64,000 nt of DNA from an uncultured Acidobacteriota bacterium (GCA_963770895.1 CAVYRF010000002.1:4864001-4928000); one strand, 5' to 3'. Positions 1-64,000 are shown, counted from the first letter of the stretch. A program made the numbers and translations. Notes: generated from the letters alone by a model not told the origin.

Positions 1-222
1 GAGATGCACCCCAGCGAGGCGGAAACCGCCGAGATCTTCCGCCTGCCGCTGTCCGCGTTCACCAACCCCAGGTTGGCCGAGGACCGCGAGGTGGTCTACG
101 ACGGCGTGCGCCGCAGCGTCCGCATCTACCACGTCGGCAACCGCCAGATCTGGGGCGTGACGGCGCGCATCCTGCACGTGCTGCTGGCGCGGCTCGGCAT
201 GGAAAGCGCGCCCGAAGACTGA
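1..222 (+). CDS. C-terminal part of a NUDIX hydrolase, CoA-pyrophosphatase (NudL-like) family; 5' end outside window
   Basis: ...E.AEIFRLPL...IWGVTARIL C-terminal motifs typical of CoA pyrophosphatases; frame open from the window edge. Confidence 0.7.
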   Translation, partial: EMHPSEAETAEIFRLPLSAFTNPRLAEDREVVYDGVRRSVRIYHVGNRQIWGVTARILHVLLARLGMESAPED

Positions 223-294
223 GGGAGCCCCGCCCCCGCCGACCACGCGCCGCGCTACCCGCGCCGCCAGCCGCCGCGAGCATCCCTGCCAGCC

Positions 295-1839
<1,545 letters not shown>

Positions 1840-2133
1840 AAATTCTCATACCCCCCTGGTCATCCAAACCAAACTGAGCCGCGTACACAGGATAGATCGG
1901 GATGTACCCGATCAGGACGGCCCGGGGGATCAGCCCCGTAACACCTACGCCCCGGGCCGCCCCCGTCTTCCCAGACTCGCCTCCCCGCATCGTTTTCTTC
2001 CATCTCTTGTGTTGGCACCCCGCCGGGGCGAGCGGCCCGGCGGAGCTCAACCCTTCTCCTGCTCCATCGCACCTTGGCGGCAGCCGTGCCTGCCCGCCGG
2101 ATCCATCTCCGGCGCACTTGCAGCCGTGGCCGA

Positions 2134-3168
2134 TCAATGCCGGGAGCGGTGGCGGTGGGTCGGTGCGGCGGCTTTGGCACCGCGACCTGGGTCGGTCGCG
2201 GGTGGGAGAGGTGCTTCGCCCAGCGGGATTTCCGCCGCGGCGCTCTCGGGTATCTGACTGGCCTGGGTGAGGCCGGCGTGGCGGGCCGGCTCGGTAGTAG
2301 GGGCAAGGGCGAAGAGGAACGGCACGTCGCCTTGGGCCAGCGGGACGGTGCCCGCGATGGAGCGGCCGGCGTGCACCTTGCCCAGCCTGGCGCCGGCGAT
2401 GGCCAGCGAGCCCGCGAACCGGGTCAGGAAACTGTCCAGGGTCAGCACCGGGAGCAGGACCAGCGCGACGTTGTCGCCGGTGTCGGTGGTGCCGGAGGGC
2501 GACCGATCGGCGTCGGCCGGCAGCAGGTAGAGGCCGCGGAAGGCGGCGCGGCCGTTGCGGATGGGGGCCGCCAGGATGCCGGCTGCCGCGGTCCATTGAT
2601 CGAGCGAGGCCTGCAGCTGCGGGATGCCGCCCGGGATGGCGGTCTGCAGCTGGCCGTTGGCCTGGTTCCTGCCGCAGTCGCCGCCGGCGATGCCGGTGCC
2701 GCCGCCGAACTCATAGCTCCAGCCGTCGACGAAGGCCTGCAGCGCGCCGTTGCCGTCCAGCGAGAAATCGATGTAGTAGGTGATCGAGCCGTCGATGTCG
2801 ACGCAGAAGTCCGGCGTGCCGCTGTGAAAGGTGAACTCCAGCGTGGCCAGCAGGTGGAGGGGATCGTGGCGATTCGGATCCTTGCTGTAGTACTCCGCGT
2901 CGCGATAGGCCACCCAGCCGGCATGGATGTCGCTGGTGCGGTTCGCCTGGCTTCCCAGCTGCGCGTCGACCGTGGCCTGGGCTTGCGCGGAATCGAAGAC
3001 TTCGGACAGGGCAAAGGGGATCTCGTCGTCGGGGCGCTGGGCGATCAGCAGCCGGGTGGCGCCGATGGTGGTCAATTGGTACTCGAAGTCGCCGCTCGCG
3101 GGCTGGTTGGTGTACGAGGTGGCACCCTGGAAGTCACCGGCAAACGAATAGAGCGAGAGCAAAGGCAT
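2134..3168 (-). CDS. Hypothetical protein (~344 aa)
   Basis: Start reassigned to ATG 3168, which follows an AGGAGG RBS; coding-like codon usage; no recognised family. Confidence 0.6.
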
Positions 3169-3514
3169 GAGGCGTCCTCCTGTCGGTCCTGCATTGCGGG
3201 CGCGGTATGTCCCCAAGGAATCCGCCGCGAACCGGCGAATCCGCGCTGTCTTGATGCAGGCGCCTCCCGACACCATTTCGTTACATTTCGATGAGCGCAT
3301 GTGCTGCCCCGGCGCCTCGCGGGGCCGCCGGAGCGGCAACGGGACCGCGCACCCTGGCGCAGCTTCGCCAGGGCCGGGCGAGCGGCTGGGCGGAGGCGGT
3401 TTGCCCCGGCGCGCGGCTGGCTTAGAATGCTGGCCGGGAGGCGCTTGGCAGGCGGGCGGGCGCCCGGTATTGCTGGACGCCACGGCTCGAAACAGCTTTC
3501 AGGGGGAGACCGCG

Positions 3515-4600
3515 ATGACCATCAGCGAACACGCCGCAGGCAGCTCAATTGACCGCATCACCGGCTGGCTCGGCGACGAGGCGGAGTCTCTCCTGGGGTT
3601 CACCTGCAAGGGGATCCCGCGCGAGCGGCTGATGGTGCCGGGGCCGGACCACGTGGACCAGGCGTTCGGCGCCTCGGACCGCAAGCCGGCGGTGCTGGTC
3701 AACCTGCAGCGGATGTACGGCCACGGGCGGCTGGCCAACACCGGGTACCTGTCGATCCTGCCGGTGGACCAGGGCGTCGAGCATTCGGCGGCGGCGTCGT
3801 TCGCGCCCAATCCCGATTACTTCGACCCCGAAAACATCATCCGGCTGGCGATCGAAAGCGGCTGCAACGCCGTGGCCTCGACGATGGGGGTGCTGGGGTC
3901 GGTGGCGCGGCGCTATGCGCACAAGATCCCGTTCATCGCCAAGATCAACCACAACGAGCTGCTGTCGTATCCCAACAGCTTCGAGCAGATCCTGTTCGGC
4001 CAGGTGGAGCAGGCCTGGGAGATGGGCGCCGCGGCGGTCGGCGCGACGGTCTATTTCGGCAGCCCGGATTCGCACCGCGAAATCGTCGAGATCGCCGAAG
4101 CGTTCTACCACGCCCACCAGCTGGGCCTGGCGACGGTGCTCTGGGCCTACCTGCGCAACGACGCCTTCAAGAAGGACGGGGTGGATTACCACCAGTCCGC
4201 CGACCTGACCGGCCAAGCCAACCACCTGGCCGCCACCATGCAGGCCGACATCGTCAAGCAGAAGCAGGCCGACCGCAACGGCGGCTATCCGGCGCTCAAG
4301 TTCGGCAAGACCGACAAGCGGGTGTACGGCGAGCTGGTGACCGACCACCCCATCGACTGGGTGCGCTGGCAGGTGGTCAACTGCTACATGGGGCGCGCCA
4401 GCATGATCAACTCCGGCGGCGACTCGAAGGGGCAGAACGACCTGGAGCAGGCGGTGCGCACGGCGGTGATCAACAAGCGCGCCGGCGGCGCCGGGCTGAT
4501 CTCGGGCCGCAAGACGTTCCAGCGCCCGCTGCGCGAGGGCGTGGAGCTGTTCCACGCCATCCAGGACGTCTTCCTCTGCCCGGAGGTGACGGTCGCCTGA
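3515..4600 (+). CDS. fbaB: Fructose-bisphosphate aldolase class I (DhnA/FbaB type)
   Basis: [59 protein letters not shown]; ATG 3515 after GGGGAG RBS. Confidence 0.93.
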
Positions 4601-4637
4601 TCCGGCTTGAGCCCGCCTGCGCCGGCCCGCCACCCGC

Positions 4638-7067
4638 TCACTGCACGCGCAAGGTGGACGCGGGATCGACGTTGGTCGCGCGGCGCGCCGGCACCAGGCA
4701 GGCCAGCAGCGCGGTGACGGCCAGGACGATTGCGGTGACGGCAAACTGCAACCAGCTGGCGGCATCGGTTTCGAACAGCTGGCTGGCCAGCAGGCGGCCG
4801 GCAAACCACGAGCCGACGGCGCCGGCGGCCAGGCCGGGGGCGATCCACCGGATGACCGGGCGCAGCGCGCCGGCCAGCACCTGCGCCCGGCTGGCTCCCA
4901 GGGCGACGCGGACGCCGATCTCGCGGCTGCGTTGCGCCACCGAGTGCGCCACGACGCCGTAGATGCCGAGCAGGCAGAGCACCAGGGCCAGGGCTGAAAA
5001 CGCCGAAAACAGCGCGGTGGTCAGCCGCCGGCGCGCCGTGGCGGTGCGCAGCAGCGACTCCATGGTCTGCAGATCGGGAAGCGGCTGGCTGGGGTCCAGG
5101 GCGTTGACCTCGCGCCGCAGGGCGCCGGCGATGCTGGCCGCCGGCAGCCGGGTGCGCAGCGCCAGGGCCATCGAATCGGGAGGCGACATCACGTCCGGCA
5201 GCTGGCGATGAGCAAGCAGCAGCGTCGGCCGCTCGCCTTGCTCGAGCGTCGCCTGCTGGATGTCGTCGAACACGCCGACGATCGCGACCGGCGCCGGGCT
5301 GATGCGCAGGATCAGATGCTGGCCCAGCGGGTTTTCGCCCGCGAAGTACTGGTCGCGGAAGGAGCGGCTGACGATCGCCGTGAGCGGCGCGCCGGGAGCG
5401 CTGCGCGGGTCGAAGTCGCGGCCGGCCAGCAGGCGTGCCTTGATCGTCTGCAGGTAGCCGGCGCCGGCGACGACGCGCAGCACCAGCGGCCGGTTTTCCG
5501 GCGGCAGCGGCGGCCTGCCGGCGATGGCGAAGGTGCCCAGGGCACCCTCCTCCAGCGGCGGCACCTCCACCATCGCAGCCGCCTCGATGCCGGGCAGCGT
5601 GCGCACGCGATCGACCAGGCCCTCGAAGAAGACGCGCCGCGCGGCGGGCGTCGGGTAGCGCGCCGCGGGCAGCGACACCTGCACGAAGGTCAGGTTGTGC
5701 GGGTCGAACCCGAGCTGCATGCCGTTGACCCGCTGCAAGCTGTGCAGCAGCAGCCCCGCCGCCGACAGCAGCACCAACACCAGGGCGACCTGGAACGACA
5801 CCAGCAGGCCCTGGCTGCGGCTCTCCCGCACGCCGCCGGCGGCGCCGCGCGCCGCTTCGCCCAGGAAGGCGCGCGGATCGGTGCGCAGCGTCTGCCACGC
5901 CGGCGCCAGGCCCGCCAGGATGCCGGCGAGCGCGGTGACCAGCAGGGCGAACGCCAGCACGGGCGGCGACAGGTGCACCTGGTCGATGCGCGGCAGGTCC
6001 GCGGGGTTGGCGGCGACCAGCAGCCGCAGCCCCCAGTCCGCCAGGATCACTCCCACCGCGCCGCCGGCGCCGGCGATCAGCAGGCTGTCGCCCAGCGCCT
6101 GGCCGAACACCTGCCGGCGGCCGGCGCCCAGGGCGATGCGGGTGGCGACCTCGCGCCGGCGCGCCAGGCCGGCGGCCAGCAGCAGGTTGGCCACGTCGGC
6201 ACAGGCGATCAGCAGCACCATCCCCACCGCCGCCAGCAGCACCAGCAGGGTGGTGCGGCTCTCGCCGACCAGGATTTCGTTGAGCCGCACCATGCCGAAG
6301 GGGAAGTTGATGTCGAGGTGCCCCTGGGGGTTGGCCTTGTAGGCGGCGAAGACGCGGTCGCCGTCCGCCTGCGCCGCCGCCGGCGAGACGCCCGGGCGCA
6401 GGCGCGCGGTCACCTCCAGGTAGCCGGAGCCCAGCTCCACCGCCTGGCGGGTGAGGAAGGTGATCTGGTTGGGGCGGGGCAGCCACACCTGCGCCGCGCG
6501 GAAGGGGAAGCGATAGGTGTCGGGCATCACGCCGATCACCGTCGTGGGCACGCCGTCGATCTGGATGCTGCGGCCCAGGACCGCCGGCGAGCCGCCGAAC
6601 CGCTGCCGCCAGAAGCCGTACGACAGCAGCGCCACGTCGGGGCCGCCGTCCCGCTGCTCCGCGGCGTTGAAGGCGCGCCCGGCGAGCGGCGCCAGGCCCC
6701 ATACCTCGAAGAAGCCGGCGCTCACCCGCACCGCCCCGATCTGCTGCGGCCGGTCCCGGTCGGTCAGGCCGGCGGTGGTTTCGAAGTGGGCGGCGACGGC
6801 GGCAAGGGCGCGATTGTTCGCCTGGAGCGCCAGAAACCGCGGCCAGGAGACTTCCCGCAGGTCGTGGCGCGGCGTCACGACGACGCCGACGTGCACCAGG
6901 CGGTCGGCGGCGGGGTAGGGCAGCGGGTGCAGGGCGACCGCATCGAGCAGGCTGAAGATCGCGGTGTTGGCGCCGACGGCAAGGGCCAGCGTGCAAGCGG
7001 CGGTGAGCGCCAGGCCCGGCCGGCGCAGCAGGCGGCGGACGCTGCCTTCGATCGCGGATAGCATCAT
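4638..7067 (-). CDS. ADOP-type duplicated MacB/FtsX ABC permease (~809 aa)
   Basis: LALAVGANTAIFSLL, LLIACADVANLLLA, RRREVATRIALGAGR, GIYGVVAHSVAQRSREIGVRVALGA; two MacB-PCD/FtsX halves; ATG 7067 overlaps the patatin stop (ATGA). Confidence 0.9.
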   Translation of the reverse strand: MMLSAIEGSVRRLLRRPGLALTAACTLALAVGANTAIFSLLDAVALHPLPYPAADRLVHVGVVVTPRHDLREVSWPRFLALQANNRALAAVAAHFETTAGLTDRDRPQQIGAVRVSAGFFEVWGLAPLAGRAFNAAEQRDGGPDVALLSYGFWRQRFGGSPAVLGRSIQIDGVPTTVIGVMPDTYRFPFRAAQVWLPRPNQITFLTRQAVELGSGYLEVTARLRPGVSPAAAQADGDRVFAAYKANPQGHLDINFPFGMVRLNEILVGESRTTLLVLLAAVGMVLLIACADVANLLLAAGLARRREVATRIALGAGRRQVFGQALGDSLLIAGAGGAVGVILADWGLRLLVAANPADLPRIDQVHLSPPVLAFALLVTALAGILAGLAPAWQTLRTDPRAFLGEAARGAAGGVRESRSQGLLVSFQVALVLVLLSAAGLLLHSLQRVNGMQLGFDPHNLTFVQVSLPAARYPTPAARRVFFEGLVDRVRTLPGIEAAAMVEVPPLEEGALGTFAIAGRPPLPPENRPLVLRVVAGAGYLQTIKARLLAGRDFDPRSAPGAPLTAIVSRSFRDQYFAGENPLGQHLILRISPAPVAIVGVFDDIQQATLEQGERPTLLLAHRQLPDVMSPPDSMALALRTRLPAASIAGALRREVNALDPSQPLPDLQTMESLLRTATARRRLTTALFSAFSALALVLCLLGIYGVVAHSVAQRSREIGVRVALGASRAQVLAGALRPVIRWIAPGLAAGAVGSWFAGRLLASQLFETDAASWLQFAVTAIVLAVTALLACLVPARRATNVDPASTLRVQ

Positions 7068-8242
7068 GGAGCTCCTTCCTGCTCGACCAGGCGGCGGATC
7101 TCGTCGCCGCGCGCCAGGGCGTCGCGCTCGCCGATATCCAGCAGGTGGTTCAGGTAGTCGCGCTGAAACATCAGCATCGAGAGGAAATCGGGAGTGTCGG
7201 TTTCGCGCGTGCCCAGGCTGCGCGTGAGATACCGGAACGCCGGCGGCAGGTGCGGCTCGTAGCGCGCCGCCAGGCCCCCCAGGTCTTCGGACGGCCGCAG
7301 CACCAGGATGTCGATCGGCCGCATCCCCTGGCGCTCGGCCACCGGCAGCGCGCCGAGCAGGCGATTGAACAGCTCCAGCTGGCGGGCGTCGCGGTCGAGC
7401 ACGTCGAGGAAGATGGAGTTCATCAGGTGCGACAGGATCTGCGCCGGCGGCGGGTAGCCCGAGATCTTGTGCCGCTGCGCCTCTTCGGCGCTCTGCTCGT
7501 AGCGCGGCGAGATCGCCAGGATCCGGGTCGCGCCCAGGTGCACGGCGGCGGCCAGCGGGGCGTCCAGGCGCACGCCGCCGTCGCCGTGCCACGAATCGCC
7601 CAGGCGCACCGCCGGAAAGAACAGCGGCAGCGCCGCGCTGGCCATCACGTGGTCGAGCGTCAGCCGGGCGCGCAGGCTGAGGTGGCGCGGCCGCGTCCAG
7701 GGCTGGATGTGGGCCCCCTGCACCCAGGTGACGGTCTGGCCGGTCGAATAGTTGAGGGTGGTCAGCGCCGCCGCCTGCAGCAGCCCCTGTTCCAGGTTGC
7801 GCTCGATGCCGACGAATTCGCCGTCCACCGTGGCGACGGTGCTTTCGATCAGCTGGTGCAGCGGCAGCGCGTCGACCAGGCCGCGCACCGACGGGGTGAG
7901 CGGCGAGCCGCCGGTCGACAGGCGCGTGATCCAGCGGCTGAAGTGGCGCAGCAGCGACGCGCTGTCGACGCGGAAGACGTCGGCCGGCTCCAGCTTGTCC
8001 CACACCGCCGACAGCCCCGCCGCGGCGGCGCCCAGCGGCCCCGGATGCGCCGCCAGGTAGACGGTGTTGATGCCGCCCGCCGAAACGCCGACCAGGATGG
8101 GGACGCGCAGGCCCGGCAGCAGGCGGCCGATGCCGCGCAGCACGCCGGCCTGGTAGGCGCCGCGGGCGCCGCCGCCCGACAGCACCAGCGCCAGGTTGGG
8201 CGGCCCGCTCACCTCGCTCACCCCGCTTACCCCGCTAACCAT
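7064..8242 (-). CDS. Patatin-like phospholipase
   Basis: LSGGGARGAY oxyanion loop, GVSAG nucleophile elbow, ASAALP.FFP, DGG catalytic motif. Confidence 0.9.
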   Translation of the reverse strand: MVSGVSGVSEVSGPPNLALVLSGGGARGAYQAGVLRGIGRLLPGLRVPILVGVSAGGINTVYLAAHPGPLGAAAAGLSAVWDKLEPADVFRVDSASLLRHFSRWITRLSTGGSPLTPSVRGLVDALPLHQLIESTVATVDGEFVGIERNLEQGLLQAAALTTLNYSTGQTVTWVQGAHIQPWTRPRHLSLRARLTLDHVMASAALPLFFPAVRLGDSWHGDGGVRLDAPLAAAVHLGATRILAISPRYEQSAEEAQRHKISGYPPPAQILSHLMNSIFLDVLDRDARQLELFNRLLGALPVAERQGMRPIDILVLRPSEDLGGLAARYEPHLPPAFRYLTRSLGTRETDTPDFLSMLMFQRDYLNHLLDIGERDALARGDEIRRLVEQEGAP

Positions 8243-8308
8243 TGCTCCCGGCGTGGGCGCCGCCGTGTGGGGATGCGGATATGATGCTCGCGGGGAGGTC
8301 CCGAACCG

Positions 8309-8926
8309 ATGAGATCGTTACGCATCCTGGTGGCGCTGATTGTACTCCTCGCCGCGGCCGCGGCGGCGGTCGTCTACTCGGGCGTCTACGACGTGTCGGC
8401 GGCCGCGCCCGAGGAGCCCTGGGTGGCGCGGCTCCTGGACACCGCCAAGGATCGGGCGATCGAAAAGCGCGTTGCCGAGATGCCGCCGCCGCCGCCCCTG
8501 ACCGACCCGTCGCAGGTCACCGTAGGCCAGCTCGACTTCGCCGAGATGTGCGTCACCTGCCACGGCGCCCCCGGCGTGCCCAAGTCGGAGATCGGCATGG
8601 GCCTCAACCCGGATGCGCCGGACCTCAAGGACGAAGCGCGCGGGGCGTCGCCGCAGCACCTCTTCTGGGTGATCAAGAACGGCATCAAGATGACCGGCAT
8701 GCCGGCCTTCGGCCTCACCCATTCGGACGCTGAGATCTGGTCCATGGTCGCCTTCCTCAAACAGCTGCCGCAGATGGACGCGGCGCAGTACGCCGCCAGC
8801 CTGAAGGCCGCCTCGCCCGCCAGCCCGCCGGCCGGGCCGGTCAGCCCGCCGGCCGGGCCGGTCAGCCCGCCGGCCGCAACGCCGCCCGCCTCGCCGCCTG
8901 CTTCGTCCGCTTCGCCGCCCGGCTGA
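8309..8926 (+). CDS. Membrane-anchored monoheme c-type cytochrome with Pro/Ala-rich tail
   Basis: N-terminal TM/signal, CVTCH heme motif, FWVIKNGIKMTGMPAF; 21-bp tandem repeat (GPVSPPA) near 8821-8876. Confidence 0.85.
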   Translation: MRSLRILVALIVLLAAAAAAVVYSGVYDVSAAAPEEPWVARLLDTAKDRAIEKRVAEMPPPPPLTDPSQVTVGQLDFAEMCVTCHGAPGVPKSEIGMGLNPDAPDLKDEARGASPQHLFWVIKNGIKMTGMPAFGLTHSDAEIWSMVAFLKQLPQMDAAQYAASLKAASPASPPAGPVSPPAGPVSPPAATPPASPPASSASPPG

Positions 8927-9194
8927 GCCGGTTCCGCGGCCGGCAACCCCCCCGCCGTATCGCGCGCCTGGCGGCGGTGCCGATGCCGGGTGCGGGCCGG
9001 GCTCGGCCGCTCGACTGTTAGACGCAGTCGCGTTTGCAAATTAGCCAATCTTGAGCCACACTTATAGGGCTTCTGCCACATTTCGCGCCGTGCAGCGCTT
9101 TCCGGATGGAGCCAGCGCCAACGGCCCACGACGAGTACCTGATGGTCTGTCTGCCTCCTTGGCAGGGGGCGGATTTACGAGGGAGAAGTCAGAC

Positions 9195-12100
9195 ATGCAA
9201 CTTGGTTTTCGGCCCCTGGTCAAGCTGACAGCTCTGGCGCTCCTGGCGGGTGTGGTGATGACCGCCGCGCCGCTCGCCGCCGCGACACCCACCGCGCAGT
9301 TCACCGCGCTGCTCGATCTCGACAACAACCCCGGCACCGGCTGCACCGTGGCCACGGTCGACGGCCCGTTCAAGGGCGTCGACCAGATGCTGGTGACGAC
9401 GGTCGACCTGACCCAGACGCCGCCGGTGGTGATCTCGGTCACCCGGCAGGCCTGCAACCAGGGCACCCAGACCTTCGGCGCCGCGGTGCCGATCAATTCG
9501 CCCTACGCGCCGCCATGGCCGGTGGGCGTCCACAACGGCACCAGCGGCTCCGACGTGGTGGAAACCTACGTGCCGCTCGGCAACCTGTCGGTCGGGACGA
9601 CGATCCACTTTGGCTTCACTTCCGCCGTGGTCGGCGGCAGCCCGACGGCCGTAGACGCCGACCTGACCACCACCGGCAAGCCCGGCGGCTCGCCGATCCT
9701 GCTGTCGGCGACGCCGCTCGCCGAGGTGCCGACGCTGGGCACCATCGGCCTGCTGCTGCTCGGCCTGCTGCTCGCCTCGAGCGCCGTGTACGTGCTGGGG
9801 CGGCGCGGCGCCGGCCGCGGCACCAAGACCGTGGTGGCCGGCCTGCTGCTGCTCAGCATCGGCATGGGCGTCGCCTGGTCGGCCGGCGACCTGACGCCCA
9901 ACGGCACCACCGGCGGCTGGGCGGGCACCGGCCCGATCGCGGTCGACGTGGTGGGGGACGCGCCGGTCAACGCCGACCTGGTGGCGGAGTTCGCCGCCGT
10001 CCAGAACGACATCCTGTACATCCGCTTTGACGCCTTCATCGCCGGCCAGCCGGCGGTGATGTCCACCACGCCCATCGACGGCGCCACCGGCGTCGCCGGC
10101 AACAGCACCGTGACGGTCACCTTCAACGAACCGGTCGCCGTCACCGCCGCCACCTTCTCGCTGCAGTGCCCGACCGGCACGCCCACGGCGTTCACCCTGT
10201 CGCCCGCGGCGCCCGGCAACGCGTCCACCTACACGCTGACGCCCACCGCCACCCTGCCGCCGGGGGTGACCTGCGCCCTGACGGTGACCGGCAGCACGGT
10301 GACCGATCCCTCGGGCCTGCACATGGCGGGCGACTTCAACTCGACGTTCACCACCGACGGGCCGCCCTCGGTGACCTCGACGACGCCGGCCAACGGCGCC
10401 ACGTCGGTGGCGCTCAACAGCACGGTGACGGTCAACTTCAGCAAGGCGGTCAACGTCACCTCTTCGGCGTTCTCGCTGCAGTGCCCGACAGGCACGCCCG
10501 AAACGTTCAACGTCGCGCCGGCGCCGCCGGGCGGGGCCTCGACCTTCACCCTGACGCCCACGGCGCCGCTGCCCGCCGGCGCCACCTGCACGCTCACCGT
10601 GTCCGCGGCACAGGTGACCGACGTCGCCGCCGGCACCCACATGACGGCGGACTACACCGGCACCTTCACCGTCGACACCGCGCCGACCGTGACCGGCACC
10701 ACCCCCGCCAACGGCGCCACCACGGTGTCGCTCAGCGCGCCGCTCACCGTCACCTTCAGCAAGGCGGTCAACGTCACCGGCACGGCGTTCAAGCTGGAGT
10801 GCCCGACCGGCACCTCCGAACCGTTCACCCTGGCGCCGGCGGCGCCGGGCGGGTCGACGACCTTCACCCTGACGCCCACGGCCAACCTGCCGGCCGCCAC
10901 CACCTGCACCGTCACCGTCGTCGGCTCGCAGGTCACCGACGTGGCGGCGGGCACGCCGCTCGGCGCCAATTACGTCTTTTCGTTCACCACCGACACCGTC
11001 CCCACGGTGACCTCGACGACGCCGACCAACAACGCCACCAACCAGGCGCCGACGACGACGGTGGTGATCAACTTCAGCACCACGATGAACGTCACCGCGT
11101 CGGCGTTCAAGCTGGAGTGCCCGGTGGGCACGCCGCAAGCGTTCACCGTCGCGCCGGCGCCGCCGGGCGGAGCGACCAGCTTCACCCTGACGCCCACGGC
11201 CAGCCTGCCGACCGCGACGACCTGCACGGTCACCGTGGTCGCGTCGCAGGTCGGTGACACCGCCGCCGGCACGCCGATCGCGGCCAACTACGTCTTCACC
11301 TTCGGCGTCGGCACGCCGCCGGCGGTGACCTCGACCACCCCGGCCAGCAACGCCACCAACGTGCTGGCTTCGACGACGATCTCGATCACCTTCAGCAAGG
11401 CGGTCAACGTCACCGGCACCGCCTTCAAGCTGGAGTGCCCGTCCGGCGCGCCGCAGGCGTTCACGGTGTCGCCGGCGCCGCCGGGCGGCGTCACGACGTT
11501 CACCCTGACGCCGTCGGCCAATCTGCCCGCCAGCACGACCTGCACGGTCACCGCGGTGGCGGCGCAGATCACCGATACGGTGGCGGGCCTGCACCCGGCC
11601 GCCGACTACCTGTTCAACTTCACCATCGATTCGCCGCCGACGGTGACTTCCACGACGCCGGCTTCGGGCGCCACGTCGGTGGCGCTCAACTCGACCGTCA
11701 GCTTCACCTTCAACAAGGCGGTCAACATCACCGGCTCGGCGGCGTTCACGCTGCAGTGCCCGAGCGGCACGCCGGTGGCGTTCAACGTCGCGCCGGCAGC
11801 GCCGGGCGGCGTCGCCACCTTCACCCTGACGCCCACCGCCAACATGCCGGCCGGCACGACCTGCACGGCGACGGCGGTGGCGGCGCAGATCAAGGACCTG
11901 GCCGGCACCAACCTGGCCAGCAACTACGTCTTCACCTTCACCACCGACGTCGCGCCGACGGTGACGTCGACGACGCCGGCCAGCGGCGCCAGCTCGGTGG
12001 CGCTCAACTCGACGGTGGTCTTCACCTTCAGCAAGGCGGTCACCACCACGGCGACGTCGTTCACGCTGCAGTGCCCGAGCGGCACGCCGGTGGCGTTCAC

Positions 12101-15100
12101 CACCGCGCCGGCGGCGCCCGGCAACGCCACGACGTTCACCCTGACGCCCGCGGCCAGCCTGCCTGCCGGCACCGTCTGCACGGCGACGGCGGTGGCGGCG
12201 CAGATCACCGACGCGGCCGGCACCCACCTGGCGGCCGACGACGCGATCACCTTCACCACCGACGTCGCGCCGACGGTCACTTCGACGTCGCCGGCCAACG
12301 GCGCCACCAACGTCGTGCCGAGCGCCACGGTGTCCTTCACCTTCAGCAAGGCGGTCAACATCACCGGCGCCTCGGCGTTCACGTTGCAGTGCCCGAGCGG
12401 CACGCCGGTGGCGTTCACCATCGCGCCGGCGGCGCCTGGCAACAGCACGACGTTCACCCTGACGCCGTCGGCCAACCTGCCGATCACCACCGTCTGCACG
12501 GCGACCGCCGTGGCGTCGCAGATCAGCGACGCGGTCGGCACCAACCTGGCGGCCAACGACACCATCACCTTCACCACCGCGACGCCGCCCACCGTCACCT
12601 CGACGACGCCGGCCAACGGCGCCACCGCGGTGCTGGCGACGTCGGCGCTGTCGATCACCTTCAGCCAGGCGGTCAACGTCACCGCGACGGCGTTCACCCT
12701 GCAGTGCCCGAGCGGCACGCCGGCCGCGTTCACGCTCAGCCCGGCGCCGCCCGGCGGCGTCGCCACCTACACGCTGACGCCCAGCGCCGCGCTGCCCGCC
12801 GGCACGGTGTGCACGGCGACCGCGGTGGCGTCGCAGATCACCAGCACCAGCAGCGGCGTCAACCTGCAGAGCAACTACGTCTGGAGCTTCACCGTCGACA
12901 CGCCGCCGACGGTGACCAGCACCACGCCGACCAATGGCGCCACTTCGGTCGCGGTCAGCTCGACGGTGCAGTTCGTGTTCAGCAAGGCGGTCACCACCAC
13001 CGCGTCGTCGTTCACCTTGCAGTGCCCCTCGGGCACGCCGGCCGCCTTCACCGTGGCGCCGGCGCCGCCGGGCAATGCGACGACGTTCACCCTGACGCCG
13101 TCGGCCAACCTGCCTGCCGGCACCACCTGCGTGGCGACGGCGGTGGCGGCGCAGATCGCCGACGCGGCCGGCACGCACCTGGCGGCCAACGTCACCGACA
13201 GCTTCACCACCGACGCCGCGCCGACCGTCACCTCGACGACGCCGACCAACGGCGCCACCTCGGTGGCGCTCAATTCGACGATCGTCTTCACCTTCAACAA
13301 GGCGGTCAACGTGACCGCTTCGGCCTTCACCCTGCAGTGCCCGAGCGGCACGCCGGCCGCGTTCACCCTGAGCCCGGCGCCGCCGGGCAACGCCACGACG
13401 TTTACCCTGACGCCGTCGGCCAGCCTGCCGCCTGGCACCACCTGCGTGGCGACGGCGGTGGCGTCGCAGATCACCGATTCGGTGGGCACCAACCTGGCGG
13501 CCAACGTCACCGACAGCTTCACCACCGACGTGGCGCCGACCGTCACCTCGACGACCCCGGCCAACAGCGCCACCAACGTGTCGCCGAGCACGACGGTGGT
13601 CTTCACCTTCAGCAAGGCGGTCAACATCACCGGCGGGTCGGCCTTCACCCTGCAGTGCCCGAGCGGCACGCCGGTCGCCTTCACGGTCGCGCCGGCGGCG
13701 CCTGGCAACTCGACGACGTTCACCCTGACGCCGTCGGCCAGCCTGCCGGTGACCACCACCTGCACGGCGACCGCCGTGGCGTCGCAGATCAGCGACGCTG
13801 CCGGCACCAACCTGGCGGCCAACGACACCATCACCTTCACCACCGCGACGCCGCCGACGGTGACCTCGACGACGCCGGCCAACGGCGCCACCGCGGTGCT
13901 GGGCACGTCGGCGCTGTCGATCACCTTCAGCCAGGCGGTCAACGTGACCGCCTCGGCGTTCACCCTGCAGTGTCCGACCGGCACGCCGGAAACGATCACC
14001 GTGAGCCCGGCGCCGCCGGGCGGCGTCGCCACTTTCACGCTGACGCCGACGACGGCCCTGCCTGCCGGCGTGGTGTGCACGGCGACGGCGGTGGCGTCGC
14101 AGATCACCAGCGCCAGCTCGGGCGCGAACCTGCAGAGCAACTACGTCTGGACCTTCACGGTCGATACGGCGCCGACGGTGACCAGCACCACTCCGGCCAA
14201 CGCCGCCACCACGGTGGCGCTCAATTCGACGGTGACGTACACCTTCAGCAAGGCGGTCAACGTCACCGCCTCGGCCTTCACCCTGCAGTGCCCGAGCGGC
14301 ACGCCGGTCGCGTTCACCCTGAGCCCGGCACCGCCGGGCGGCACCACGACGTTCACCCTGACGCCCAGCGCCAACCTGCCGGCCGGCACGGTTTGCACGT
14401 CCTCGGCGGTGGCGTCGCAGATCACCGACCTGGCCGGCACGCACCTGGCGGCCAACGACACGATCAGCTTCACGACCGATACGGCGCCGACGGTCAGCTC
14501 GGTCAGCCCGGCCAACGGCGCCACCGGCGTCCTGCAGTCCGCGACGCTCACCGTCAACTTCAACAAGGCGGTCAACATCACCGCCTCGTCCTTCACCTTG
14601 GCCTGTCCGACCGGCACGCCGGAAGCCTTCACGGTCAGTCCCGCACCGCCCGGCGGCGCGACCACCTTCACCCTGACGCCGTCCGCCAACCTGCCGGCGG
14701 GCGCGGTATGCACGGCGACCGTGGTGGCCAGTCAGACGACCGACACCACGGCAGGGACGCCGCTGGCCAGCAACTTCACGTGGAGCTTCACCATCGACAC
14801 GCCGCCGACGGTGTCTTCGACCGTGCCAGCCAACGGCGTCAGCAATTTCGTCGACACCAGCGCGCTGTCCGTGACCTTCAACAAGGCGGTCAACGTCACC
14901 GGCACGGCGTTCTCGGTGCAGTGTCCGACCGGAACTCCCGTCACCATCACCGTCAGCCCGACGCCGCCCGGTGGGGTCACCACGTTCACGCTGACGCCCA
15001 CCAGCAACCTGCCGCCCAACGTCAGCTGCACGGCGCAGGTGGTGGCGGCGCAGGTCGCCGACCTGGCCGGCACCAACATGGCGGCCAACTACACCTGGAC

Positions 15101-17390
15101 CTTTGCCACCGTGCCGCCGCCGCCGGTCGCCACCAACGACACCTATCCCCAGACGGTGATCGGCAACGTCAGCATCAACTCGGGGCTGATTCCGTACAGC
15201 GTCACCACCAACGACACCTCGCAGGTGGCGTTCACCATCACCGCCTACGACACCACCTCGGCCAACGGCGGCACCGTCAGCATGGTCACGTCGGGCGCCA
15301 ACATGGGGCAGTTCACCTACAACCCGCCGGCCGGCTTCACGGGGACGGACACCTTCACCTACACGATCACCAACACCGGCGGCAGCGCTACCGCGACGGT
15401 AAGCATCTCGGTCAGCGGCATCATCTGGTTCATCAACAACAACGCCAGCGCGGGCGACGGGCGCCTGGCCTCGCCGCTCAACACGCTGGCCGCCTTCCAG
15501 GCGGTCAACGACGGGGTGGGACACCACCCGGCGGCCAACGCCAACATCTTCCTGTACGACAGCGCGACCGGCTACACCGGTCCGGTGACCCTGCTCAACG
15601 GCCAGAAGCTGATCGGTCAGGACGCCACGTCGTCGCTGTCGACGATCACCGGCCTGACGCCGGGGACGGCCAGCGCGACGCTCCCCTCGACCGGCGGCGG
15701 CAGCCCGAACAAGGTTTCCATCACCTCCCCGGGCAACACCGTGACGCTCGGCTCCGGCAACACGGTGTGGGGCATGACCCTGGGCAACTCGGTCGGCACG
15801 GCGCTCACCGGCGGCAGCGTGGGCAGCCTCAAGCTGCGTGACATGACGATCAATACCACCGGCGCCGCGGTCAGCCTTGCCAACGGCGCCCTGGACGCGA
15901 TCCTCAACGCCGTCTCTTCGGGCAGCGGCACCAACGGCATCGCGCTGACCACCACTACCGGCTCGTTCGACGTCGAAGGCGGCGGCGCCTCCGACCCGAC
16001 CAACACCACCCGCGGGCGCACCACCGCCAAGAGCGGCGGCGGCACCATCACGCTGGGATCGGGCGGCACCATCCAGGACGCCACCAGCGCCGGCGTCCTG
16101 CTGTCGAGCGCCACCAACGTGACGCTGCGCAACATGGTCATTCAAAACAACGGTGGCACCGGGGTGGCGAGCGGCGGCGACGGCATCAACGCCAGCGGTT
16201 CGTCGGGCCTGACCCTGGACAACGACATGATCACCGGCCACACCGGCAACTACGGCCTGTATGCCAGCAGCCTGGCCACCCTGGCGATCCAGCACACGCA
16301 GATCTCGTCGAACGCCACCAACGCGGCAGTGGCCGGCTCCAACGTCTGGAACGTCGGCTTCGGCCAGCAGCCGCCCTGCACCGTCTGCCCCGACGGCCTG
16401 AGCGGCACCTCGACGATCGCCAACTCGATCTTCGACACGTCGTACGAGAACTCCTTCTCGATGGTCAACCACAATGCGTCCACGCTGTCGCTGACCGTCA
16501 CCAACAGCCAGTTCAGCAACGCCGCCCACAACGACGGCCTGCTGGCGCAGGCGTTCAACACGTCCAACGTCACGCTGAGCGTCACCGGTAGCAGCGTCTT
16601 CAACAACCCCGGCGGCGGCGTCGAGTACCTGGGCAACGACTCGTCGGGCGGCGGCACCTTCACCGTCACCGGCAGCACCTTCGATCAGAACGGCGGTGCG
16701 GGCGGCGCCGACATCAACGTCTTCCACCAGGGCCTGAGCAAGACGGTGACGTTCGACTTCGAGAACAACACCACCCGCCAGACGCTGGTCGCCAACAGCT
16801 CGGCATCGATCAGCGTCGTCATCGGCCCGTCGGCAAACGCCACGACCCTGCTGCAGGGCAAGGTCAACGGCAACACCGTCGGCAAGGCCTCGGTGACCGA
16901 TTCGTGCTCGGCCGACTCGTCGGGCATCGGCCTGCAGACCGACGCGCCGGGCACCATCACCGCGGAAGTCGAAAACAACGCCGTGGTGCAGTGCGACGAC
17001 GACGCCCTGCTGGTCCTGGCAACCAGCACGACCACCAGCACCATCAACCTCACCGCATCGGGCAACGACCTGGAGGTGAGCCCGACCGATCCCAATACCA
17101 ACCTGGGCCTGGAGCTGACGGCGGGCGGCAGCGACGGCTCCGACGTCATCTGCGCCAACGTCTCGGGCGACAGCAAGGAGATCGGCAACTCGGGGGTGGC
17201 GGGCATCGCCACCGAGGTGCTGGGCACCTCGGTCATCAACTTGCAGGGCTACCCCGGCCCGGCCAACAACAACGCCGCGATCGCGACGTTCCTCAACGGC
17301 ACCGCGACGACGGTGTCGCCGGCAGGATTGAACTTTGGCGGCGGCGGCACGGTGAAGGCGGCGCCTTCGCCCTGCCCGACGCCGCCCTGA
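9195..17390 (+). CDS. Giant secreted/surface protein (~2,731 aa): signal peptide, internal IPTL-CTERM-like segment, 16 bacterial Ig-like (Big_5-like) repeats, one cadherin/Big_9-like domain, C-terminal beta-helix-like region
   Basis: ATG 9195 after GAGGGAG; MQLGFRPLVKLTALALLAG...LAAA signal; repeats P.VTSTTPANGAT.V...TFSKAVNVT; PPVATNDTY...FTYNPPAGFTGTDTFTYTI; Asn/Gly/Ser/Thr-rich beta-helix-like C-terminus. Confidence 0.85.
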   Translation: MQLGFRPLVKLTALALLAGVVMTAAPLAAATPTAQFTALLDLDNNPGTGCTVATVDGPFKGVDQMLVTTVDLTQTPPVVISVTRQACNQGTQTFGAAVPINSPYAPPWPVGVHNGTSGSDVVETYVPLGNLSVGTTIHFGFTSAVVGGSPTAVDADLTTTGKPGGSPILLSATPLAEVPTLGTIGLLLLGLLLASSAVYVLGRRGAGRGTKTVVAGLLLLSIGMGVAWSAGDLTPNGTTGGWAGTGPIAVDVVGDAPVNADLVAEFAAVQNDILYIRFDAFIAGQPAVMSTTPIDGATGVAGNSTVTVTFNEPVAVTAATFSLQCPTGTPTAFTLSPAAPGNASTYTLTPTATLPPGVTCALTVTGSTVTDPSGLHMAGDFNSTFTTDGPPSVTSTTPANGATSVALNSTVTVNFSKAVNVTSSAFSLQCPTGTPETFNVAPAPPGGASTFTLTPTAPLPAGATCTLTVSAAQVTDVAAGTHMTADYTGTFTVDTAPTVTGTTPANGATTVSLSAPLTVTFSKAVNVTGTAFKLECPTGTSEPFTLAPAAPGGSTTFTLTPTANLPAATTCTVTVVGSQVTDVAAGTPLGANYVFSFTTDTVPTVTSTTPTNNATNQAPTTTVVINFSTTMNVTASAFKLECPVGTPQAFTVAPAPPGGATSFTLTPTASLPTATTCTVTVVASQVGDTAAGTPIAANYVFTFGVGTPPAVTSTTPASNATNVLASTTISITFSKAVNVTGTAFKLECPSGAPQAFTVSPAPPGGVTTFTLTPSANLPASTTCTVTAVAAQITDTVAGLHPAADYLFNFTIDSPPTVTSTTPASGATSVALNSTVSFTFNKAVNITGSAAFTLQCPSGTPVAFNVAPAAPGGVATFTLTPTANMPAGTTCTATAVAAQIKDLAGTNLASNYVFTFTTDVAPTVTSTTPASGASSVALNSTVVFTFSKAVTTTATSFTLQCPSGTPVAFTTAPAAPGNATTFTLTPAASLPAGTVCTATAVAAQITDAAGTHLAADDAITFTTDVAPTVTSTSPANGATNVVPSATVSFTFSKAVNITGASAFTLQCPSGTPVAFTIAPAAPGNSTTFTLTPSANLPITTVCTATAVASQISDAVGTNLAANDTITFTTATPPTVTSTTPANGATAVLATSALSITFSQAVNVTATAFTLQCPSGTPAAFTLSPAPPGGVATYTLTPSAALPAGTVCTATAVASQITSTSSGVNLQSNYVWSFTVDTPPTVTSTTPTNGATSVAVSSTVQFVFSKAVTTTASSFTLQCPSGTPAAFTVAPAPPGNATTFTLTPSANLPAGTTCVATAVAAQIADAAGTHLAANVTDSFTTDAAPTVTSTTPTNGATSVALNSTIVFTFNKAVNVTASAFTLQCPSGTPAAFTLSPAPPGNATTFTLTPSASLPPGTTCVATAVASQITDSVGTNLAANVTDSFTTDVAPTVTSTTPANSATNVSPSTTVVFTFSKAVNITGGSAFTLQCPSGTPVAFTVAPAAPGNSTTFTLTPSASLPVTTTCTATAVASQISDAAGTNLAANDTITFTTATPPTVTSTTPANGATAVLGTSALSITFSQAVNVTASAFTLQCPTGTPETITVSPAPPGGVATFTLTPTTALPAGVVCTATAVASQITSASSGANLQSNYVWTFTVDTAPTVTSTTPANAATTVALNSTVTYTFSKAVNVTASAFTLQCPSGTPVAFTLSPAPPGGTTTFTLTPSANLPAGTVCTSSAVASQITDLAGTHLAANDTISFTTDTAPTVSSVSPANGATGVLQSATLTVNFNKAVNITASSFTLACPTGTPEAFTVSPAPPGGATTFTLTPSANLPAGAVCTATVVASQTTDTTAGTPLASNFTWSFTIDTPPTVSSTVPANGVSNFVDTSALSVTFNKAVNVTGTAFSVQCPTGTPVTITVSPTPPGGVTTFTLTPTSNLPPNVSCTAQVVAAQVADLAGTNMAANYTWTFATVPPPPVATNDTYPQTVIGNVSINSGLIPYSVTTNDTSQVAFTITAYDTTSANGGTVSMVTSGANMGQFTYNPPAGFTGTDTFTYTITNTGGSATATVSISVSGIIWFINNNASAGDGRLASPLNTLAAFQAVNDGVGHHPAANANIFLYDSATGYTGPVTLLNGQKLIGQDATSSLSTITGLTPGTASATLPSTGGGSPNKVSITSPGNTVTLGSGNTVWGMTLGNSVGTALTGGSVGSLKLRDMTINTTGAAVSLANGALDAILNAVSSGSGTNGIALTTTTGSFDVEGGGASDPTNTTRGRTTAKSGGGTITLGSGGTIQDATSAGVLLSSATNVTLRNMVIQNNGGTGVASGGDGINASGSSGLTLDNDMITGHTGNYGLYASSLATLAIQHTQISSNATNAAVAGSNVWNVGFGQQPPCTVCPDGLSGTSTIANSIFDTSYENSFSMVNHNASTLSLTVTNSQFSNAAHNDGLLAQAFNTSNVTLSVTGSSVFNNPGGGVEYLGNDSSGGGTFTVTGSTFDQNGGAGGADINVFHQGLSKTVTFDFENNTTRQTLVANSSASISVVIGPSANATTLLQGKVNGNTVGKASVTDSCSADSSGIGLQTDAPGTITAEVENNAVVQCDDDALLVLATSTTTSTINLTASGNDLEVSPTDPNTNLGLELTAGGSDGSDVICANVSGDSKEIGNSGVAGIATEVLGTSVINLQGYPGPANNNAAIATFLNGTATTVSPAGLNFGGGGTVKAAPSPCPTPP
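10048..15110 (+). repeat. Sixteen tandem ~315-321 bp (~105-107 aa) Ig-like repeats, each with two cysteines
   Basis: CP(S/T/V)G motif counted 16 times at ~316-bp spacing, with a second Cys in the LP....C strand. Confidence 0.85.
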
Positions 17391-17400
17391 CCCTGGGGGG

Positions 17401-17440
17401 TGCGCCGGTTCCTTGCTCCCGATCGGGAGGGGCCGGCGCA
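17401..17440 (+). terminator. GC-rich stem-loop between the giant gene and the collar genes (attenuator/RNA-stabilising hairpin; no U tract)
   Basis: TGCGCCGGTTCC...CTCCC GATC GGGAG...GGCCGGCGCA inverted repeat. Confidence 0.4.
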
Positions 17441-17506
17441 ACGCAGCAGCTTCGGTAGGTGACGACGCAGTCAGCAGTGAACCGATGGATCGGATAAGGA
17501 GAAAGA

Positions 17507-18004
17507 ATGGGCACGCCATTCCTGTCGGAGATCAAGATCATGTCCTTCGGGTTCGCCCCCAAGGGTTGGGCGTTGTGTAACGGCCAACTGCTTCCGATCA
17601 ACCAGAACCAGGCCCTGTTTTCCTTGTTGGGCACCACCTACGGCGGCGACGGGCGGGTGAACTTCGGCCTGCCGAACCTGCAGGGGAACGTGGCCACCCA
17701 CTTCGGCGCCGGCATGACCCTGGGCGAGCGGGGCGGCGAGCAGGCCCACACGCTGTCGATCAGCGAGATCCCGACGCACGTCCACACCGCCCAGGCCACC
17801 ACCAACAACAGCACCTTCACCGACACCGCCTCGCCCAACATCTTCGGGCCGGCCAAGATCTACGGCAGCGCCACCAGCCTGACGTCGCTCCTGCCGTCCA
17901 CGCTGGGGACGATCGGCGGCTCGCAGGCGCACCTGAACATGCAGCCCTTCCTGGTGCTCTCCTTCTGTATCGCCCTCCAGGGCATCTTCCCGTCGCAAAC
18001 TTGA
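17507..18004 (+). CDS. Phage tail-collar domain protein (microcystin-dependent protein/MdpB-like), copy 1
   Basis: PFLSEIKIMSFGFAPKGWALCNGQLLPINQNQALFSLLGTTYGGDG; ends H.NMQPFL...FCIALQGIFPS. Confidence 0.9.
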   Translation: MGTPFLSEIKIMSFGFAPKGWALCNGQLLPINQNQALFSLLGTTYGGDGRVNFGLPNLQGNVATHFGAGMTLGERGGEQAHTLSISEIPTHVHTAQATTNNSTFTDTASPNIFGPAKIYGSATSLTSLLPSTLGTIGGSQAHLNMQPFLVLSFCIALQGIFPSQT

Positions 18005-18017
18005 GGAGCGACCTGCC

Positions 18018-18527
18018 ATGTCCCAACCATACGTAGGCGAGATTCGCATGTTCGCCGGCAACTTCGCGCCGGCGGGGTGGATGTTCACCGAGGGGCAGCT
18101 GCTGCCGATCTCCGAATACGAAACCCTGTTCAACCTCATCGGCACCACCTACGGCGGCGACGGCCAGAGCACCTTCGCCCTTCCCGACCTGCGCGGGCGC
18201 CTGCCCGTCCACCAGGGCAACGGCTTCACACTGGCGGAAACCGGCGGCGTCGAGACGGTGACGCTTTCCATACCGCAGATCCCCGCCCACAGCCATCCCT
18301 ACCTGGCGACCACCACTGCGGGCGACTCCGCGGTGCCCAACAACAACGTGTTGGGCACGCAGTCGGTGGCCGGCAACCTGCTGTACACGCCGGCGGCGGG
18401 GACCCTGCCGATGGCCGCCACGGCGATCACCGCGACCGGCGGCAGCCAGCCGCACGACAACTTCCAGCCCTATCTCTGCATCGACTTCATCATCTCGCTG
18501 TTCGGCGTGTTCCCGTCGCCAACCTGA
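18018..18527 (+). CDS. Phage tail-collar domain protein (MdpB-like), copy 2
   Basis: PYVGEIRMFAGNFAPAGW...GTTYGGDGQSTFALPDLRGR; ends HDNFQPYL..FIISLFGVFPS. Confidence 0.9.
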   Translation: MSQPYVGEIRMFAGNFAPAGWMFTEGQLLPISEYETLFNLIGTTYGGDGQSTFALPDLRGRLPVHQGNGFTLAETGGVETVTLSIPQIPAHSHPYLATTTAGDSAVPNNNVLGTQSVAGNLLYTPAAGTLPMAATAITATGGSQPHDNFQPYLCIDFIISLFGVFPSPT

Positions 18528-18537
18528 GGAAACGGCC

Positions 18538-19065
18538 ATGGCAAATCCATTCGTCGCAGAGATCCGCATCTTCCCGTTCAACTTCGCGCCCACCGGCTGG
18601 GCGTTCTGCAACGGCCAGATCCTGCCGCTGTCGCAGAACACCGCTCTGTTCTCGCTGCTCGGCACGACCTACGGCGGCGACGGCAAGTCCAACTTTGCCC
18701 TGCCCAACATGCAGGGCAACTCGCCCATGCATCCCGGCCAGGGGCCCGGCCTCAGCCTGCACGACCTGGGCGAAACCGGCGGCAGCAACACGGTGACGCT
18801 GCTCGAGTCCGAGATCCCTTCGCACAGCCACCAGATCATGACGTTCGGCGCCCAGGCGACCGCGCCGGCGCCGGCGCCCAACGAGGGGCTGAGCCGCTCC
18901 CGCGGCGTGATGGCGTACTCCACCACCACCACCGCGTCCCTGGTGCAGATGTCCCCCAACACGGTGGCGCCGGCCGGCGGCGACCAGCCGCACAACAACC
19001 TGCAGCCCTACCTGACGCTCAACTTCTGCATCGCGCTGCAGGGCGTCTACCCGCCGCGCACCTAG
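18538..19065 (+). CDS. Phage tail-collar domain protein (MdpB-like), copy 3
   Basis: PFVAEIRIFPFNFAPTGWAFCNGQ...GTTYGGDGKSNFALP; ends HNNLQPYLTLNFCIALQGVYPPR. Confidence 0.9.
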   Translation: MANPFVAEIRIFPFNFAPTGWAFCNGQILPLSQNTALFSLLGTTYGGDGKSNFALPNMQGNSPMHPGQGPGLSLHDLGETGGSNTVTLLESEIPSHSHQIMTFGAQATAPAPAPNEGLSRSRGVMAYSTTTTASLVQMSPNTVAPAGGDQPHNNLQPYLTLNFCIALQGVYPPRT

Positions 19066-19293
19066 ACCCGGCCGCGCGTCGCATCGCAGAGCCGGATCGC
19101 GCTTCCGCAAAGCGATCCCGCGCCATCCCGGCGCCCGTGGGCAGCACCGCCGCGGGCGCCGTGTTGCTTTTGCGGTTGGTCGATGCCCGGCGCCGCCGCG
19201 GGTGCGGGCGGCGCCAGGCGGCGCAGGGGAGCGCAGGGTACGCGGGACGTCGTGCGGCGGCGGGTGCGTTTGGCGCGCCGGTCGGCGCCGGGG

Positions 19294-20871
19294 TCAGGGC
19301 GGGTTGCCGGAGTCGGCGAGGCCGATGCCGAGGGTGGCCAGCAGGTCGCCGCGCACCGCCAGCAGGCCGACGCGCGCGTCGAGCAGGCCCGCGGCGGCCT
19401 TGATCTCCTCTTCGCGGGCGTCGGCCAGGGCGGCCTCGCGGCTGTCCTGGGCGTCCGGCTGGGCGCGCCCCTCGGCGGCCAGGGCGCCGCTGATGCGCAG
19501 GTCTTCTTCGGCGACGGCGCTGGCCTGGCGGGCGATGTCGAGCCCGGCGCGGGCCTGGTCCAGGGTCGCTTCGGCGCGGTGGACGTCGATCGCCAGCTGC
19601 TCGACGCGGGCGCCGCGCTGCTGCTTGAGCTGTTCGATGTTGGCGTCGCTGCGGGCGATGCCGTCGCGCTGCCGGCCGCCGGTCCACAGCGGGTAGGAGA
19701 GCGCCAGGGCGACGCTCCAGTCGTCTTCGCGGAACTTGACGTAAAATTGGTCGACGCCGTTGGCGCGCGACAGGCGCGAATACTGCGCCTCGGCGTCGAC
19801 GGTGAGCGGCGACAGCCACCCGTCGCGCTGCTCGCGGGCGCGGGTCAGCAGCGCGATCTGGTGGTCCAAGCCGTGCAGGGTGACGTCGGCGGCCAGCGCC
19901 GCCGCCAGGTTCGGGTCCGGCGGGGCAGGAGGGCTTTCCGCACCGGGTGTGGGGGGGGCCGGCGCGGTGGCGGCGGGCGGCGTGGTGTTCGCCGGGTTCG
20001 CCGGGTTTGCTGAGCTCGCCGGCGCGGCGGGATCCGGAAGGTCGGCCAGTGGATCGGTGGGGAGGTCGAGCGCGGCGCCGGCGGGCAGGCCCAGGCGCCG
20101 GCGCAGCTCCCATTGGTCGGCGTCGCGCGCCGACACGACCTCCAGGCGGCGCAGGCGGGCCTTGGCTTCGCGCAGGCGCGCCTGGGCCAGGTCGAGGTCG
20201 GTGGACCGCCCCTCGGCGTGCAGGTCGGCGGCGCGGCGGCTCATCGCCTCGCAGGCGGCCAGGCGGCGGTCGGCGGCGGCGACGAGCTGCTGGCCGCTCC
20301 AGGCGCGGGCGTACAGGGCGGCGACGGTTCGCGCCGTGGTGACGCGCGTCCGCAGCCAGGTCGCCTGCGTCACCGCGGTGGTGGCGCGCGCCGAAAACCC
20401 CTTGGCGCGCTGCTCGTTGTTGTACAGCAGCTGGTGCACGCCGACGCTGGCCACCGCCGGCACCTGGCCGGCCACCGCCACCGGCAGCCCGCGGCCAATG
20501 CCCGGCGTCGAGCTGACGCCCGCTTCGGGCCGGAAAGCGTCGGCCACGACGCGCGCGGCGGCGTCGTCGGCAGCCGCCGCGGCCGCCGCGGCCGCCACCT
20601 CGGGATCGTTGCCCAGCCCGAGCGCGGTCGCCCGCCGCAGGGACAGCGTGCCGCTGCCGTCCGCTGCCGTCGGTGCAGACGGATTCGGTTGGGCCGCGAC
20701 GACGCCCCCCGTGGCGGTCGCGGCGAATGTAGGGAGCGGCACGGCCAGGGTGGCCAACAGTGCGGTGACGATGACGGCGGCGACGGCGGCGGCGGCGGCC
20801 GGCGACCGGCGGTGGGCGGCGCGGCGAGGCGCGGCCGGCATGACCGGTGCAGGGCGTTGGCGGTCATTCAT
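19294..20871 (-). CDS. TolC-family outer-membrane efflux protein
   Basis: Signal peptide, LSLRRATALGL.NDP, two helical OEP-like repeats (EGRSTDLDLAQA; LSYPLWTGG...EGRA...D); overlaps the permease stop. Confidence 0.75.
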   Translation of the reverse strand: MNDRQRPAPVMPAAPRRAAHRRSPAAAAAVAAVIVTALLATLAVPLPTFAATATGGVVAAQPNPSAPTAADGSGTLSLRRATALGLGNDPEVAAAAAAAAADDAAARVVADAFRPEAGVSSTPGIGRGLPVAVAGQVPAVASVGVHQLLYNNEQRAKGFSARATTAVTQATWLRTRVTTARTVAALYARAWSGQQLVAAADRRLAACEAMSRRAADLHAEGRSTDLDLAQARLREAKARLRRLEVVSARDADQWELRRRLGLPAGAALDLPTDPLADLPDPAAPASSANPANPANTTPPAATAPAPPTPGAESPPAPPDPNLAAALAADVTLHGLDHQIALLTRAREQRDGWLSPLTVDAEAQYSRLSRANGVDQFYVKFREDDWSVALALSYPLWTGGRQRDGIARSDANIEQLKQQRGARVEQLAIDVHRAEATLDQARAGLDIARQASAVAEEDLRISGALAAEGRAQPDAQDSREAALADAREEEIKAAAGLLDARVGLLAVRGDLLATLGIGLADSGNPP

Positions 20872-22102
20872 GGCGCAGGGCCTCCACCGGGTTCATGTTG
20901 GCGGCGCGCAGGGCGGGGACCAGGCCGAACAGCACCGTCACGCCGCAGGAGAAGACGAAGGCCAGGACCGCGGCCACCGCCGACACCTGGATCTTGAAGT
21001 TCTGGATCAGCAGGCGCGCGGCGATCGGCAGGGCGAGGCCGCCGACGACGCCCAGCAGCGACCCCAGCGACCCCAGGAGCAGCGCTTCGAGCAGGAACTG
21101 GTGCAGGATGTCGCGCCGGCGCGCGCCGACGGAGATGCGCAAGCCGATTTCGCGGGTGCGCTGCTCGACCGAGGCGAGCAGGATGTTCATGATGCCGACG
21201 CCGCCGACCACCACCGACACCGCGGCGACCAGGATGAACACCAGCAGCAGGCCGACCGAGATGGTGTTGGCGACGCGCACCACGGCGCTCATGCTGGTCA
21301 CGTTGTACTGCGAGCCGGGGTGGTGGCGCTCGCGCAGGATCTGCTCGACGGCCGAGACTGCCAGCGGCATCTCGTCGAAGTCGTAGACCTGGGCGAACAG
21401 GGTGTCGATGCGGTGCGACTGGGTGAAGAACCAGCTGGTGGTGATGGGGACGAAGATGGTGTCGGGGGTGACGTCGCCCTGGCCCAGGGTGTCCACCGGC
21501 TCGACGAATTCGCCGATCACCGAAAAGGTCAGCCCGAGCGTATGGATGGTCTTGCCGGCGAGCTGGTCGTCGCCCGGCCACAGCTGGTCGTACAGGTGGC
21601 GGCTGACGATGCAGACCTTGGCCTGCTCGCTCACGTCGTCTTCGTCGAGGAAGCGGCCGAGCAGCACGGTGAGGTTCTTGCGCACCACCGGATAGTTGGC
21701 GGTGGTGCCCAGCACGGTGAGGTTGAGGCTGCGCGCCTGCACCGCCACCTCGCCGTGCAGGATGGCGAGCGGCGTCACGCCGGCGAACAGGTCGTGGCGG
21801 CCCGCCACCGCCGTGGCGTCGGTGTCGCGGATGAAGTCGTCTTCCATCCGCGCCTGGCCGGCGCTGGTGGTGCCGACGTAGGTGGCCCACAGCAGGTGGG
21901 AGCCGACGCCCTCGATCTGCGACATGACGAAGCTGCGGCCGGTGAGGCCCAGCGCCACCACGACGATGATCGCCGCGGTGCCGACGAACAGGCCGATCAG
22001 GGTGAGCCAGGTCTGCAACGGGTTGGTGTGAAAGCGCTGCAGGGCGCTTTCGACCACCTCGGGGCGGGGCAGCCAATCAATGCGGTTTGGCTTCGACGAC
22101 AC
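20864..22102 (-). CDS. MacB/FtsX-type ABC transporter permease (no ATPase domain)
   Basis: LTLIGLFVGTAAII, VGGVGIMNILLASVEQRTREIGLRISVGARRRDILHQFLLEA, LFGLVPALRAANMNPVEALRHE; start uncertain (GTG 22102 or the ORF-track start 22150). Confidence 0.88.
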   Translation of the reverse strand: MSSKPNRIDWLPRPEVVESALQRFHTNPLQTWLTLIGLFVGTAAIIVVVALGLTGRSFVMSQIEGVGSHLLWATYVGTTSAGQARMEDDFIRDTDATAVAGRHDLFAGVTPLAILHGEVAVQARSLNLTVLGTTANYPVVRKNLTVLLGRFLDEDDVSEQAKVCIVSRHLYDQLWPGDDQLAGKTIHTLGLTFSVIGEFVEPVDTLGQGDVTPDTIFVPITTSWFFTQSHRIDTLFAQVYDFDEMPLAVSAVEQILRERHHPGSQYNVTSMSAVVRVANTISVGLLLVFILVAAVSVVVGGVGIMNILLASVEQRTREIGLRISVGARRRDILHQFLLEALLLGSLGSLLGVVGGLALPIAARLLIQNFKIQVSAVAAVLAFVFSCGVTVLFGLVPALRAANMNPVEALRHE

Positions 22103-23375
22103 GGGCGTCTTCCACAAGCGTGGGCGGTCCCTCGATGACCACCCTCTCACCCTCCCGCAGGCCCTGCAGGATCTCCACCTGGTAGAGACCGATCAGGCCG
22201 ACCGACACCTGGCGGCGGCGGGCGTGGCCCTGGTCGATGGCGTAGACGTAGCGCGCCGGCGTCGGCGCGGTGCCGCGATCGTCGCCGCTCGCGGCGGTCC
22301 CCGCGGCGGTCGAGCCGTCGGGCAGGCCGCCGTCGTGGTCGGTTTCGCGGTGCAGCGCCGAGCGCGGGATGCTGAGCACCGCCTGCTTTTGCGCGATCAC
22401 CACCTGGACGTCGACGGCGGCGTTGGCCGGCAGGCTGTGCACCGGATCGGCCAGCTCGCCGAGGATTTCGCCCACCTCGCGGCCGCCGGCTTCGCGCAGG
22501 CCGGTGCCGACCCGCCGCACCGTGCCGTCCCATTGGCGGTCGGGCAGGCCGTTGAAGGTGACGATGAGCCGCTGGCCGACGGCGACGCGCGGCAGATCCG
22601 GCTGGTCGACGCGGCAGCGCACGTGCGGGTGGTCCGGATCGGTGACGCTCGCCACCAGCTGGCCGGGGGTGACCTTTTCGCCGGCGGTGCGCGGCAGGCC
22701 GTAGACCATGCCGGCGGCGGGGGCGCGCACGACCAGCGCCGCCACGCGCCGCTCCAGGTCGGTGGCGGCGCTCTGGGCCAGCGCCAGGCGGGAGCCGCCG
22801 CGGCCGGCCGGGCCGGGATCGGCGGCGGCGGCGCCGGTGGCGGCGGTGGCGCCGGCGGTGGCGGGCGGGCGGTGCAGCGAATCGAGGCGCGCGGCGGCGT
22901 CGCGGGCGCGGTCCTGCGCCTGCTCCAGGGCCAGCTGGTCGGCGTCGACGGTGGCGCGGTCGATCGCCCCCTGGGCGAGCAGCCGGCGGTCGGCGGCGAC
23001 CTGCTGGCGGCGGTAGTCGGCTTCGTGCCGCTCGCGGTCCAGGTCGGCGGCCGCCCCCGCGGCGTCGGACCCCAGCTGGCTGACTGCGGCGCGCGCGTCG
23101 CGGGCGTGCCCCACCAGGTCGGGATTGTCCAGCGTCAGCAGGACCTGGCCGGGGCGCACCGTGTCGCCTTCGTGGACGGCGAGCGAGGCGACGGTGCCGC
23201 CGTCGGCGGAGCGCAGCTCGCCGCCTTCGGGCGGCTCCAGCCGGCCGTCGCAGAGCACCCGCACCAGCAGGTCGCCGCGGGTGACCGGCGCCGTCTGCAC
23301 CGGCACCGCGCGGCGGCGCCAGACGACGATGCCGATCGCCACGGCGATCGCCGCCACGATCAGCAGCACCGCCAC
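22077..23375 (-). CDS. Efflux periplasmic adaptor (MacA/HlyD-like membrane fusion protein)
   Basis: N-terminal TM, lipoyl-like halves (GTVASLAVHEGDTVRPGQVL; VRAPAAGMV), coiled coil, IPRSAL, VEILQGLREGERVV; start may be 23465 (see findings). Confidence 0.85.
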   Translation of the reverse strand: MAVLLIVAAIAVAIGIVVWRRRAVPVQTAPVTRGDLLVRVLCDGRLEPPEGGELRSADGGTVASLAVHEGDTVRPGQVLLTLDNPDLVGHARDARAAVSQLGSDAAGAAADLDRERHEADYRRQQVAADRRLLAQGAIDRATVDADQLALEQAQDRARDAAARLDSLHRPPATAGATAATGAAAADPGPAGRGGSRLALAQSAATDLERRVAALVVRAPAAGMVYGLPRTAGEKVTPGQLVASVTDPDHPHVRCRVDQPDLPRVAVGQRLIVTFNGLPDRQWDGTVRRVGTGLREAGGREVGEILGELADPVHSLPANAAVDVQVVIAQKQAVLSIPRSALHRETDHDGGLPDGSTAAGTAASGDDRGTAPTPARYVYAIDQGHARRRQVSVGLIGLYQVEILQGLREGERVVIEGPPTLVEDARVVEAKPH

Positions 23376-23461
23376 GGCGGCGCGGCGCCAGGGGCGCCGG
23401 CGGCGCCGCTCCGGCCGCTCGGAGGGGTGTCCGAGGAGCGGTGGGGTCGGGCGGTCGGCGC

Positions 23462-26362
23462 TCAGAACTGAACCGTCAGACCGAATCGCAGCAGGCGCGG
23501 GTCGCTACGCAGGATCGGCTGGCCATAGGTGGGGTTGGTCTGGGTGCCGTTGTCGGACTGGAAGCCGTCTTCGTTGAAGAACGGGTTGACGCGCAGCACG
23601 GTCTGGTGGTTGAACACGCGGAACAGGTCCAGAACGGCGTCGACGCGCACCGGGCCGGCGAGGATGGGGTAGTCGGCGTGCAGGTCCATGTCCCAATCCG
23701 CCGGTGTCCGGCCGTTGCTGCCGCGCGGGTCCAGGAACAGCGGCACCGGCTCGCCGTTGACCAGCGCAAACGAGCCGAGTTTATCGATCGGGATGCCGCT
23801 ACGGAAGTAGGCATTGATGCCGGCGTTCAGACCCCACGGGAAAGTGTAGAAGCCGGTCAGCTTCGCCTGGTTGGGCCGGTCGTTGGCCAGGATGCCGTAG
23901 GCGTTCTGCAGCAGCCCCGGATAGTCGAAGTCGAAGCTGTTGTGGGGGGTGGCTTCGCCCAGCTCGTTGTAGTCGCCGTCGTAGTTGCCGCGCAGGCGCG
24001 AATAGGTGTAGGACGCGAGCACCCAGGTGCCGGGCGAAAAGTGCTGCTCGGCCGACAGGATCACCGCTTCGTAGGTGCGGCGCGCCCGCGGCAGCGGCTC
24101 GCACCCTTCGCTGGCGCGCCCCTCGGTGGGGTTGAGGCCGTTGGTGCACAGCAGCGGGCCGCTGAAGCCGGGCGGCAGCTGGGCGTCGCTGAAGTCGCCC
24201 AGGCCCCAGGGGCTGAGGCCCGGATTCACCAGGGCGCAGCCGTTGGAGGTCAAGGCCAGGGCGGCGGCGTTTCCCTGCAGGTCGCAGCGGTCCTCGACCG
24301 CGCGCAGCAGGTTGGAGTAGACGCCGGTGATGCCGACGGTCAGGTCCTTGGTCAGGCTGCGCTTGTAGCCGAGGTTCCACTCCTCCTGCTCGGGCGCCTT
24401 GAGCTTGGGGTCGGCGGGCTCGGTGGTGGTGTTGGGGAAGCTCTGGCAGTTGACCGAGGTGGGACCGCAATCGAAGGTGAAACCGGCCACGTCGGTGATG
24501 CTCAGGTTGGTGCCTTGAAAGGCGCCGGCCTGGATGTTGAGCGGCAGAGCTTCGTAGAACAGGCCGTAGGACAGGCTCACCTTCGACTTGCCGTCGGACA
24601 TCGGGTCCCAGGCCAGGCCCAGGCGCGGCGCGTAGTTGCCGGACAGGTCGGTGATCGTGGCGCCGGTCACCGCGTCCTTGAGGATGAACTGGTCGTAGCG
24701 CAGGCCGGCGTTGACCGTCAGGTTGGGCAGCGCGTTCCAGGTGTCCTGGGCGAAGAGCGCCAGGTTGTCGGTCTTGGGGTTGCCGGACACCGAGGGCACC
24801 ACGTGACCGGAGCCGAAGTCGCCGGTCGAGTCGCCGAACCAGTTCTGGGTGTAGAGGGTGGTGCCGTTGGCCAGAGCGCTCACCACGCGGTCGTAGCCGC
24901 CGGGGATCTGCTGGGTGACGGTGCCGGACAGGATCTGATAGTCGATGCCGACCTTCACCTGGTGCGGTCCGAAAAAGCCGGTCATCGAGCCCTTGGCGTC
25001 GCGCCGCGAATAGTCTTCCTCGACCAGCGGCGTGCTGCCGGGCAGCGGGATGAACACCCACGGAGCGCCGGTGTAGCAGCCGGGGAGGTTGCAGGTCGCC
25101 AGGTTGAGGGTCGGCACCTGCGCCGAGTCGCTGGTCAGGAACGGCGGCTGGAAGACCGGCGTGACGTCGTTGCGCTCGCGGTGGTCGTAGAGCGCGATCT
25201 CCGCCAGGAACTTGTCGGTGACGCCGTTGGCGATCAGCGAGAAGTCGGGGCGGCCGGTGCCGATGGTGATCTGGCGGCTTGCGGGCGGTCCGTCCTCGAC
25301 CAGCTGGGCGTTGTTGCGGCTGGGGTCGCCGATCATCGACGCCACCACGTCCACCTGGTTGGTCGGCGTCCAGGTGAGCTTGCCCGAGAACAGGTCCTGC
25401 GTCTGCTGCTGGGTAGGGAAGGTGGTGCCGTCGTAGGGGCTGCCCGAACCGGTGGTCAGCTTGGTGTCCTGGGTGCTCTGGGTGCGGTCGTAGACGCCGA
25501 AGAACCACAGGTGGTCCTTGACCAGGAAGCCGCCCAGGCTGGCGCCGTAGTCCTGGTTGTTGAAGCCGGCGAAGCTGCCGAGCGTCGAGCCCGGCTTGCC
25601 CTTGGCTTCCAGGTCCTGGTTGTCGAAGTAGCCGAACACCTCGCCCTTGAGCTTGTTGCCGCCCGAAGGGGTGATGGCGTTGATGATGCCGCCCAGGGAG
25701 TGGCCGAATTCCGCCGAGTAGTCGGCGGTCTTGACCTCGACCTGTTGCAGGAACTGCTCGGGCACCACCTTGACCGCCGAGCCGACCTTGATGCCGGTCA
25801 CGTCGACGCCGTCGATGAGGTACTGGTTTTCCAGGCCGGTGGCGCCGAACACCGAGATGTTGCCGCCGTTGTCGAGCGTCACCCCCGGTTCGAGCAGGGC
25901 GACGGCGGTGTAGTCGCGCGACAGCGGCACCTTTTCGAAGACCCCGGCGTCGATCGTGTGCGACACCTCGACCGAGTTGGGGTCGATGCGCGGCGCGACG
26001 CCGGTGACGGTCACCTGCTCGGCCAAGGCCGGCGCCAGGTGGAAATCGGCGCGCGTGGTGGCGACCAGCGACACGATCGCCGCCGTCGACTGGGCCGCGT
26101 AGCCCTGCAGCTCGGCGCGCACCGTGTAGTTGCCGGGCGGCAGAGCCGGCAGGCGATAGTAGCCGGAGCGGTCGGTTTCGCCGACTCGCGGGGTGGGAAT
26201 GGCGCCGGCCGCGGACACCGTGACGCCGGGCAGCGGCCCGCCGTCGGGTCCGACGATGCGGCCTTCGATCGCGCCGGTGGTGGTCTGGGCGGTTGCGGCG
26301 GCCGCGGCCAGGATGCAGCCGGCCAGCCACAGGCAGACGACGGATCCTCTCCTCACGCGCAT
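23462..26362 (-). CDS. TonB-dependent receptor, Oar-like, with N-terminal carboxypeptidase-regulatory-like domain
   Basis: ATG 26362 after AGGAGG; signal ..ATAQTTTGAIEG; PLPGVTV, ENQYLIDG, YSAEFG...GGIINAIT.SGGN, AQDTW..NLTVNAGLRYD; C-terminal RFGLTVQF. Confidence 0.88.
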   Translation of the reverse strand: MRVRRGSVVCLWLAGCILAAAAATAQTTTGAIEGRIVGPDGGPLPGVTVSAAGAIPTPRVGETDRSGYYRLPALPPGNYTVRAELQGYAAQSTAAIVSLVATTRADFHLAPALAEQVTVTGVAPRIDPNSVEVSHTIDAGVFEKVPLSRDYTAVALLEPGVTLDNGGNISVFGATGLENQYLIDGVDVTGIKVGSAVKVVPEQFLQQVEVKTADYSAEFGHSLGGIINAITPSGGNKLKGEVFGYFDNQDLEAKGKPGSTLGSFAGFNNQDYGASLGGFLVKDHLWFFGVYDRTQSTQDTKLTTGSGSPYDGTTFPTQQQTQDLFSGKLTWTPTNQVDVVASMIGDPSRNNAQLVEDGPPASRQITIGTGRPDFSLIANGVTDKFLAEIALYDHRERNDVTPVFQPPFLTSDSAQVPTLNLATCNLPGCYTGAPWVFIPLPGSTPLVEEDYSRRDAKGSMTGFFGPHQVKVGIDYQILSGTVTQQIPGGYDRVVSALANGTTLYTQNWFGDSTGDFGSGHVVPSVSGNPKTDNLALFAQDTWNALPNLTVNAGLRYDQFILKDAVTGATITDLSGNYAPRLGLAWDPMSDGKSKVSLSYGLFYEALPLNIQAGAFQGTNLSITDVAGFTFDCGPTSVNCQSFPNTTTEPADPKLKAPEQEEWNLGYKRSLTKDLTVGITGVYSNLLRAVEDRCDLQGNAAALALTSNGCALVNPGLSPWGLGDFSDAQLPPGFSGPLLCTNGLNPTEGRASEGCEPLPRARRTYEAVILSAEQHFSPGTWVLASYTYSRLRGNYDGDYNELGEATPHNSFDFDYPGLLQNAYGILANDRPNQAKLTGFYTFPWGLNAGINAYFRSGIPIDKLGSFALVNGEPVPLFLDPRGSNGRTPADWDMDLHADYPILAGPVRVDAVLDLFRVFNHQTVLRVNPFFNEDGFQSDNGTQTNPTYGQPILRSDPRLLRFGLTVQF

Positions 26363-26633
26363 CCAACACCTCCTGGAAAGCAGCATCGGAACCATCGCGT
26401 TTGCGTTCGCGGATGCCACCCCGGCCGCGTCGGGTCGCGACGGCGGCGCAAGGCGATGGGCCACACGGCTATACAGCGTACACTTTGCCAGCTGCCGAAT
26501 TGTAGCACGCTCTGGCGCTTGAGTTTAGCGGCGGTTGCGCGCGGCGCCGAGGCGGCCGCGGCGGCGGCCTGGGCGCGCGCGGCGGGACCCCCGCGCCGGC
26601 CGCGGTGGGGAGGTGCGGCGGTGCGCTCCGCCG

Positions 26634-27483
26634 TCAGGGTTGCAGCTGGTACGGGCGCAGAGCGGCCGTCGCCTGGGCCATCGCCTGGCGCGCGGCGCCC
26701 AGGTGCGCCGCCTGGTCGTCGGCACGCCCGACCAGGCAGGAGTTGGCCGCCGCCTTGATCTCGCCGTAGGCGTTGGCGAGCGGCTGCGAGATGGCGGTCT
26801 GGGGGGCCGACAGCGCCTGCGGATCGGACGCCAAGGTGTCGACCGCGCTGCGCAGGTCGGTGCAGGCGTGCTGCACCCGTTGGGGGTCGGGCGGCGTCGC
26901 CTGCATGGCCATCCCCAGCTGGCCCAGGGCCAGGCGCACGCCGGCGGAGCGCGCCCAATAGGCCCGGTGCCAGCCGCGCACGGCGCGCTCGGCCTGGTCG
27001 CTGTCGGTGACGGTCGAGGGCGTCGCGGCGCCGAACGCGCGGCATCGTCGTGGTCTCGCCGGTGCGGGTGCGGCGCCAGTTTTGGATGTCGCGCTCGTTC
27101 TGCTCGGTCTGGCGCAGGTGCTCGGCCCATTGGGCGCGTTTGCGCGCGATCTCGTCGGGCGACGCCGGCGCCACGTCGTGCGGCGCCGGCAGGTCCGTCG
27201 AGACCGGCGTGGGTTTGAACGGATCGGTGGCGGGCGGCGCCGGATCGGGCGGGGTGGCGACCGTTGGAGCGGCGACCGTCGGGGCGGCGGCTGGGGCTGA
27301 GGCGGACGCCGCGGGGCTGCTGGCTCCGGCAAGGGCGGCCTCCCGGTCGCTGTGAGCCCAGGGGGTCGGGTGCGTATCGCAACCGGCAATCGCCAGGGCC
27401 AGCAGGAGCGGCACGGCGCTCAAAACCACCGGCGCGAGCCAGGCAGCGCGTGAGCGAGGCATCGACCTATTGAACATTTTCAT
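26634..27483 (-). pseudogene. Putative lipoprotein split by a single frameshift near 27040 (real or sequencing error)
   Basis: Lipobox LAIAG-C and Pro/Ala linker in the 26353..27483 frame; helical two-Cys domain (AFGAATPS...YQLQP) continues in the 26634..27389 frame after ATG CCG C GCG TTC. Confidence 0.6.
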
Positions 27484-27613
27484 TCTCCCGTTGCGACGAC
27501 GACATCGGGGACGGCAAAACTCAAATGCTCCAGACGCGATGCATCACAGTATATGCTATCGACGAACAACTGAGCCAGGCTTCCAGGACGTCGGCAGGTA
27601 TCCGGGAGGTACC

Positions 27614-30600
27614 GTGCAGGGCTATCGAGAACCGGCCGCCGGGCGGCCATGGTGGGCCGCTTTGCGGCTGAGGGCGACGCGGGCGGTGCTGCTGGCGCTC
27701 GCCTGCGCGCTGGCGATGGCGGGTGCGGCAGCCGCGGCAGGCCAGACCGACCTGGCGGCGGCGGCGCCGCGGCCGCTGAGCGATGCGGAGCGGCAGGCGG
27801 TGCAGCTCGCCGCCGAGTACATGACGCGGGGCGCCGACGCCTGGTGGCCGCACCTGGCCAGCACGTCGTGGCTGCGGGGGCTGGGGAGGGATGCGGCGCT
27901 GGCCGAGATCGAGACCCGCGCCGGCACTCCTCCCGGCTCCCGTTGGACGCTGGTCGCCGTGCCGGCCAACGTCGCCGCCCACACCGCCGCCTTTGCCGTC
28001 GAGTTTCCCTCCGGCACCGACGAGACCCTCTGGCTGGACCTGACGCAGGAGGCTGGCGGGTGGAAGATCGCCGCGGTGCGCATTGCCGCGGAACCGCTGG
28101 ATCGGCAGGCGGCGGCGGAGGCGGGAGCGGCCGCCGGCGCCGTGGGAGCGGTGGGGGGTACGCCGGGTGCCGCGGCGGCGGGTGGTGGGTCGGCGGACAG
28201 CGGCGCGGCGGGCGGCGGCATGGCGCGCGGCGGGGGCGCCCTGCTGGGCGCCGGTGCCGCCGGCGTCGTCGGCCTGCTGGTGCTGGTGGCCGGGCTGGTG
28301 CTGTCGCGGCGGCGGCCGGTTGCGGCGGCGCCGGCGTCGCCTCCGTCGCGCGGCTCGTTCGTGGCGATGGCGCCGCCGCCAGGCCCCTGGTGGGCCAAGG
28401 CACTGGCGGTTGGCGGCGCCGTCCTGATCGGGCTTGCCGGCCTGCGGGTTGCCACCCTGGCCGCCGGCGGCGAGCTGCGCGCCGACCTTGCCGCCCTGAC
28501 CGGCCGGGCGAAGGCGGCGCCGGCGGTTGCCGGCGGCGCCGGCTCCACGGCCGATGGCGCCGGCGCCGGTGCCGGCGCTGGCGACGCGTCGGGGCCGGTC
28601 GCCCTGCGCGCGCTGCTGCCGCTGCGCCGCGCCATCACCCAGGCGGCGGTGTCGCCCGGCGGGGCGGCGGCCGGCGCGGCGTCCGGCTCCACCCTGGCGG
28701 CGGTCGCCACGGCGGTACCGGCGCCGGTGTCGGCGGTCTCGGCGGGGGCGGCTGCCGCGGCGGGCTCACCGGCGGCGCCGGCGCAGGACGCCGGCGCGGC
28801 GGCCGACGCGGCGCTGGATGCGCTGGCCGCGGCGGCGGCGCCCGGCGATCCGCTGGCGTCGCCGGCCGGGCGGGTGGCGCTGGTCTGGCGCGCGCAGCAC
28901 CGCATCGACCGCGCCGACCTGGCGGGCGCCGCGGCCCTGCTCAGCCGGCTGCCGCACAGCCGCTCGACGCCGCTGGCGGAGCTGCTGCGGGCGCGCCTGG
29001 CGCTGCTGCGCCTGCAGGGCGTGGAAACCGGCGTGGCCTACGAGCGGGCCATCGACGCCGGCGTGGTCAACGAAGGCTGGCTGCTGGAGGCGATCGGCGC
29101 GCTGTACATCCTGGGCTTCGAAGAGACCGCCAAGCAGTACCTCGACCAGCTGGCGGCGCTCGGCGCGCGCGGCGCCGAAACGTGGTACGCGCTGGCCGAC
29201 CTGGCACTGATCGAAAATCGCAACGACCAGGCGCACCGCCTGTTCCGCACCGCCTGGCAGCTCGAACCGCTGTCGCGCGCAACGCTGCTGTCGCGCGAGC
29301 TGAGCGCCTTCATGCTGCAGGACCGCGATCTGCGCCGCATGCTCGCCCTGGGCGCCCCGACCGAGCCGGGCGTCGTCTGCCCCGGCGAATCGGGCCGGCC
29401 GCTGCAGCTGCCGGCCGGCGTCGGCGCAAGGCTCCTGGGCGGCACCCTGCGGCTGCGCGCCGGCACGGCCGAGGTCAAGGTGCCGGATGCCTGCGACCTG
29501 GCGCCGGCGGCGACGCCCCACGATTCCGCCGTCGCCTGGCAGGAGGAGCGCGAGAACGAAGCGCTGGCGCGCGTCCCCGAGCTGCGGCGCACCGCGGCCA
29601 GCGCCGCGGCGCTGGCACAGCCGGTGCTGCGCCGCCAGACCGAGGAGGCCGCGGTGGCGCTCGCCAACCGCCTGCGCTGGGCGGACCTGATCGAGATCAC
29701 CCAGAGCCTGGCCCTGCCGGCGGCGATCCTGCCGCCCGACCTGGCGCGGCTGCGCGCGACGGCGCTGTCGCACACCGGCCGGGACCCGGAGGCCCGGCAG
29801 TTGCTGGTGCGCGTCGCGCTGGGCGACAAGGTGAACCGCCGCGCCGACCCGGGCGTCCTGTACCAGCTGGCGGACCTGGTCGAAAAGGCGGGTGATTTCG
29901 ATTCGGCGCTGCGGCTGGTGGCCAAGGCCAACTCCGAGCTGCCGTCGCCGCCCAGCGGCGACCGCCAGCTACAGCTGCAGATGGAAAAGCGCCTGGCGTC
30001 GTCGCTCGACCAGTTCAAGAGCCAGCACTTCCTGGTCAACTATCCGACCTCGCGCGGGCCGGCGTTCGGCAAGGAGGCGGCGCGCATCCTGGAAGCCGAG
30101 CGCAAACGCCTGCAGCAGTGGATCCCGATCGGCGACGGCGGACCGCCGATCGACGTCCGCCTGCTGCCGTTCAGCGACTTCGAGATGGGCTACTCCGAGG
30201 GCGGCGACGTGCTGGGCCTGTTCGACGGCGTGGTCCGCCTGCCCCTGGGCAGCCTCAAGGTCTTCGGCCCCTTTGCCGTCTCCATCCTCAGCCACGAGCT
30301 GGCCCACGCCATGCTCGCGCAGCGCACCGGCGACCGCGCGCCGCACTGGTTCCACGAGGGGCTGGCGCAGCACATCGAGATGCACAGCGAGGGGCGCGTC
30401 AATCCCATCGGCGACTACCGCGACACCGACCGGCTGCTGGCGTTCCCGCTGCTCGAGCCGGCCATCTCCAGCTTCGCGTCGATCGTCTGGGTCACCGCCG
30501 CCTACGACGAAGCCCTGTGGACCCTCAACTACATCGAGAGCCGCTACGGCATCGCCGGCATCCACCACCTCGAAGACGAATTCCGCGCCGGCCGCACCAC

Positions 30601-30748
30601 CCCCGAAGCCATCTCGCACGCCCTGGGCACGCCCATCCAGCGCTTCGACCAGGACCTCTGGGACTGGTGCCTCCACCAGGCCCCGCGCGCCTACCACCTG
30701 GACCTGGTCCGCTACGACGGCGGCGACGCCGACCCCAAGAGGTTCTGA
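27614..30748 (+). CDS. Membrane-associated TPR-like protein with C-terminal peptidase MA-like (gluzincin) domain
   Basis: GTG 27614 after GGGAGG; signal-like N-terminus, two further hydrophobic segments, helical repeats, HELAH (HExxH) followed by PHWFHEGLA. Confidence 0.75.
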   Translation: MQGYREPAAGRPWWAALRLRATRAVLLALACALAMAGAAAAAGQTDLAAAAPRPLSDAERQAVQLAAEYMTRGADAWWPHLASTSWLRGLGRDAALAEIETRAGTPPGSRWTLVAVPANVAAHTAAFAVEFPSGTDETLWLDLTQEAGGWKIAAVRIAAEPLDRQAAAEAGAAAGAVGAVGGTPGAAAAGGGSADSGAAGGGMARGGGALLGAGAAGVVGLLVLVAGLVLSRRRPVAAAPASPPSRGSFVAMAPPPGPWWAKALAVGGAVLIGLAGLRVATLAAGGELRADLAALTGRAKAAPAVAGGAGSTADGAGAGAGAGDASGPVALRALLPLRRAITQAAVSPGGAAAGAASGSTLAAVATAVPAPVSAVSAGAAAAAGSPAAPAQDAGAAADAALDALAAAAAPGDPLASPAGRVALVWRAQHRIDRADLAGAAALLSRLPHSRSTPLAELLRARLALLRLQGVETGVAYERAIDAGVVNEGWLLEAIGALYILGFEETAKQYLDQLAALGARGAETWYALADLALIENRNDQAHRLFRTAWQLEPLSRATLLSRELSAFMLQDRDLRRMLALGAPTEPGVVCPGESGRPLQLPAGVGARLLGGTLRLRAGTAEVKVPDACDLAPAATPHDSAVAWQEERENEALARVPELRRTAASAAALAQPVLRRQTEEAAVALANRLRWADLIEITQSLALPAAILPPDLARLRATALSHTGRDPEARQLLVRVALGDKVNRRADPGVLYQLADLVEKAGDFDSALRLVAKANSELPSPPSGDRQLQLQMEKRLASSLDQFKSQHFLVNYPTSRGPAFGKEAARILEAERKRLQQWIPIGDGGPPIDVRLLPFSDFEMGYSEGGDVLGLFDGVVRLPLGSLKVFGPFAVSILSHELAHAMLAQRTGDRAPHWFHEGLAQHIEMHSEGRVNPIGDYRDTDRLLAFPLLEPAISSFASIVWVTAAYDEALWTLNYIESRYGIAGIHHLEDEFRAGRTTPEAISHALGTPIQRFDQDLWDWCLHQAPRAYHLDLVRYDGGDADPKRF

Positions 30749-30754
30749 CCGGTC

Positions 30755-32647
30755 TCAGGGTGCGAAATCGTCCTCCCAATGCTCGTGCTCACCGCGGACG
30801 CCCAGGGCGAGCCGCTCCTCCTCCATGGCGCGCAGCTGCACGCGGCGGATCTTGCCCGAGACCGTCTTCGGCAGCTCGGCAAATTCCAGGCGCCGGATGC
30901 GGGCGTAGGGCGCCAGGCGCCGGCGTGAGAAGGCGAAGATCGCCGCCGCCGTGGCGCGGCTTGCCGGCGTGCCGGGCGTCAGCACGACGAACGCCTTGGG
31001 CACGCTGAGGCGCACCGGGTCGGGGCTGGGCACCACGGCGGCCTCGACCACCGCGGGGTGCTCGATGAGCGCGCTTTCCAGCTCGAAAGGGCTGATGCGG
31101 TAGTCCGAGCTCTTGAACACGTCGTCCGAGCGGCCGACATACCAGTAGTAGCCGTCCGAGTCGCGCATCGCCGTATCCGAGGTCCGGTACCAGGCGCCGC
31201 CCGGCAGCGCCGCGCTGCGCTCGGGGCTGTCCAGGTAGCCGGCCATCAACGCCGCCGGCCGCGTGGCCAGGTCGATGGCAATCTCGCCCTCGTCGGTTTC
31301 TGGAGACTCCGGGGTCTCCTGTGTCTCCGGGATCGTCCATGTTTCCGGAGTCTCAGGCGTTCCTTGGACCTTCGGGATCTCGGGCGTCTCCGCGAGCGCT
31401 GGCCTCTGCAAGGACTCAGCAGCCTCCGAGGTTTCCGCGGCCTCCGGCGGCAGGAGTGCGATGCGATAGCCGGGCAACGGTCGCCCCATGGAGCCGAGCT
31501 TGACCTGCTGACCGGGCGAGTTGCCGATCTGGCAGGTGGTTTCGGTCTGGCCGTAGCCGTCGCGGATGGTCAGCCCCCAGGCAGCCCGCACGCGCGCGAT
31601 CACCTCCGGATTCAGCGGCTCGCCGGCGCTGGTCAGCTCGCGCAGCTGCACCGGATAGGACGCCAGGTCTTCGAGCACCAGCATCCGCCAGACGGTCGGC
31701 GGAGCGCACAGGGTGCTCACCGCGCAGCGCGCGACGACGTCCAGCGTCTTTCTGGCGTCAAATCGCCCCTGCGGCGGGATGAAGATCGTTGCACCGGCGT
31801 TCCAAGGCGCGAAGAAGCTGCTCCAGGCGTGCTTCGCCCATCCCGGCGAGCTGATATTGAGATGCACGTCGTGAGGACGCAAGCCGATCCAGTACATCGT
31901 CGACAGGTGGCCGACCGGGTAGCTCTCGTGCGTATGTAGCACCATCTTCGGCTTCGCCGTCGTGCCCGAGGTGAAATAGAGCAGGAACGGGTCGCTGGCG
32001 CGGGTCGGTCCGTCGGCCACAAAGATGTCGGCCGCGTCGCCCACCGGGTCCGCCGCGTTTGCCGTGTCCGCCGTGTCCGCTGCCTCGTAGCACTGCCAGC
32101 CGGGCACCTCATCACCCACCACCACGCGGGTGAAGGAGCCCCGCACGTCCTGGAGCTTCTCGACGCCGGCCGCATCGGTCACCACGTGAAGGATCCCGCC
32201 GCGCTCCAAGCGGTCTTCCAGGTCGGCGGCAGACAGCAGCGTCGTAGCCGGGCTCAGCACCGCGCCCAGCTTCAAAGCCGCCAGCGTGATCTCCCACAGC
32301 GCGCTGACGTTCGGCAGCATCGCCAGCACCCGGTCGCCGCGCCGCCAACCCAGCCCGCGCAAAAAGTTGGCCGCCCGGTTCGACCGCCGCGCCATCTCGG
32401 CGAAGCTGATGCGCGTCTCGCCCCCGCCGTCGTCCACCAGCCACAGCGCCGTCCGCAAGTTGCCATTCGCCATGACGTCGAAGTAGTCCAGCGCCCAATT
32501 GAACCGATCGAGCACCGGCCAGCGGAATCCCGCGCACGCCGCCGCCAGGTCTTCGCGCTGCGCCAGCAGGAAGTCGCGCGCCGCCAGGAACGCATCGGCG
32601 CCGCTGCCGGCCGCCGCCAGCTCCGGCGTGGCACGTGGCTCACCCAT
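30755..32647 (-). CDS. AMP-binding acyl-CoA synthetase (acetate/medium-chain type)
   Basis: FNWALDYFD, YFTSGTTAKPK, SAGEPLNPE, DGYGQTET, GRSDDVFKSSDYRISPFELES, LPKTVSGKIRR; ATG 32647 after GGAGG. Confidence 0.92.
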   Translation of the reverse strand: MGEPRATPELAAAGSGADAFLAARDFLLAQREDLAAACAGFRWPVLDRFNWALDYFDVMANGNLRTALWLVDDGGGETRISFAEMARRSNRAANFLRGLGWRRGDRVLAMLPNVSALWEITLAALKLGAVLSPATTLLSAADLEDRLERGGILHVVTDAAGVEKLQDVRGSFTRVVVGDEVPGWQCYEAADTADTANAADPVGDAADIFVADGPTRASDPFLLYFTSGTTAKPKMVLHTHESYPVGHLSTMYWIGLRPHDVHLNISSPGWAKHAWSSFFAPWNAGATIFIPPQGRFDARKTLDVVARCAVSTLCAPPTVWRMLVLEDLASYPVQLRELTSAGEPLNPEVIARVRAAWGLTIRDGYGQTETTCQIGNSPGQQVKLGSMGRPLPGYRIALLPPEAAETSEAAESLQRPALAETPEIPKVQGTPETPETWTIPETQETPESPETDEGEIAIDLATRPAALMAGYLDSPERSAALPGGAWYRTSDTAMRDSDGYYWYVGRSDDVFKSSDYRISPFELESALIEHPAVVEAAVVPSPDPVRLSVPKAFVVLTPGTPASRATAAAIFAFSRRRLAPYARIRRLEFAELPKTVSGKIRRVQLRAMEEERLALGVRGEHEHWEDDFAP

Positions 32648-32874
32648 GGTGACCTCCCAGTACATCGCGCCGCCGAACGCCGGCAGGGCGTCTCTAAGAA
32701 AGGGATTTCGACCTTACCACAGCCCTTCCCGGGCGCCGCCCGCTACCTCCGGCCGCCGGCCACCGCCTGTCTCACCGTCAGCGAGGCAACGCACCCAACT
32801 TACAGCGAGGCTCGCCCGGCCCCTCCGGCCGCCGCCGCGCGCGCACCTCGACCGCCCACGAAAGGAGCATCAAA

Positions 32875-33060
32875 ATGCGCAAGGATGCCAGAACCAAGCT
32901 GCCGCTCCACCGCGACACCCTCCACCGCCTCGACAGCGACAACCTGCACACCGCCGCAATGAGGCGCGCCCGCGGCGGCCTCGCCGGTGTCGGCGTCGGC
33001 ATCGTCTCGAGCGACGACCGCGAGTGCACCTACAGCCGCGCCTGCGACACCCTCAACTAA
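32875..33060 (+). CDS. Putative RiPP (lanthipeptide-like) precursor peptide, 61 aa
   Basis: AAAGGAG RBS; basic leader with LPLHRDTLHRL (LxLx[K/R]x5L-like), ARGG double-glycine site, core with two Cys and several Ser/Thr. Confidence 0.65.
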   Translation: MRKDARTKLPLHRDTLHRLDSDNLHTAAMRRARGGLAGVGVGIVSSDDRECTYSRACDTLN

Positions 33061-33076
33061 GGTCGCCGCCGCCTTC

Positions 33077-33123
33077 GCTCCTGCGTGACGCCGCCCCCGC
33101 GGCTGCAGGCGCCGCGCAGGAGC
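33077..33123 (+). terminator. Long stem-loop directly after the peptide gene
   Basis: GCTCCTGCGTGACGCC ... GGCGCCGCGCAGGAGC inverted repeat (with G-U pairs). Confidence 0.4.
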
Positions 33124-33337
33124 CTAATGGACACCGGCGACCAGGGCGGTCCGGGAGCCCACCACCGACATCACCGGCCAGAAGTGATTCGGGGGAAGCG
33201 GCCGCGGTGCGGCCGCCCCTCAGGTGGAAAGGTGGAGTCCCCGCCGGAGCGCTAACGCACCACCAAAGGGGGCGGGGAGCTGGGGCGAGGGCTGGGCGGA
33301 TGACCCCGAATCTTGGACCATTCGCCGGCTTTTCCGG

Positions 33338-33746
33338 TCAGCCAGGTTCCTGGAAAAGGGCGACTGAACCACCCGGCCCGCAAATCAGCATGAAACCCTG
33401 TGACCCGCTGAGTTGCCACGCTTCGTAGGTGTCATCTGGGTGAACCTCGATCGAGACCCCGTGCTCGAATTCAACCGTCAGGTCACCCATATCCACGATG
33501 GAAATTCCCAAAACCCGCGCGTTGAACAGAATTAGCACAGGTCCAAGAGTTGGAGTGTCCTCGGGTGTCAGCACTTGTCGCCCTCGAGGAGTCTTAAAAG
33601 TAAATGGAGACTCAACGAACAGCTGCGCCTGCCCGGACTTGTCAGAAAAGGAATAAGCCCAAGCGAAAGTCAATTTGGATAAGCTGTACGACCCCATCCT
33701 CGTCGAGTTCCAGGTGCCAGCCCTTCTCTTCGTCGCGAAGCCTCAT
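33338..33746 (-). pseudogene. DUF6188-like putative immunity protein with one extra base in a T run (~33647)
   Basis: ATG 33746 after AAGGAG reads MRLRDEEKGWHLELDEDGVVQLIQIDFRLGLFL, then shifts into SDKSGQAQLFVESPF...YEAWQLSG...LICGPGG. Confidence 0.65.
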
Positions 33747-33873
33747 TCTGGAGCTCCTTGAGGATTTCCGTTCAGCGGTTCCTCGTAAATTCGCGGAATG
33801 TGCGTCTCAGCTTGTGCCCCCCTGACGTACGCCCAAATGACTGGGCAGATTTAAAGGCGTGAGTCCCAGCTGC

Positions 33874-34123
33874 TCACTCGCCTTCCCCTGTTGGGTGCGG
33901 CCCAGTGTCTAGATGAAGCCTGATATCAGCTTGGCCAGTCTTTGCCTTCGCGGCGGCTTCTAGCCAGTCATCCCAGGCGGCTGGATCTGCAGTTGTGCCA
34001 TTGTTTAGCAGTGACATCCCACCGAGGAATCCGGCCAGATCATCTGGAGCCTGTCATCTCAAGGAGGTGTTCCAGGAAGAGGTACATGGCGACATAGGCC
34101 TCTCTGCAGGTCAGAGATTCCAT
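33874..34123 (-). pseudogene. Small immunity-like gene, frameshifted near 34045; absent from the ORF track
   Basis: Manual translation: MESLTCREAYVAMYLFLEHLLEMTGS / DDLAGFLGGMSLLNNGTTADPAAWDDWLEAAAKA...; length 250 nt = 83 codons + 1. Confidence 0.6.
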
Positions 34124-34210
34124 GCGTTAACCTTTCCGTCGCGATGCACTGCGTCCGGCCGAAGCCGGCTACGGTGGCCGCCTGGTCTGGCGACAGAGCG
34201 CGACCTACGA

Positions 34211-34279
34211 TCAACCTTCTCCGACCCAATCCTCTTTCTTAACATTAAACTCCCATTCTGCCTGTCCCATGGCGTCGTC
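34211..34279 (-). pseudogene. 3' remnant of the immunity-like gene family at 45282 and 58883
   Basis: Encodes DDAMGQAEWEFNVKKEDWVGEG*, near-identical to both paralogues, with shared downstream sequence. Confidence 0.75.
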
Positions 34280-34354
34280 CGCCCCACGAGGCGACCGTAC
34301 TCATCATGGTGCGCTCGCCAAGGTTCGACGCGCCCTGCCGTTGGCGAGACTCAT

Positions 34355-34939
34355 CTAACCATTTGCTAGAGTTTGTGCGCGCTCCAATAGATCGTGTCTT
34401 ATATCATTGTCAGTGAGCCCGGGTAGTACGGGTGGCCACTCGTTGAAAGGTACGTCCATGAGCTCTAGGAGGCCTCGGTAAAATGACTCCCAGACCTCGG
34501 GCTCACTCGGATCATGGTCTTGAAAGCCTCTTAGCAATAATCTGGCTGCTTCCGGCTTAAGGTCACTATATGTTGATCCTAGAAAGCCGAGTGCCGTAGC
34601 GGCCGCTGCGCGAACATAAGGGTCCTCGTTGAAGGCCTTCGACGCGATAATCGGGAAAAACTCGCGAAGTGCCCACATGCGACCGAGCACCTGAACAGTG
34701 ATTCGTCTTACGAGTGCTGCGTCAACTGGATCGCCGCTGTTGAAATCCAAATAGGCGCGTATGACATCCTTGCTCGCGAGGTCGCCGCTGCGACCGAGAA
34801 TATGTATCAGAGTGTATGGGTCGGTGCGGAATTCGCCAGAGGCAAGTTGATGCCGGAGGTCATTGAGCACGGCGCGACGGATACGCTTACCCTGCTTCGC
34901 ATGATCCAAGAGTACTTCGTAAATGAGGTCATTGTCCAT
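34355..34939 (-). CDS. HEAT-like helical putative immunity protein (paralogue of 51968..52552)
   Basis: Shares GEFRTDPYTLIHI.GRS.DLASKD and VQVLGRMWALRE with the gene behind the Ntox28-like tip; overlaps a toxin-tip remnant. Confidence 0.75.
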   Translation of the reverse strand: MDNDLIYEVLLDHAKQGKRIRRAVLNDLRHQLASGEFRTDPYTLIHILGRSGDLASKDVIRAYLDFNSGDPVDAALVRRITVQVLGRMWALREFFPIIASKAFNEDPYVRAAAATALGFLGSTYSDLKPEAARLLLRGFQDHDPSEPEVWESFYRGLLELMDVPFNEWPPVLPGLTDNDIRHDLLERAQTLANG

Positions 34940-35078
34940 GTTGTTTGTATTGTCCCTTCAGGGCCTGAGTCGCGCTCTCGAGGTTCTTGCTGGCTACGCT
35001 CAGCTCGTTGGTCAGAGCCTGCCGCTGCGATTGAGAAAGATTGAGCTCCCTTCCGGTAGCGTCAAATAGCTTTGCTAA
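34929..35078 (-). pseudogene. Orphan C-terminal remnant of an Ntox28-like toxin
   Basis: Manual translation ...RQALTNELSVASKNLESATQALKGQYKQHGQ*, matching the end of the 52542..58688 product (RQALTNELSVASKNLDAAKQALKGQYTQHAK). Confidence 0.75.
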
Positions 35079-35127
35079 CCGATGGCCCGCGCGTCAATTT
35101 GTGCAGTATTATGTAATAGGTCAAGGT

Positions 35128-36553
35128 GGCCTTGTCCCAGAATCCGTTGAAAGTTGACGGCGATCCTCGCCCCCATAGAGCATGGGGGTGCCAACTAAAG
35201 GAGGGTCACCGTCATGAAGAAGAGTGCCACGGCGAGAGGGAGAGAGGCAACTGCTGGGCACGAGGGAGCCTGTCGGCGAGTAGGCGTGGGGGGCGTGCTG
35301 GTGCGAGCCGGAGAGGCGCTACGGGAGCTGGTGATGGCGACGGGGCTCGCGGTGTTCGAGGCGATGCTGGAGGAGGACCGCGAGGCGCTGGTGGGTCCTG
35401 CCGGCAGCCGGCAGGGAGCGCAGCGCACGGCGTATCGCTACGGACATGAGCAGGGTCGCGTGGTCCTCGGCGGCCGCAAGGTGCAGCTGGGCCGGCCGCG
35501 GGTGCGCACCGTCGGGGGCGAGGAGTTGGCGCTGCCGAGTTGGGTCGCGATGCGACAGGAAGATCCTCTCGACGAGCGAGCTCTCGAGCAGATGAAGGTG
35601 GGCGTATCGACGCGCAAGTATGCCCGGAGCCTGGAGGCCCTGCCCGAGAGCCGGAACTCGTGCTCGGTCAGCCGTTCGAGCGTGTCCCGGCGCTTCGTCG
35701 CGCGGACCCGCCAGCAGATCACCCAGCGGCTGTCCGAGTCCCTCGAAGGCAGGGACTTCCCGGTGCTCATGATCGACGGCACGGTGCTTGGCGACCATGT
35801 GCTGCTGTTGGCGATGGGCATCGAGGCGGATGGGTCGAAGCGAGTGCTGGGGGTGGTGGAAGGCAGCAGCGAGAGCGAGCAGGCAGGGCGGGCGTTGCTG
35901 CGCAACTTGATCGAGCGCGGCCTGCTGGTAGAGCGGATGCGCCTGTTCGTTGTGGACGGCGGCAAGGGCGTGCGTGCCGCGATTAGAAAGACTTTTGCGG
36001 GCTGGGCATTGATCCAACGCTGCCAGATCCACAAGATGCGCAACGTGATCGATCATTTACCTGATAGTAAGCACGCGTGGGTGCGAACGGTGATCCGGAA
36101 GGCTTGGGCCGCTGGCTCTGTCGAGCAAGCCCGGAAGCGCCTCGTGGGCTTGGCAGAGCAACTGGAAGAGGCGCATCCAGGCGCAGCGTCGTCGTTGCGG
36201 GAAGGTCTCGATGAAACCTTAACAATCATCGGCCTGCGCATGTCGGCGACGCTCACTCGCAGTTTGCGCTCGACCAATCCAATCGAGAATCTCAACAGTG
36301 CTCTGAAGCACCTGGCTCGCCGTGTCAAGCGCTGGCGAGGAGGGACGATGGTCTTGCGCTGGGCGGTCACCGGGATCCTCGAAGCCGAGAAGCGCTTCCG
36401 TCGCATCAAGGGCTACCGCGACCTGCCGGCTCTCAGCATCGCCCTCGCTCGGTCTGCCCCTTCTTACCCAGAAAAGCTTGACCAGGAGACGCTCACTGCG
36501 TGAAACTACCGCCAACTTCGCCGTCGACTTTCAACGGAAAGTGGGACATCCCC
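35128..36553 (+). mobile_element. IS256-family insertion sequence, complete, with 9-bp target duplication
   Basis: Imperfect ~36-bp terminal IRs (GGCCTTGTCCCAGAATCCGTTGAAAGTTGACGGCGA / rc GGGGATGTCCCACTTTCCGTTGAAAGTCGACGGCGA); GGTCAAGGT at 35119-35127 and 36554-36562. Confidence 0.9.
35214..36503 (+). CDS. IS256-family (mutator-type DDE) transposase
   Basis: GVSTRKY, LMIDG, VDGGKG, QRCQIHKMRN, LRSTNPIEN motifs. Confidence 0.92.
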   Translation: MKKSATARGREATAGHEGACRRVGVGGVLVRAGEALRELVMATGLAVFEAMLEEDREALVGPAGSRQGAQRTAYRYGHEQGRVVLGGRKVQLGRPRVRTVGGEELALPSWVAMRQEDPLDERALEQMKVGVSTRKYARSLEALPESRNSCSVSRSSVSRRFVARTRQQITQRLSESLEGRDFPVLMIDGTVLGDHVLLLAMGIEADGSKRVLGVVEGSSESEQAGRALLRNLIERGLLVERMRLFVVDGGKGVRAAIRKTFAGWALIQRCQIHKMRNVIDHLPDSKHAWVRTVIRKAWAAGSVEQARKRLVGLAEQLEEAHPGAASSLREGLDETLTIIGLRMSATLTRSLRSTNPIENLNSALKHLARRVKRWRGGTMVLRWAVTGILEAEKRFRRIKGYRDLPALSIALARSAPSYPEKLDQETLTA

Positions 36554-36573
36554 GGTCAAGGTTGTGTGTGGAT

Positions 36574-36951
36574 TTAGAGAACCCACCATCCTGAGGGCTT
36601 GGCGTCAAACATAACCGCCTCGGCTGCCCTGTAGTCCTGACTCCGAAGGGAAATTTTCACGACAGCCATGTCATCAAAAACAGTGCGCACCGAATCCTCG
36701 AGAGTGATGCGAGCGGAAGTCACCTTCCGCGTGATGCGCTTGCAGAGCTCATCCCTAAAACCGCACTGCCCCCAATGAAATTCACGGCCATCGGATTCGA
36801 CCACGGGCCGCGTTACCGCCGTGAGGACGGGTCCATCAAACCTCAGCTGGACGTAGTCCTGCACGAACTCAACAGAGCTTAACTGCTCACCGACGATCTT
36901 CTGCAACAAGCCTTCCTCGGTTTCGTCTGGGCGAAGCGTCATAGAAATCAT
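36574..36951 (-). CDS. Putative orphan immunity protein
   Basis: Lower-GC small ORF in the cassette array; GEQLSSVEFVQDYVQLRFDGPVLT; role inferred from context. Confidence 0.6.
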   Translation of the reverse strand: MISMTLRPDETEEGLLQKIVGEQLSSVEFVQDYVQLRFDGPVLTAVTRPVVESDGREFHWGQCGFRDELCKRITRKVTSARITLEDSVRTVFDDMAVVKISLRSQDYRAAEAVMFDAKPSGWWVL

Positions 36952-37021
36952 TTTACTGCTGGGGCGGAGTCGGCGGCGACGGTGCCGGAGGCGGTTTGTC
37001 CGGGGCCGCCCGCCCCACGAT

Positions 37022-37432
37022 TCACGTACGGCCCTGCCCGGCTATCTCGCGCCACCTCATGAGGAGCCGATGATTGGGGTGAGATTCTGTTAGCCGAAAT
37101 GTCGACAATAAATTGCCAGCCTCGTCCCACTCGTCCCGCTCCAGTGCTATTCCATGCTCGCCCAGTGTTTTTTTCTTGAGTGCACCGCTCTCGTACCACT
37201 CCAAGGACAAGCCATTAAGTCCCCCTTGATGGATGTTGTCCTCTGCCTTCTTTGCGCCACTTGGATACCACGCCCGGCGGGGACCCTCTTGGACGCCATC
37301 GACAAATGTGATCTCGCTGATCAGATTGCCTTTCGCATCGAGCTCATAGCCGATGCCACTGAAGCGCTCACCCTCGTGCGTGTAGGAATAATCATCATTG
37401 AATTCAATCTCGCCAGCATCTACTCGCTTCAT
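37022..37432 (-). CDS. YwqK-like antitoxin/immunity protein (MORN-variant repeats)
   Basis: EGERFSGIGYE, DGVQEGPRRAWYPSG, GLNGLSLEWYESG repeats; ATGA overlap with the deaminase tip. Confidence 0.8.
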   Translation of the reverse strand: MKRVDAGEIEFNDDYSYTHEGERFSGIGYELDAKGNLISEITFVDGVQEGPRRAWYPSGAKKAEDNIHQGGLNGLSLEWYESGALKKKTLGEHGIALERDEWDEAGNLLSTFRLTESHPNHRLLMRWREIAGQGRT

Positions 37433-38325
37433 GGTTGCTGCCCTTCTGCTTGCGATTGAGGGAGATTGTTGACGCCCTGCGTTAGGGTTTCACAGTTGCC
37501 ACACCGAGGTACCCACTGGCCGACCCGATTCGACCAGAGAGACACATTGTACATTTCGAACTCAGAAAGGTCGCCGGCGCCCATCCCGAGACCCTCCCGA
37601 GCAAGCAACGCTTCGTTCAGCGTAACGAATTCAGAATGCGTGCCTGGCTTCCCCCAGGTCTCGCCCATCGTGCGAGCTCCTGACTCAACGTCCGCTAGGT
37701 AGGCGTCAAGCCTGTCTTGCAACAGAGGATGGATCTCGTCAGGGATTTCCGTAGCGTTCTGCCCAAAGAACATATCATCGGTGACCGTATCCCTGATACC
37801 GGTTAGCACAGGACCTCGCTGCTGGTTGGTCTGAGTCTGCTTCAGGAGTTGCGCTCTCTCCACGGTAGCGGCCGGGAGCGGACTTTCCTTTTTGACGGCG
37901 ACGCCTGCGCCTTCCGGATCCTCTACAGTAGTGAGGTTTTCGGGCTTGCTGGGTGGTGGCGGCGGCGTTTCAGACGGATCCGGGAGCATACTGGGCACAT
38001 CTGGCCCCGTTGAGGCCCAGTGGAGAGCACCACCCAACACTCCTCCAAGGCCCATGCTGAAGGCATAGGCGCCGGGGCTCGACACCTGCCCTTCGATGGT
38101 GTCGCTGGTCGCTTGGCCGGCGAGACCGCCGACGGCTCCTCCGCCGGCCGATGCTAGGAGGGCGCTGCCTCCCAATGCTGTGATGCCGGCTCCGGCGAGC
38201 CCACCTGTGGCGGCGGCGGCGGCGGTGACCGCGAAGGTCTTGGCGGCGAACTTGAGATCTTTTTTGACGTCGGCGTCGACGGCCTTGGCGACCTGGGTGA
38301 GGTTGCCGGCGTTGATATTGTCGCC
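37429..38325 (-). pseudogene. Orphan pre-toxin region + YwqJ-like deaminase toxin tip (no own start)
   Basis: GDNINAGNLTQVAKAVDADVKKDLKFAAKTFAVTA matches the post-core region of the 40039 Rhs; HSE...NEAL and PRCGNC zinc-deaminase motifs. Confidence 0.8.
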
Positions 38326-38326
38326 C

Positions 38327-39575
38327 AGTACATGGCGGCGACGTCGTTGCCCAGGATCACGCCGGCTCCGGTGCCGTAGGCGTTGGTGGTGGTGACGACC
38401 GAAGGTCCGCCGCAGCTGCCGAGGATCGGCGACGGGATGGGGCAGGCGGCCAGGTTGCCGTTGGGCGCCAGCACGTCGTCGAAGACCGCCGCGTTCTGCT
38501 GGTTCGAGCCCGGCGGGTTGTTGCACTGCACGTCGTCGCGGCGCGCCGCCGGGCCGACGGCGAAGGTCACCGGCACGTTCGAGATCGAGTTGCCGTAGGA
38601 GTCCTGGACCTGGACGTGCACGTCGCCGGCGTACATGCCGGGGTTGCCGCCCATCTGCTGGCTCGGCTCCTGGCTGACGATGGTCGCGGGCGGGCCGGGG
38701 AAGCCGTAGGCATAGAAGGGGGCGTCGGGGGAGAGCGCGCCGTCGTGGGTCGAGACCGAGGCGTCGACGAGCTGGACGAGCGCCTGGGTGGCATAGGCGT
38801 CGGTCGGGCTCTGCAGCAGGAACGCCGGGCTGGCCGCGGTCTGCTGGCCGAGGCGGATGGTTACCGCGGCGTGGCCGAGCGGGTCGGTGACGACCGCGAC
38901 CGAGGTGCTTTCGGCCGAGGTCGCCGGATCGACAAGGGTGCCGCCGCCGGTGCCCGCGGCGGTGGTGAAGGTGACGGTGGCCCCCTGGACGGGCTTGCCG
39001 GACGCGTCGCGCGCCACGACGGCGAGCTGGGCCGGCAGCAGGGTCCCCACCTGGCCCATCTGGTTGTTGGTCGCCGAGACGATGACCAGGCTGGCCGCCG
39101 AGAGCGGATCGGCGTTGGGCTGCACCGTGCCGTACGGGTCTGCGAGCGCGTTGGCGGCGAACTGCAGCGTCCACTGGTCGGGCGACTCGGCGGAGGCGCC
39201 GCCGGCGAGGCCGCCGGCGATCAGGTAGGCGGCGCCGCCGCTCACCGGGTCCTCCACCACCCAGATCGAGCCGGTCCAGGAGTCGCGCGTGACGGCGGTC
39301 GCCGGCACGTCCACGGTGAGGCCCTGGCTCAGCCAGTTCTGGACGTCGGCCAGGACCGCCGCCGGCTGCTGGAGGTTGGACGGCAGCGGTGTGGCGTTCT
39401 GGGCGGTGAGGTGGAGCACCGGGATGCCGGCCTGGTTGGCGACGCCGATGCCCTTGTCGGCCGAGACGGAATCGACCTGGAAGTCCTGCTCGAAGGTGAG
39501 GTGCTCCCAGGACGAGCCTTCGAGCGCCGAGACGCGCATTCCAGTCGAAGGCGGTCGAGGGGTCGGCGCCGCGCG
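38327..39575 (-). repeat. ~1.25-kb near-identical duplicate of 46812..48058 (Ig-like region of the giant carrier gene)
   Basis: Protein identical over MRVSALEGSSWEH...GVILGNDVAAMY except for a couple of residues. Confidence 0.9.
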
Positions 39576-39653
39576 CAGAGGCTGAGCGCTGCCGGCATCG
39601 CTTTCGAGGTGGATGTCTCCTGGTGCTGTTAACCCTTGCGTAACGCTTGTGGA

Positions 39654-40046
39654 TTAGTCCTTGACTGGTTCGACGGATTCAATCTCGGCGGCCTGGCAAA
39701 GAAAGCGTATGTCATTATGCTCGTAGTCGAAGGCCTCTAGCTTGACTCCCTCTAGCTGCCTGTCGGAAATATCAACTATAGCGAATCCGGTAATTTGCGT
39801 AGGGCTGCCGCCGAACCCTCGAATATTTAACTCTCTGACGGCTGTAAACTTCATATGCAGGCGATAATTGTTCGTCGAGCGATCTGTTTCGAGAGCGAGA
39901 AGTAAGGAGTAGGTCGATCGGGGTGATCGAGGGTCCTCGAAGAAGGTCAGGGCGGATACCCTCGAAAACGCCGTGTAGCCTGCCTTGCCTACCACCGCGT
40001 ACAGCTTGTCCTCGCCTTTGACTTGGGCTTTCATCGCATCACTCAT
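39654..40046 (-). CDS. Putative immunity protein cognate to the 40039 toxin tip
   Basis: Lower GC; ATG 40046 overlaps the toxin stop (ATGAGTGA); ends ITGFAIVDISDRQLEGVKLEAFDYEHNDIRFLC. Confidence 0.7.
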   Translation of the reverse strand: MSDAMKAQVKGEDKLYAVVGKAGYTAFSRVSALTFFEDPRSPRSTYSLLLALETDRSTNNYRLHMKFTAVRELNIRGFGGSPTQITGFAIVDISDRQLEGVKLEAFDYEHNDIRFLCQAAEIESVEPVKD

Positions 40047-43000
40047 GATCCGGATGAGAGCCAGGGAAAGGCCCGGTTTCCTTTCCGTTCTGAAGCCCGG
40101 GACCCCATTCCGTAACGTGGTGATGCGGGTCAGTGTGGGATTCCGGCATTCCATGGTCTGTCCAGTCCGTACGCGCTGTTTGTCTTCCATATTTATCTCT
40201 AGTCACCGTCGATCGCTCCCATTGTCCTGTTTTTTCATTGAACTTGTAGTGCTCATGCGTGTATTCCTGTCCCGTAGGTTGACCCTGGCGACCTGCGTTA
40301 GCCGTGCTCTCAGGAGGGTCAGGAATCATTTGGGGCTTGGGTTGTTCGCCTTCACCCGAGCCCTTTGGCGGGACTTTACTCCCGCTTGATACGGCCGTCG
40401 AGTCCCCGGCCTGCCCAGTCTCGCTGAGGTTCTGGAATTGCTCCCAGCTGGTGGGCGTATCGCTCTCCGCTGCGGCGCTGCCATGGCCGACTGTGAATTG
40501 GTCAGCGCCGTTGCCGTCTGGATTCTCGACGGTGATGCTGGCTTGGGGCTTGCTCGTGGTGGCGACGGGAGCTGGCGTGTCAGGTGCCGGGACTCCTGAT
40601 GTAGTGGTGTCGATTTCAGTTCCGCTCTCGAAGGTCGTTGGCGTTTCGCCCGGAGCGGTGAAACCGTGAATGGCGCCTCCGAGGACAGCTCCGCCGGCGC
40701 CGGCCACGACATAGGTGCCGAGGCTCGAAGTGCGCCCCTCAATGGCATCGTCAATGGTCTGGCTGGCGACACCTCCGGTAGCTCCACCGACAACGGCTGC
40801 ACTGAGCGCGCCTGCCCCTGCGGCGGTGGCGGCGACCGTTGCCAAACCTCCTGTCGCTGCGCCTACGGCGGTGACCGCGAAGGTTTTCGCGGCAAACTTC
40901 AACTCCTTCTTGACTTCTTTGTCGACTCCTTTGGCGACCTGAGTGAGGGTGGTGGCGTTGATGGCGTCGCCGATGCCGGCTTTGACCATGATGGCGTCGG
41001 CTTCGGCGGGGGTGAGGCCGCCTTGTTGGACAAGGGCCAGATGGAAGGCGACGGGGTCCTTCTTGGCTTGGGCTGTTGTTACGGCTTGGCGGTGGTCATT
41101 TTCATCGACGATGAAGGTCGTGCCCTGCTTGTTGACCGATGCCGCACGGCCTTCGGGATCCAGGTACACGGTCGGATTGGCGTAGGCGTAGAGGTAGCGG
41201 TGGAGGCTGGGCGGGTTGTCGGTTTTGCCGTCGGCGGGGTCTTCGGTCAGGAAGCGGCCGATGGTGGGGTCGTAGAAGCGGGCTTTGCAGTAGTAGAGGC
41301 CGGTTTCGGTGTCGAGCTCGTGGCCGGTGAAGGCGAAGGCGTTGAAGGTGGTGCCGGTGGTTGCGCGGTAGTTGCCCCAGGCGTCGTATTGGTAGGTGGC
41401 CCGGAGGCTGCCGGTGGTGGTGGTGAGGTCGGTGATCGAGCCTAAGGCGTCGAAGAGGTAGAAGGAGCGGCCTTCGGTCTGCTGGTTTTGGGAGAGGAGG
41501 CGGTCGGGGCCGTAGTCGTATTTGGCCAGGGTCTGGTTGTTGGCGTCGGTTTCCAGGAGGACGGATTTGTCGTCGAAGGTGTAGTGGATGTAGCCGAGGG
41601 CGCCTTGCTTGAGGACTCTCAGGCCCTTGTAGTCGTACTCGTAGGTGCCCAGCGTCGAAGAGGCTTGCGAGACGGCGGTGAGCTGGTCGCGGACGTCGTA
41701 GCGGAAGGTGGTGGTGGTGCCGTTCTGGGTCTTTGCGAGCTGGTTGCCGTTGGCGTCGAAGGTGTAGGCGATGCTTTGCGCGCTGTTGAGGTTGTCGGTG
41801 AGGGTGGTGAGCTGGTGGCGCGCGTTATAGGTCAGGGTGTGGTCGGTGAGGGGGGAGCTGTCGGCGTTGCTGGTGGCTTTTTCGGTGGTGCGGTCGCCGA
41901 CCTTGTCGTAGGTGTAGGCGACCTGCTGATCGGGGTAGGTGACGCCGGTGAGGCGGTCGGCGGGGTCGGAGGTGTAGGTGGTGATCTGGCCTGCGGCGGG
42001 GCCGTTGGCGCGGATTTCGAGCTGGCTTGTGCGGTTGCTGTCGGGGTCGTACTGGTATTGGAAGTGGCTGAGGACGGTCGCGGCGCCGAGGCGGTTTTCC
42101 TGGACCTGGATGCGGGCGGCGTCGTCGTAGGTGGTGTTTTCGTTGGTGCCGTTGGGGTAGGTGACGGTCTGGAGGCGGCTGTCGCGCAGGTAGGCGTAGT
42201 TAGTGATGCCGGCTCCGTTGACGTTGACGGCGGTGAGGCGGTTGAGGGCGTCGTAGGTGTAGCGGGTGACCAGGTTGTCGGGGTCCTGGAGGGTGGTGCG
42301 GTTGCCGTTGGGGTCGTAGGTGTAGGCGAGGGTGAGGTTGTAGCGATCGGTGACGGTGAGGAGGCGATCGAACAGATCGTAGGTGCGGGCGGTCTGGCGG
42401 GTGTTGGGGGCGCCGGACCAGGTCTCCTGGATCGCCGTGGGGTTGTTGTTGGGATCGTAGGTGAGGGCGATGGACTGGAGGTCGTCGGTCGTGGGCGGCG
42501 CCGGGGGCGGATAGGTGGCCAGGGCCTGGCGGTCGATGGCGTCGTAGGCGTAGGCGATGGTCTGGCCGTCGGCGTCGGTGAGGCCGGTGCGGTTGCCGTT
42601 GGGGTCGTAGGCGTAGGACTCGACGGCGTTGTCAGGGTAGGTCTTCCGGGTGACTCGATTGAGGGTGTCGTATTGCCAGGCGGTGGTCTTGGATTCGCCG
42701 TCGGTGGTGGTGAGGCGGTTGCTGTCCAGGTCGTAGGTGTAGCTGGTGCGATCGCCCACGGGGTCCTGGACGGCGATGAGGCGGTTGGCTGCGTCGTAGG
42801 CGTAGGTCCAGGGCTGGCCGGGGAAGGCGGGGCGCTGTCTCTGGATGCGGTTGCCGTCGCCGTCGTAGGCGTAGGTGGTGGTGTCGCCGGCGTTGTCGGT
42901 TTCGGTGAGGAGGTGGCGCCGCAGGTCGTGGGTGTAGGTGGTGACGCGGCCCTCGGGGTCGGTGGCGGTGGCGCGGTCGCCCATGGTGTCCAGGGTGAAG

Positions 43001-44656
43001 GTGGTGATGGCGGCCAGCGGGCGCTCTTCGGCGGTCTGCAGATTCCTTTCGTCGTATTCGTAGCCGGTGGTGTTGCTGTTGGCGTCGGTGACGAAGCGGC
43101 GGTTGCCGGCGGGGTCGTATTGGATGGTTTGGAGCAGCACTCGGGCCTTGGTGGTCTGGGTGAGGCGCCCTTCGGGGTCGTAGGTGTGGGAGCTGAGGGT
43201 GCCGCGGCGGTCGATCTCGGTGAGCTTGCTGCCCAGGCCGTCGTAGGTGAAGGTCTGGGTGTAGGCCAGCGGCTGCGGGGCGGTGGTCAGGATCAGCCGG
43301 TTGAGGGCGTCGTAGGCGAAGGCAGTGGTCTGGCCCTTGCGATCGGTCTGCGCCAGGCGGTTGCCGACGGCGTCGTAGGTGACGGTGGTGGTGTAGGCGA
43401 AGGGCTGCGGGTCGGTGGTCTGCACCAGGCGGTCGAGGCGGTCGAACTGATAGGTGGTGATCGATCCGCGCGGATCGGTTTCGGCGACCTGGTTGCCGGC
43501 CACGTCCCAGGCCTTGGTGATCGTGCGGCTGGCGGGCAGATCCTGCTCGACGAGGCGGTGGAGCGCGTCGTAGTGGTTGGTGGTGAGGTTGCCGTTGGCG
43601 TCGGTCTGGGTGGTGGGGTCGCCGTTGGCGTCGTAGGTGGCGGCGCTGACGGCTCCGATCGTGTCGGTCGTCGCGATCAGGCGGTTGAGCGGGTCGTAGG
43701 CGTGGGTGACGGCGTCGCCATTGGGGAGCTGCTCGGAGATGCGGTTGTTGACCAGGTCGTAGCCGTAGGTGGTGACCAGGCTGCGGTTGGGCTGCGTGAC
43801 CCGGTTGAGCAGCACGGTCGTCTGGGTGAGGCGGTTGCGCGCGTCGTAGGCGAAGTTAGTGGTGTTGAGGAGCGGATCGATCTTGCGCGTGGTGTTGCCG
43901 TCGGCGTCGTATTCGAAGGTGGTGGTGTCGCCGAGCGAATCGGTGCGCTGGACGGCGCGGTTGAGGGGGTCGAAGACGGCGGTGTGGACGCGGTCCTGCG
44001 GCTGGTTGCGCTGGCGCTCGCTGACCAGGTTGCCGTTGCCGTCCCAGGTGTCGACGGTCTCGGTGGGGGAGCCCGTCTGCCAGGGCGGCAGGTCCTTCTG
44101 GAGCATGCGGTTGAGCTCGTCGTAGGTGATCGTGGTGAGGCGCCCCAGCGGGTCCTGCTGCTGCGTGACGTTGCCGTTGCCGTCCAAGGTGAAGAGGGTC
44201 GACACGAGGCCCGAGTCGCTGGTGCGGTCGGTGCGGATGCGGCGGTTCAAGCCGTCGTAGGTGTGATGGGTGACGCGCGTGCTGAAACCCGGCTGCGAGG
44301 AGTCGCTCAGGGTTTCGCTGGCGACGTTGCCGACCCCGTCGTAGGTGTAGGCGGTGGTCTTGCCGAGCGGTTCGGTGCGCCCTGCCAGCCGCTCGGCGTC
44401 GTCGTATTGGAAGGTGGTGTCGTGGCGCGGCGACGCGCTGTCGAACCAGTCGGTTTCGAGCGTCTTGTTGCTGGCCAGGTCGTACTGGTAGAGCTTGGTG
44501 CCGGCGGCGGCGTTGTCGATCTGCACCGGCCGCCCCTGGAGGTCGGAGGTGGTCGTCGTCACCCGCCCCAGGGCGTCGGTCCTGGTGACGACGTCGCTGA
44601 CGTCGTCGTAGGCGGTGGTTTCGACGGCCGGGGTGCTGCCGGCCAGGGGGTAGGTC
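40039..44656 (-). pseudogene. 5'-truncated Rhs/YD core with His-rich C-terminal toxin (Ntox24-like, tentative)
   Basis: YD repeats; core end ARFYDPTIGRFLTEDP...NPTVYLDPEG; tip RDKYGRQTARTDWTDHGMPESHTDPHHH; 41160..44656 is near-identical to 53372..56870; no native start. Confidence 0.85.
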
Positions 44657-44659
44657 TCG

Positions 44660-44988
44660 CCGCGGCCTGTGCGGGTGCCGGCGTCTGGGGGGGGCCGGAG
44701 CCTGGACCGGCGCAGCTTTGGCGGTCTGCGCCCGCTGGGTCTGCGCCTGCTGGGCCTGCGCCGGCGCCGCTTTGACCGTCTGCGCCGGTGCCACGCCGGC
44801 TCCCCTGCCGATCCAACCCAGGCTCAGGCCTAGCGCGGCCAGAGTGGCGCCGCGCCGGCGCCTGGCCAGGTCTGGCGGTTTGGCACGGGGCATGGTGGGT
44901 CGGCGGCGGGTCGACGGCATCGGGATGGGATCGCTCATCATCGGTTCGAGAAGCGACGCGGTCAGTGGCCGACCGGCAGACAGCCGGT
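44660..44988 (-). pseudogene. Relic of the carrier gene's 5' end (upstream region, start, signal peptide) fused to the mid-Rhs core
   Basis: MSDPIPMPSTRRRP...LAALGLSLGWIG.GAGVAPAQTVKAAP matches 50890..51290; joined out of frame to the Rhs core near 44656. Confidence 0.8.
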
Positions 44989-44989
44989 G

Positions 44990-45115
44990 AAGAGGGCCGA
45001 CCAGATGCAGAACCTCGGCTTCCAGCTGACCGCCGTCACCGCCAACCAGGTGGTCTACAACTTCTACCAGGCGACCACCCTGTCGCTCTCCGGCATCGGC
45101 GTCCCCGGCACCGTA
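44990..45115 (+). other. Fragment of a choice-of-anchor-A-like domain; degenerate inverted copy at ~45885..45963
   Basis: MQNLGFQLTAVTANQVVYNFYQATTLSLSGIGVPGTV; the minus-strand copy reads VVYNFY*ATRLSLSGICVPGTVLAP. Confidence 0.55.
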
Positions 45116-45281
45116 CCTGGCCCTCGGGCCGGAGCTGATTTCGGGTCGGCCTCCCGTTTTCACTATCGGCCTCGCCGATCTCTATGAAGGCAGCGGATAG
45201 TGTGCAGTTGTGCCTGGCCGCCCACCTGGGACTATCTGTCTACGATGGCCGCTCGGTCTGGCGAATGAGCGCGACCTACGA

Positions 45282-45554
45282 TCAACCTTCTTCGCCCCAA
45301 GCCTCTTTCTTAACATTAAACTCCCATTCTGCCTGTCTCATGGCGTCTTCCACGGATTCGTGAAAGGTGTCAGTCATCTCCTCGCCGTCTTTGTCAAGAT
45401 AGAGGAGGTAGTAGCCTTGGGAGTCTGGAATCTTGACGATTTGCAGCTGGGCAGGAAGTGGCAGAAGCTGGCCATCGCGAAAGTGGCGGGTGTTGCCTGT
45501 AGCTCCAACTAATGGCCCAATCTTCAGCGTGTGCAGTATTTTAAAATAGCTCAT
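45282..45554 (-). CDS. Small putative immunity protein (paralogue of 58883..59155)
   Basis: TGNTRH, YYLLYLDKDGEEMTDTFHESVEDAMRQAEWEF; lower GC; cassette context. Confidence 0.75.
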   Translation of the reverse strand: MSYFKILHTLKIGPLVGATGNTRHFRDGQLLPLPAQLQIVKIPDSQGYYLLYLDKDGEEMTDTFHESVEDAMRQAEWEFNVKKEAWGEEG

Positions 45555-45734
45555 ATTTCTTGTGTAGGCTCGATTTCAAGGCTATTGATTCCTGTGTAAA
45601 AAATGTCCTATTTGAGCTGCAAAAAAAGAGGACTGTGCGCCAGGAAGGATCGAAGCAGAAGCTGATTCCGCTGAAGGCTGCGATGGCCGTGCCGCGCGGC
45701 GGCGGTGAGTGCGTCGAGTTGAGTTGGTGCCAGG

Positions 45735-45794
45735 TACAAGCGCGTGCATCGGCTCTATTGCGAAGAAGGCTTGACGGTGCGCCTGCGCAAGCGG
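45735..45794 (+). mobile_element. Short relic of an IS3-family OrfB
   Basis: KRVHRLYCEEGLTVRLRKR matches the IS3 OrfB KRVxRLYREEGL motif. Confidence 0.55.
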
Positions 45795-45999
45795 GTTTGC
45801 CGAGAGCAGCGCCGACCGTGGCCGCGCTCGCCGCCTACGACCGCGTCAAGGCGGCGGCCGCGGCGACGAGAAGGTGACCGCCGCCCGCGGAGCCAGCACG
45901 GTGCCGGGGACGCAGATGCCGGACAGCGACAGCCTGGTCGCCTAGTAGAAGTTGTAGACCACCCGAGCCAACAGCTTCCAAACGGCGAGCGCTGTGCGG

Positions 46000-46434
46000 T
46001 CAGCGTTCTGGATATAGACCAAGCCAGATGGCTTCGAGATCGGCCGTGCTTAGTTGCCATTTGCGGTAGCGGAGGCTCGTGCACTCTACTTCCCACGCTA
46101 GTATGTTTGCGTTTATGCAATCCTGTTCAAAGGAAATTCTGGGCGGCGCATCGCAGTCGTGGATATAGGTGAAGCGCCTTACTTCCTGAAACATTAGTTC
46201 TGCTGGCGGAACATCCTTGAATTGCGATTGAAACTGCAGGACCAGAGTGCCCCAGCCACCGAAGATCATTTGCTGTAGCTCGTCGACAATGTCTCGTCCT
46301 GCCCACTGTGCTTTCACGGCTATCGCATCGTGAAAGTCACGGACAAGGTGATACAGCTGTCGCGCATCTTGTTCGGATCGCACGTCAATCCATTCCGTGC
46401 GTGAAGCGTTGTGCTTGTCTGATGGGTTAGTCAT
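46000..46434 (-). CDS. Putative immunity protein cognate to the hidden tip at 46427
   Basis: ATG 46434 overlaps the tip's stop (ATGACTAA); lower GC; DFHD motif. Confidence 0.65.
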   Translation of the reverse strand: MTNPSDKHNASRTEWIDVRSEQDARQLYHLVRDFHDAIAVKAQWAGRDIVDELQQMIFGGWGTLVLQFQSQFKDVPPAELMFQEVRRFTYIHDCDAPPRISFEQDCINANILAWEVECTSLRYRKWQLSTADLEAIWLGLYPER

Positions 46435-46705
46435 GGGTGTCGAATGGAATATGGGGGCTACGATCGCCGCCGCCAGTTGAGTGACGCGGATGCAGCTCAT
46501 CGTACTTGAAAGTATGAAAGCCTTCTCCGTGTTCAGCAGATTCTCCGAAGTCAAACTGCCGTATGCGACTTCCGAAAGCGTCGTATGTGGTCACTTGCTT
46601 TAGGTCTCCGTTTGGAAGGAACCGTTCGTAGGCAGAATATGGTGCAGCTCGCGTTGGAGCTCGCCCCAGGAGTCTTGCTGTGTAGTATTCGTCGGGTAAG
46701 AAACT
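46427..46705 (-). pseudogene. Orphan His-rich toxin tip, absent from the ORF track
   Basis: Third-frame translation FLPDEYYTARLLGRAPTRAAPYSAYERFLPNGDLKQVTTYDAFGSRIRQFDFGESAEHGEGFHTFKYDELHPRHSTGGGDRSPHIPFDTHD*. Confidence 0.65.
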
Positions 46706-49700
46706 CGTCCGGCTGGCTGGGCTGACCGTTGGGTCCCTGCGTGCCGACCTTGACGCTGGGGTAGAAGACGAAGGGCGCCATGGTGAGCGTGCCGGCGGAC
46801 ACGTTGACCGTGTACATGGCGGCGACGTCGTTGCCCAGGATCACGCCGGCTCCGGTGCCGTAGGCGTTGGTGGTGGTGACGACCGAGGGTCCGCCGCAGC
46901 TGCCCAGGATCGGCGACGGGATGGGGCAGGCGGCCAGGTTGCCGTTGGGCGCCAGCGCGTCGTCGAAGACCGCCGCGTTCTGCTGGTTCGAGCCCGGCGG
47001 GTTGTTGCACTGCACGTCGTCGCGGCGCGCCGCCGGGCCGACGGCGAAGGTCACCGGCACGTTCGAGATCGAGTTGCCGTAGGAGTCCTGGACCTGGACG
47101 TGCACGTCGCCGGCGTACATGCCGGGGTTGCCGCCCATCTGCTGGCTCGGCTCCTGGCTGACGATGGTCGCGGGCGGGCCGGGGAAGCCGTAGGCATAGA
47201 AGGGGGCGTCGGGGGAGAGCGCGCCGTCGTGGGTCGAGACCGAGGCGTCGACGAGCTGGACGAGCGCCTGGGTGGCGTAGGCGTCGGTCGGGCTCTGCAG
47301 CAGGAACGCCGGGCTGGCCGCGGTCTGCTGGCCGAGGCGGATGGTTACCGCGGCGTGGCCGAGCGGGTCGGTGACGACCGCGACCGAGGTGCTTTCGGCC
47401 GAGGTCGCCGGATCGACAAGGGTGCCGCCGCCGGTGCCCGCGGCGGTGGTGAAGGTGACGGTGGCCCCCTGGACGGGCTTGCCGGACGCGTCGCGCGCCA
47501 CGACGGCGAGCTGGGCCGGCAGCAGGGTCCCCACCTGGCCCATCTGGTTGTTGGTCGCCGAGACGATGACCAGGCTGGCCGCCGAGAGCGGATCGGCGTT
47601 GGGCTGCACCGTGCCGTACGGGTCTGCGAGCGCGTTGGCGGCGAACTGCAGCGTCCACTGGTCGGGCGACTCGGCGGAGGCGCCGCCGGCGAGGCCGCCG
47701 GCGATCAGGTAGGCGGCGCCGCCGCTCACCGGGTCCTCCACCACCCAGATCGAGCCGGTCCAGGAGTCGCGCGTGACGGCGGTCGCCGGCACGTCCACGG
47801 TGAGGCCCTGGCTCAGCCAGTTCTGGATGTCGGCCAGGACCGCCGCCGGCTGCTGGAGGTTGGACGGCAGCGGTGTGGCGTTCTGGGCGGTGAGGTGGAG
47901 CACCGGGATGCCGGCCTGGTTGGCGACGCCGATGCCCTTGTCGGCCGAGACGGAATCGACCTGGAAGTCCTGCTCGAAGGTGAGGTGCTCCCAGGACGAG
48001 CCTTCGAGCGCCGAGACGCGCATCCAGTCGAAGGCGGTCGAGGGATCGGCGCCGCGCGCGAACGGTTCGGCGACGCGCAGCGGCGCGTCGAGGGTGACGC
48101 CCTGCCACTGGAAGGCGTAGGGGAGCGACGCCACCAGGTCGATGGTGACCGCGTTGCCGACCACCGACAGCGACGGCAGCGGCCGCAGCACGCCGACGTC
48201 GAAGAGGCCGCCCAGCTCGGTTTCGGCCTGGTCCCAGTGCTGGCTGTAGGCGAGCGCCTCCTGGGAGAGGAGGTGGGCTCCCTGCGACTCCACGTCGCCG
48301 GGGTCGGGGGTGGCGGGCGCGGGCGGCGCGATCGCTTCTTCGGCCCCCACGTTGAGGGCGTAGTAGCTGCCGGCGGTGAGCGATTCGTCGATCGTCTCGC
48401 TGCCGCAGGGGCCGGCGAAGGTGACCTCCAGGCGGTGGGCGATGCCCATCGCGATCGGTTGGGTACCGACGGTGTTGGCGGCGCCGTCGACGTCGATCTG
48501 CGGCAGGAGCTCGACCAGGTAGAGGGGCACCAGGTCCAGGCCGCCGAACGATTCGACGGTCAGCTCGTCGTCGGCGGTCGCCGGGATGTAGGAGAGCGTC
48601 AGGCGCTCGCCGGCCACGGCGAGGACCGGCAGCGTCACGTCGAGCGATTCCTGGTCGGTCGGGTTGGGGCCGACCCGCGCCACCAGGTGGACGGTGTGGG
48701 CGACCGCGGGGGCGACCTGCGGCGCCTCGGAGGTGACCGCCACGACCGGCATCGGCAGCGAGCTCGGCAGCAGGCCCAGGGTCATGGCGTTGACCGTGCG
48801 CGTGCCGAGCTGCGCGGCGTAGGCCGGCGCGCCCGGCTGCTGCGCGAGGTAGCCGTTCACCGCCAGGCGGATCGCCGCCAGCGGGTCCTGCAGCTGCGGC
48901 GCCGCAAACGTCTGCTGGATGAGGCCGGACACCGAATAGCCCATCTGCCGCAGGACGCCCGTCGGCGGCAGGTCGGCGATCGTCTTGATCGCGGGCGCCA
49001 GCGGCAGCCAGGTGGCGCCCGAGACGTCCACCACCGCGCCGCGGTAGTTGGTGTAGGGCGCGTACACCTCGACCCAGGTATGGTCGACGTCGAACGCCGC
49101 GACGCCGCCCCCCTGCACGACCGGTGTGTGTGCCACCCCGGCGCGCGAGAGCGCCGCGTCGACCGTCGTCACCAGGGTCGCGGGCGCGGCCGCCGACGGG
49201 TTGTCAGCGACGCCCAGGCTGGTCGCCAGCGCCGCCACCGGCAGCTGCACGACGCCGTGCACGTAGCGGGCGCCGGTGCCGCTCGCGCGCAGCAGGGCGA
49301 TGAGCAGGCTGGCCTGGTCGACGTCGTTGCCGGCGCCCTGGCGCAGCGTGCCGACGGCGCCCTTCATCGAGCCGCCGTACCACTCGCCGCGGATGGTGTT
49401 GCGCACCCACTCGAAGATCTGCACGTAGTCGTAGCCCAGGGCCGCCGCTTGCGCCGTGATCTCCGGCGTCAGCGGCGCTTCCGTGGTGCCCGCCAGATCC
49501 GCCGACCCGGCCGCCGCCGCCTGCGGATTGGCATACGCCGGCACCACGGCCGGCGACGTCGCCGGCGCCTGCGGCGCCAGCCCCTGGCGCCGGTAGGGCA
49601 GGAGGCTCGACCGCAGCTTGGGGTGCGGCGGCGACGCCAGCGCCGCGGCCAGCGCCTGCCGCACCCCGGCCAGCGCCTGGACCGCCGCGGCGCGCGCCGC

Positions 49701-51239
49701 CTGAGCGTCTGCCGGGGCAGCCGCCGGAGGAGAGGCGGCGGGGGCCGCCGGCGCGGCGGCGGTCGCACCGGTGGGCGCGGGCGCGGCGGGGGCGGTGCCG
49801 GGCGCCGCAGGCGCGGTGCTGGGCGCCGCAGGCGCGGTGCCGGGCGCACCGGGGGCGGTGCTGGGTGCACCGGGGGCTGTGCCGGGCGCACCGGGGGCGG
49901 TGCCGGGTGCACCGGGAACGGCTGCCGGGGCGGCGAGGGCCTTGCGCAGCGCTGCGAGCGGCGCGGCGATCGGTGCGAGCACGGCGTCCACGGCGCCGCG
50001 GTAGGTCGCCTGCGCTGTCGCCAGCCGATCGGCCGCCGTGGACGAAAGGTGGCGCTGCGCGACGTGCGCTGCCACTTCGGCGAAGCGCCGGCCCATCGCC
50101 GCGTCCGCCGCCTTGACGCGGTCGTAGGCGGCGAGCGCCGCCACTGGATCGATCGGCGCCGCTGCCGCGGCGCGGGCGGCGGTCGCTGTGGAGGCGGCGG
50201 AGGCGCCGCGGGCAGCCGTCGTCGTGGAGGCGGCGGAGGCGCCGGAAGACCCGGCGGTAGGTATGGCTGGCGGTGCGAGCGGCGCCGCGTCGCCGGCGCC
50301 GACGGGCGGCGGCACCTGGTAGCCGATGCCGGGGCGCCACGACAGGCCCGCGACCCTGGCCAGGGCGGCGAGCGCCGCGTTCACCTCGGTTTCGGGGCGG
50401 CCGGCGATGGTCCCGCTGCCGGGGGCCGCAGGCGCTGCCGCCGCGGCGGCGGAACGGTTGGTTCGCGCGGCGCCGGCCGCTCCGGGAGCGAGACCGCCCG
50501 GCGCTCCGGGCGCTCCGGCCGCCGCGGTGGGCGCCCGGCGCGGTGCGGGGAGCACGGCGCCGCCGGGAGTGGCGACGCTCTTGGCCATGGGGGAGGCCCC
50601 CGGCGCGCCCGCGGGGAGGGCCGCGCTGCCCGCGCGCGCCGCCGGCTGCATCGGCTTGCCGTCCTGGTGTTGGACCGGCACCGGCGACTGGCCGGGATGG
50701 ACCACGGCGACGATCACCGGGATCTTGATCTTCGCCACCGCGCCCGGCGGCATGGCGGCCGGCGACGACTTGGCAGATGCGGTGCCGCCCGAGTGCTGGC
50801 CGGGCGCCGTCGTGGTCGGCGCCGGGGTCGCCACCGGGGCGCCTTTCGGCGCTGGGGTGGGCGGCGCCGCCGTGGGCTGTGAGGGTGCCGGCGCCTGGAC
50901 CGGCGCAGCTTTGGTGGTCTGCTGCTGCTGGGTCTGGGTCGGCTGGATCTGCACCTGCTGTACCTGCGCCAGCTGTGTCTGCGCCTGCTGTGCCTGCGCC
51001 TGCTGGGTCTGCGCCGGTGCCGCCTTGACCGTCTGCGCCGGCGCCACGCCGGCGCCGCCGCCGATCCAACCCAGGCCCAGGCCGAGCGCGGCAAGCGCGG
51101 CGCCCCGCCAGCGCCTGCCCGGCGCGGGCCGGGCGGGGTGGGTGGCGCCTGCGCCGGGTCTCAGGAGACGGCTGGAGTCGGCGGCGCGGCGTGCGGCGGG
51201 TCGGCGGCGGGTCGGCGGCATCGGGGTGGGATCGCTCAT
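46551..51239 (-). CDS. N-terminal portion of the giant toxin carrier: signal peptide, low-complexity Ala/Pro region, inactive transglutaminase-like domain, Ig-like (Big_1-like) region; truncated at ~46706
   Basis: RRWRGAALAALGLGLGWIGGGAGVAPAQ signal; IFEWVRN.I..EWYGGSMKGAVGTL..GAGNDVDQASLLIALLRASG..ARYV, HTWVE; RDASGKPVQGATVTF and QDSYGNSISNVPVTF; abrupt GC drop at the 3' junction; the ORF-track start 51533 overlaps another gene. Confidence 0.8.
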   Translation of the reverse strand: MSDPTPMPPTRRRPAARRAADSSRLLRPGAGATHPARPAPGRRWRGAALAALGLGLGWIGGGAGVAPAQTVKAAPAQTQQAQAQQAQTQLAQVQQVQIQPTQTQQQQTTKAAPVQAPAPSQPTAAPPTPAPKGAPVATPAPTTTAPGQHSGGTASAKSSPAAMPPGAVAKIKIPVIVAVVHPGQSPVPVQHQDGKPMQPAARAGSAALPAGAPGASPMAKSVATPGGAVLPAPRRAPTAAAGAPGAPGGLAPGAAGAARTNRSAAAAAAPAAPGSGTIAGRPETEVNAALAALARVAGLSWRPGIGYQVPPPVGAGDAAPLAPPAIPTAGSSGASAASTTTAARGASAASTATAARAAAAAPIDPVAALAAYDRVKAADAAMGRRFAEVAAHVAQRHLSSTAADRLATAQATYRGAVDAVLAPIAAPLAALRKALAAPAAVPGAPGTAPGAPGTAPGAPSTAPGAPGTAPAAPSTAPAAPGTAPAAPAPTGATAAAPAAPAASPPAAAPADAQAARAAAVQALAGVRQALAAALASPPHPKLRSSLLPYRRQGLAPQAPATSPAVVPAYANPQAAAAGSADLAGTTEAPLTPEITAQAAALGYDYVQIFEWVRNTIRGEWYGGSMKGAVGTLRQGAGNDVDQASLLIALLRASGTGARYVHGVVQLPVAALATSLGVADNPSAAAPATLVTTVDAALSRAGVAHTPVVQGGGVAAFDVDHTWVEVYAPYTNYRGAVVDVSGATWLPLAPAIKTIADLPPTGVLRQMGYSVSGLIQQTFAAPQLQDPLAAIRLAVNGYLAQQPGAPAYAAQLGTRTVNAMTLGLLPSSLPMPVVAVTSEAPQVAPAVAHTVHLVARVGPNPTDQESLDVTLPVLAVAGERLTLSYIPATADDELTVESFGGLDLVPLYLVELLPQIDVDGAANTVGTQPIAMGIAHRLEVTFAGPCGSETIDESLTAGSYYALNVGAEEAIAPPAPATPDPGDVESQGAHLLSQEALAYSQHWDQAETELGGLFDVGVLRPLPSLSVVGNAVTIDLVASLPYAFQWQGVTLDAPLRVAEPFARGADPSTAFDWMRVSALEGSSWEHLTFEQDFQVDSVSADKGIGVANQAGIPVLHLTAQNATPLPSNLQQPAAVLADIQNWLSQGLTVDVPATAVTRDSWTGSIWVVEDPVSGGAAYLIAGGLAGGASAESPDQWTLQFAANALADPYGTVQPNADPLSAASLVIVSATNNQMGQVGTLLPAQLAVVARDASGKPVQGATVTFTTAAGTGGGTLVDPATSAESTSVAVVTDPLGHAAVTIRLGQQTAASPAFLLQSPTDAYATQALVQLVDASVSTHDGALSPDAPFYAYGFPGPPATIVSQEPSQQMGGNPGMYAGDVHVQVQDSYGNSISNVPVTFAVGPAARRDDVQCNNPPGSNQQNAAVFDDALAPNGNLAACPIPSPILGSCGGPSVVTTTNAYGTGAGVILGNDVAAMYTVNVSAGTLTMAPFVFYPSVKVGTQGPNGQPSQPDEFLTRRILHSKTPGASSNASCTIFCLRTVPSKRRPKASDHIRRFRKSHTAV

Positions 51240-51381
51240 CGTCGGTTCGAGAGGCGGCGCGGTCAGTGGCCGACCGGCAGGCAGCCGGTTGCTCGCCCCC
51301 TCCAGGGGGCTCCCACAAGGGGACGGTCTTGCTGTGCGACGAAACCCGACCGCCAAGCTCCCACTCCGAGTCAGAGCTTGC

Positions 51382-51675
51382 TCAGCCAGAGGCAAGCGAG
51401 GCGCACAATTGCCTAAGTCTACTAACTTCTTCCAGAAGCAGCGGTATGTCTTGCCTGGCATGAGCAATAAAATCCTGATCTCCGATGGTGGCGCCAGACA
51501 ATTCAATATCGTTGCCTCTACCAGAAGGGCCACCAGTCATTATGAAACTTGAGCCGGACGTGTGGTCCCGACCCTCAACGAACGATCTCCAAGGGCCGGG
51601 TGTTGCTCTCTGACACCTGGTCCGGATTGCGTCGAGATGGCCTTCGGTCAAGAACGCGCGCGTCGCAGAGTTCAT
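51382..51675 (-). CDS. Small hypothetical protein with ATPGPW / D.DFIAHARQDIP.LL.EV.RL motifs (Ead/Ea22-like), in an immunity position
   Basis: GAAGGTGG RBS-like sequence; motifs as stated. Confidence 0.7.
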   Translation of the reverse strand: MNSATRAFLTEGHLDAIRTRCQRATPGPWRSFVEGRDHTSGSSFIMTGGPSGRGNDIELSGATIGDQDFIAHARQDIPLLLEEVSRLRQLCASLASG

Positions 51676-51741
51676 GGCACCACCTTCACTAATTCGGGTT
51701 CGCGCCTGTAGGCGTAAAGAGATTCTCGGCTTGGCCAGGAG

Positions 51742-51945
51742 TTACTCGCCGCGGACGGTGTTGCGCACCCAATCGAAGACCTGCACGTAGTCGTAGCCCA
51801 AGGCTGTCGCCTGCGCCGTGATCTCCGGCGTCAGCGGCTCCTCCGTGGTGCCCCGGCACCGGCGACTGGCCGGGATGGACCCCGGCGACGATCACCGAGA
51901 TCTTGATCTTCGCCACCGCGCCCGGCGACATGGCGGCCGGCGATG
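51742..51945 (-). pseudogene. Miniature relic of the carrier gene: two distant pieces (~50677-50765 and ~49381-49490) joined
   Basis: PGAVAKIKI.VIVA.VHPGQSPVP joined directly to GTTE.PLTPEITAQA.ALGYDYVQ.F.WVRNT.RGE. Confidence 0.75.
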
Positions 51946-51967
51946 GGGGCCAAGGAAAGGTCCTGTT

Positions 51968-52552
51968 TCATTGACTAGCTAAGTCTTGTGCACGCTCTAA
52001 CACGGCTTGTTCTATATCATCTTCTTTGAGCGTCGATGCTACGGCTGGCCACTTGCTAAATGGTGCGTCGATCAGCTCCAGGAGGCCTACGTAGAATGCC
52101 TTCCTGACCTCGGGCGCGCTCGGATCGTATTCTTGAAGACCTTTCAACAGTAATCTGGCTGCTTCCGGCTTAAGGTCGGCATATGTTGACCCCAGAAATC
52201 CTAGTGCTGTAGCCGCGACCGCACGGACATAAGCATTTTCCTTAAAGGCCTTGGAAGCAATGACCGGGAAATACTCGCGGAGTGCCCACATGCGCCCCAG
52301 GACCTGAACAGTGAGTCGCCGAATCAGCGCTGCGTCATCAGGGTCGTCGCTCCGATAGTCAAGATAGGTGCTTACGATGTCCTTGCTCGCAAGATCTTTG
52401 CTGCGACCGATTATATGTATCAGCGTGTATGGGTCGGTGCGAAACTCACCAGTGATGAGTTGATCCCGGATGTCGTCGAGTACAGAAGAAGGTAGCGGTG
52501 TCCCCTCCTTTGCCTGATCTAAGAGCGCTAAGTAATTGAGATCATTTGGCAT
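51968..52552 (-). CDS. HEAT-like putative immunity protein cognate to the Ntox28-like tip
   Basis: Overlaps the Rhs stop (ATGCCAAATGA); lower GC; YVRAVAATALGFLG helical repeat. Confidence 0.8.
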   Translation of the reverse strand: MPNDLNYLALLDQAKEGTPLPSSVLDDIRDQLITGEFRTDPYTLIHIIGRSKDLASKDIVSTYLDYRSDDPDDAALIRRLTVQVLGRMWALREYFPVIASKAFKENAYVRAVAATALGFLGSTYADLKPEAARLLLKGLQEYDPSAPEVRKAFYVGLLELIDAPFSKWPAVASTLKEDDIEQAVLERAQDLASQ

Positions 52553-55500
52553 GTTGTGTGTATTGCCCTTTCAAGGCCTGTTTCGCCGCATCGAGGTTCT
52601 TGCTGGCTACGCTCAGCTCGTTGGTCAAGGCCTGGCGCTCCAACTCCGGCAGATTAGGATTGCCGAGTCTCGCGTTGATTTGAAGGATTCTTTTGTGCAG
52701 TGATTCTGCCGCTTCGGTGACCTCCTTGAGATGCTGACCGCCTTTCTGTTGTCCTGTTGCTGACTCATAAGACGCAGCTTCGAGATCTCGCCTGGAAGTG
52801 TGCTGTATAATTTTTGCCGTTTTCGTCTTCTCGATTGCGGACTCAACTGCTTCGGATGTAAGTGACCAGCCTTCCTCGATGAGAGCTTTGGCAGCTCGAC
52901 GCTCGACGATCTTCTTGATGCCTTCCTTTATCAGTACTACGAGTGCGCCTGCTCCGGCGCCCGCCTGCTCAACTTCCACTGCCTTCTCGGTGACCTTCGC
53001 GGCCTCTACGGCGACTTTTGTGCTTTTCTTTGTGAGCGCGGCGATGCCGGTGTCGTCATTTTGCTGAGGAGGCGCCTCGTCATCCTGGTCCTTGCGTTCG
53101 ACGTGTTTGTCAAAGATATCTGACCACTCTTGCACAGCGACCTGCAGGCCTTCTGTCCCCTCTTGAACGAGGTCGGTGACCTTTTCCCAGATGCTCTTTG
53201 CTTTCTTCGGCGGTTTCTTCTCTTGCGCCGGGGCCTGGGTGGGTTGCTGCTCCGACGACGGGTTGGTGGTGGTGAGTTGCCAGGGTTGCCCAGGCTGCTG
53301 CTGGACTTTGATCTCAGGCGCGCGCAACTCTGGCGGCAGGTCGTTGGCGTCCTCGGTCGTTTCACCCGTCGGGTCCCAATAGACCGTTGGATTGTCGTAT
53401 GCGTAGAGGTACCGCTGCAGGCTGGGCGGGTTGTCGGTTTTGCCGTCGGCGGGGTCTTCGGTCAGGAAGCGGCCGATGGTGGGGTCGTAGAAGCGGGCTT
53501 TGCAGTAGTAGAGGCCGGTTTCGGTGTCGAGCTCGTGGCCGGTGAAGGCGAAGGCGTTGAAGGTGGTGCCGGTGGTTGCGCGGTAGTTGCCCCAGGCGTC
53601 GTATTGGTAGGTGGCCCGGAGGCTGCCGGTGGTGGTGGTGAGGTCGGTGATCGAGCCTAAGGCGTCGAAGAGGTAGAAGGAGCGGCCTTCGGTCTGCTGG
53701 TTTTGGGAGAGGAGGCGGTCGGGGCCGTAGTCGTATTTGGCCAGGGTCTGGTTGTTGGCGTCGGTTTCCAGGAGGACGGATTTGTCGTCGAAGGTGTAGT
53801 GGATGTAGCCGAGGGCGCCTTGCTTGAGGACTCTCAGGCCCTTGTAGTCGTACTCGTAGGTGCCCAGGATCGAGGCGGCTTGCGAGACGGCGGTGAGCTG
53901 GTCGCGGACGTCGTAGTGGAAGGTGGTGGTGGTGCCGTTCTGGGTCTTTGCGAGCTGGTTGCCGTTGGCGTCGAAGGTGTAGGCGATGCTTTGCGCGCTG
54001 TTGAGGTTGTCGGTGAGGGTGGTGAGCTGGTGGCGCGCGTTGTAGGTCAGGGTGTGGTCGGTGAGGGGGGAGCTGTCGGCGTTGCTGGTGGCTTTTTCGG
54101 TGGTGCGGTCGCCGACCTTGTCGTAGGTGTAGGCGACCTGCTGATCGGGGTAGGTGACGCCGGTGAGGCGGTCGGCGGGGTCGGAGGTGTAGGTGGTGAT
54201 CTGGCCTGCGGCGGGGCCGTTGGCGCGGATTTCGAGCTGGCTTGTGCGGTTGCTGTCGGGGTCGTACTGGTATTGGAAGTGGCTGAGGACGGTCGCGGCG
54301 CCGAGGCGGTTTTCCTGGACCTGGATGCGGGCGGCGTCGTCGTAGGTGGTGTTTTCGTTGGTGCCGTTGGGGTAGGTGACGGTCTGGAGGCGGCTGTCGC
54401 GCAGGTAGGCGTAGTTAGTGATGCCGGCTCCGTTGACGTTGACGGCGGTGAGGCGGTTGAGGGCGTCGTAGGTGTAGCGGGTGACCAGGTTGTCGGGGTC
54501 CTGGAGGGTGGTGCGGTTGCCGTTGGGGTCGTAGGTGTAGGCGAGGGTGAGGTTGTAGCGATCGGTGACGGTGAGGAGGCGATCGAACAGATCGTAGGTG
54601 CGGGCGGTCTGGCGGGTGTTGGGGGCGCCGGACCAGGTCTCCTGGATCGCCGTGGGGTTGTTGTTGGGATCGTAGGTGAGGGCGATGGACTGGAGGTCGT
54701 CGGTCGTGGGCGGCGCCGGGGGCGGATAGGTGGCCAGGGCCTGGCGGTCGATGGCGTCGTAGGCGTAGGCGATGGTCTGGCCGTCGGCGTCGGTGAGGCC
54801 GGTGCGGTTGCCGTTGGGGTCGTAGGCGTAGGACTCGACGGCGTTGTCAGGGTAGGTCTTCTGGGTGACTCGATTGAGGGTGTCGTATTGCCAGGCGGTG
54901 GTCTTGGATTCGCCGTCGGTGGTGGTGAGGCGATTGCTGTCCAGGTCGTAGGTGTAGCTGGTGCGATCGCCCACGGGGTCCTGGACGGCGGTGAGGCGGT
55001 TGGCCGCGTCGTAGGCGTAGGTCCAGGGTTGGCCGGGGAAGGCGGGGCGCTGTCTCTGGATGCGGTTGCCGTCGCCGTCGTAGGCGTAGGTGGTGGTGTC
55101 GCCGGCGTTGTCGGTTTCGGTGAGGAGGTGGCGCCGCAGGTCGTGGGTGTAGGTGGTGACGCGGCCTTCGGGGTCGGTGGCGGTGGCGCGGTCGCCCATG
55201 GTGTCCAGGGTGAAGGTGGTGATGGCGGCCAGCGGGCGCTCTTCGGCGGTCTGCAGGTTCCTTTCGTCGTATTCGTAGCCGGTGGTGTTGCTGTTGGCGT
55301 CGGTGACGAAGCGGCGGTTGCCGGCGGGGTCGTATTGGATGGTTTGGAGCAGCACTCCGGCCTTGGTGGTCTGGGTGAGGCGCCCTTCGGGGTCGTAGGT
55401 GTGGGAGCTGAGGGTGCCGCGGCGGTCGATCTCGGTGAGCTTGCTGCCCAGGCCGTCGTAGGTGAAGGTCTGGGTGTAGGCCAGCGGCTGCGGGGCGGTG

Positions 55501-58500
55501 GTCAGGATCAGCCGGTTGAGGGCGTCGTAGGCGAAGGCAGTGGTCTGGCCCTTGCGATCGGTCTGCGCCAGGCGGTTGCCGACGGCGTCGTAGGTGACGG
55601 TGGTGGTGTAGGCGAAGGGCTGCGGGTCGGTGGTCTGCACCAGGCGGTCGAGGCGGTCGAACTGATAGGTGGTGATCGATCCGCGCGGATCGGTTTCGGC
55701 GACCTGGTTGCCGGCCACGTCCCAGGCCTTGGTGATCGTGCGGCTGGCGGGCAGATCCTGCTCGACGAGGCGGTGGAGCGCGTCGTAGTGGTCAGTGGTG
55801 AGGTTGCCGTTGGCGTCGGTCTGGGTGGTGGGGTCGCCGTTGGCGTCGTAGGTGGCGGCGCTGACGGCTCCGATCGTGTCGGTCGTCGCGATCAGGCGGT
55901 TGAGCGGGTCGTAGGCGTGGGTGACGGCGTCGCCATTGGGGAGCTGCTCGGAGATGCGGTTGTTGACCAGGTCGTAGCCGTAGGTGGTGACCAGGCTGCG
56001 GTTGGGCTGCGTGACCCGGTTGAGCAGCACGGTCGTCTGGGTGAGGCGGTTGCGCGGGTCGTAGGCGAAGTTGGTGGTGTTGAGGAGCGGATCGATCTTG
56101 CGCGTGGTGTTGCCGTCGGCGTCGTATTCGAAGGTGGTGGTGTCGCCGAGCGAATCGGTGCGCTGGACGGCGCGGTTGAGGGGGTCGAAGACGGCGGTGT
56201 GGACGCGGTCCTGCGGCTGGTTGCGCTGGCGCTCGCTGACCAGGTTGCCGTTGCCGTCCCAGGTGTCGACGGTCTCGGTGGGGGAGCCCGTCTGCCAGGG
56301 CGGCAGATCCTTCTGGAGCATGCGGTTGAGCTCGTCGTAGGTGATGGTGGTGAGGCGCCCCAGCGGGTCCTGCTGCTGCGTAACGTTGCCGTTGCCGTCC
56401 AAGGTGAAGAGGGTCGACACGAGGCCCGAGTCGCTGGTGCGGTCGGTGCGGATGCGGCGGTTCAGGCCGTCGTAGGTGTGGTGGGTGATGCGCGTGCTGA
56501 AGCCCGGCTGCGAGGAGTCGCTCAAGGTTTCGCTGGCGACGTTGCCGACCCCGTCGTAGGTGTAGGTGGTGGTCTTGCCGAGCGGTTCGTCGCGCTCTGC
56601 CAGCCGCTCGGCGTCGTCGTATTGGAAGGTGGTGTCGTGGCGCGGCGACGCGCTGTCGAACCAGTCGGTTTCGAGCGTCTTGTTGCTGGCCAGGTCGTAC
56701 TGGTAGAGCTTGGTGCCGGCGGCGGCGTTGTCGATCTGCACCGGCCTCCCCTGCAGGTCGGAGGTGGTCGTCGTCACCCGCCCCAGGGCGTCGGTCCTGG
56801 TGACGACGTCGCCGACGTCGTCGTAGGCGGTGGTTTCGACGGCCGGAGCGCTGCCGACCAGGGGGTAGGTCTTGCTGGTGACGCGGTTGAGCGTGTCGTA
56901 GGTGAAGCTGGTGACGTTGCCGTTGGGGTCGGTCTGGGTGAGCGGCAGGCTGCGCACGCTCCAGGCCGTGGCGGTGACGCCGCCCAGCGGGTTCTTGCTG
57001 GAGGCGAGGTTGCCGTAGGCGTCGTAGGTAAAGGCCGTGGTGTTGCCGCGCGCGTCGGTGGTCGAGGCGCGGTCGCCGCTCGGCAGATAGGTGTTGCCGA
57101 TGGTCAGGATCTGCTGGTTGCCCGAATCGTCGTGGACGGTGACCTGCTGCTGCGTCAGGTTGCCGGCTCCGTCGTAGGTGTACGACGTGGTGACGCCGTT
57201 GCGGTCGGTGCGGGTGGCGACGCGCTGCTTGATGTAGGGCGGCGTGAAGTTGGCCGGCGGCTCGTAGGTGGTCTGGATCGAATAGCTGTGGGTCTGCCCC
57301 TGGACGTCGGTGACGGCGACCGCTTCCGACAGCTGGTTGCCGTAGGCGTCGTAGGTGTAGCTGGTGGTGACGCCGTTGGCGTCGGTGCGGCTGGTCATCA
57401 GCACGTCGTCGACCGCCCAGGTCATCTGGGTGGTGTCCTGCAGCGGATCGACGATCTGCAGCGCGCTGCCGTACTGGTTGAGGGTGTAGGTGGTGAGCTT
57501 GCCGCGCGGGTCGCTGACGCCGACCCCCAGGCCTTGCGAGGCGCGGCTGACCAGGTCCGGCAGGTCGTAGCTGAACTGCGTGACGCCGCCCATCGGCTCG
57601 GTGAGCTGGGTGACGTTCCAGCTGGGCACCTGGACGTTGCCCTGCAGGCCGATCGCCGCCGCCCCGTACTGGTAGGTCGTGGTCGCGGTGTCGAGCTGGT
57701 TTTCGGCCGCGATCAGCTTGTGGCGCAGCGCCAGCCCGTACGATGGCGGCACGGCGTAGGTGTAGGTCTCGATGCGGCTGCCGCCCTCGCGGCTGGCCTC
57801 GGTGAGGTTGCCGTAGCCGTCGTACTGGAAGCTCATCGCCATGCCGTCGGGGCCGGCGATCTGACTGATCAGCGACCGCTGCTCGCCGGTCGGCTGCAGG
57901 GCTGTCTTCTGGTAGGTGAAGGCGAGGGCGCGGCCGGCGTCGTCGGCGACGGTGAGCAGCAGCGGCGGCTGGGTGGGGTCGCTGGTGTCGTAGGTGAGCC
58001 GCGTGGTGAGGCCGTTGGGATCGGCGACGTAGGAGAGCGGGAACTCGGAGGGGGCGCCCGAGGTGCCGGGGATGAAGTGATAGCGCAGCCCGGACTTGCT
58101 GTAGAAGTCGAAGCTGCCGTCGGCGCTGTTGGCGACCAGGCTGCCGTGGTAGCCGCGCAGCGGCGTGTAGTTGCCGTGGCCGTCGCCGACGAAGCGCATG
58201 CCGGAGCCTTCGCCGCCGATGACGATGACGTCGCCGCAGGGGGTGACGACGATCTTCGCGTCGTAGCTGTGGCTCCAGCCGACGCCGAGCGGGCCGGGCT
58301 CGTCGCCGGCGTTGCTCGAATAGTTGCGCGACAGGTCGAGCGCGGGCCCATGGCCGGGCAGGGACATGTCGTCGCGCGCCAGCGACAGGTGGCCGTCGAA
58401 GAGGTCGACGCCCTTGACGATGACGTGCCCGACCGGCAGGGTGTCACGGGAGCGGAACTCCGACACGATCGTGCCGGTCACGTCCTCGGTGGTGCCGTCG

Positions 58501-58688
58501 GCGTCGGCGACGCCGTGCAGGGTGTACTGGTAGGTGCCCGGCGCGAGCGAGTAGGCGGCCGGCGGCGTGCCTGCCGGCGACAGGATGACGCTCTGTTGGC
58601 CGGCGGCGTACTCCTGGCTCTGGAACAGGGTCTGGCTGGGGCCGTCGTTGGCGGAGCCGTCGGTGTTGAGGCTGGAGATGGGCGCCAC
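52542..58688 (-). CDS. Rhs/YD-repeat protein (DUF6531 + YD repeats + Rhs core) with Ntox28-like toxin; appears 5'-truncated
   Basis: GVDLFDGHL...DMSLPGHGPALDLSRNYSS...GPLGVGWSH; YD repeats; ARFYDPTIGRFLTEDP...NPTVYWDPTG; tip H...DL.AA..E...QHLKEV.EA...L...I..IN.RL.NP; no RBS or signal; high-GC coding character ends at ~58707. Confidence 0.88.
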   Translation of the reverse strand: MAPISSLNTDGSANDGPSQTLFQSQEYAAGQQSVILSPAGTPPAAYSLAPGTYQYTLHGVADADGTTEDVTGTIVSEFRSRDTLPVGHVIVKGVDLFDGHLSLARDDMSLPGHGPALDLSRNYSSNAGDEPGPLGVGWSHSYDAKIVVTPCGDVIVIGGEGSGMRFVGDGHGNYTPLRGYHGSLVANSADGSFDFYSKSGLRYHFIPGTSGAPSEFPLSYVADPNGLTTRLTYDTSDPTQPPLLLTVADDAGRALAFTYQKTALQPTGEQRSLISQIAGPDGMAMSFQYDGYGNLTEASREGGSRIETYTYAVPPSYGLALRHKLIAAENQLDTATTTYQYGAAAIGLQGNVQVPSWNVTQLTEPMGGVTQFSYDLPDLVSRASQGLGVGVSDPRGKLTTYTLNQYGSALQIVDPLQDTTQMTWAVDDVLMTSRTDANGVTTSYTYDAYGNQLSEAVAVTDVQGQTHSYSIQTTYEPPANFTPPYIKQRVATRTDRNGVTTSYTYDGAGNLTQQQVTVHDDSGNQQILTIGNTYLPSGDRASTTDARGNTTAFTYDAYGNLASSKNPLGGVTATAWSVRSLPLTQTDPNGNVTSFTYDTLNRVTSKTYPLVGSAPAVETTAYDDVGDVVTRTDALGRVTTTTSDLQGRPVQIDNAAAGTKLYQYDLASNKTLETDWFDSASPRHDTTFQYDDAERLAERDEPLGKTTTYTYDGVGNVASETLSDSSQPGFSTRITHHTYDGLNRRIRTDRTSDSGLVSTLFTLDGNGNVTQQQDPLGRLTTITYDELNRMLQKDLPPWQTGSPTETVDTWDGNGNLVSERQRNQPQDRVHTAVFDPLNRAVQRTDSLGDTTTFEYDADGNTTRKIDPLLNTTNFAYDPRNRLTQTTVLLNRVTQPNRSLVTTYGYDLVNNRISEQLPNGDAVTHAYDPLNRLIATTDTIGAVSAATYDANGDPTTQTDANGNLTTDHYDALHRLVEQDLPASRTITKAWDVAGNQVAETDPRGSITTYQFDRLDRLVQTTDPQPFAYTTTVTYDAVGNRLAQTDRKGQTTAFAYDALNRLILTTAPQPLAYTQTFTYDGLGSKLTEIDRRGTLSSHTYDPEGRLTQTTKAGVLLQTIQYDPAGNRRFVTDANSNTTGYEYDERNLQTAEERPLAAITTFTLDTMGDRATATDPEGRVTTYTHDLRRHLLTETDNAGDTTTYAYDGDGNRIQRQRPAFPGQPWTYAYDAANRLTAVQDPVGDRTSYTYDLDSNRLTTTDGESKTTAWQYDTLNRVTQKTYPDNAVESYAYDPNGNRTGLTDADGQTIAYAYDAIDRQALATYPPPAPPTTDDLQSIALTYDPNNNPTAIQETWSGAPNTRQTARTYDLFDRLLTVTDRYNLTLAYTYDPNGNRTTLQDPDNLVTRYTYDALNRLTAVNVNGAGITNYAYLRDSRLQTVTYPNGTNENTTYDDAARIQVQENRLGAATVLSHFQYQYDPDSNRTSQLEIRANGPAAGQITTYTSDPADRLTGVTYPDQQVAYTYDKVGDRTTEKATSNADSSPLTDHTLTYNARHQLTTLTDNLNSAQSIAYTFDANGNQLAKTQNGTTTTFHYDVRDQLTAVSQAASILGTYEYDYKGLRVLKQGALGYIHYTFDDKSVLLETDANNQTLAKYDYGPDRLLSQNQQTEGRSFYLFDALGSITDLTTTTGSLRATYQYDAWGNYRATTGTTFNAFAFTGHELDTETGLYYCKARFYDPTIGRFLTEDPADGKTDNPPSLQRYLYAYDNPTVYWDPTGETTEDANDLPPELRAPEIKVQQQPGQPWQLTTTNPSSEQQPTQAPAQEKKPPKKAKSIWEKVTDLVQEGTEGLQVAVQEWSDIFDKHVERKDQDDEAPPQQNDDTGIAALTKKSTKVAVEAAKVTEKAVEVEQAGAGAGALVVLIKEGIKKIVERRAAKALIEEGWSLTSEAVESAIEKTKTAKIIQHTSRRDLEAASYESATGQQKGGQHLKEVTEAAESLHKRILQINARLGNPNLPELERQALTNELSVASKNLDAAKQALKGQYTQHAK

Positions 58689-58882
58689 GGTGAGGGTGAC
58701 CTGGGTTGGCGATTTCTCAGATTTCCGATTTTGGACAGGGGTGGCCCAAACTCTATGCCGGTCGGTCAGAAAACCGGACAGGTTTTGGTCCGCACCCCAG
58801 ACGAAAGGTCTTTCTTTGTTTACAGACGCTTACGGTGCGCTATGTCAGGAGGTCTGGAGTCTGGCGACTGCGCGACTTACCA

Positions 58883-59155
58883 TCAAGCTTCTTCGACCCA
58901 GTCCTCTTTCTTAACATTAAACTCCCATTCTGCCTGGCCCATGGCGTCTTCCACGGAGTCGTGATAGGTGTCAGTCATCTCCTCGCCGTCTTTGTCAAGA
59001 TAGAGGAGGTAATAGCCTTGGGAGTCTGGAATCTTGACGATTAGCAGCCGGGAAGGAAGTGGCAGAAGCTGGCCATCACGAAAGTGCCGAGTGTTACCTG
59101 TAGCTATAACTGATGGCCCAAGCGTCAATGAGTGCAGTATTATGTAATAGCTCAT
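58883..59155 (-). CDS. Small putative immunity protein (paralogue of 45282..45554)
   Basis: MSYYIILHSLTLGPSVIATGNTRH...TDTYHDSVEDAMGQAEWEF. Confidence 0.75.
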   Translation of the reverse strand: MSYYIILHSLTLGPSVIATGNTRHFRDGQLLPLPSRLLIVKIPDSQGYYLLYLDKDGEEMTDTYHDSVEDAMGQAEWEFNVKKEDWVEEA

Positions 59156-59183
59156 AGTCGTGTGTGGGTCCGATTTCAAGGAC

Positions 59184-59538
59184 TAAGGCGTCGTCAATAA
59201 ACAACATTTACACATGAGGCCGAATAATGTAGTTCCATTCGCCATGGAAGGATTGGGGCAGCAGGTTCACGGTGGCGATCTCCTTGTCAGAGACCTTGCG
59301 CCCGACGGGATAGGCTCGTCGGTCCAGTCGGCATGTCACCCTAAGCCCCTGAGCGGTGGTGGTCTTGGCGATCAGACGCACGATAGTCTCGTAGTCGCGA
59401 AGCGGTTCTCCTCGCCAGTTGGATGAGATGAAAGAAAACAGGCGGTGCTCTACCTTGTTCCACTTGCTCGTCCCGGGAGGAAAGTGACAAACCATGATGG
59501 AGAGCCCTGAGTCGTCGGCCAGCTCCTGAAGCTCCATT
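59184..59538 (-). mobile_element. ISAzo13-family element, 3' end with transposase C-terminus (59208..59537), interrupted by IS66
   Basis: CHFPPGTSKWNKVEHRLFSFIS.NWRGEPL, YP.GRKVSD, FHGEWNY.I.P; outer boundary approximate. Confidence 0.85.
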
Positions 59539-60968
59539 GTATCTGTTTACCGGGCCAGGGCTGGTAGCCGGGGTGTCGCAGTGGCCCGTCGAGGTAGCGT
59601 GAATCGAGCACTTGTGTCGCCTCTCGGATTTTGGTCTAATCCACATAGCGATGCTAAGTTACGAGGAGTTGGTTAAAGTCAACTCTGAGCTTTTGGGCCG
59701 CGTCGGCGAGTTGCAGCGCCTCGTCGAGCAGCAGCAGCGCCAGATCGAGCGCCAGCAGCGCCGGATTGATGAGCTCGAGAAGCTGATCGAGGACTTGCGA
59801 CGGCGGGGCAAACGGCAGGCGGCTCCATTCTCCAAGGGAGCGCCCAAGGACCAACCCAAGCCGCCAGGTCGTAAGCCGGGAGCCGAATACGGCAAGCAAG
59901 CGGTGCGCAACGTCCCGCAGACCATCGACGAGCGGCTCACCGTGGACTGTCCACTGTGGTGCCCCGATTGCCATGGTCGGGTGCGGCTTGCGGGCGAGAA
60001 GAGCCAGTACCAGATCGACTTGCCGGTGATCCGCCCGCGGACAACCGAGTTCATCGTCCATTACGGGCAGTGCGAGTCCTGCGGCAAGCAGGTGCAAGGT
60101 CGGCATGCACGGCAGATCTCGGACGCGCTCGATGTGGGTCGCGTGCAGCTGGGTCCGGAAGTGATCTCGCTCGCCGCCTGGCTCAACAAGGTGGGCGGCC
60201 TGTCCTACGGCAAGATCGAAGCGGTGCTGCGGGATGCGGCGCATCTCGACGTGGCGCGTTCGAGCTTGTGTCGGGCCGTGGGCCGGCTCGCCAAGACGGC
60301 GGAGCCGGCCTACCAGGACTTGATCGACCGGGTGCGCGCGGCACCGGTGGTCTACCCTGACGAAACCGGTTGGCGGGTGGCAGGACATGGCGGGTGGCTG
60401 TGGGTGTTCACGACGCCGCAAGAAACGGTCTATTCGATTGCGCGCGGTCGCGGCTACACCGAGGCGGCCATGATCTTGACCGAGCAGTACGCTGGCGTCA
60501 TCGGCGCCGACGGTTGGGCGGCGTACGGCTGTTTCGAGCACGCGGATCATCAGACGTGCGTGGCGCACCTGCTGCGGCGCTGCGGGGAGATGTTGGAGAC
60601 GGCGACACGCGGCGCGGTGCGGTTCCCGCGCGCCGTCAAGGGGTTGTTGCAGGCCGCCTTGGCCCTGCGCGATCGGCGCGACGCCGAGGAGTTGAGCCTG
60701 CACGGGCTGCGGGTGGCCCAGGGGCGCTTGGGAGCACGGCTCGACCGGTTGCTGGCTGGCGCTTTCACCAACGAGGCGAATCAGCGGTTGGCCAAGCACC
60801 TGGTAAACCATCGCGACGCCCTGTTCCTGTTCTTGCAGCGGCCGGATGTCGAAGCGACCAACTGGCCGGCGGAGCAGGCGATTCGTCCTGCGGTGGTCAA
60901 CCGCAAGTCGTGCGGTGGCAACCGCAGCTGGCACGGGGCTCACTCCCAGGCGGTCCTGATGAGCTGCC
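59539..60968 (+). mobile_element. IS66-family (single-ORF ISBst12-like) element; transposase from 59651, interrupted near its C-terminus by IS21
   Basis: GTA-initiated end GTATCTGTTTACC; coiled coil, CPDC..CESC zinc finger, DETGWR, QTCVAHLLR, ATNWPAEQAIRPAV. Confidence 0.85.
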
Positions 60969-61176
60969 TGCACCGGAGGAAAGTGGACACCGATTCCGAT
61001 CCAAAGTGGACACCCGTTCCGATTGAAAGTGGACAGGGATTCCGACTGAATCTGGACACTGTCCAGGCTGCATCGGAATCGGTGTCCAGATTGGATCGGA
61101 ATCGGTGCGGGTTTTAGGGGTGACGCTGGGGTGATCCTCGCTAACAGGGTATGACCTCTCCGGAAGGGGAAGGTGA

Positions 61177-62754
61177 ATGCCCAGAGCGAGGATGCTGATG
61201 CGCAAGATACGGGAGTTGTTGAGGTTAAAGTGGGAGCTTGGCTTGTCCCACCGCCAGGCCGAGCGTTCGCTGCAGATCGGCCGCGGGACGGTGGAGAATT
61301 ATCTGCGTCGGGCGGTGGTGGCCGGGCTGAGCTGGGAGGTGGTCGGAGGGCTGAGTGACGAGGAGCTCGAGCAGCGGCTGTTCCCGTCAGCGAGCGCGGC
61401 GCCGCCGCCGGCAGGCAGGGCGGCGCCGGACTGGGCAAAGGTGCATCAGGAGCTCAAGCGCAAGGGTGTGACGCTGGCGCTGCTGTGGCAGGAGTACCGG
61501 GCGACGGACGAGGAGGGTTACGGGTACAGCAGGTTTTGCGAGCTGTATCGGGCCTGGGAGGGAAGGCTCGAGCCGTGCCTGCGTCAAGACGATGCCGGCG
61601 GCGAGAAGCTCATCGTCGACTACGCCGGGCAGACGGTTTCGGTGCACGACGCCGCCACGGGTGCAAGCCGGGAAGCCGCGATTTTCGTCGCGGTGCTCGG
61701 GGCGAGCACCTACACCTACGTGGAGGCGACGTGGAGCCAGGGTGTGGAGGACTGGATCGGCTCTCATGTCCGGACGTTCTCCTACCTCGGTGGGGTCAGC
61801 GAACTGGTGATTCCGGACAATCTCAAGAGCGGCGTCACCAAGCCCTGTCGCTACGAGCCGGACGTCAACCGTACGTATGCGGAGATGGCCGAGCACTACG
61901 GTGTCGCCGTGATTCCGGCGCGGATCAAGAAGCCGCGCGACAAGGCCAAGGGCGAAAACGGCGTCCTTCAGGTCTCGCGTTGGATCCTGGCGCGACTGCG
62001 GAACGAGAAATTTTTCAGCCTGCGGGAGCTCAATGACCGGATCGGCGAGCACCTGGTCGAGCTCAACGGACGGCCGCTGAAGGTCTTGGGGATCAGCCGG
62101 CGGGAGCTGTTCGAGCGGGTGGATCAGCCGGTGCTTCGCCCCCTGCCACCGACTCCTTATGAGCCGGCTGAGTGGAAGACCGTGCGAGTCGCGCCGGACT
62201 ACCATGTGGAGTTTGAGCTGCATTACTACAGCGTGCCCTATCAGCTTCTGCGCCAGCAGCTCGAGCTACGCGCGACCGCGCAGACGGTGGAGGTGTTTCA
62301 CCGCGGCAAACGGGTCGCGGCTCATCGTCGCGACCCTCGAAAGGGCAAGCACACGACGACGAGCGAGCACATGCCGAAATCTCACCAGGCGTATTTGGAA
62401 TGGACGCCGACGCGACTGATCGAGTGGGCCAAGAAGACGGGCAGCGCCACGGCAGAGCTGGTGGCGGCGATCCTCGCCAGCCGGTTGCACCCTCAGCAGG
62501 GCTTCCGATCGTGTCTCGGCTTGATGCGCTTGGGCGAGCGATACGGCGCTGAGCGGCTGGAGGCCTCGTCCCGACGCGCCCTGGCGATCGAGGGTCTCTC
62601 GTACAAGAGCGTCAAGTCCATCCTCGACCACGGTTTGGACCGGCAGCCACTGGCCGAGCCCGGCGAGAGTCGAGCGCCCGTTGCGCATGGCAACGTGCGG
62701 GGCGCCGGGTACTACGAGAGCGAGCCTCAGACCGAGGAGGCCGGCCCATGCTGA
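61177..62754 (+). CDS. istA: IS21 transposase IstA
   Basis: N-terminal HTH, GEKLIVDYAG, PDNLKSGV, PAR.KKPRDKAK.E, YYSVPY. Confidence 0.92.
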   Translation: MPRARMLMRKIRELLRLKWELGLSHRQAERSLQIGRGTVENYLRRAVVAGLSWEVVGGLSDEELEQRLFPSASAAPPPAGRAAPDWAKVHQELKRKGVTLALLWQEYRATDEEGYGYSRFCELYRAWEGRLEPCLRQDDAGGEKLIVDYAGQTVSVHDAATGASREAAIFVAVLGASTYTYVEATWSQGVEDWIGSHVRTFSYLGGVSELVIPDNLKSGVTKPCRYEPDVNRTYAEMAEHYGVAVIPARIKKPRDKAKGENGVLQVSRWILARLRNEKFFSLRELNDRIGEHLVELNGRPLKVLGISRRELFERVDQPVLRPLPPTPYEPAEWKTVRVAPDYHVEFELHYYSVPYQLLRQQLELRATAQTVEVFHRGKRVAAHRRDPRKGKHTTTSEHMPKSHQAYLEWTPTRLIEWAKKTGSATAELVAAILASRLHPQQGFRSCLGLMRLGERYGAERLEASSRRALAIEGLSYKSVKSILDHGLDRQPLAEPGESRAPVAHGNVRGAGYYESEPQTEEAGPC

Positions 62755-63379
62755 GGCACGCGACTCTGGACCAGCTCCAAGAGCTCAAGCTCAACGGCAT
62801 GGCAAAAGCCTTCGCCGAGCAGCTGTCGATGCACGACGTCTCGGCGCTGAGCTTCGAGGAGCGGCTCGGCTTGTTGGTCGAGCGAGAGGCCGCCGAACGC
62901 TCGAGCCGCCGGCTCACCGCACGACTGCGCAAGGCCAATCTCCGAGAGCAAGCCGTGCTCGAAGACACCGACTGGCGGGCGCGCCGAAATCTCGACAAGG
63001 CGCAGATGCTTCGCCTGGGCTCGTGCCAGTGGATCGCCGACCATCTCAACGTGCTGATCACCGGCAAGGCGGGAGTGGGAAAGACCTTTCTCGCCTGCGC
63101 CTTGGCGCACAAGGCGTGCCGTGAGGACTACACCGCGCTCTATCTACGTGTGCCCAGGCTGTTTCGCAACCTCGCCATCGCCCGCGGTGACGGCAGTTAC
63201 GATCGGTTGCTCAACACCTATGCCCGAGCCGATCTGCTCGTCCTCGACGATTTTGGACTGGTGCCGATCGGCGGTCCAGAGCGGCGGGACCTCTTGGAGA
63301 TCCTCGAGGATCGCTACGGCCGCCGCTCGACGCTGGTCGCCAGCCAGCTGCCGGTGAAGAGCTGGTACGAAATCATCGG
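62748..63379 (+). pseudogene. istB: IS21 helper ATPase IstB, interrupted by IS256
   Basis: LSFEERLGLL, Walker A GKAGVGKT, Walker B LLVLDDFG, SQLPVKSWYEIIG, then homology stops. Confidence 0.88.
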
Positions 63380-64000
63380 GAGGTATGGTCAAGAGTTGTG
63401 TTTGAGGGCCGGAGATCAGGCGGCTATCTTCTTGACTCCATCTTCGAATTTCACGCCTGCGATCACGTCTGCAAGTAGCGATGAAGCGCCATTGAGCGCT
63501 CGCCAGCGCTTCTGCGCCGACATCGCGAGCTTGAACACCATCGTCAGACAGGCAAGGCGGCTGCCACTGCCTTTCGTCTTATCGGTGCGCAGGCGGACCG
63601 TGGCAAACGTCGATTCGATCGGGTTGGTCGTGCGCAGGTGGATCCAATGCTCGGCTGGGAAGTCGTAGAACGCCAGCAGCTCGGTCCGGTCGTTGCGCAG
63701 GCAGGTGACCGCCGCGCTGTACTTGGCGCCGAACATGTCGACGAACAGGTCGAAAGCCTGGTCGGCCTCGGCGCGAGTGGCCGCCATCCAGATGTCGTGG
63801 AGCATCGACTTGGCCTTGGCCTGGCTGCTCGTGGGCATCTTGTTGAGGACATTGACTGTTTTGTGCACCCAACAGCGCTGGAGCCGGGTGTTCGGGTAGA
63901 CCTTCGGCAGTGCCTTCCAGAAGCCGAGTGCACCATCGCCGATGGCCAGCTCCGGATCCACCACCAGGCCGCGCGATCGCAAAGCCAGCAGCAGCTCTTG
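63380..64000 (-). mobile_element. Second IS256-family element (transposase C-terminus, stop at 63416; runs beyond window)
   Basis: GDGALGFW, QRCWVHKT.N, FYDFPAEHW.HLRTTNPIESTF; terminal sequence GAGGTATGGTCAAGAGTTGTGT. Confidence 0.88.

What the first reader, a model, noticed from the sequence alone, without database searches (positions are those of the whole stretch)
33338..59155. Polymorphic toxin array built on a giant signal-peptide / pseudo-transglutaminase / Ig / Rhs carrier
Seen: 26 kb of minus-strand cassettes in which high-GC pieces of one large gene alternate with lower-GC toxin tips and about eleven small genes, five of them overlapping a tip's stop codon. The pieces can be ordered into a virtual carrier of more than 3,500 aa: signal peptide, Ala/Pro linker, transglutaminase-like domain, Ig-like region, (gap), DUF6531, YD repeats, DPxG, toxin. 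Established: Rhs shells encapsulate a C-terminal toxin, with immunity encoded downstream. Inference: an N-terminal signal peptide and the absence of PAAR, VgrG, TcB or T6SS genes in the window point to a Sec/Tat-routed, possibly surface-displayed Rhs toxin with an uncharacterised delivery module. This is the best candidate here for an under-described system.
Basis: partly seen in the sequence, partly recalled or inferred. Interest (0 to 1): 0.82.

Follow-up and report, generated by a model that had tools for sequence, protein, structure and literature searches.

The report
Spare-parts array for giant Rhs toxin
This stretch is a store of broken spare copies and alternative poison tips for a giant secreted bacterial toxin whose intact 4,014-residue gene lies just past the window, and whose front end probably clips onto an even larger neighbouring surface protein.

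Summary
Window 33,338-59,185 (minus strand) holds deletion derivatives of one huge gene, mixed with lower-GC toxin tips, small immunity-type genes and insertion sequences.

An intact 4,014-aa gene lies 2.4 kb beyond the window end, behind the IS nest. It reads signal peptide, Ala/Pro/Gln linker, Cys-less transglutaminase fold, Ig domains, DUF6531, Rhs shell, DPxG and toxin. A 65%-identical paralogue sits on the other large replicon.

49 cluster representatives from several phyla share the fused architecture. The genome gave no match to the T6SS sheath or PAAR families.

The architecture is not new. Zhang et al. 2012 (Biol Direct) described "inactive transglutaminase" Rhs polymorphic toxins in silico. 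I found no experimental work.

What I add:
- The pseudo-transglutaminase module is mostly a stand-alone ~1,000-aa protein (4,579 cluster representatives at E<=1e-30).
- It sits beside a large surface protein with an alpha/alpha-toroid domain in 47 of 80 loci, and is fused to one in a relative.
- A complex model with controls supports binding of the two domains.

Most likely this is a Sec-exported Rhs toxin docked on a co-encoded giant adhesin, with the window as its tip reservoir.

The parts
59208..64000 (.). IS nest separating the array from the intact gene. It holds the 3' part of an ISAzo13-type transposase gene (59208-59537, minus), an IS66 transposase (59612-61117, plus), IS21 IstA/IstB (61177-62754 and 62748-63668, plus) and a Mutator/IS256-type transposase running off the window end (63419-64000, minus).
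   Evidence: Pfam. Window 59208-59537 matches profile positions 203-308 of PF07592, and L001:1290-2351 (just after the intact gene's stop) matches positions 2-205. One ISAzo13-type gene was therefore split by the later insertions.
58883..59179 (-). 98-aa small gene. It was the first gene after the intact toxin gene before the IS insertions, so it is the inferred cognate immunity gene of the intact gene's tip.
   Evidence: Position. No Pfam or NCBIfam family. A paralogue lies at 45282-45554 (88% nt) and a 112-nt remnant at 34169-34280. The immunity role is an inference.
52542..58688 (-). Orphan 1: a 2,048-aa 5'-truncated Rhs copy. It equals aa 1897-3672 of the intact protein at 97% aa identity and carries its own tip after the DPxG motif.
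   Evidence: Pfam RHS_repeat E 2.9e-129, DUF6531 E 2e-11, and Ntox28 E 1.7e-4 on the tip alone, below the curated cut-off. Mapping.
51968..52552 (-). 194-aa HEAT-repeat protein whose ATG overlaps the orphan-1 stop by 11 nt. Inferred immunity protein.
   Evidence: Pfam HEAT_2 E 2.5e-6. Overlap.
51744..51942 (-). Scrap of the carrier gene: aa 215-245 joined directly to aa 668-704.
   Evidence: blastn.
51382..51675 (-). 97-aa ORF of unknown family.
   Evidence: no family found.
46551..51239 (-). Orphan 2: a 1,562-aa (from its ATG) 3'-truncated copy. It holds the signal peptide, linker, pseudo-transglutaminase module and Ig domains (aa 1-1597 of the intact protein), then about 50 unrelated residues.
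   Evidence: Pfam Transglut_core E 1.2e-11. 93% aa identity over aa 1-1596. Homology ends at 46704.
46000..46554 (-). 184-aa ORF overlapping the stop of orphan 2. Probably an immunity gene left behind when its tip was deleted.
   Evidence: No Pfam or NCBIfam family. The role is an inference.
45282..45554 (-). 90-aa paralogue of the 98-aa gene.
   Evidence: 88% nt identity over 330 nt.
44674..44996 (-). Fragment of the signal-peptide and Gln-rich linker region (aa 1-162). It abuts the next Rhs piece in a different frame.
40039..44660 (-). Orphan 3: Rhs piece (ORF 40039-44562, 1,507 aa) equal to aa 2501-3772 of the intact gene. It includes the shared glycine-rich pre-toxin stretch and has its own C-terminal end.
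   Evidence: Pfam RHS_repeat E 3.3e-98. Mapping. The last 269 aa have no Pfam or NCBIfam family.
39654..40190 (-). Small gene after orphan 3. The likely start is the ATG at 40046, which overlaps the tip's stop. Inferred immunity protein.
   Evidence: Weak Imm50 match, E 0.0078, below the cut-off. Overlap.
38328..39576 (-). Orphan 4, part a: Ig-region fragment (aa 1145-1561).
   Evidence: 99.2% nt. Big_1 E 5.1e-8, just below the cut-off.
37429..38325 (-). Orphan 4, part b: pre-toxin stretch plus a YwqJ-type deaminase tip, in another frame than part a.
   Evidence: Pfam YwqJ-deaminase E 1.6e-7, above the cut-off. Frames.
37022..37432 (-). 136-aa MORN-variant repeat protein with an ATGA overlap on the deaminase stop. 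This resembles the YwqK-type partner of YwqJ deaminases; that pairing is recalled, not tested.
   Evidence: Pfam MORN_2 E 2.4e-6, below the cut-off. Overlap.
36574..36951 (-). 125-aa ORF of unknown family. Possibly a further immunity gene.
   Evidence: no family found.
35128..36553 (+). Mutator/IS256-type insertion sequence that cut off an orphan tip. Three more copies at 99.7-99.9% identity lie elsewhere on C2.
   Evidence: Pfam Transposase_mut E 4.8e-44. Copies.
34355..35026 (-). Remnant of the last ~30 codons of an Ntox28-like tip (34932-35026) plus a second 194-aa HEAT protein (34355-34939).
   Evidence: 78% nt identity to 52040-52639. The remnant translation parallels the orphan-1 tip end. 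HEAT_2 E 7.2e-9.
33338..33697 (-). 119-aa DUF6188 protein at the low-GC end of the array. Possibly an orphan immunity gene.
   Evidence: Pfam DUF6188 E 1.4e-22. The role is an inference.

Best explanation
The window holds the orphan, or 'spare-parts', array of a Sec-exported Rhs polymorphic toxin locus in an Acidobacteriota genome.

The working gene. It lies 2.4 kb past the window end (G000:C2:4930403-4942447, minus strand, 4,014 aa). In order it encodes:
- a signal peptide
- a low-complexity Ala/Pro/Gln linker and a helical stretch
- a ~650-aa module made of a transglutaminase fold without the catalytic cysteine plus a domain with no solved look-alike
- invasin-type Ig domains
- the DUF6531 plug and the Rhs shell
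- the DPxG cleavage motif, a glycine-rich pre-toxin stretch and a toxin

The array. Downstream of that gene, and separated from it by four nested insertion sequences, lie deletion derivatives of duplicated copies. They carry other tips (Ntox28-like, an unknown one, YwqJ deaminase) and their immunity genes. They share 97-99% identical stretches of up to 5.3 kb with the working gene, so homologous recombination can swap tips.

Delivery. This part is inferred, and I put it at about 0.55. The pseudo-transglutaminase module does not act as an enzyme. It docks a conserved loop (LPxSLP) and the surface around its dead active site into the central face of an alpha/alpha-toroid domain. That domain sits near the N-terminus of the ~6,350-aa Ig-repeat protein encoded immediately upstream, which ends in an ice-binding-like adhesive domain. 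The toxin would thus ride on a giant adhesin and act on contact.

What is shown and what is inferred. The gene structures, homologies, synteny, the fusion and the lack of T6SS matches are shown. Secretion, docking, toxicity, immunity and recombination are inferred.
For: Intact gene and paralogue.

Pieces mapped onto it.

Tips and immunity-type genes, with start/stop overlaps.

IS nest, with one ISAzo13-type gene split in two.

Family: 49 of 49 returned representatives have PF01841 and PF05593, and 47 also have PF20148, with differing tip families.

No VipB and no PAAR match in the genome.

Transglutaminase fold. For model residues 43-333 the best matches are 3isr_A (Z 13.2, rmsd 3.5, 153 aligned), PeiW (Z 10.0) and factor XIII (Z 9.4). 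Invasin matches residues 706-984 (Z 11.4) (on a model of pLDDT 81). The Cys position holds D, A, S or E in 81 of 81 aligned module ORFs from 78 loci.

Partner:
- Pfam finds a Prenyltrans/SQHop_cyclase toroid, CARDB, FlgD_ig, Big_13, Calx-beta and a C-terminal pAdhesive_15 domain (E 8e-51) in the upstream giant ORFs.
- The giant's stop lies 23 nt before the toxin gene's ATG.
- Giant upstream ORFs are also present in G003, G015 and G036.
- A same-strand toroid ORF lies next to the module in 47 of 80 loci. In 9 more, a giant upstream ORF is cut by the locus edge. 13 have flanks too short and 11 have none.
- Among 41 relatives, 10 have a full-length strong toroid match, and 9 of these have the module beside it.
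- In G030:C22 one 7,600-codon frame holds both the toroid (aa 411-658) and the module (aa 5640-6413).

Complex model. The verdict was 'the model supports binding; it does not show it'. Score 0.91, best of 3 controls 0.00. The mark was reached by 58 of 80 solved complexes and 2 of 110 mismatched pairs; these counts hold only roughly because my own alignments were used. The runs agree in at least 86% of contacts and the partner's pLDDT is at least 85. Interface residues are among the most conserved in the module: R178 and G179 98%, W189 100%, L273 96%, P274 93%.
Against: - There is no experimental evidence of any kind, and no expression data were examined.
- How a 4,014-aa or a 6,350-aa protein would cross the outer membrane of a diderm is unknown. 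No dedicated transporter was identified.
- The docking rests on synteny, one fusion and a structure model's own confidence.
- 11 of 80 loci show no toroid ORF.
- G033 has the module on a 3.6-kb contig with no toroid found. G004 has a toroid but no module found (89% complete, 610 contigs).
- In the fusion protein the two domains are 5,000 residues apart in one chain. That fits head-to-tail or intramolecular binding as well as toxin docking.
- The giant gene beside the C1 paralogue is split into two overlapping frames.
- The signal peptide of the intact gene has an unusually long N-region of about 45 aa.
- Two of the window's joints are out of frame, so the orphans may be mere debris.
- The main tip has no recognisable toxin family.
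Confidence: 0.78

Rival explanations
1. Anchoring as Zhang et al. 2012 proposed. The inactive transglutaminase binds a peptide of the producer's own envelope, such as peptidoglycan stem peptides or another surface protein. The giant neighbour is only a co-regulated adhesin.
For: This is the published prediction (PMC3482391, passages read). The fold is that of peptide-binding thiol enzymes. His and Asp of the triad are kept in most family members: His in 69 and Asp in 74 of the 83 rows with a residue in those columns. That would fit a retained peptide-binding groove.
Against: The module travels with the toroid protein in monoderm and diderm phyla and in an archaeal MAG alike. It is fused to a toroid protein once. 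The complex model places the dead active-site surface against the toroid.
Confidence: 0.15
2. The window's cassettes are decaying debris of duplications and IS activity. They play no part in diversifying the toxin.
For: Two joints are out of frame. One tip is cut by an IS. Orphan 1 lacks a signal peptide and the docking module. IS elements surround and interrupt the array.
Against: The long pieces are 97-99% identical to the working gene and have no internal stops over 1,500-2,048 codons. Tip and immunity pairs keep their overlapping start/stop arrangement. Homology ends exactly at the DPxG border in orphan 1, as at classical rhs orphan loci (recalled).
Confidence: 0.2
3. The giant protein and pseudo-transglutaminase pair is primarily an adhesion, surface-layer or matrix system. 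The module is an assembly or capping factor for the giant protein, and the Rhs toxin is an occasional passenger with no need for the partner in delivery.
For: The stand-alone ~1,000-aa form dominates: 148 of the best 150 representatives are shorter than 1,700 aa, and 33 of the 47 toroid-linked loci are stand-alone. The toroid proteins carry adhesin-type repeats and one matches an anammox S-layer model weakly.
Against: This does not conflict with docking. It differs only in what the docking is for. Independent fusions of Rhs or a lipase-like domain behind the module in several lineages suggest that the position is useful for effectors.
Confidence: 0.25
4. Export by a type VI secretion system or as a Tc-type (TcB/TcC) complex.
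For: The Rhs shell and DUF6531 plug are shared with such effectors.
Against: No VipB/TssC or PAAR match in a 94.95%-complete genome. An N-terminal signal peptide is present. Pfam finds only four families in the protein, none of them typical of TcB or SpvB.
Confidence: 0.03

Closest known systems
Polymorphic toxins with an inactive transglutaminase domain (Zhang, de Souza, Anantharaman, Iyer, Aravind 2012, Biol Direct 7:18, PMC3482391; in silico only)
   Same: Signal peptide, transglutaminase domain lacking triad residues, occasional bacterial Ig domains, RHS repeats, variable C-terminal toxin, and assignment to the Sec-dependent route. This locus fits on every point.
   Different: Here ~560 residues of linker and helices lie between the signal peptide and the domain. 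The paper has no mention of a toroid, prenyltransferase or macroglobulin-like partner. It does not name the stand-alone form in the passages I read, and I did not see its figures or supplements.
WapA of Bacillus subtilis and Streptococcus suis (Sec-dependent Rhs/YD toxins of monoderms). Recalled; for PMC12704120 I saw only the search listing and the start of the abstract.
   Same: Signal peptide, YD/Rhs shell, variable C-terminal toxin with a downstream immunity gene, and contact-dependent action without a T6SS.
   Different: WapA is anchored to the cell wall by its own N-terminal region (recalled). It has no pseudo-transglutaminase module and no giant partner, and it is about half the size.
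T6SS Rhs effectors and classical enterobacterial rhs loci with orphan tips (recalled)
   Same: DUF6531 plug, Rhs cage, DPxG self-cleavage motif, displaced orphan tips with immunity genes downstream of the main gene, and lower-GC tips.
   Different: No PAAR or VgrG link and no T6SS match. The orphans here are kilobase-scale internal-deletion derivatives that also include pieces of the N-terminal delivery half.
CdiA/CdiB contact-dependent inhibition (recalled)
   Same: A toxin is displayed at a distance from the cell on a long filament, with modular tips, immunity genes and orphan arrays. This is the closest match for how the system would work.
   Different: In CDI the filament and the toxin are one protein exported by a TpsB partner. 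Here the stalk and the toxin would be two proteins joined non-covalently. Pfam reported no TPS domain among the four families it found in the protein.
LapG/LapA (a transglutaminase-like cysteine protease acting on the N-terminus of a giant adhesin; recalled)
   Same: A transglutaminase-fold protein engages the N-terminal region of a giant repeat adhesin encoded nearby. LapG is a structural match (4fgo_A, Z 8.4, rmsd 3.6, 124 aligned).
   Different: LapG is an active Cys-His-Asp protease that cleaves its partner. Here the cysteine is absent in 81 of 81 and the partner domain is an alpha/alpha toroid. This is an analogy only.

Membership tests
Rhs/YD polymorphic toxin | Long array of RHS/YD repeats forming the shell | tested here: met
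   PF05593 at E 2e-118 with 23 stretches in the intact protein, and at E 2.9e-129 and 3.3e-98 in the window pieces.
Rhs/YD polymorphic toxin | N-terminal plug domain (DUF6531) before the repeats | tested here: met
   PF20148 at E 4.3e-11, above the cut-off. Also present in orphan 1.
Rhs/YD polymorphic toxin | Conserved core ending in the PxxxxDPxG motif, with sequence conservation stopping there and a variable tip following | tested here: met
   The translations read ...NPTVYLDPDGR...NPTVYWDPTGE and ...NPSVYVDPDGL. Orphan 1 loses homology to the intact gene at aa 3664-3672, right at the motif. The motif itself is recalled.
Rhs/YD polymorphic toxin | Cognate immunity gene directly downstream of each tip | tested here: inconclusive
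   Small genes overlap four tip stops. One is MORN-type after the YwqJ deaminase and one matches Imm50 weakly. Protection was not tested.
Rhs/YD polymorphic toxin | Toxicity of the C-terminal domain | not testable with these tools
   Only the deaminase tip passes a Pfam cut-off.
Inactive-transglutaminase polymorphic toxins (Zhang et al. 2012) | [quoted passage not shown] | tested here: met
   A hydrophobic 19-mer (mean Kyte-Doolittle 1.49) is followed by APA/QT. The homologues have short signal peptides. No dedicated predictor was run.
Inactive-transglutaminase polymorphic toxins (Zhang et al. 2012) | Transglutaminase domain that has lost triad residues, placed N-terminal to the RHS repeats | tested here: met
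   PF01841 at E 7e-11. Fold match 3isr_A at Z 13.2. No Cys at the catalytic position in 81 of 81. In this subgroup the Asp is lost as well: Ala in 9 rows.
Inactive-transglutaminase polymorphic toxins (Zhang et al. 2012) | Variable C-terminal toxin domains across members | tested here: met
   Different tip Pfam accessions occur among the 49 homologues, and five different tips occur in this genome.
T6SS Rhs effectors | PAAR or VgrG-linked N-terminus and a T6SS in the genome | tested here: not met
   No PF05488 and no PF05943 match in G000 (completeness 94.95%). The N-terminus is a signal peptide.
Tc toxin TcB/TcC | TcB-type N-terminal region (SpvB, beta-propeller) and a TcA partner | tested here: inconclusive
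   Pfam lists only RHS_repeat, DUF6531, Transglut_core and Big_1 in the protein. No search for TcA was made.
Active transglutaminase-like cysteine proteases (BTLCP/LapG type) | Cys-His-Asp catalytic triad | tested here: not met
   The Cys position holds D 37, A 38, S 5, E 1 and C 0 of 81. The placement of that position rests on the recalled G-x-C-x-x-F-A motif.
Two-partner secretion / CDI (CdiA) | N-terminal TPS domain and a CdiB/TpsB gene | tested here: inconclusive
   Pfam reported no TPS-type domain in the protein. No genome-wide search for TpsB was made.

The most novel reading that the evidence does not exclude
The pseudo-transglutaminase module and the alpha/alpha-toroid domain form a widespread, unnamed two-protein docking pair on the surface of bacteria and some archaea. 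The pair comprises a giant repeat protein and a ~1,000-aa cap protein. Several lineages have turned it into a toxin launcher by appending an Rhs cage or another effector to the cap. In that case this locus is a contact-dependent delivery route that needs no T5SS, T6SS or T7SS, in which stalk and warhead are separate, non-covalently joined proteins. The cap's second domain (aa 930-1300, modelled at pLDDT 94) may be a fold with no solved relative.
Probability: 0.45. Interest if true: 0.75.

Novelty: new member of a known kind. Interest (0 to 1): 0.6.

Why it matters
Rhs toxins are well understood when a T6SS fires them or when the cell wall of a monoderm holds them. How diderm bacteria without a T6SS deliver 3,500-4,000-aa signal-peptide Rhs toxins has stayed open since the architecture was catalogued in 2012.

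This locus gives a concrete, testable answer: a defined interface between the dead transglutaminase module and a toroid domain of a co-encoded giant adhesin. The evidence is synteny across many phyla, a natural fusion and a controlled complex model.

It also shows that the 'delivery module' is really a large family of its own, with thousands of cluster representatives. That family has no curated name and contains a domain without a solved look-alike.

The window itself is a clear example of an orphan array that stores kilobase-sized internal-deletion copies of the whole carrier, not only tips.

Tried and rejected
Technical failures and empty searches:
blastn replaced it.
- The search for related loci with a single sequence found no relative in genome contigs. 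The alignment query found 120.
- The search of earlier findings returned nothing that bears on this locus.

Structure searches:
- Foldseek of the 1,041-residue model gave only generic strings of beta-sandwich domains (complement C3/C4/C5, TEP1, ECAM) at TM 0.09-0.14. I do not read this as homology to alpha-2-macroglobulins.
- The middle domain (aa 930-1300; model pLDDT 94.2, pTM 0.91) found no match. The Foldseek best was E 8.8e-3 at probability 0.09. The VIA-align best was Z 5.0 against 48,161 chains, with no chain above that. This shows no match was found, not that the fold is new.

Family and motif searches:
- A thioester motif C-x-E-Q was sought in the giant protein and not found.
- NCBIfam has no model for the module, the 98-, 184- and 125-aa proteins, or two tips.

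Literature:
- No paper holds 'alpha-alpha toroid' with 'transglutaminase' or 'Transglut_core' with 'SQHop_cyclase'.
- 'Inactive transglutaminase' with 'RHS' returned only the two Aravind-lab papers and two unrelated vesicle papers.
- The 2025 J Bacteriol vesicle paper concerns separate genes.
- Supplements of papers were not available, and figure 5D of Zhang et al. was not visible.

Not attempted: RNA or read evidence, a signal-peptide predictor, genome-wide searches for TpsB, TcA or type I/II secretion genes, and identification of the toxin activity of the main, C1 and orphan-3 tips.

Full report
**Observation.** The region is as described. GC swings between 0.64-0.85 and 0.53-0.61 in 500-nt windows. 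The large minus-strand ORFs are:
- 2,048 aa (52542-58688)
- 1,660 codons (46551-51533)
- 1,507 aa (40039-44562)
- 461 aa (38154-39539)
- 581 codons (37429-39174)

Pfam finds RHS_repeat and DUF6531 in the first, Transglut_core and a weak Big_1 in the second, RHS_repeat in the third, Big_1 in the fourth and a YwqJ-type deaminase in the fifth. Eleven small minus-strand ORFs lie between them. Five of their start codons overlap the preceding stop.

**The virtual carrier exists.** The genome has three contigs, 8.16 Mb and 70.7% GC, and the window is G000:C2:4864001-4928000. blastn of the region against the whole genome found a collinear copy at C2:4931160-4942719 and a 77-78% identical one at C1:592243-602974.

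The C2 copy is one open frame of 4,048 codons. From its ATG at 4942447 it encodes 4,014 aa. Pfam places Transglut_core at aa 675-816, Big_1 near aa 1326-1386 (below the cut-off), DUF6531 at aa 1990-2062 and 23 RHS stretches after that. The C1 gene encodes 3,881 aa from its likely start and is 65% identical in protein.

The intact C2 gene is on the minus strand, so the window's array lies downstream of it.

**What the pieces are.** In residues of the intact protein:
- Orphan 1 is aa 1891-3664 plus its own tip.
- Orphan 2 is aa 1-1597 plus about 50 foreign residues.
- Orphan 3 is aa 1-162 joined to aa 2501-3772 plus its own end.
- Orphan 4 is aa 1145-1561 joined to aa 3731-3814 plus a deaminase.
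- A scrap joins aa 215-245 to aa 668-704.
- A further tip survives only as its last ~30 codons, cut by a Mutator-type IS that has three more near-identical copies on C2.

The joints in orphans 3 and 4 change frame. The simplest history is serial duplication of the whole unit (gene plus immunity gene) with different tips, followed by internal deletions.

Three tips share a glycine-rich stretch before the toxin proper (…IEGQVSS.G.Y…). That stretch, and the DPxG border, are where homology to the intact gene stops. This is as expected for tip exchange by homologous recombination, which is inferred here, not observed.

**The IS nest and the first immunity gene.** The intact gene's stop is followed within about 50 nt by the 5' two-thirds of an ISAzo13-type transposase gene (PF07592 positions 2-205). 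The last third (positions 203-308) is at window 59208-59537. IS66, IS21 and Mutator-type elements lie in between. Before these insertions the 98-aa gene at 58883-59179 was the first gene after the toxin, so I take it as the cognate immunity gene. This is an inference, and the protein has no known family.

The other small genes are:
- two HEAT-repeat proteins
- a MORN-variant protein after the deaminase
- a weak Imm50 match
- a DUF6188 protein
- four without a family

**Family and route.** A word-indexed search restricted to proteins of 2,212-7,041 aa, using aa 640-1900, returned 49 cluster representatives of 2,707-3,979 aa. All carry PF01841 and PF05593, and 47 also carry PF20148.

Their tip accessions differ: PF07591/PF13403, PF00545, PF14021, PF15652, PF13930, PF14412, PF14411 and PF09994. 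From memory these are HINT, ribonuclease, TNT, SHH, an endonuclease, AHH, LHH and a Tle1-like lipase; the tool gave only the numbers.

Source names mention Acidobacteriota, Deltaproteobacteria, Gammaproteobacteria (Candidatus Thiodiazotropha) and Tectimicrobiota. The ten I read begin with signal-peptide-like sequences.

Among relatives the module is patchy: 11 of 41 genomes, and 7 of 401 in a phylum-wide sample at E<=1e-20. The named relatives are Acidobacteriota (Thermoanaerobaculia and Holophagales), so the host is presumably a diderm.

The genome gave no match to VipB/TssC or PAAR. It has many other Rhs genes.

**Already in print.** Zhang et al. [quoted passage not shown] They place the domain after a signal peptide or TM helix, followed by RHS repeats and sometimes next to bacterial Ig domains. 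[quoted passage not shown] Table 1 lists it under the Sec-dependent route. I read these passages. My searches found no experimental follow-up.

**The module.** AlphaFold2 on a 12-row alignment of aa 600-1640 gave pLDDT 81 and pTM 0.70. VIA-align 2 against 48,161 chains matched:
- model residues 43-333 to transglutaminase-fold thiol enzymes: 3isr_A (Z 13.2, rmsd 3.5, 153 aligned), PeiW 8jx4_A (Z 10.0), TglA 9crn_A (Z 9.7), factor XIII 4kty_A (Z 9.4) and LapG 4fgo_A (Z 8.4)
- model residues ~700-984 to invasin and intimin Ig domains: 1cwv_A (Z 11.4) and 1f02_I (Z 10.6)

The part between (aa 930-1300), folded alone on 65 rows, gave pLDDT 94.2 and pTM 0.91. It had no convincing match.

Across 81 module ORFs from 78 loci, the motif G-N-x-x-D-x-A-S holds D, A, S or E and never C at the position that aligns with the catalytic cysteine of the recalled G-x-C-x-x-F-A motif. 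His is kept in 69 and Asp in 74 of the 83 rows with a residue in those columns. The Acidobacterial Rhs-fused group has lost the Asp too.

A profile search of 1.84 billion representatives found 4,579 proteins at E<=1e-30 and 8,590 at E<=1e-10; the weaker ones may be ordinary transglutaminase cores. Of the best 150, 148 are shorter than 1,700 aa, so the usual form is a stand-alone protein of about 1,000 aa. NCBIfam has no model for it.

**The partner.** Immediately upstream of the intact gene, on the same strand, lies an ORF of 6,377 codons (C2:4942471-4961604). Its stop is 23 nt before the toxin's ATG. It has:
- a signal peptide and an N-terminal region with an HExxH motif
- a Prenyltrans/SQHop_cyclase-type alpha/alpha toroid at about aa 450-570
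- CARDB, FlgD_ig, Big_13 and Calx-beta repeats
- a C-terminal pAdhesive_15 domain, found in the C1 copy at E 8e-51; the C2 copy's last ~260 aa find the same relatives' upstream C-termini as the C1 copy's

Giant upstream ORFs of about 5,900-6,000 codons also precede the homologues in G003, G015 and G036.

In three distant loci with stand-alone modules (a Bacillus, an Archangium and a Methylovulum) the upstream protein again has the toroid, combined with VWA, CarboxypepD_reg, MG2 or CARDB domains.

I built a profile from my own toroid hits. It found 49 same-strand toroid ORFs (E<=4e-30) in 47 of the 80 loci fetched:
- 33 beside stand-alone modules
- 9 beside Rhs-fused ones
- 5 beside ORFs cut by a contig end

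Of the other 33 loci, 9 have a giant upstream ORF cut by the locus edge, 13 have under 3 kb on both sides and 11 show none.

Gene order varies: the toroid gene is upstream in most loci and downstream in others.

Among the 41 relatives, full-length strong toroid matches occur in 10 genomes. Nine of these have the module on the same contig within a few kb or in the next gene. The exception, G004, is 89% complete in 610 contigs.

In G030:C22:45467-68266 a single 7,600-codon frame has a signal peptide, the toroid at aa 411-658 and the module at aa 5640-6413. It has no YD repeats, and its C-terminus carries an HSLGN motif (lipase-like, recalled).

**Complex model.** I gave the module (aa 640-1290, 65 rows) and the toroid (giant protein aa 361-660, 33 rows) to complex prediction. 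The verdict was that the model supports binding but does not show it:
- Score 0.91, best of 3 controls 0.00.
- The mark was reached by 58 of 80 solved complexes and 2 of 110 mismatched pairs. These counts hold only roughly because my own alignments were used.
- The runs agree in at least 86% of contacts, and the partner's pLDDT is at least 85.

I know of no solved complex of these two folds (recall only). The interface uses module residues 174-191 and 264-276, which are toxin aa 813-830 and 903-915. They include R178/G179 (98% conserved), W189 (100%) and L269, L273, P274 (90-96%). On the toroid it uses the GGW-type loops of one face.

**How it most likely works.**
- Shown: the gene structures, the array, the family, the synteny, the fusion and the absence of T6SS matches.
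- Inferred from family knowledge: Sec export, self-cleavage at DPxG, toxin enclosed in the Rhs cage, and immunity by the downstream genes.
- Inferred here, at about 0.55: the dead transglutaminase module clips the toxin onto the toroid near the N-terminus of the giant adhesin. The toxin is then presented on a long stalk and acts on contact.
- Unknown: how either protein passes the outer membrane, which end of the giant protein is cell-proximal, what triggers release, the targets, and the activity of three of the five tips.

Whether it is made is untested.

**Verdict.** As a kind of system it was catalogued in 2012, so the locus is a new member of a known kind. The conserved toroid partner, the fusion, the modelled interface and the unmatched middle domain are the parts I could not find in print. 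They make an old open question testable.

Noticed in passing
G000:C1:602728-622742 (L004 and beyond): The giant toroid/adhesin gene beside the C1 paralogue is in two overlapping frames: 5,315 codons at 602728-618675 and 1,731 codons at 617547-622742, the latter holding the toroid and CARDB repeats. This could be a frameshifted pseudogene, an assembly error or two genes.
   Followed up: partly
G000:C2:4960600-4961500 (L105), N-terminus of the giant protein: A ~330-aa domain before the toroid contains an HExxH motif (…HEILHQWG…). The region is shared with the G030 fusion protein but not with the short toroid proteins of other phyla. Pfam gave no family. It may be a metallopeptidase next to the proposed docking site.
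   Followed up: partly
G030:C22:45467-68266 (L106, L107): This 7,600-codon ORF fuses the toroid protein and the pseudo-transglutaminase module. It ends in a domain with an HSLGN (GxSxG-like) motif in place of an Rhs cage, which suggests another effector type on the same carrier.
   Followed up: partly
window 9045-18524, plus strand: A 2,781-codon ORF with 16 Big_5 Ig domains and a CopC-like match is followed by two small phage-tail-collar-domain proteins (17498-18001 and 17937-18524). It appears unrelated to the Rhs array.
   Followed up: partly
G000:C2:5824000-5827000 and about ten other places: The genome holds many more Rhs genes: several of 1,200-1,660 codons and one open frame of 3,757 codons that did not match the pseudo-transglutaminase module.
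   Followed up: no
L052 (Methylovulum miyakonense HT12 scaffold), 9284-12565 and 14285-17545: Two stand-alone pseudo-transglutaminase paralogues lie in tandem downstream of one toroid protein.
   Followed up: no
L054 (Candidatus Hydrothermarchaeota MAG contig): The toroid-plus-module gene pair also occurs on a contig assigned to an archaeon, and this was the strongest toroid match of all (E 8e-105). The binning was not checked.
   Followed up: no
window 49700-50000 and 50880-51020: The linker of the carrier is built of short tandem units, PGAPGTA-like and Q/A/T-rich 15-nt repeats. Their copy number differs between the intact gene and orphan 2.
   Followed up: no
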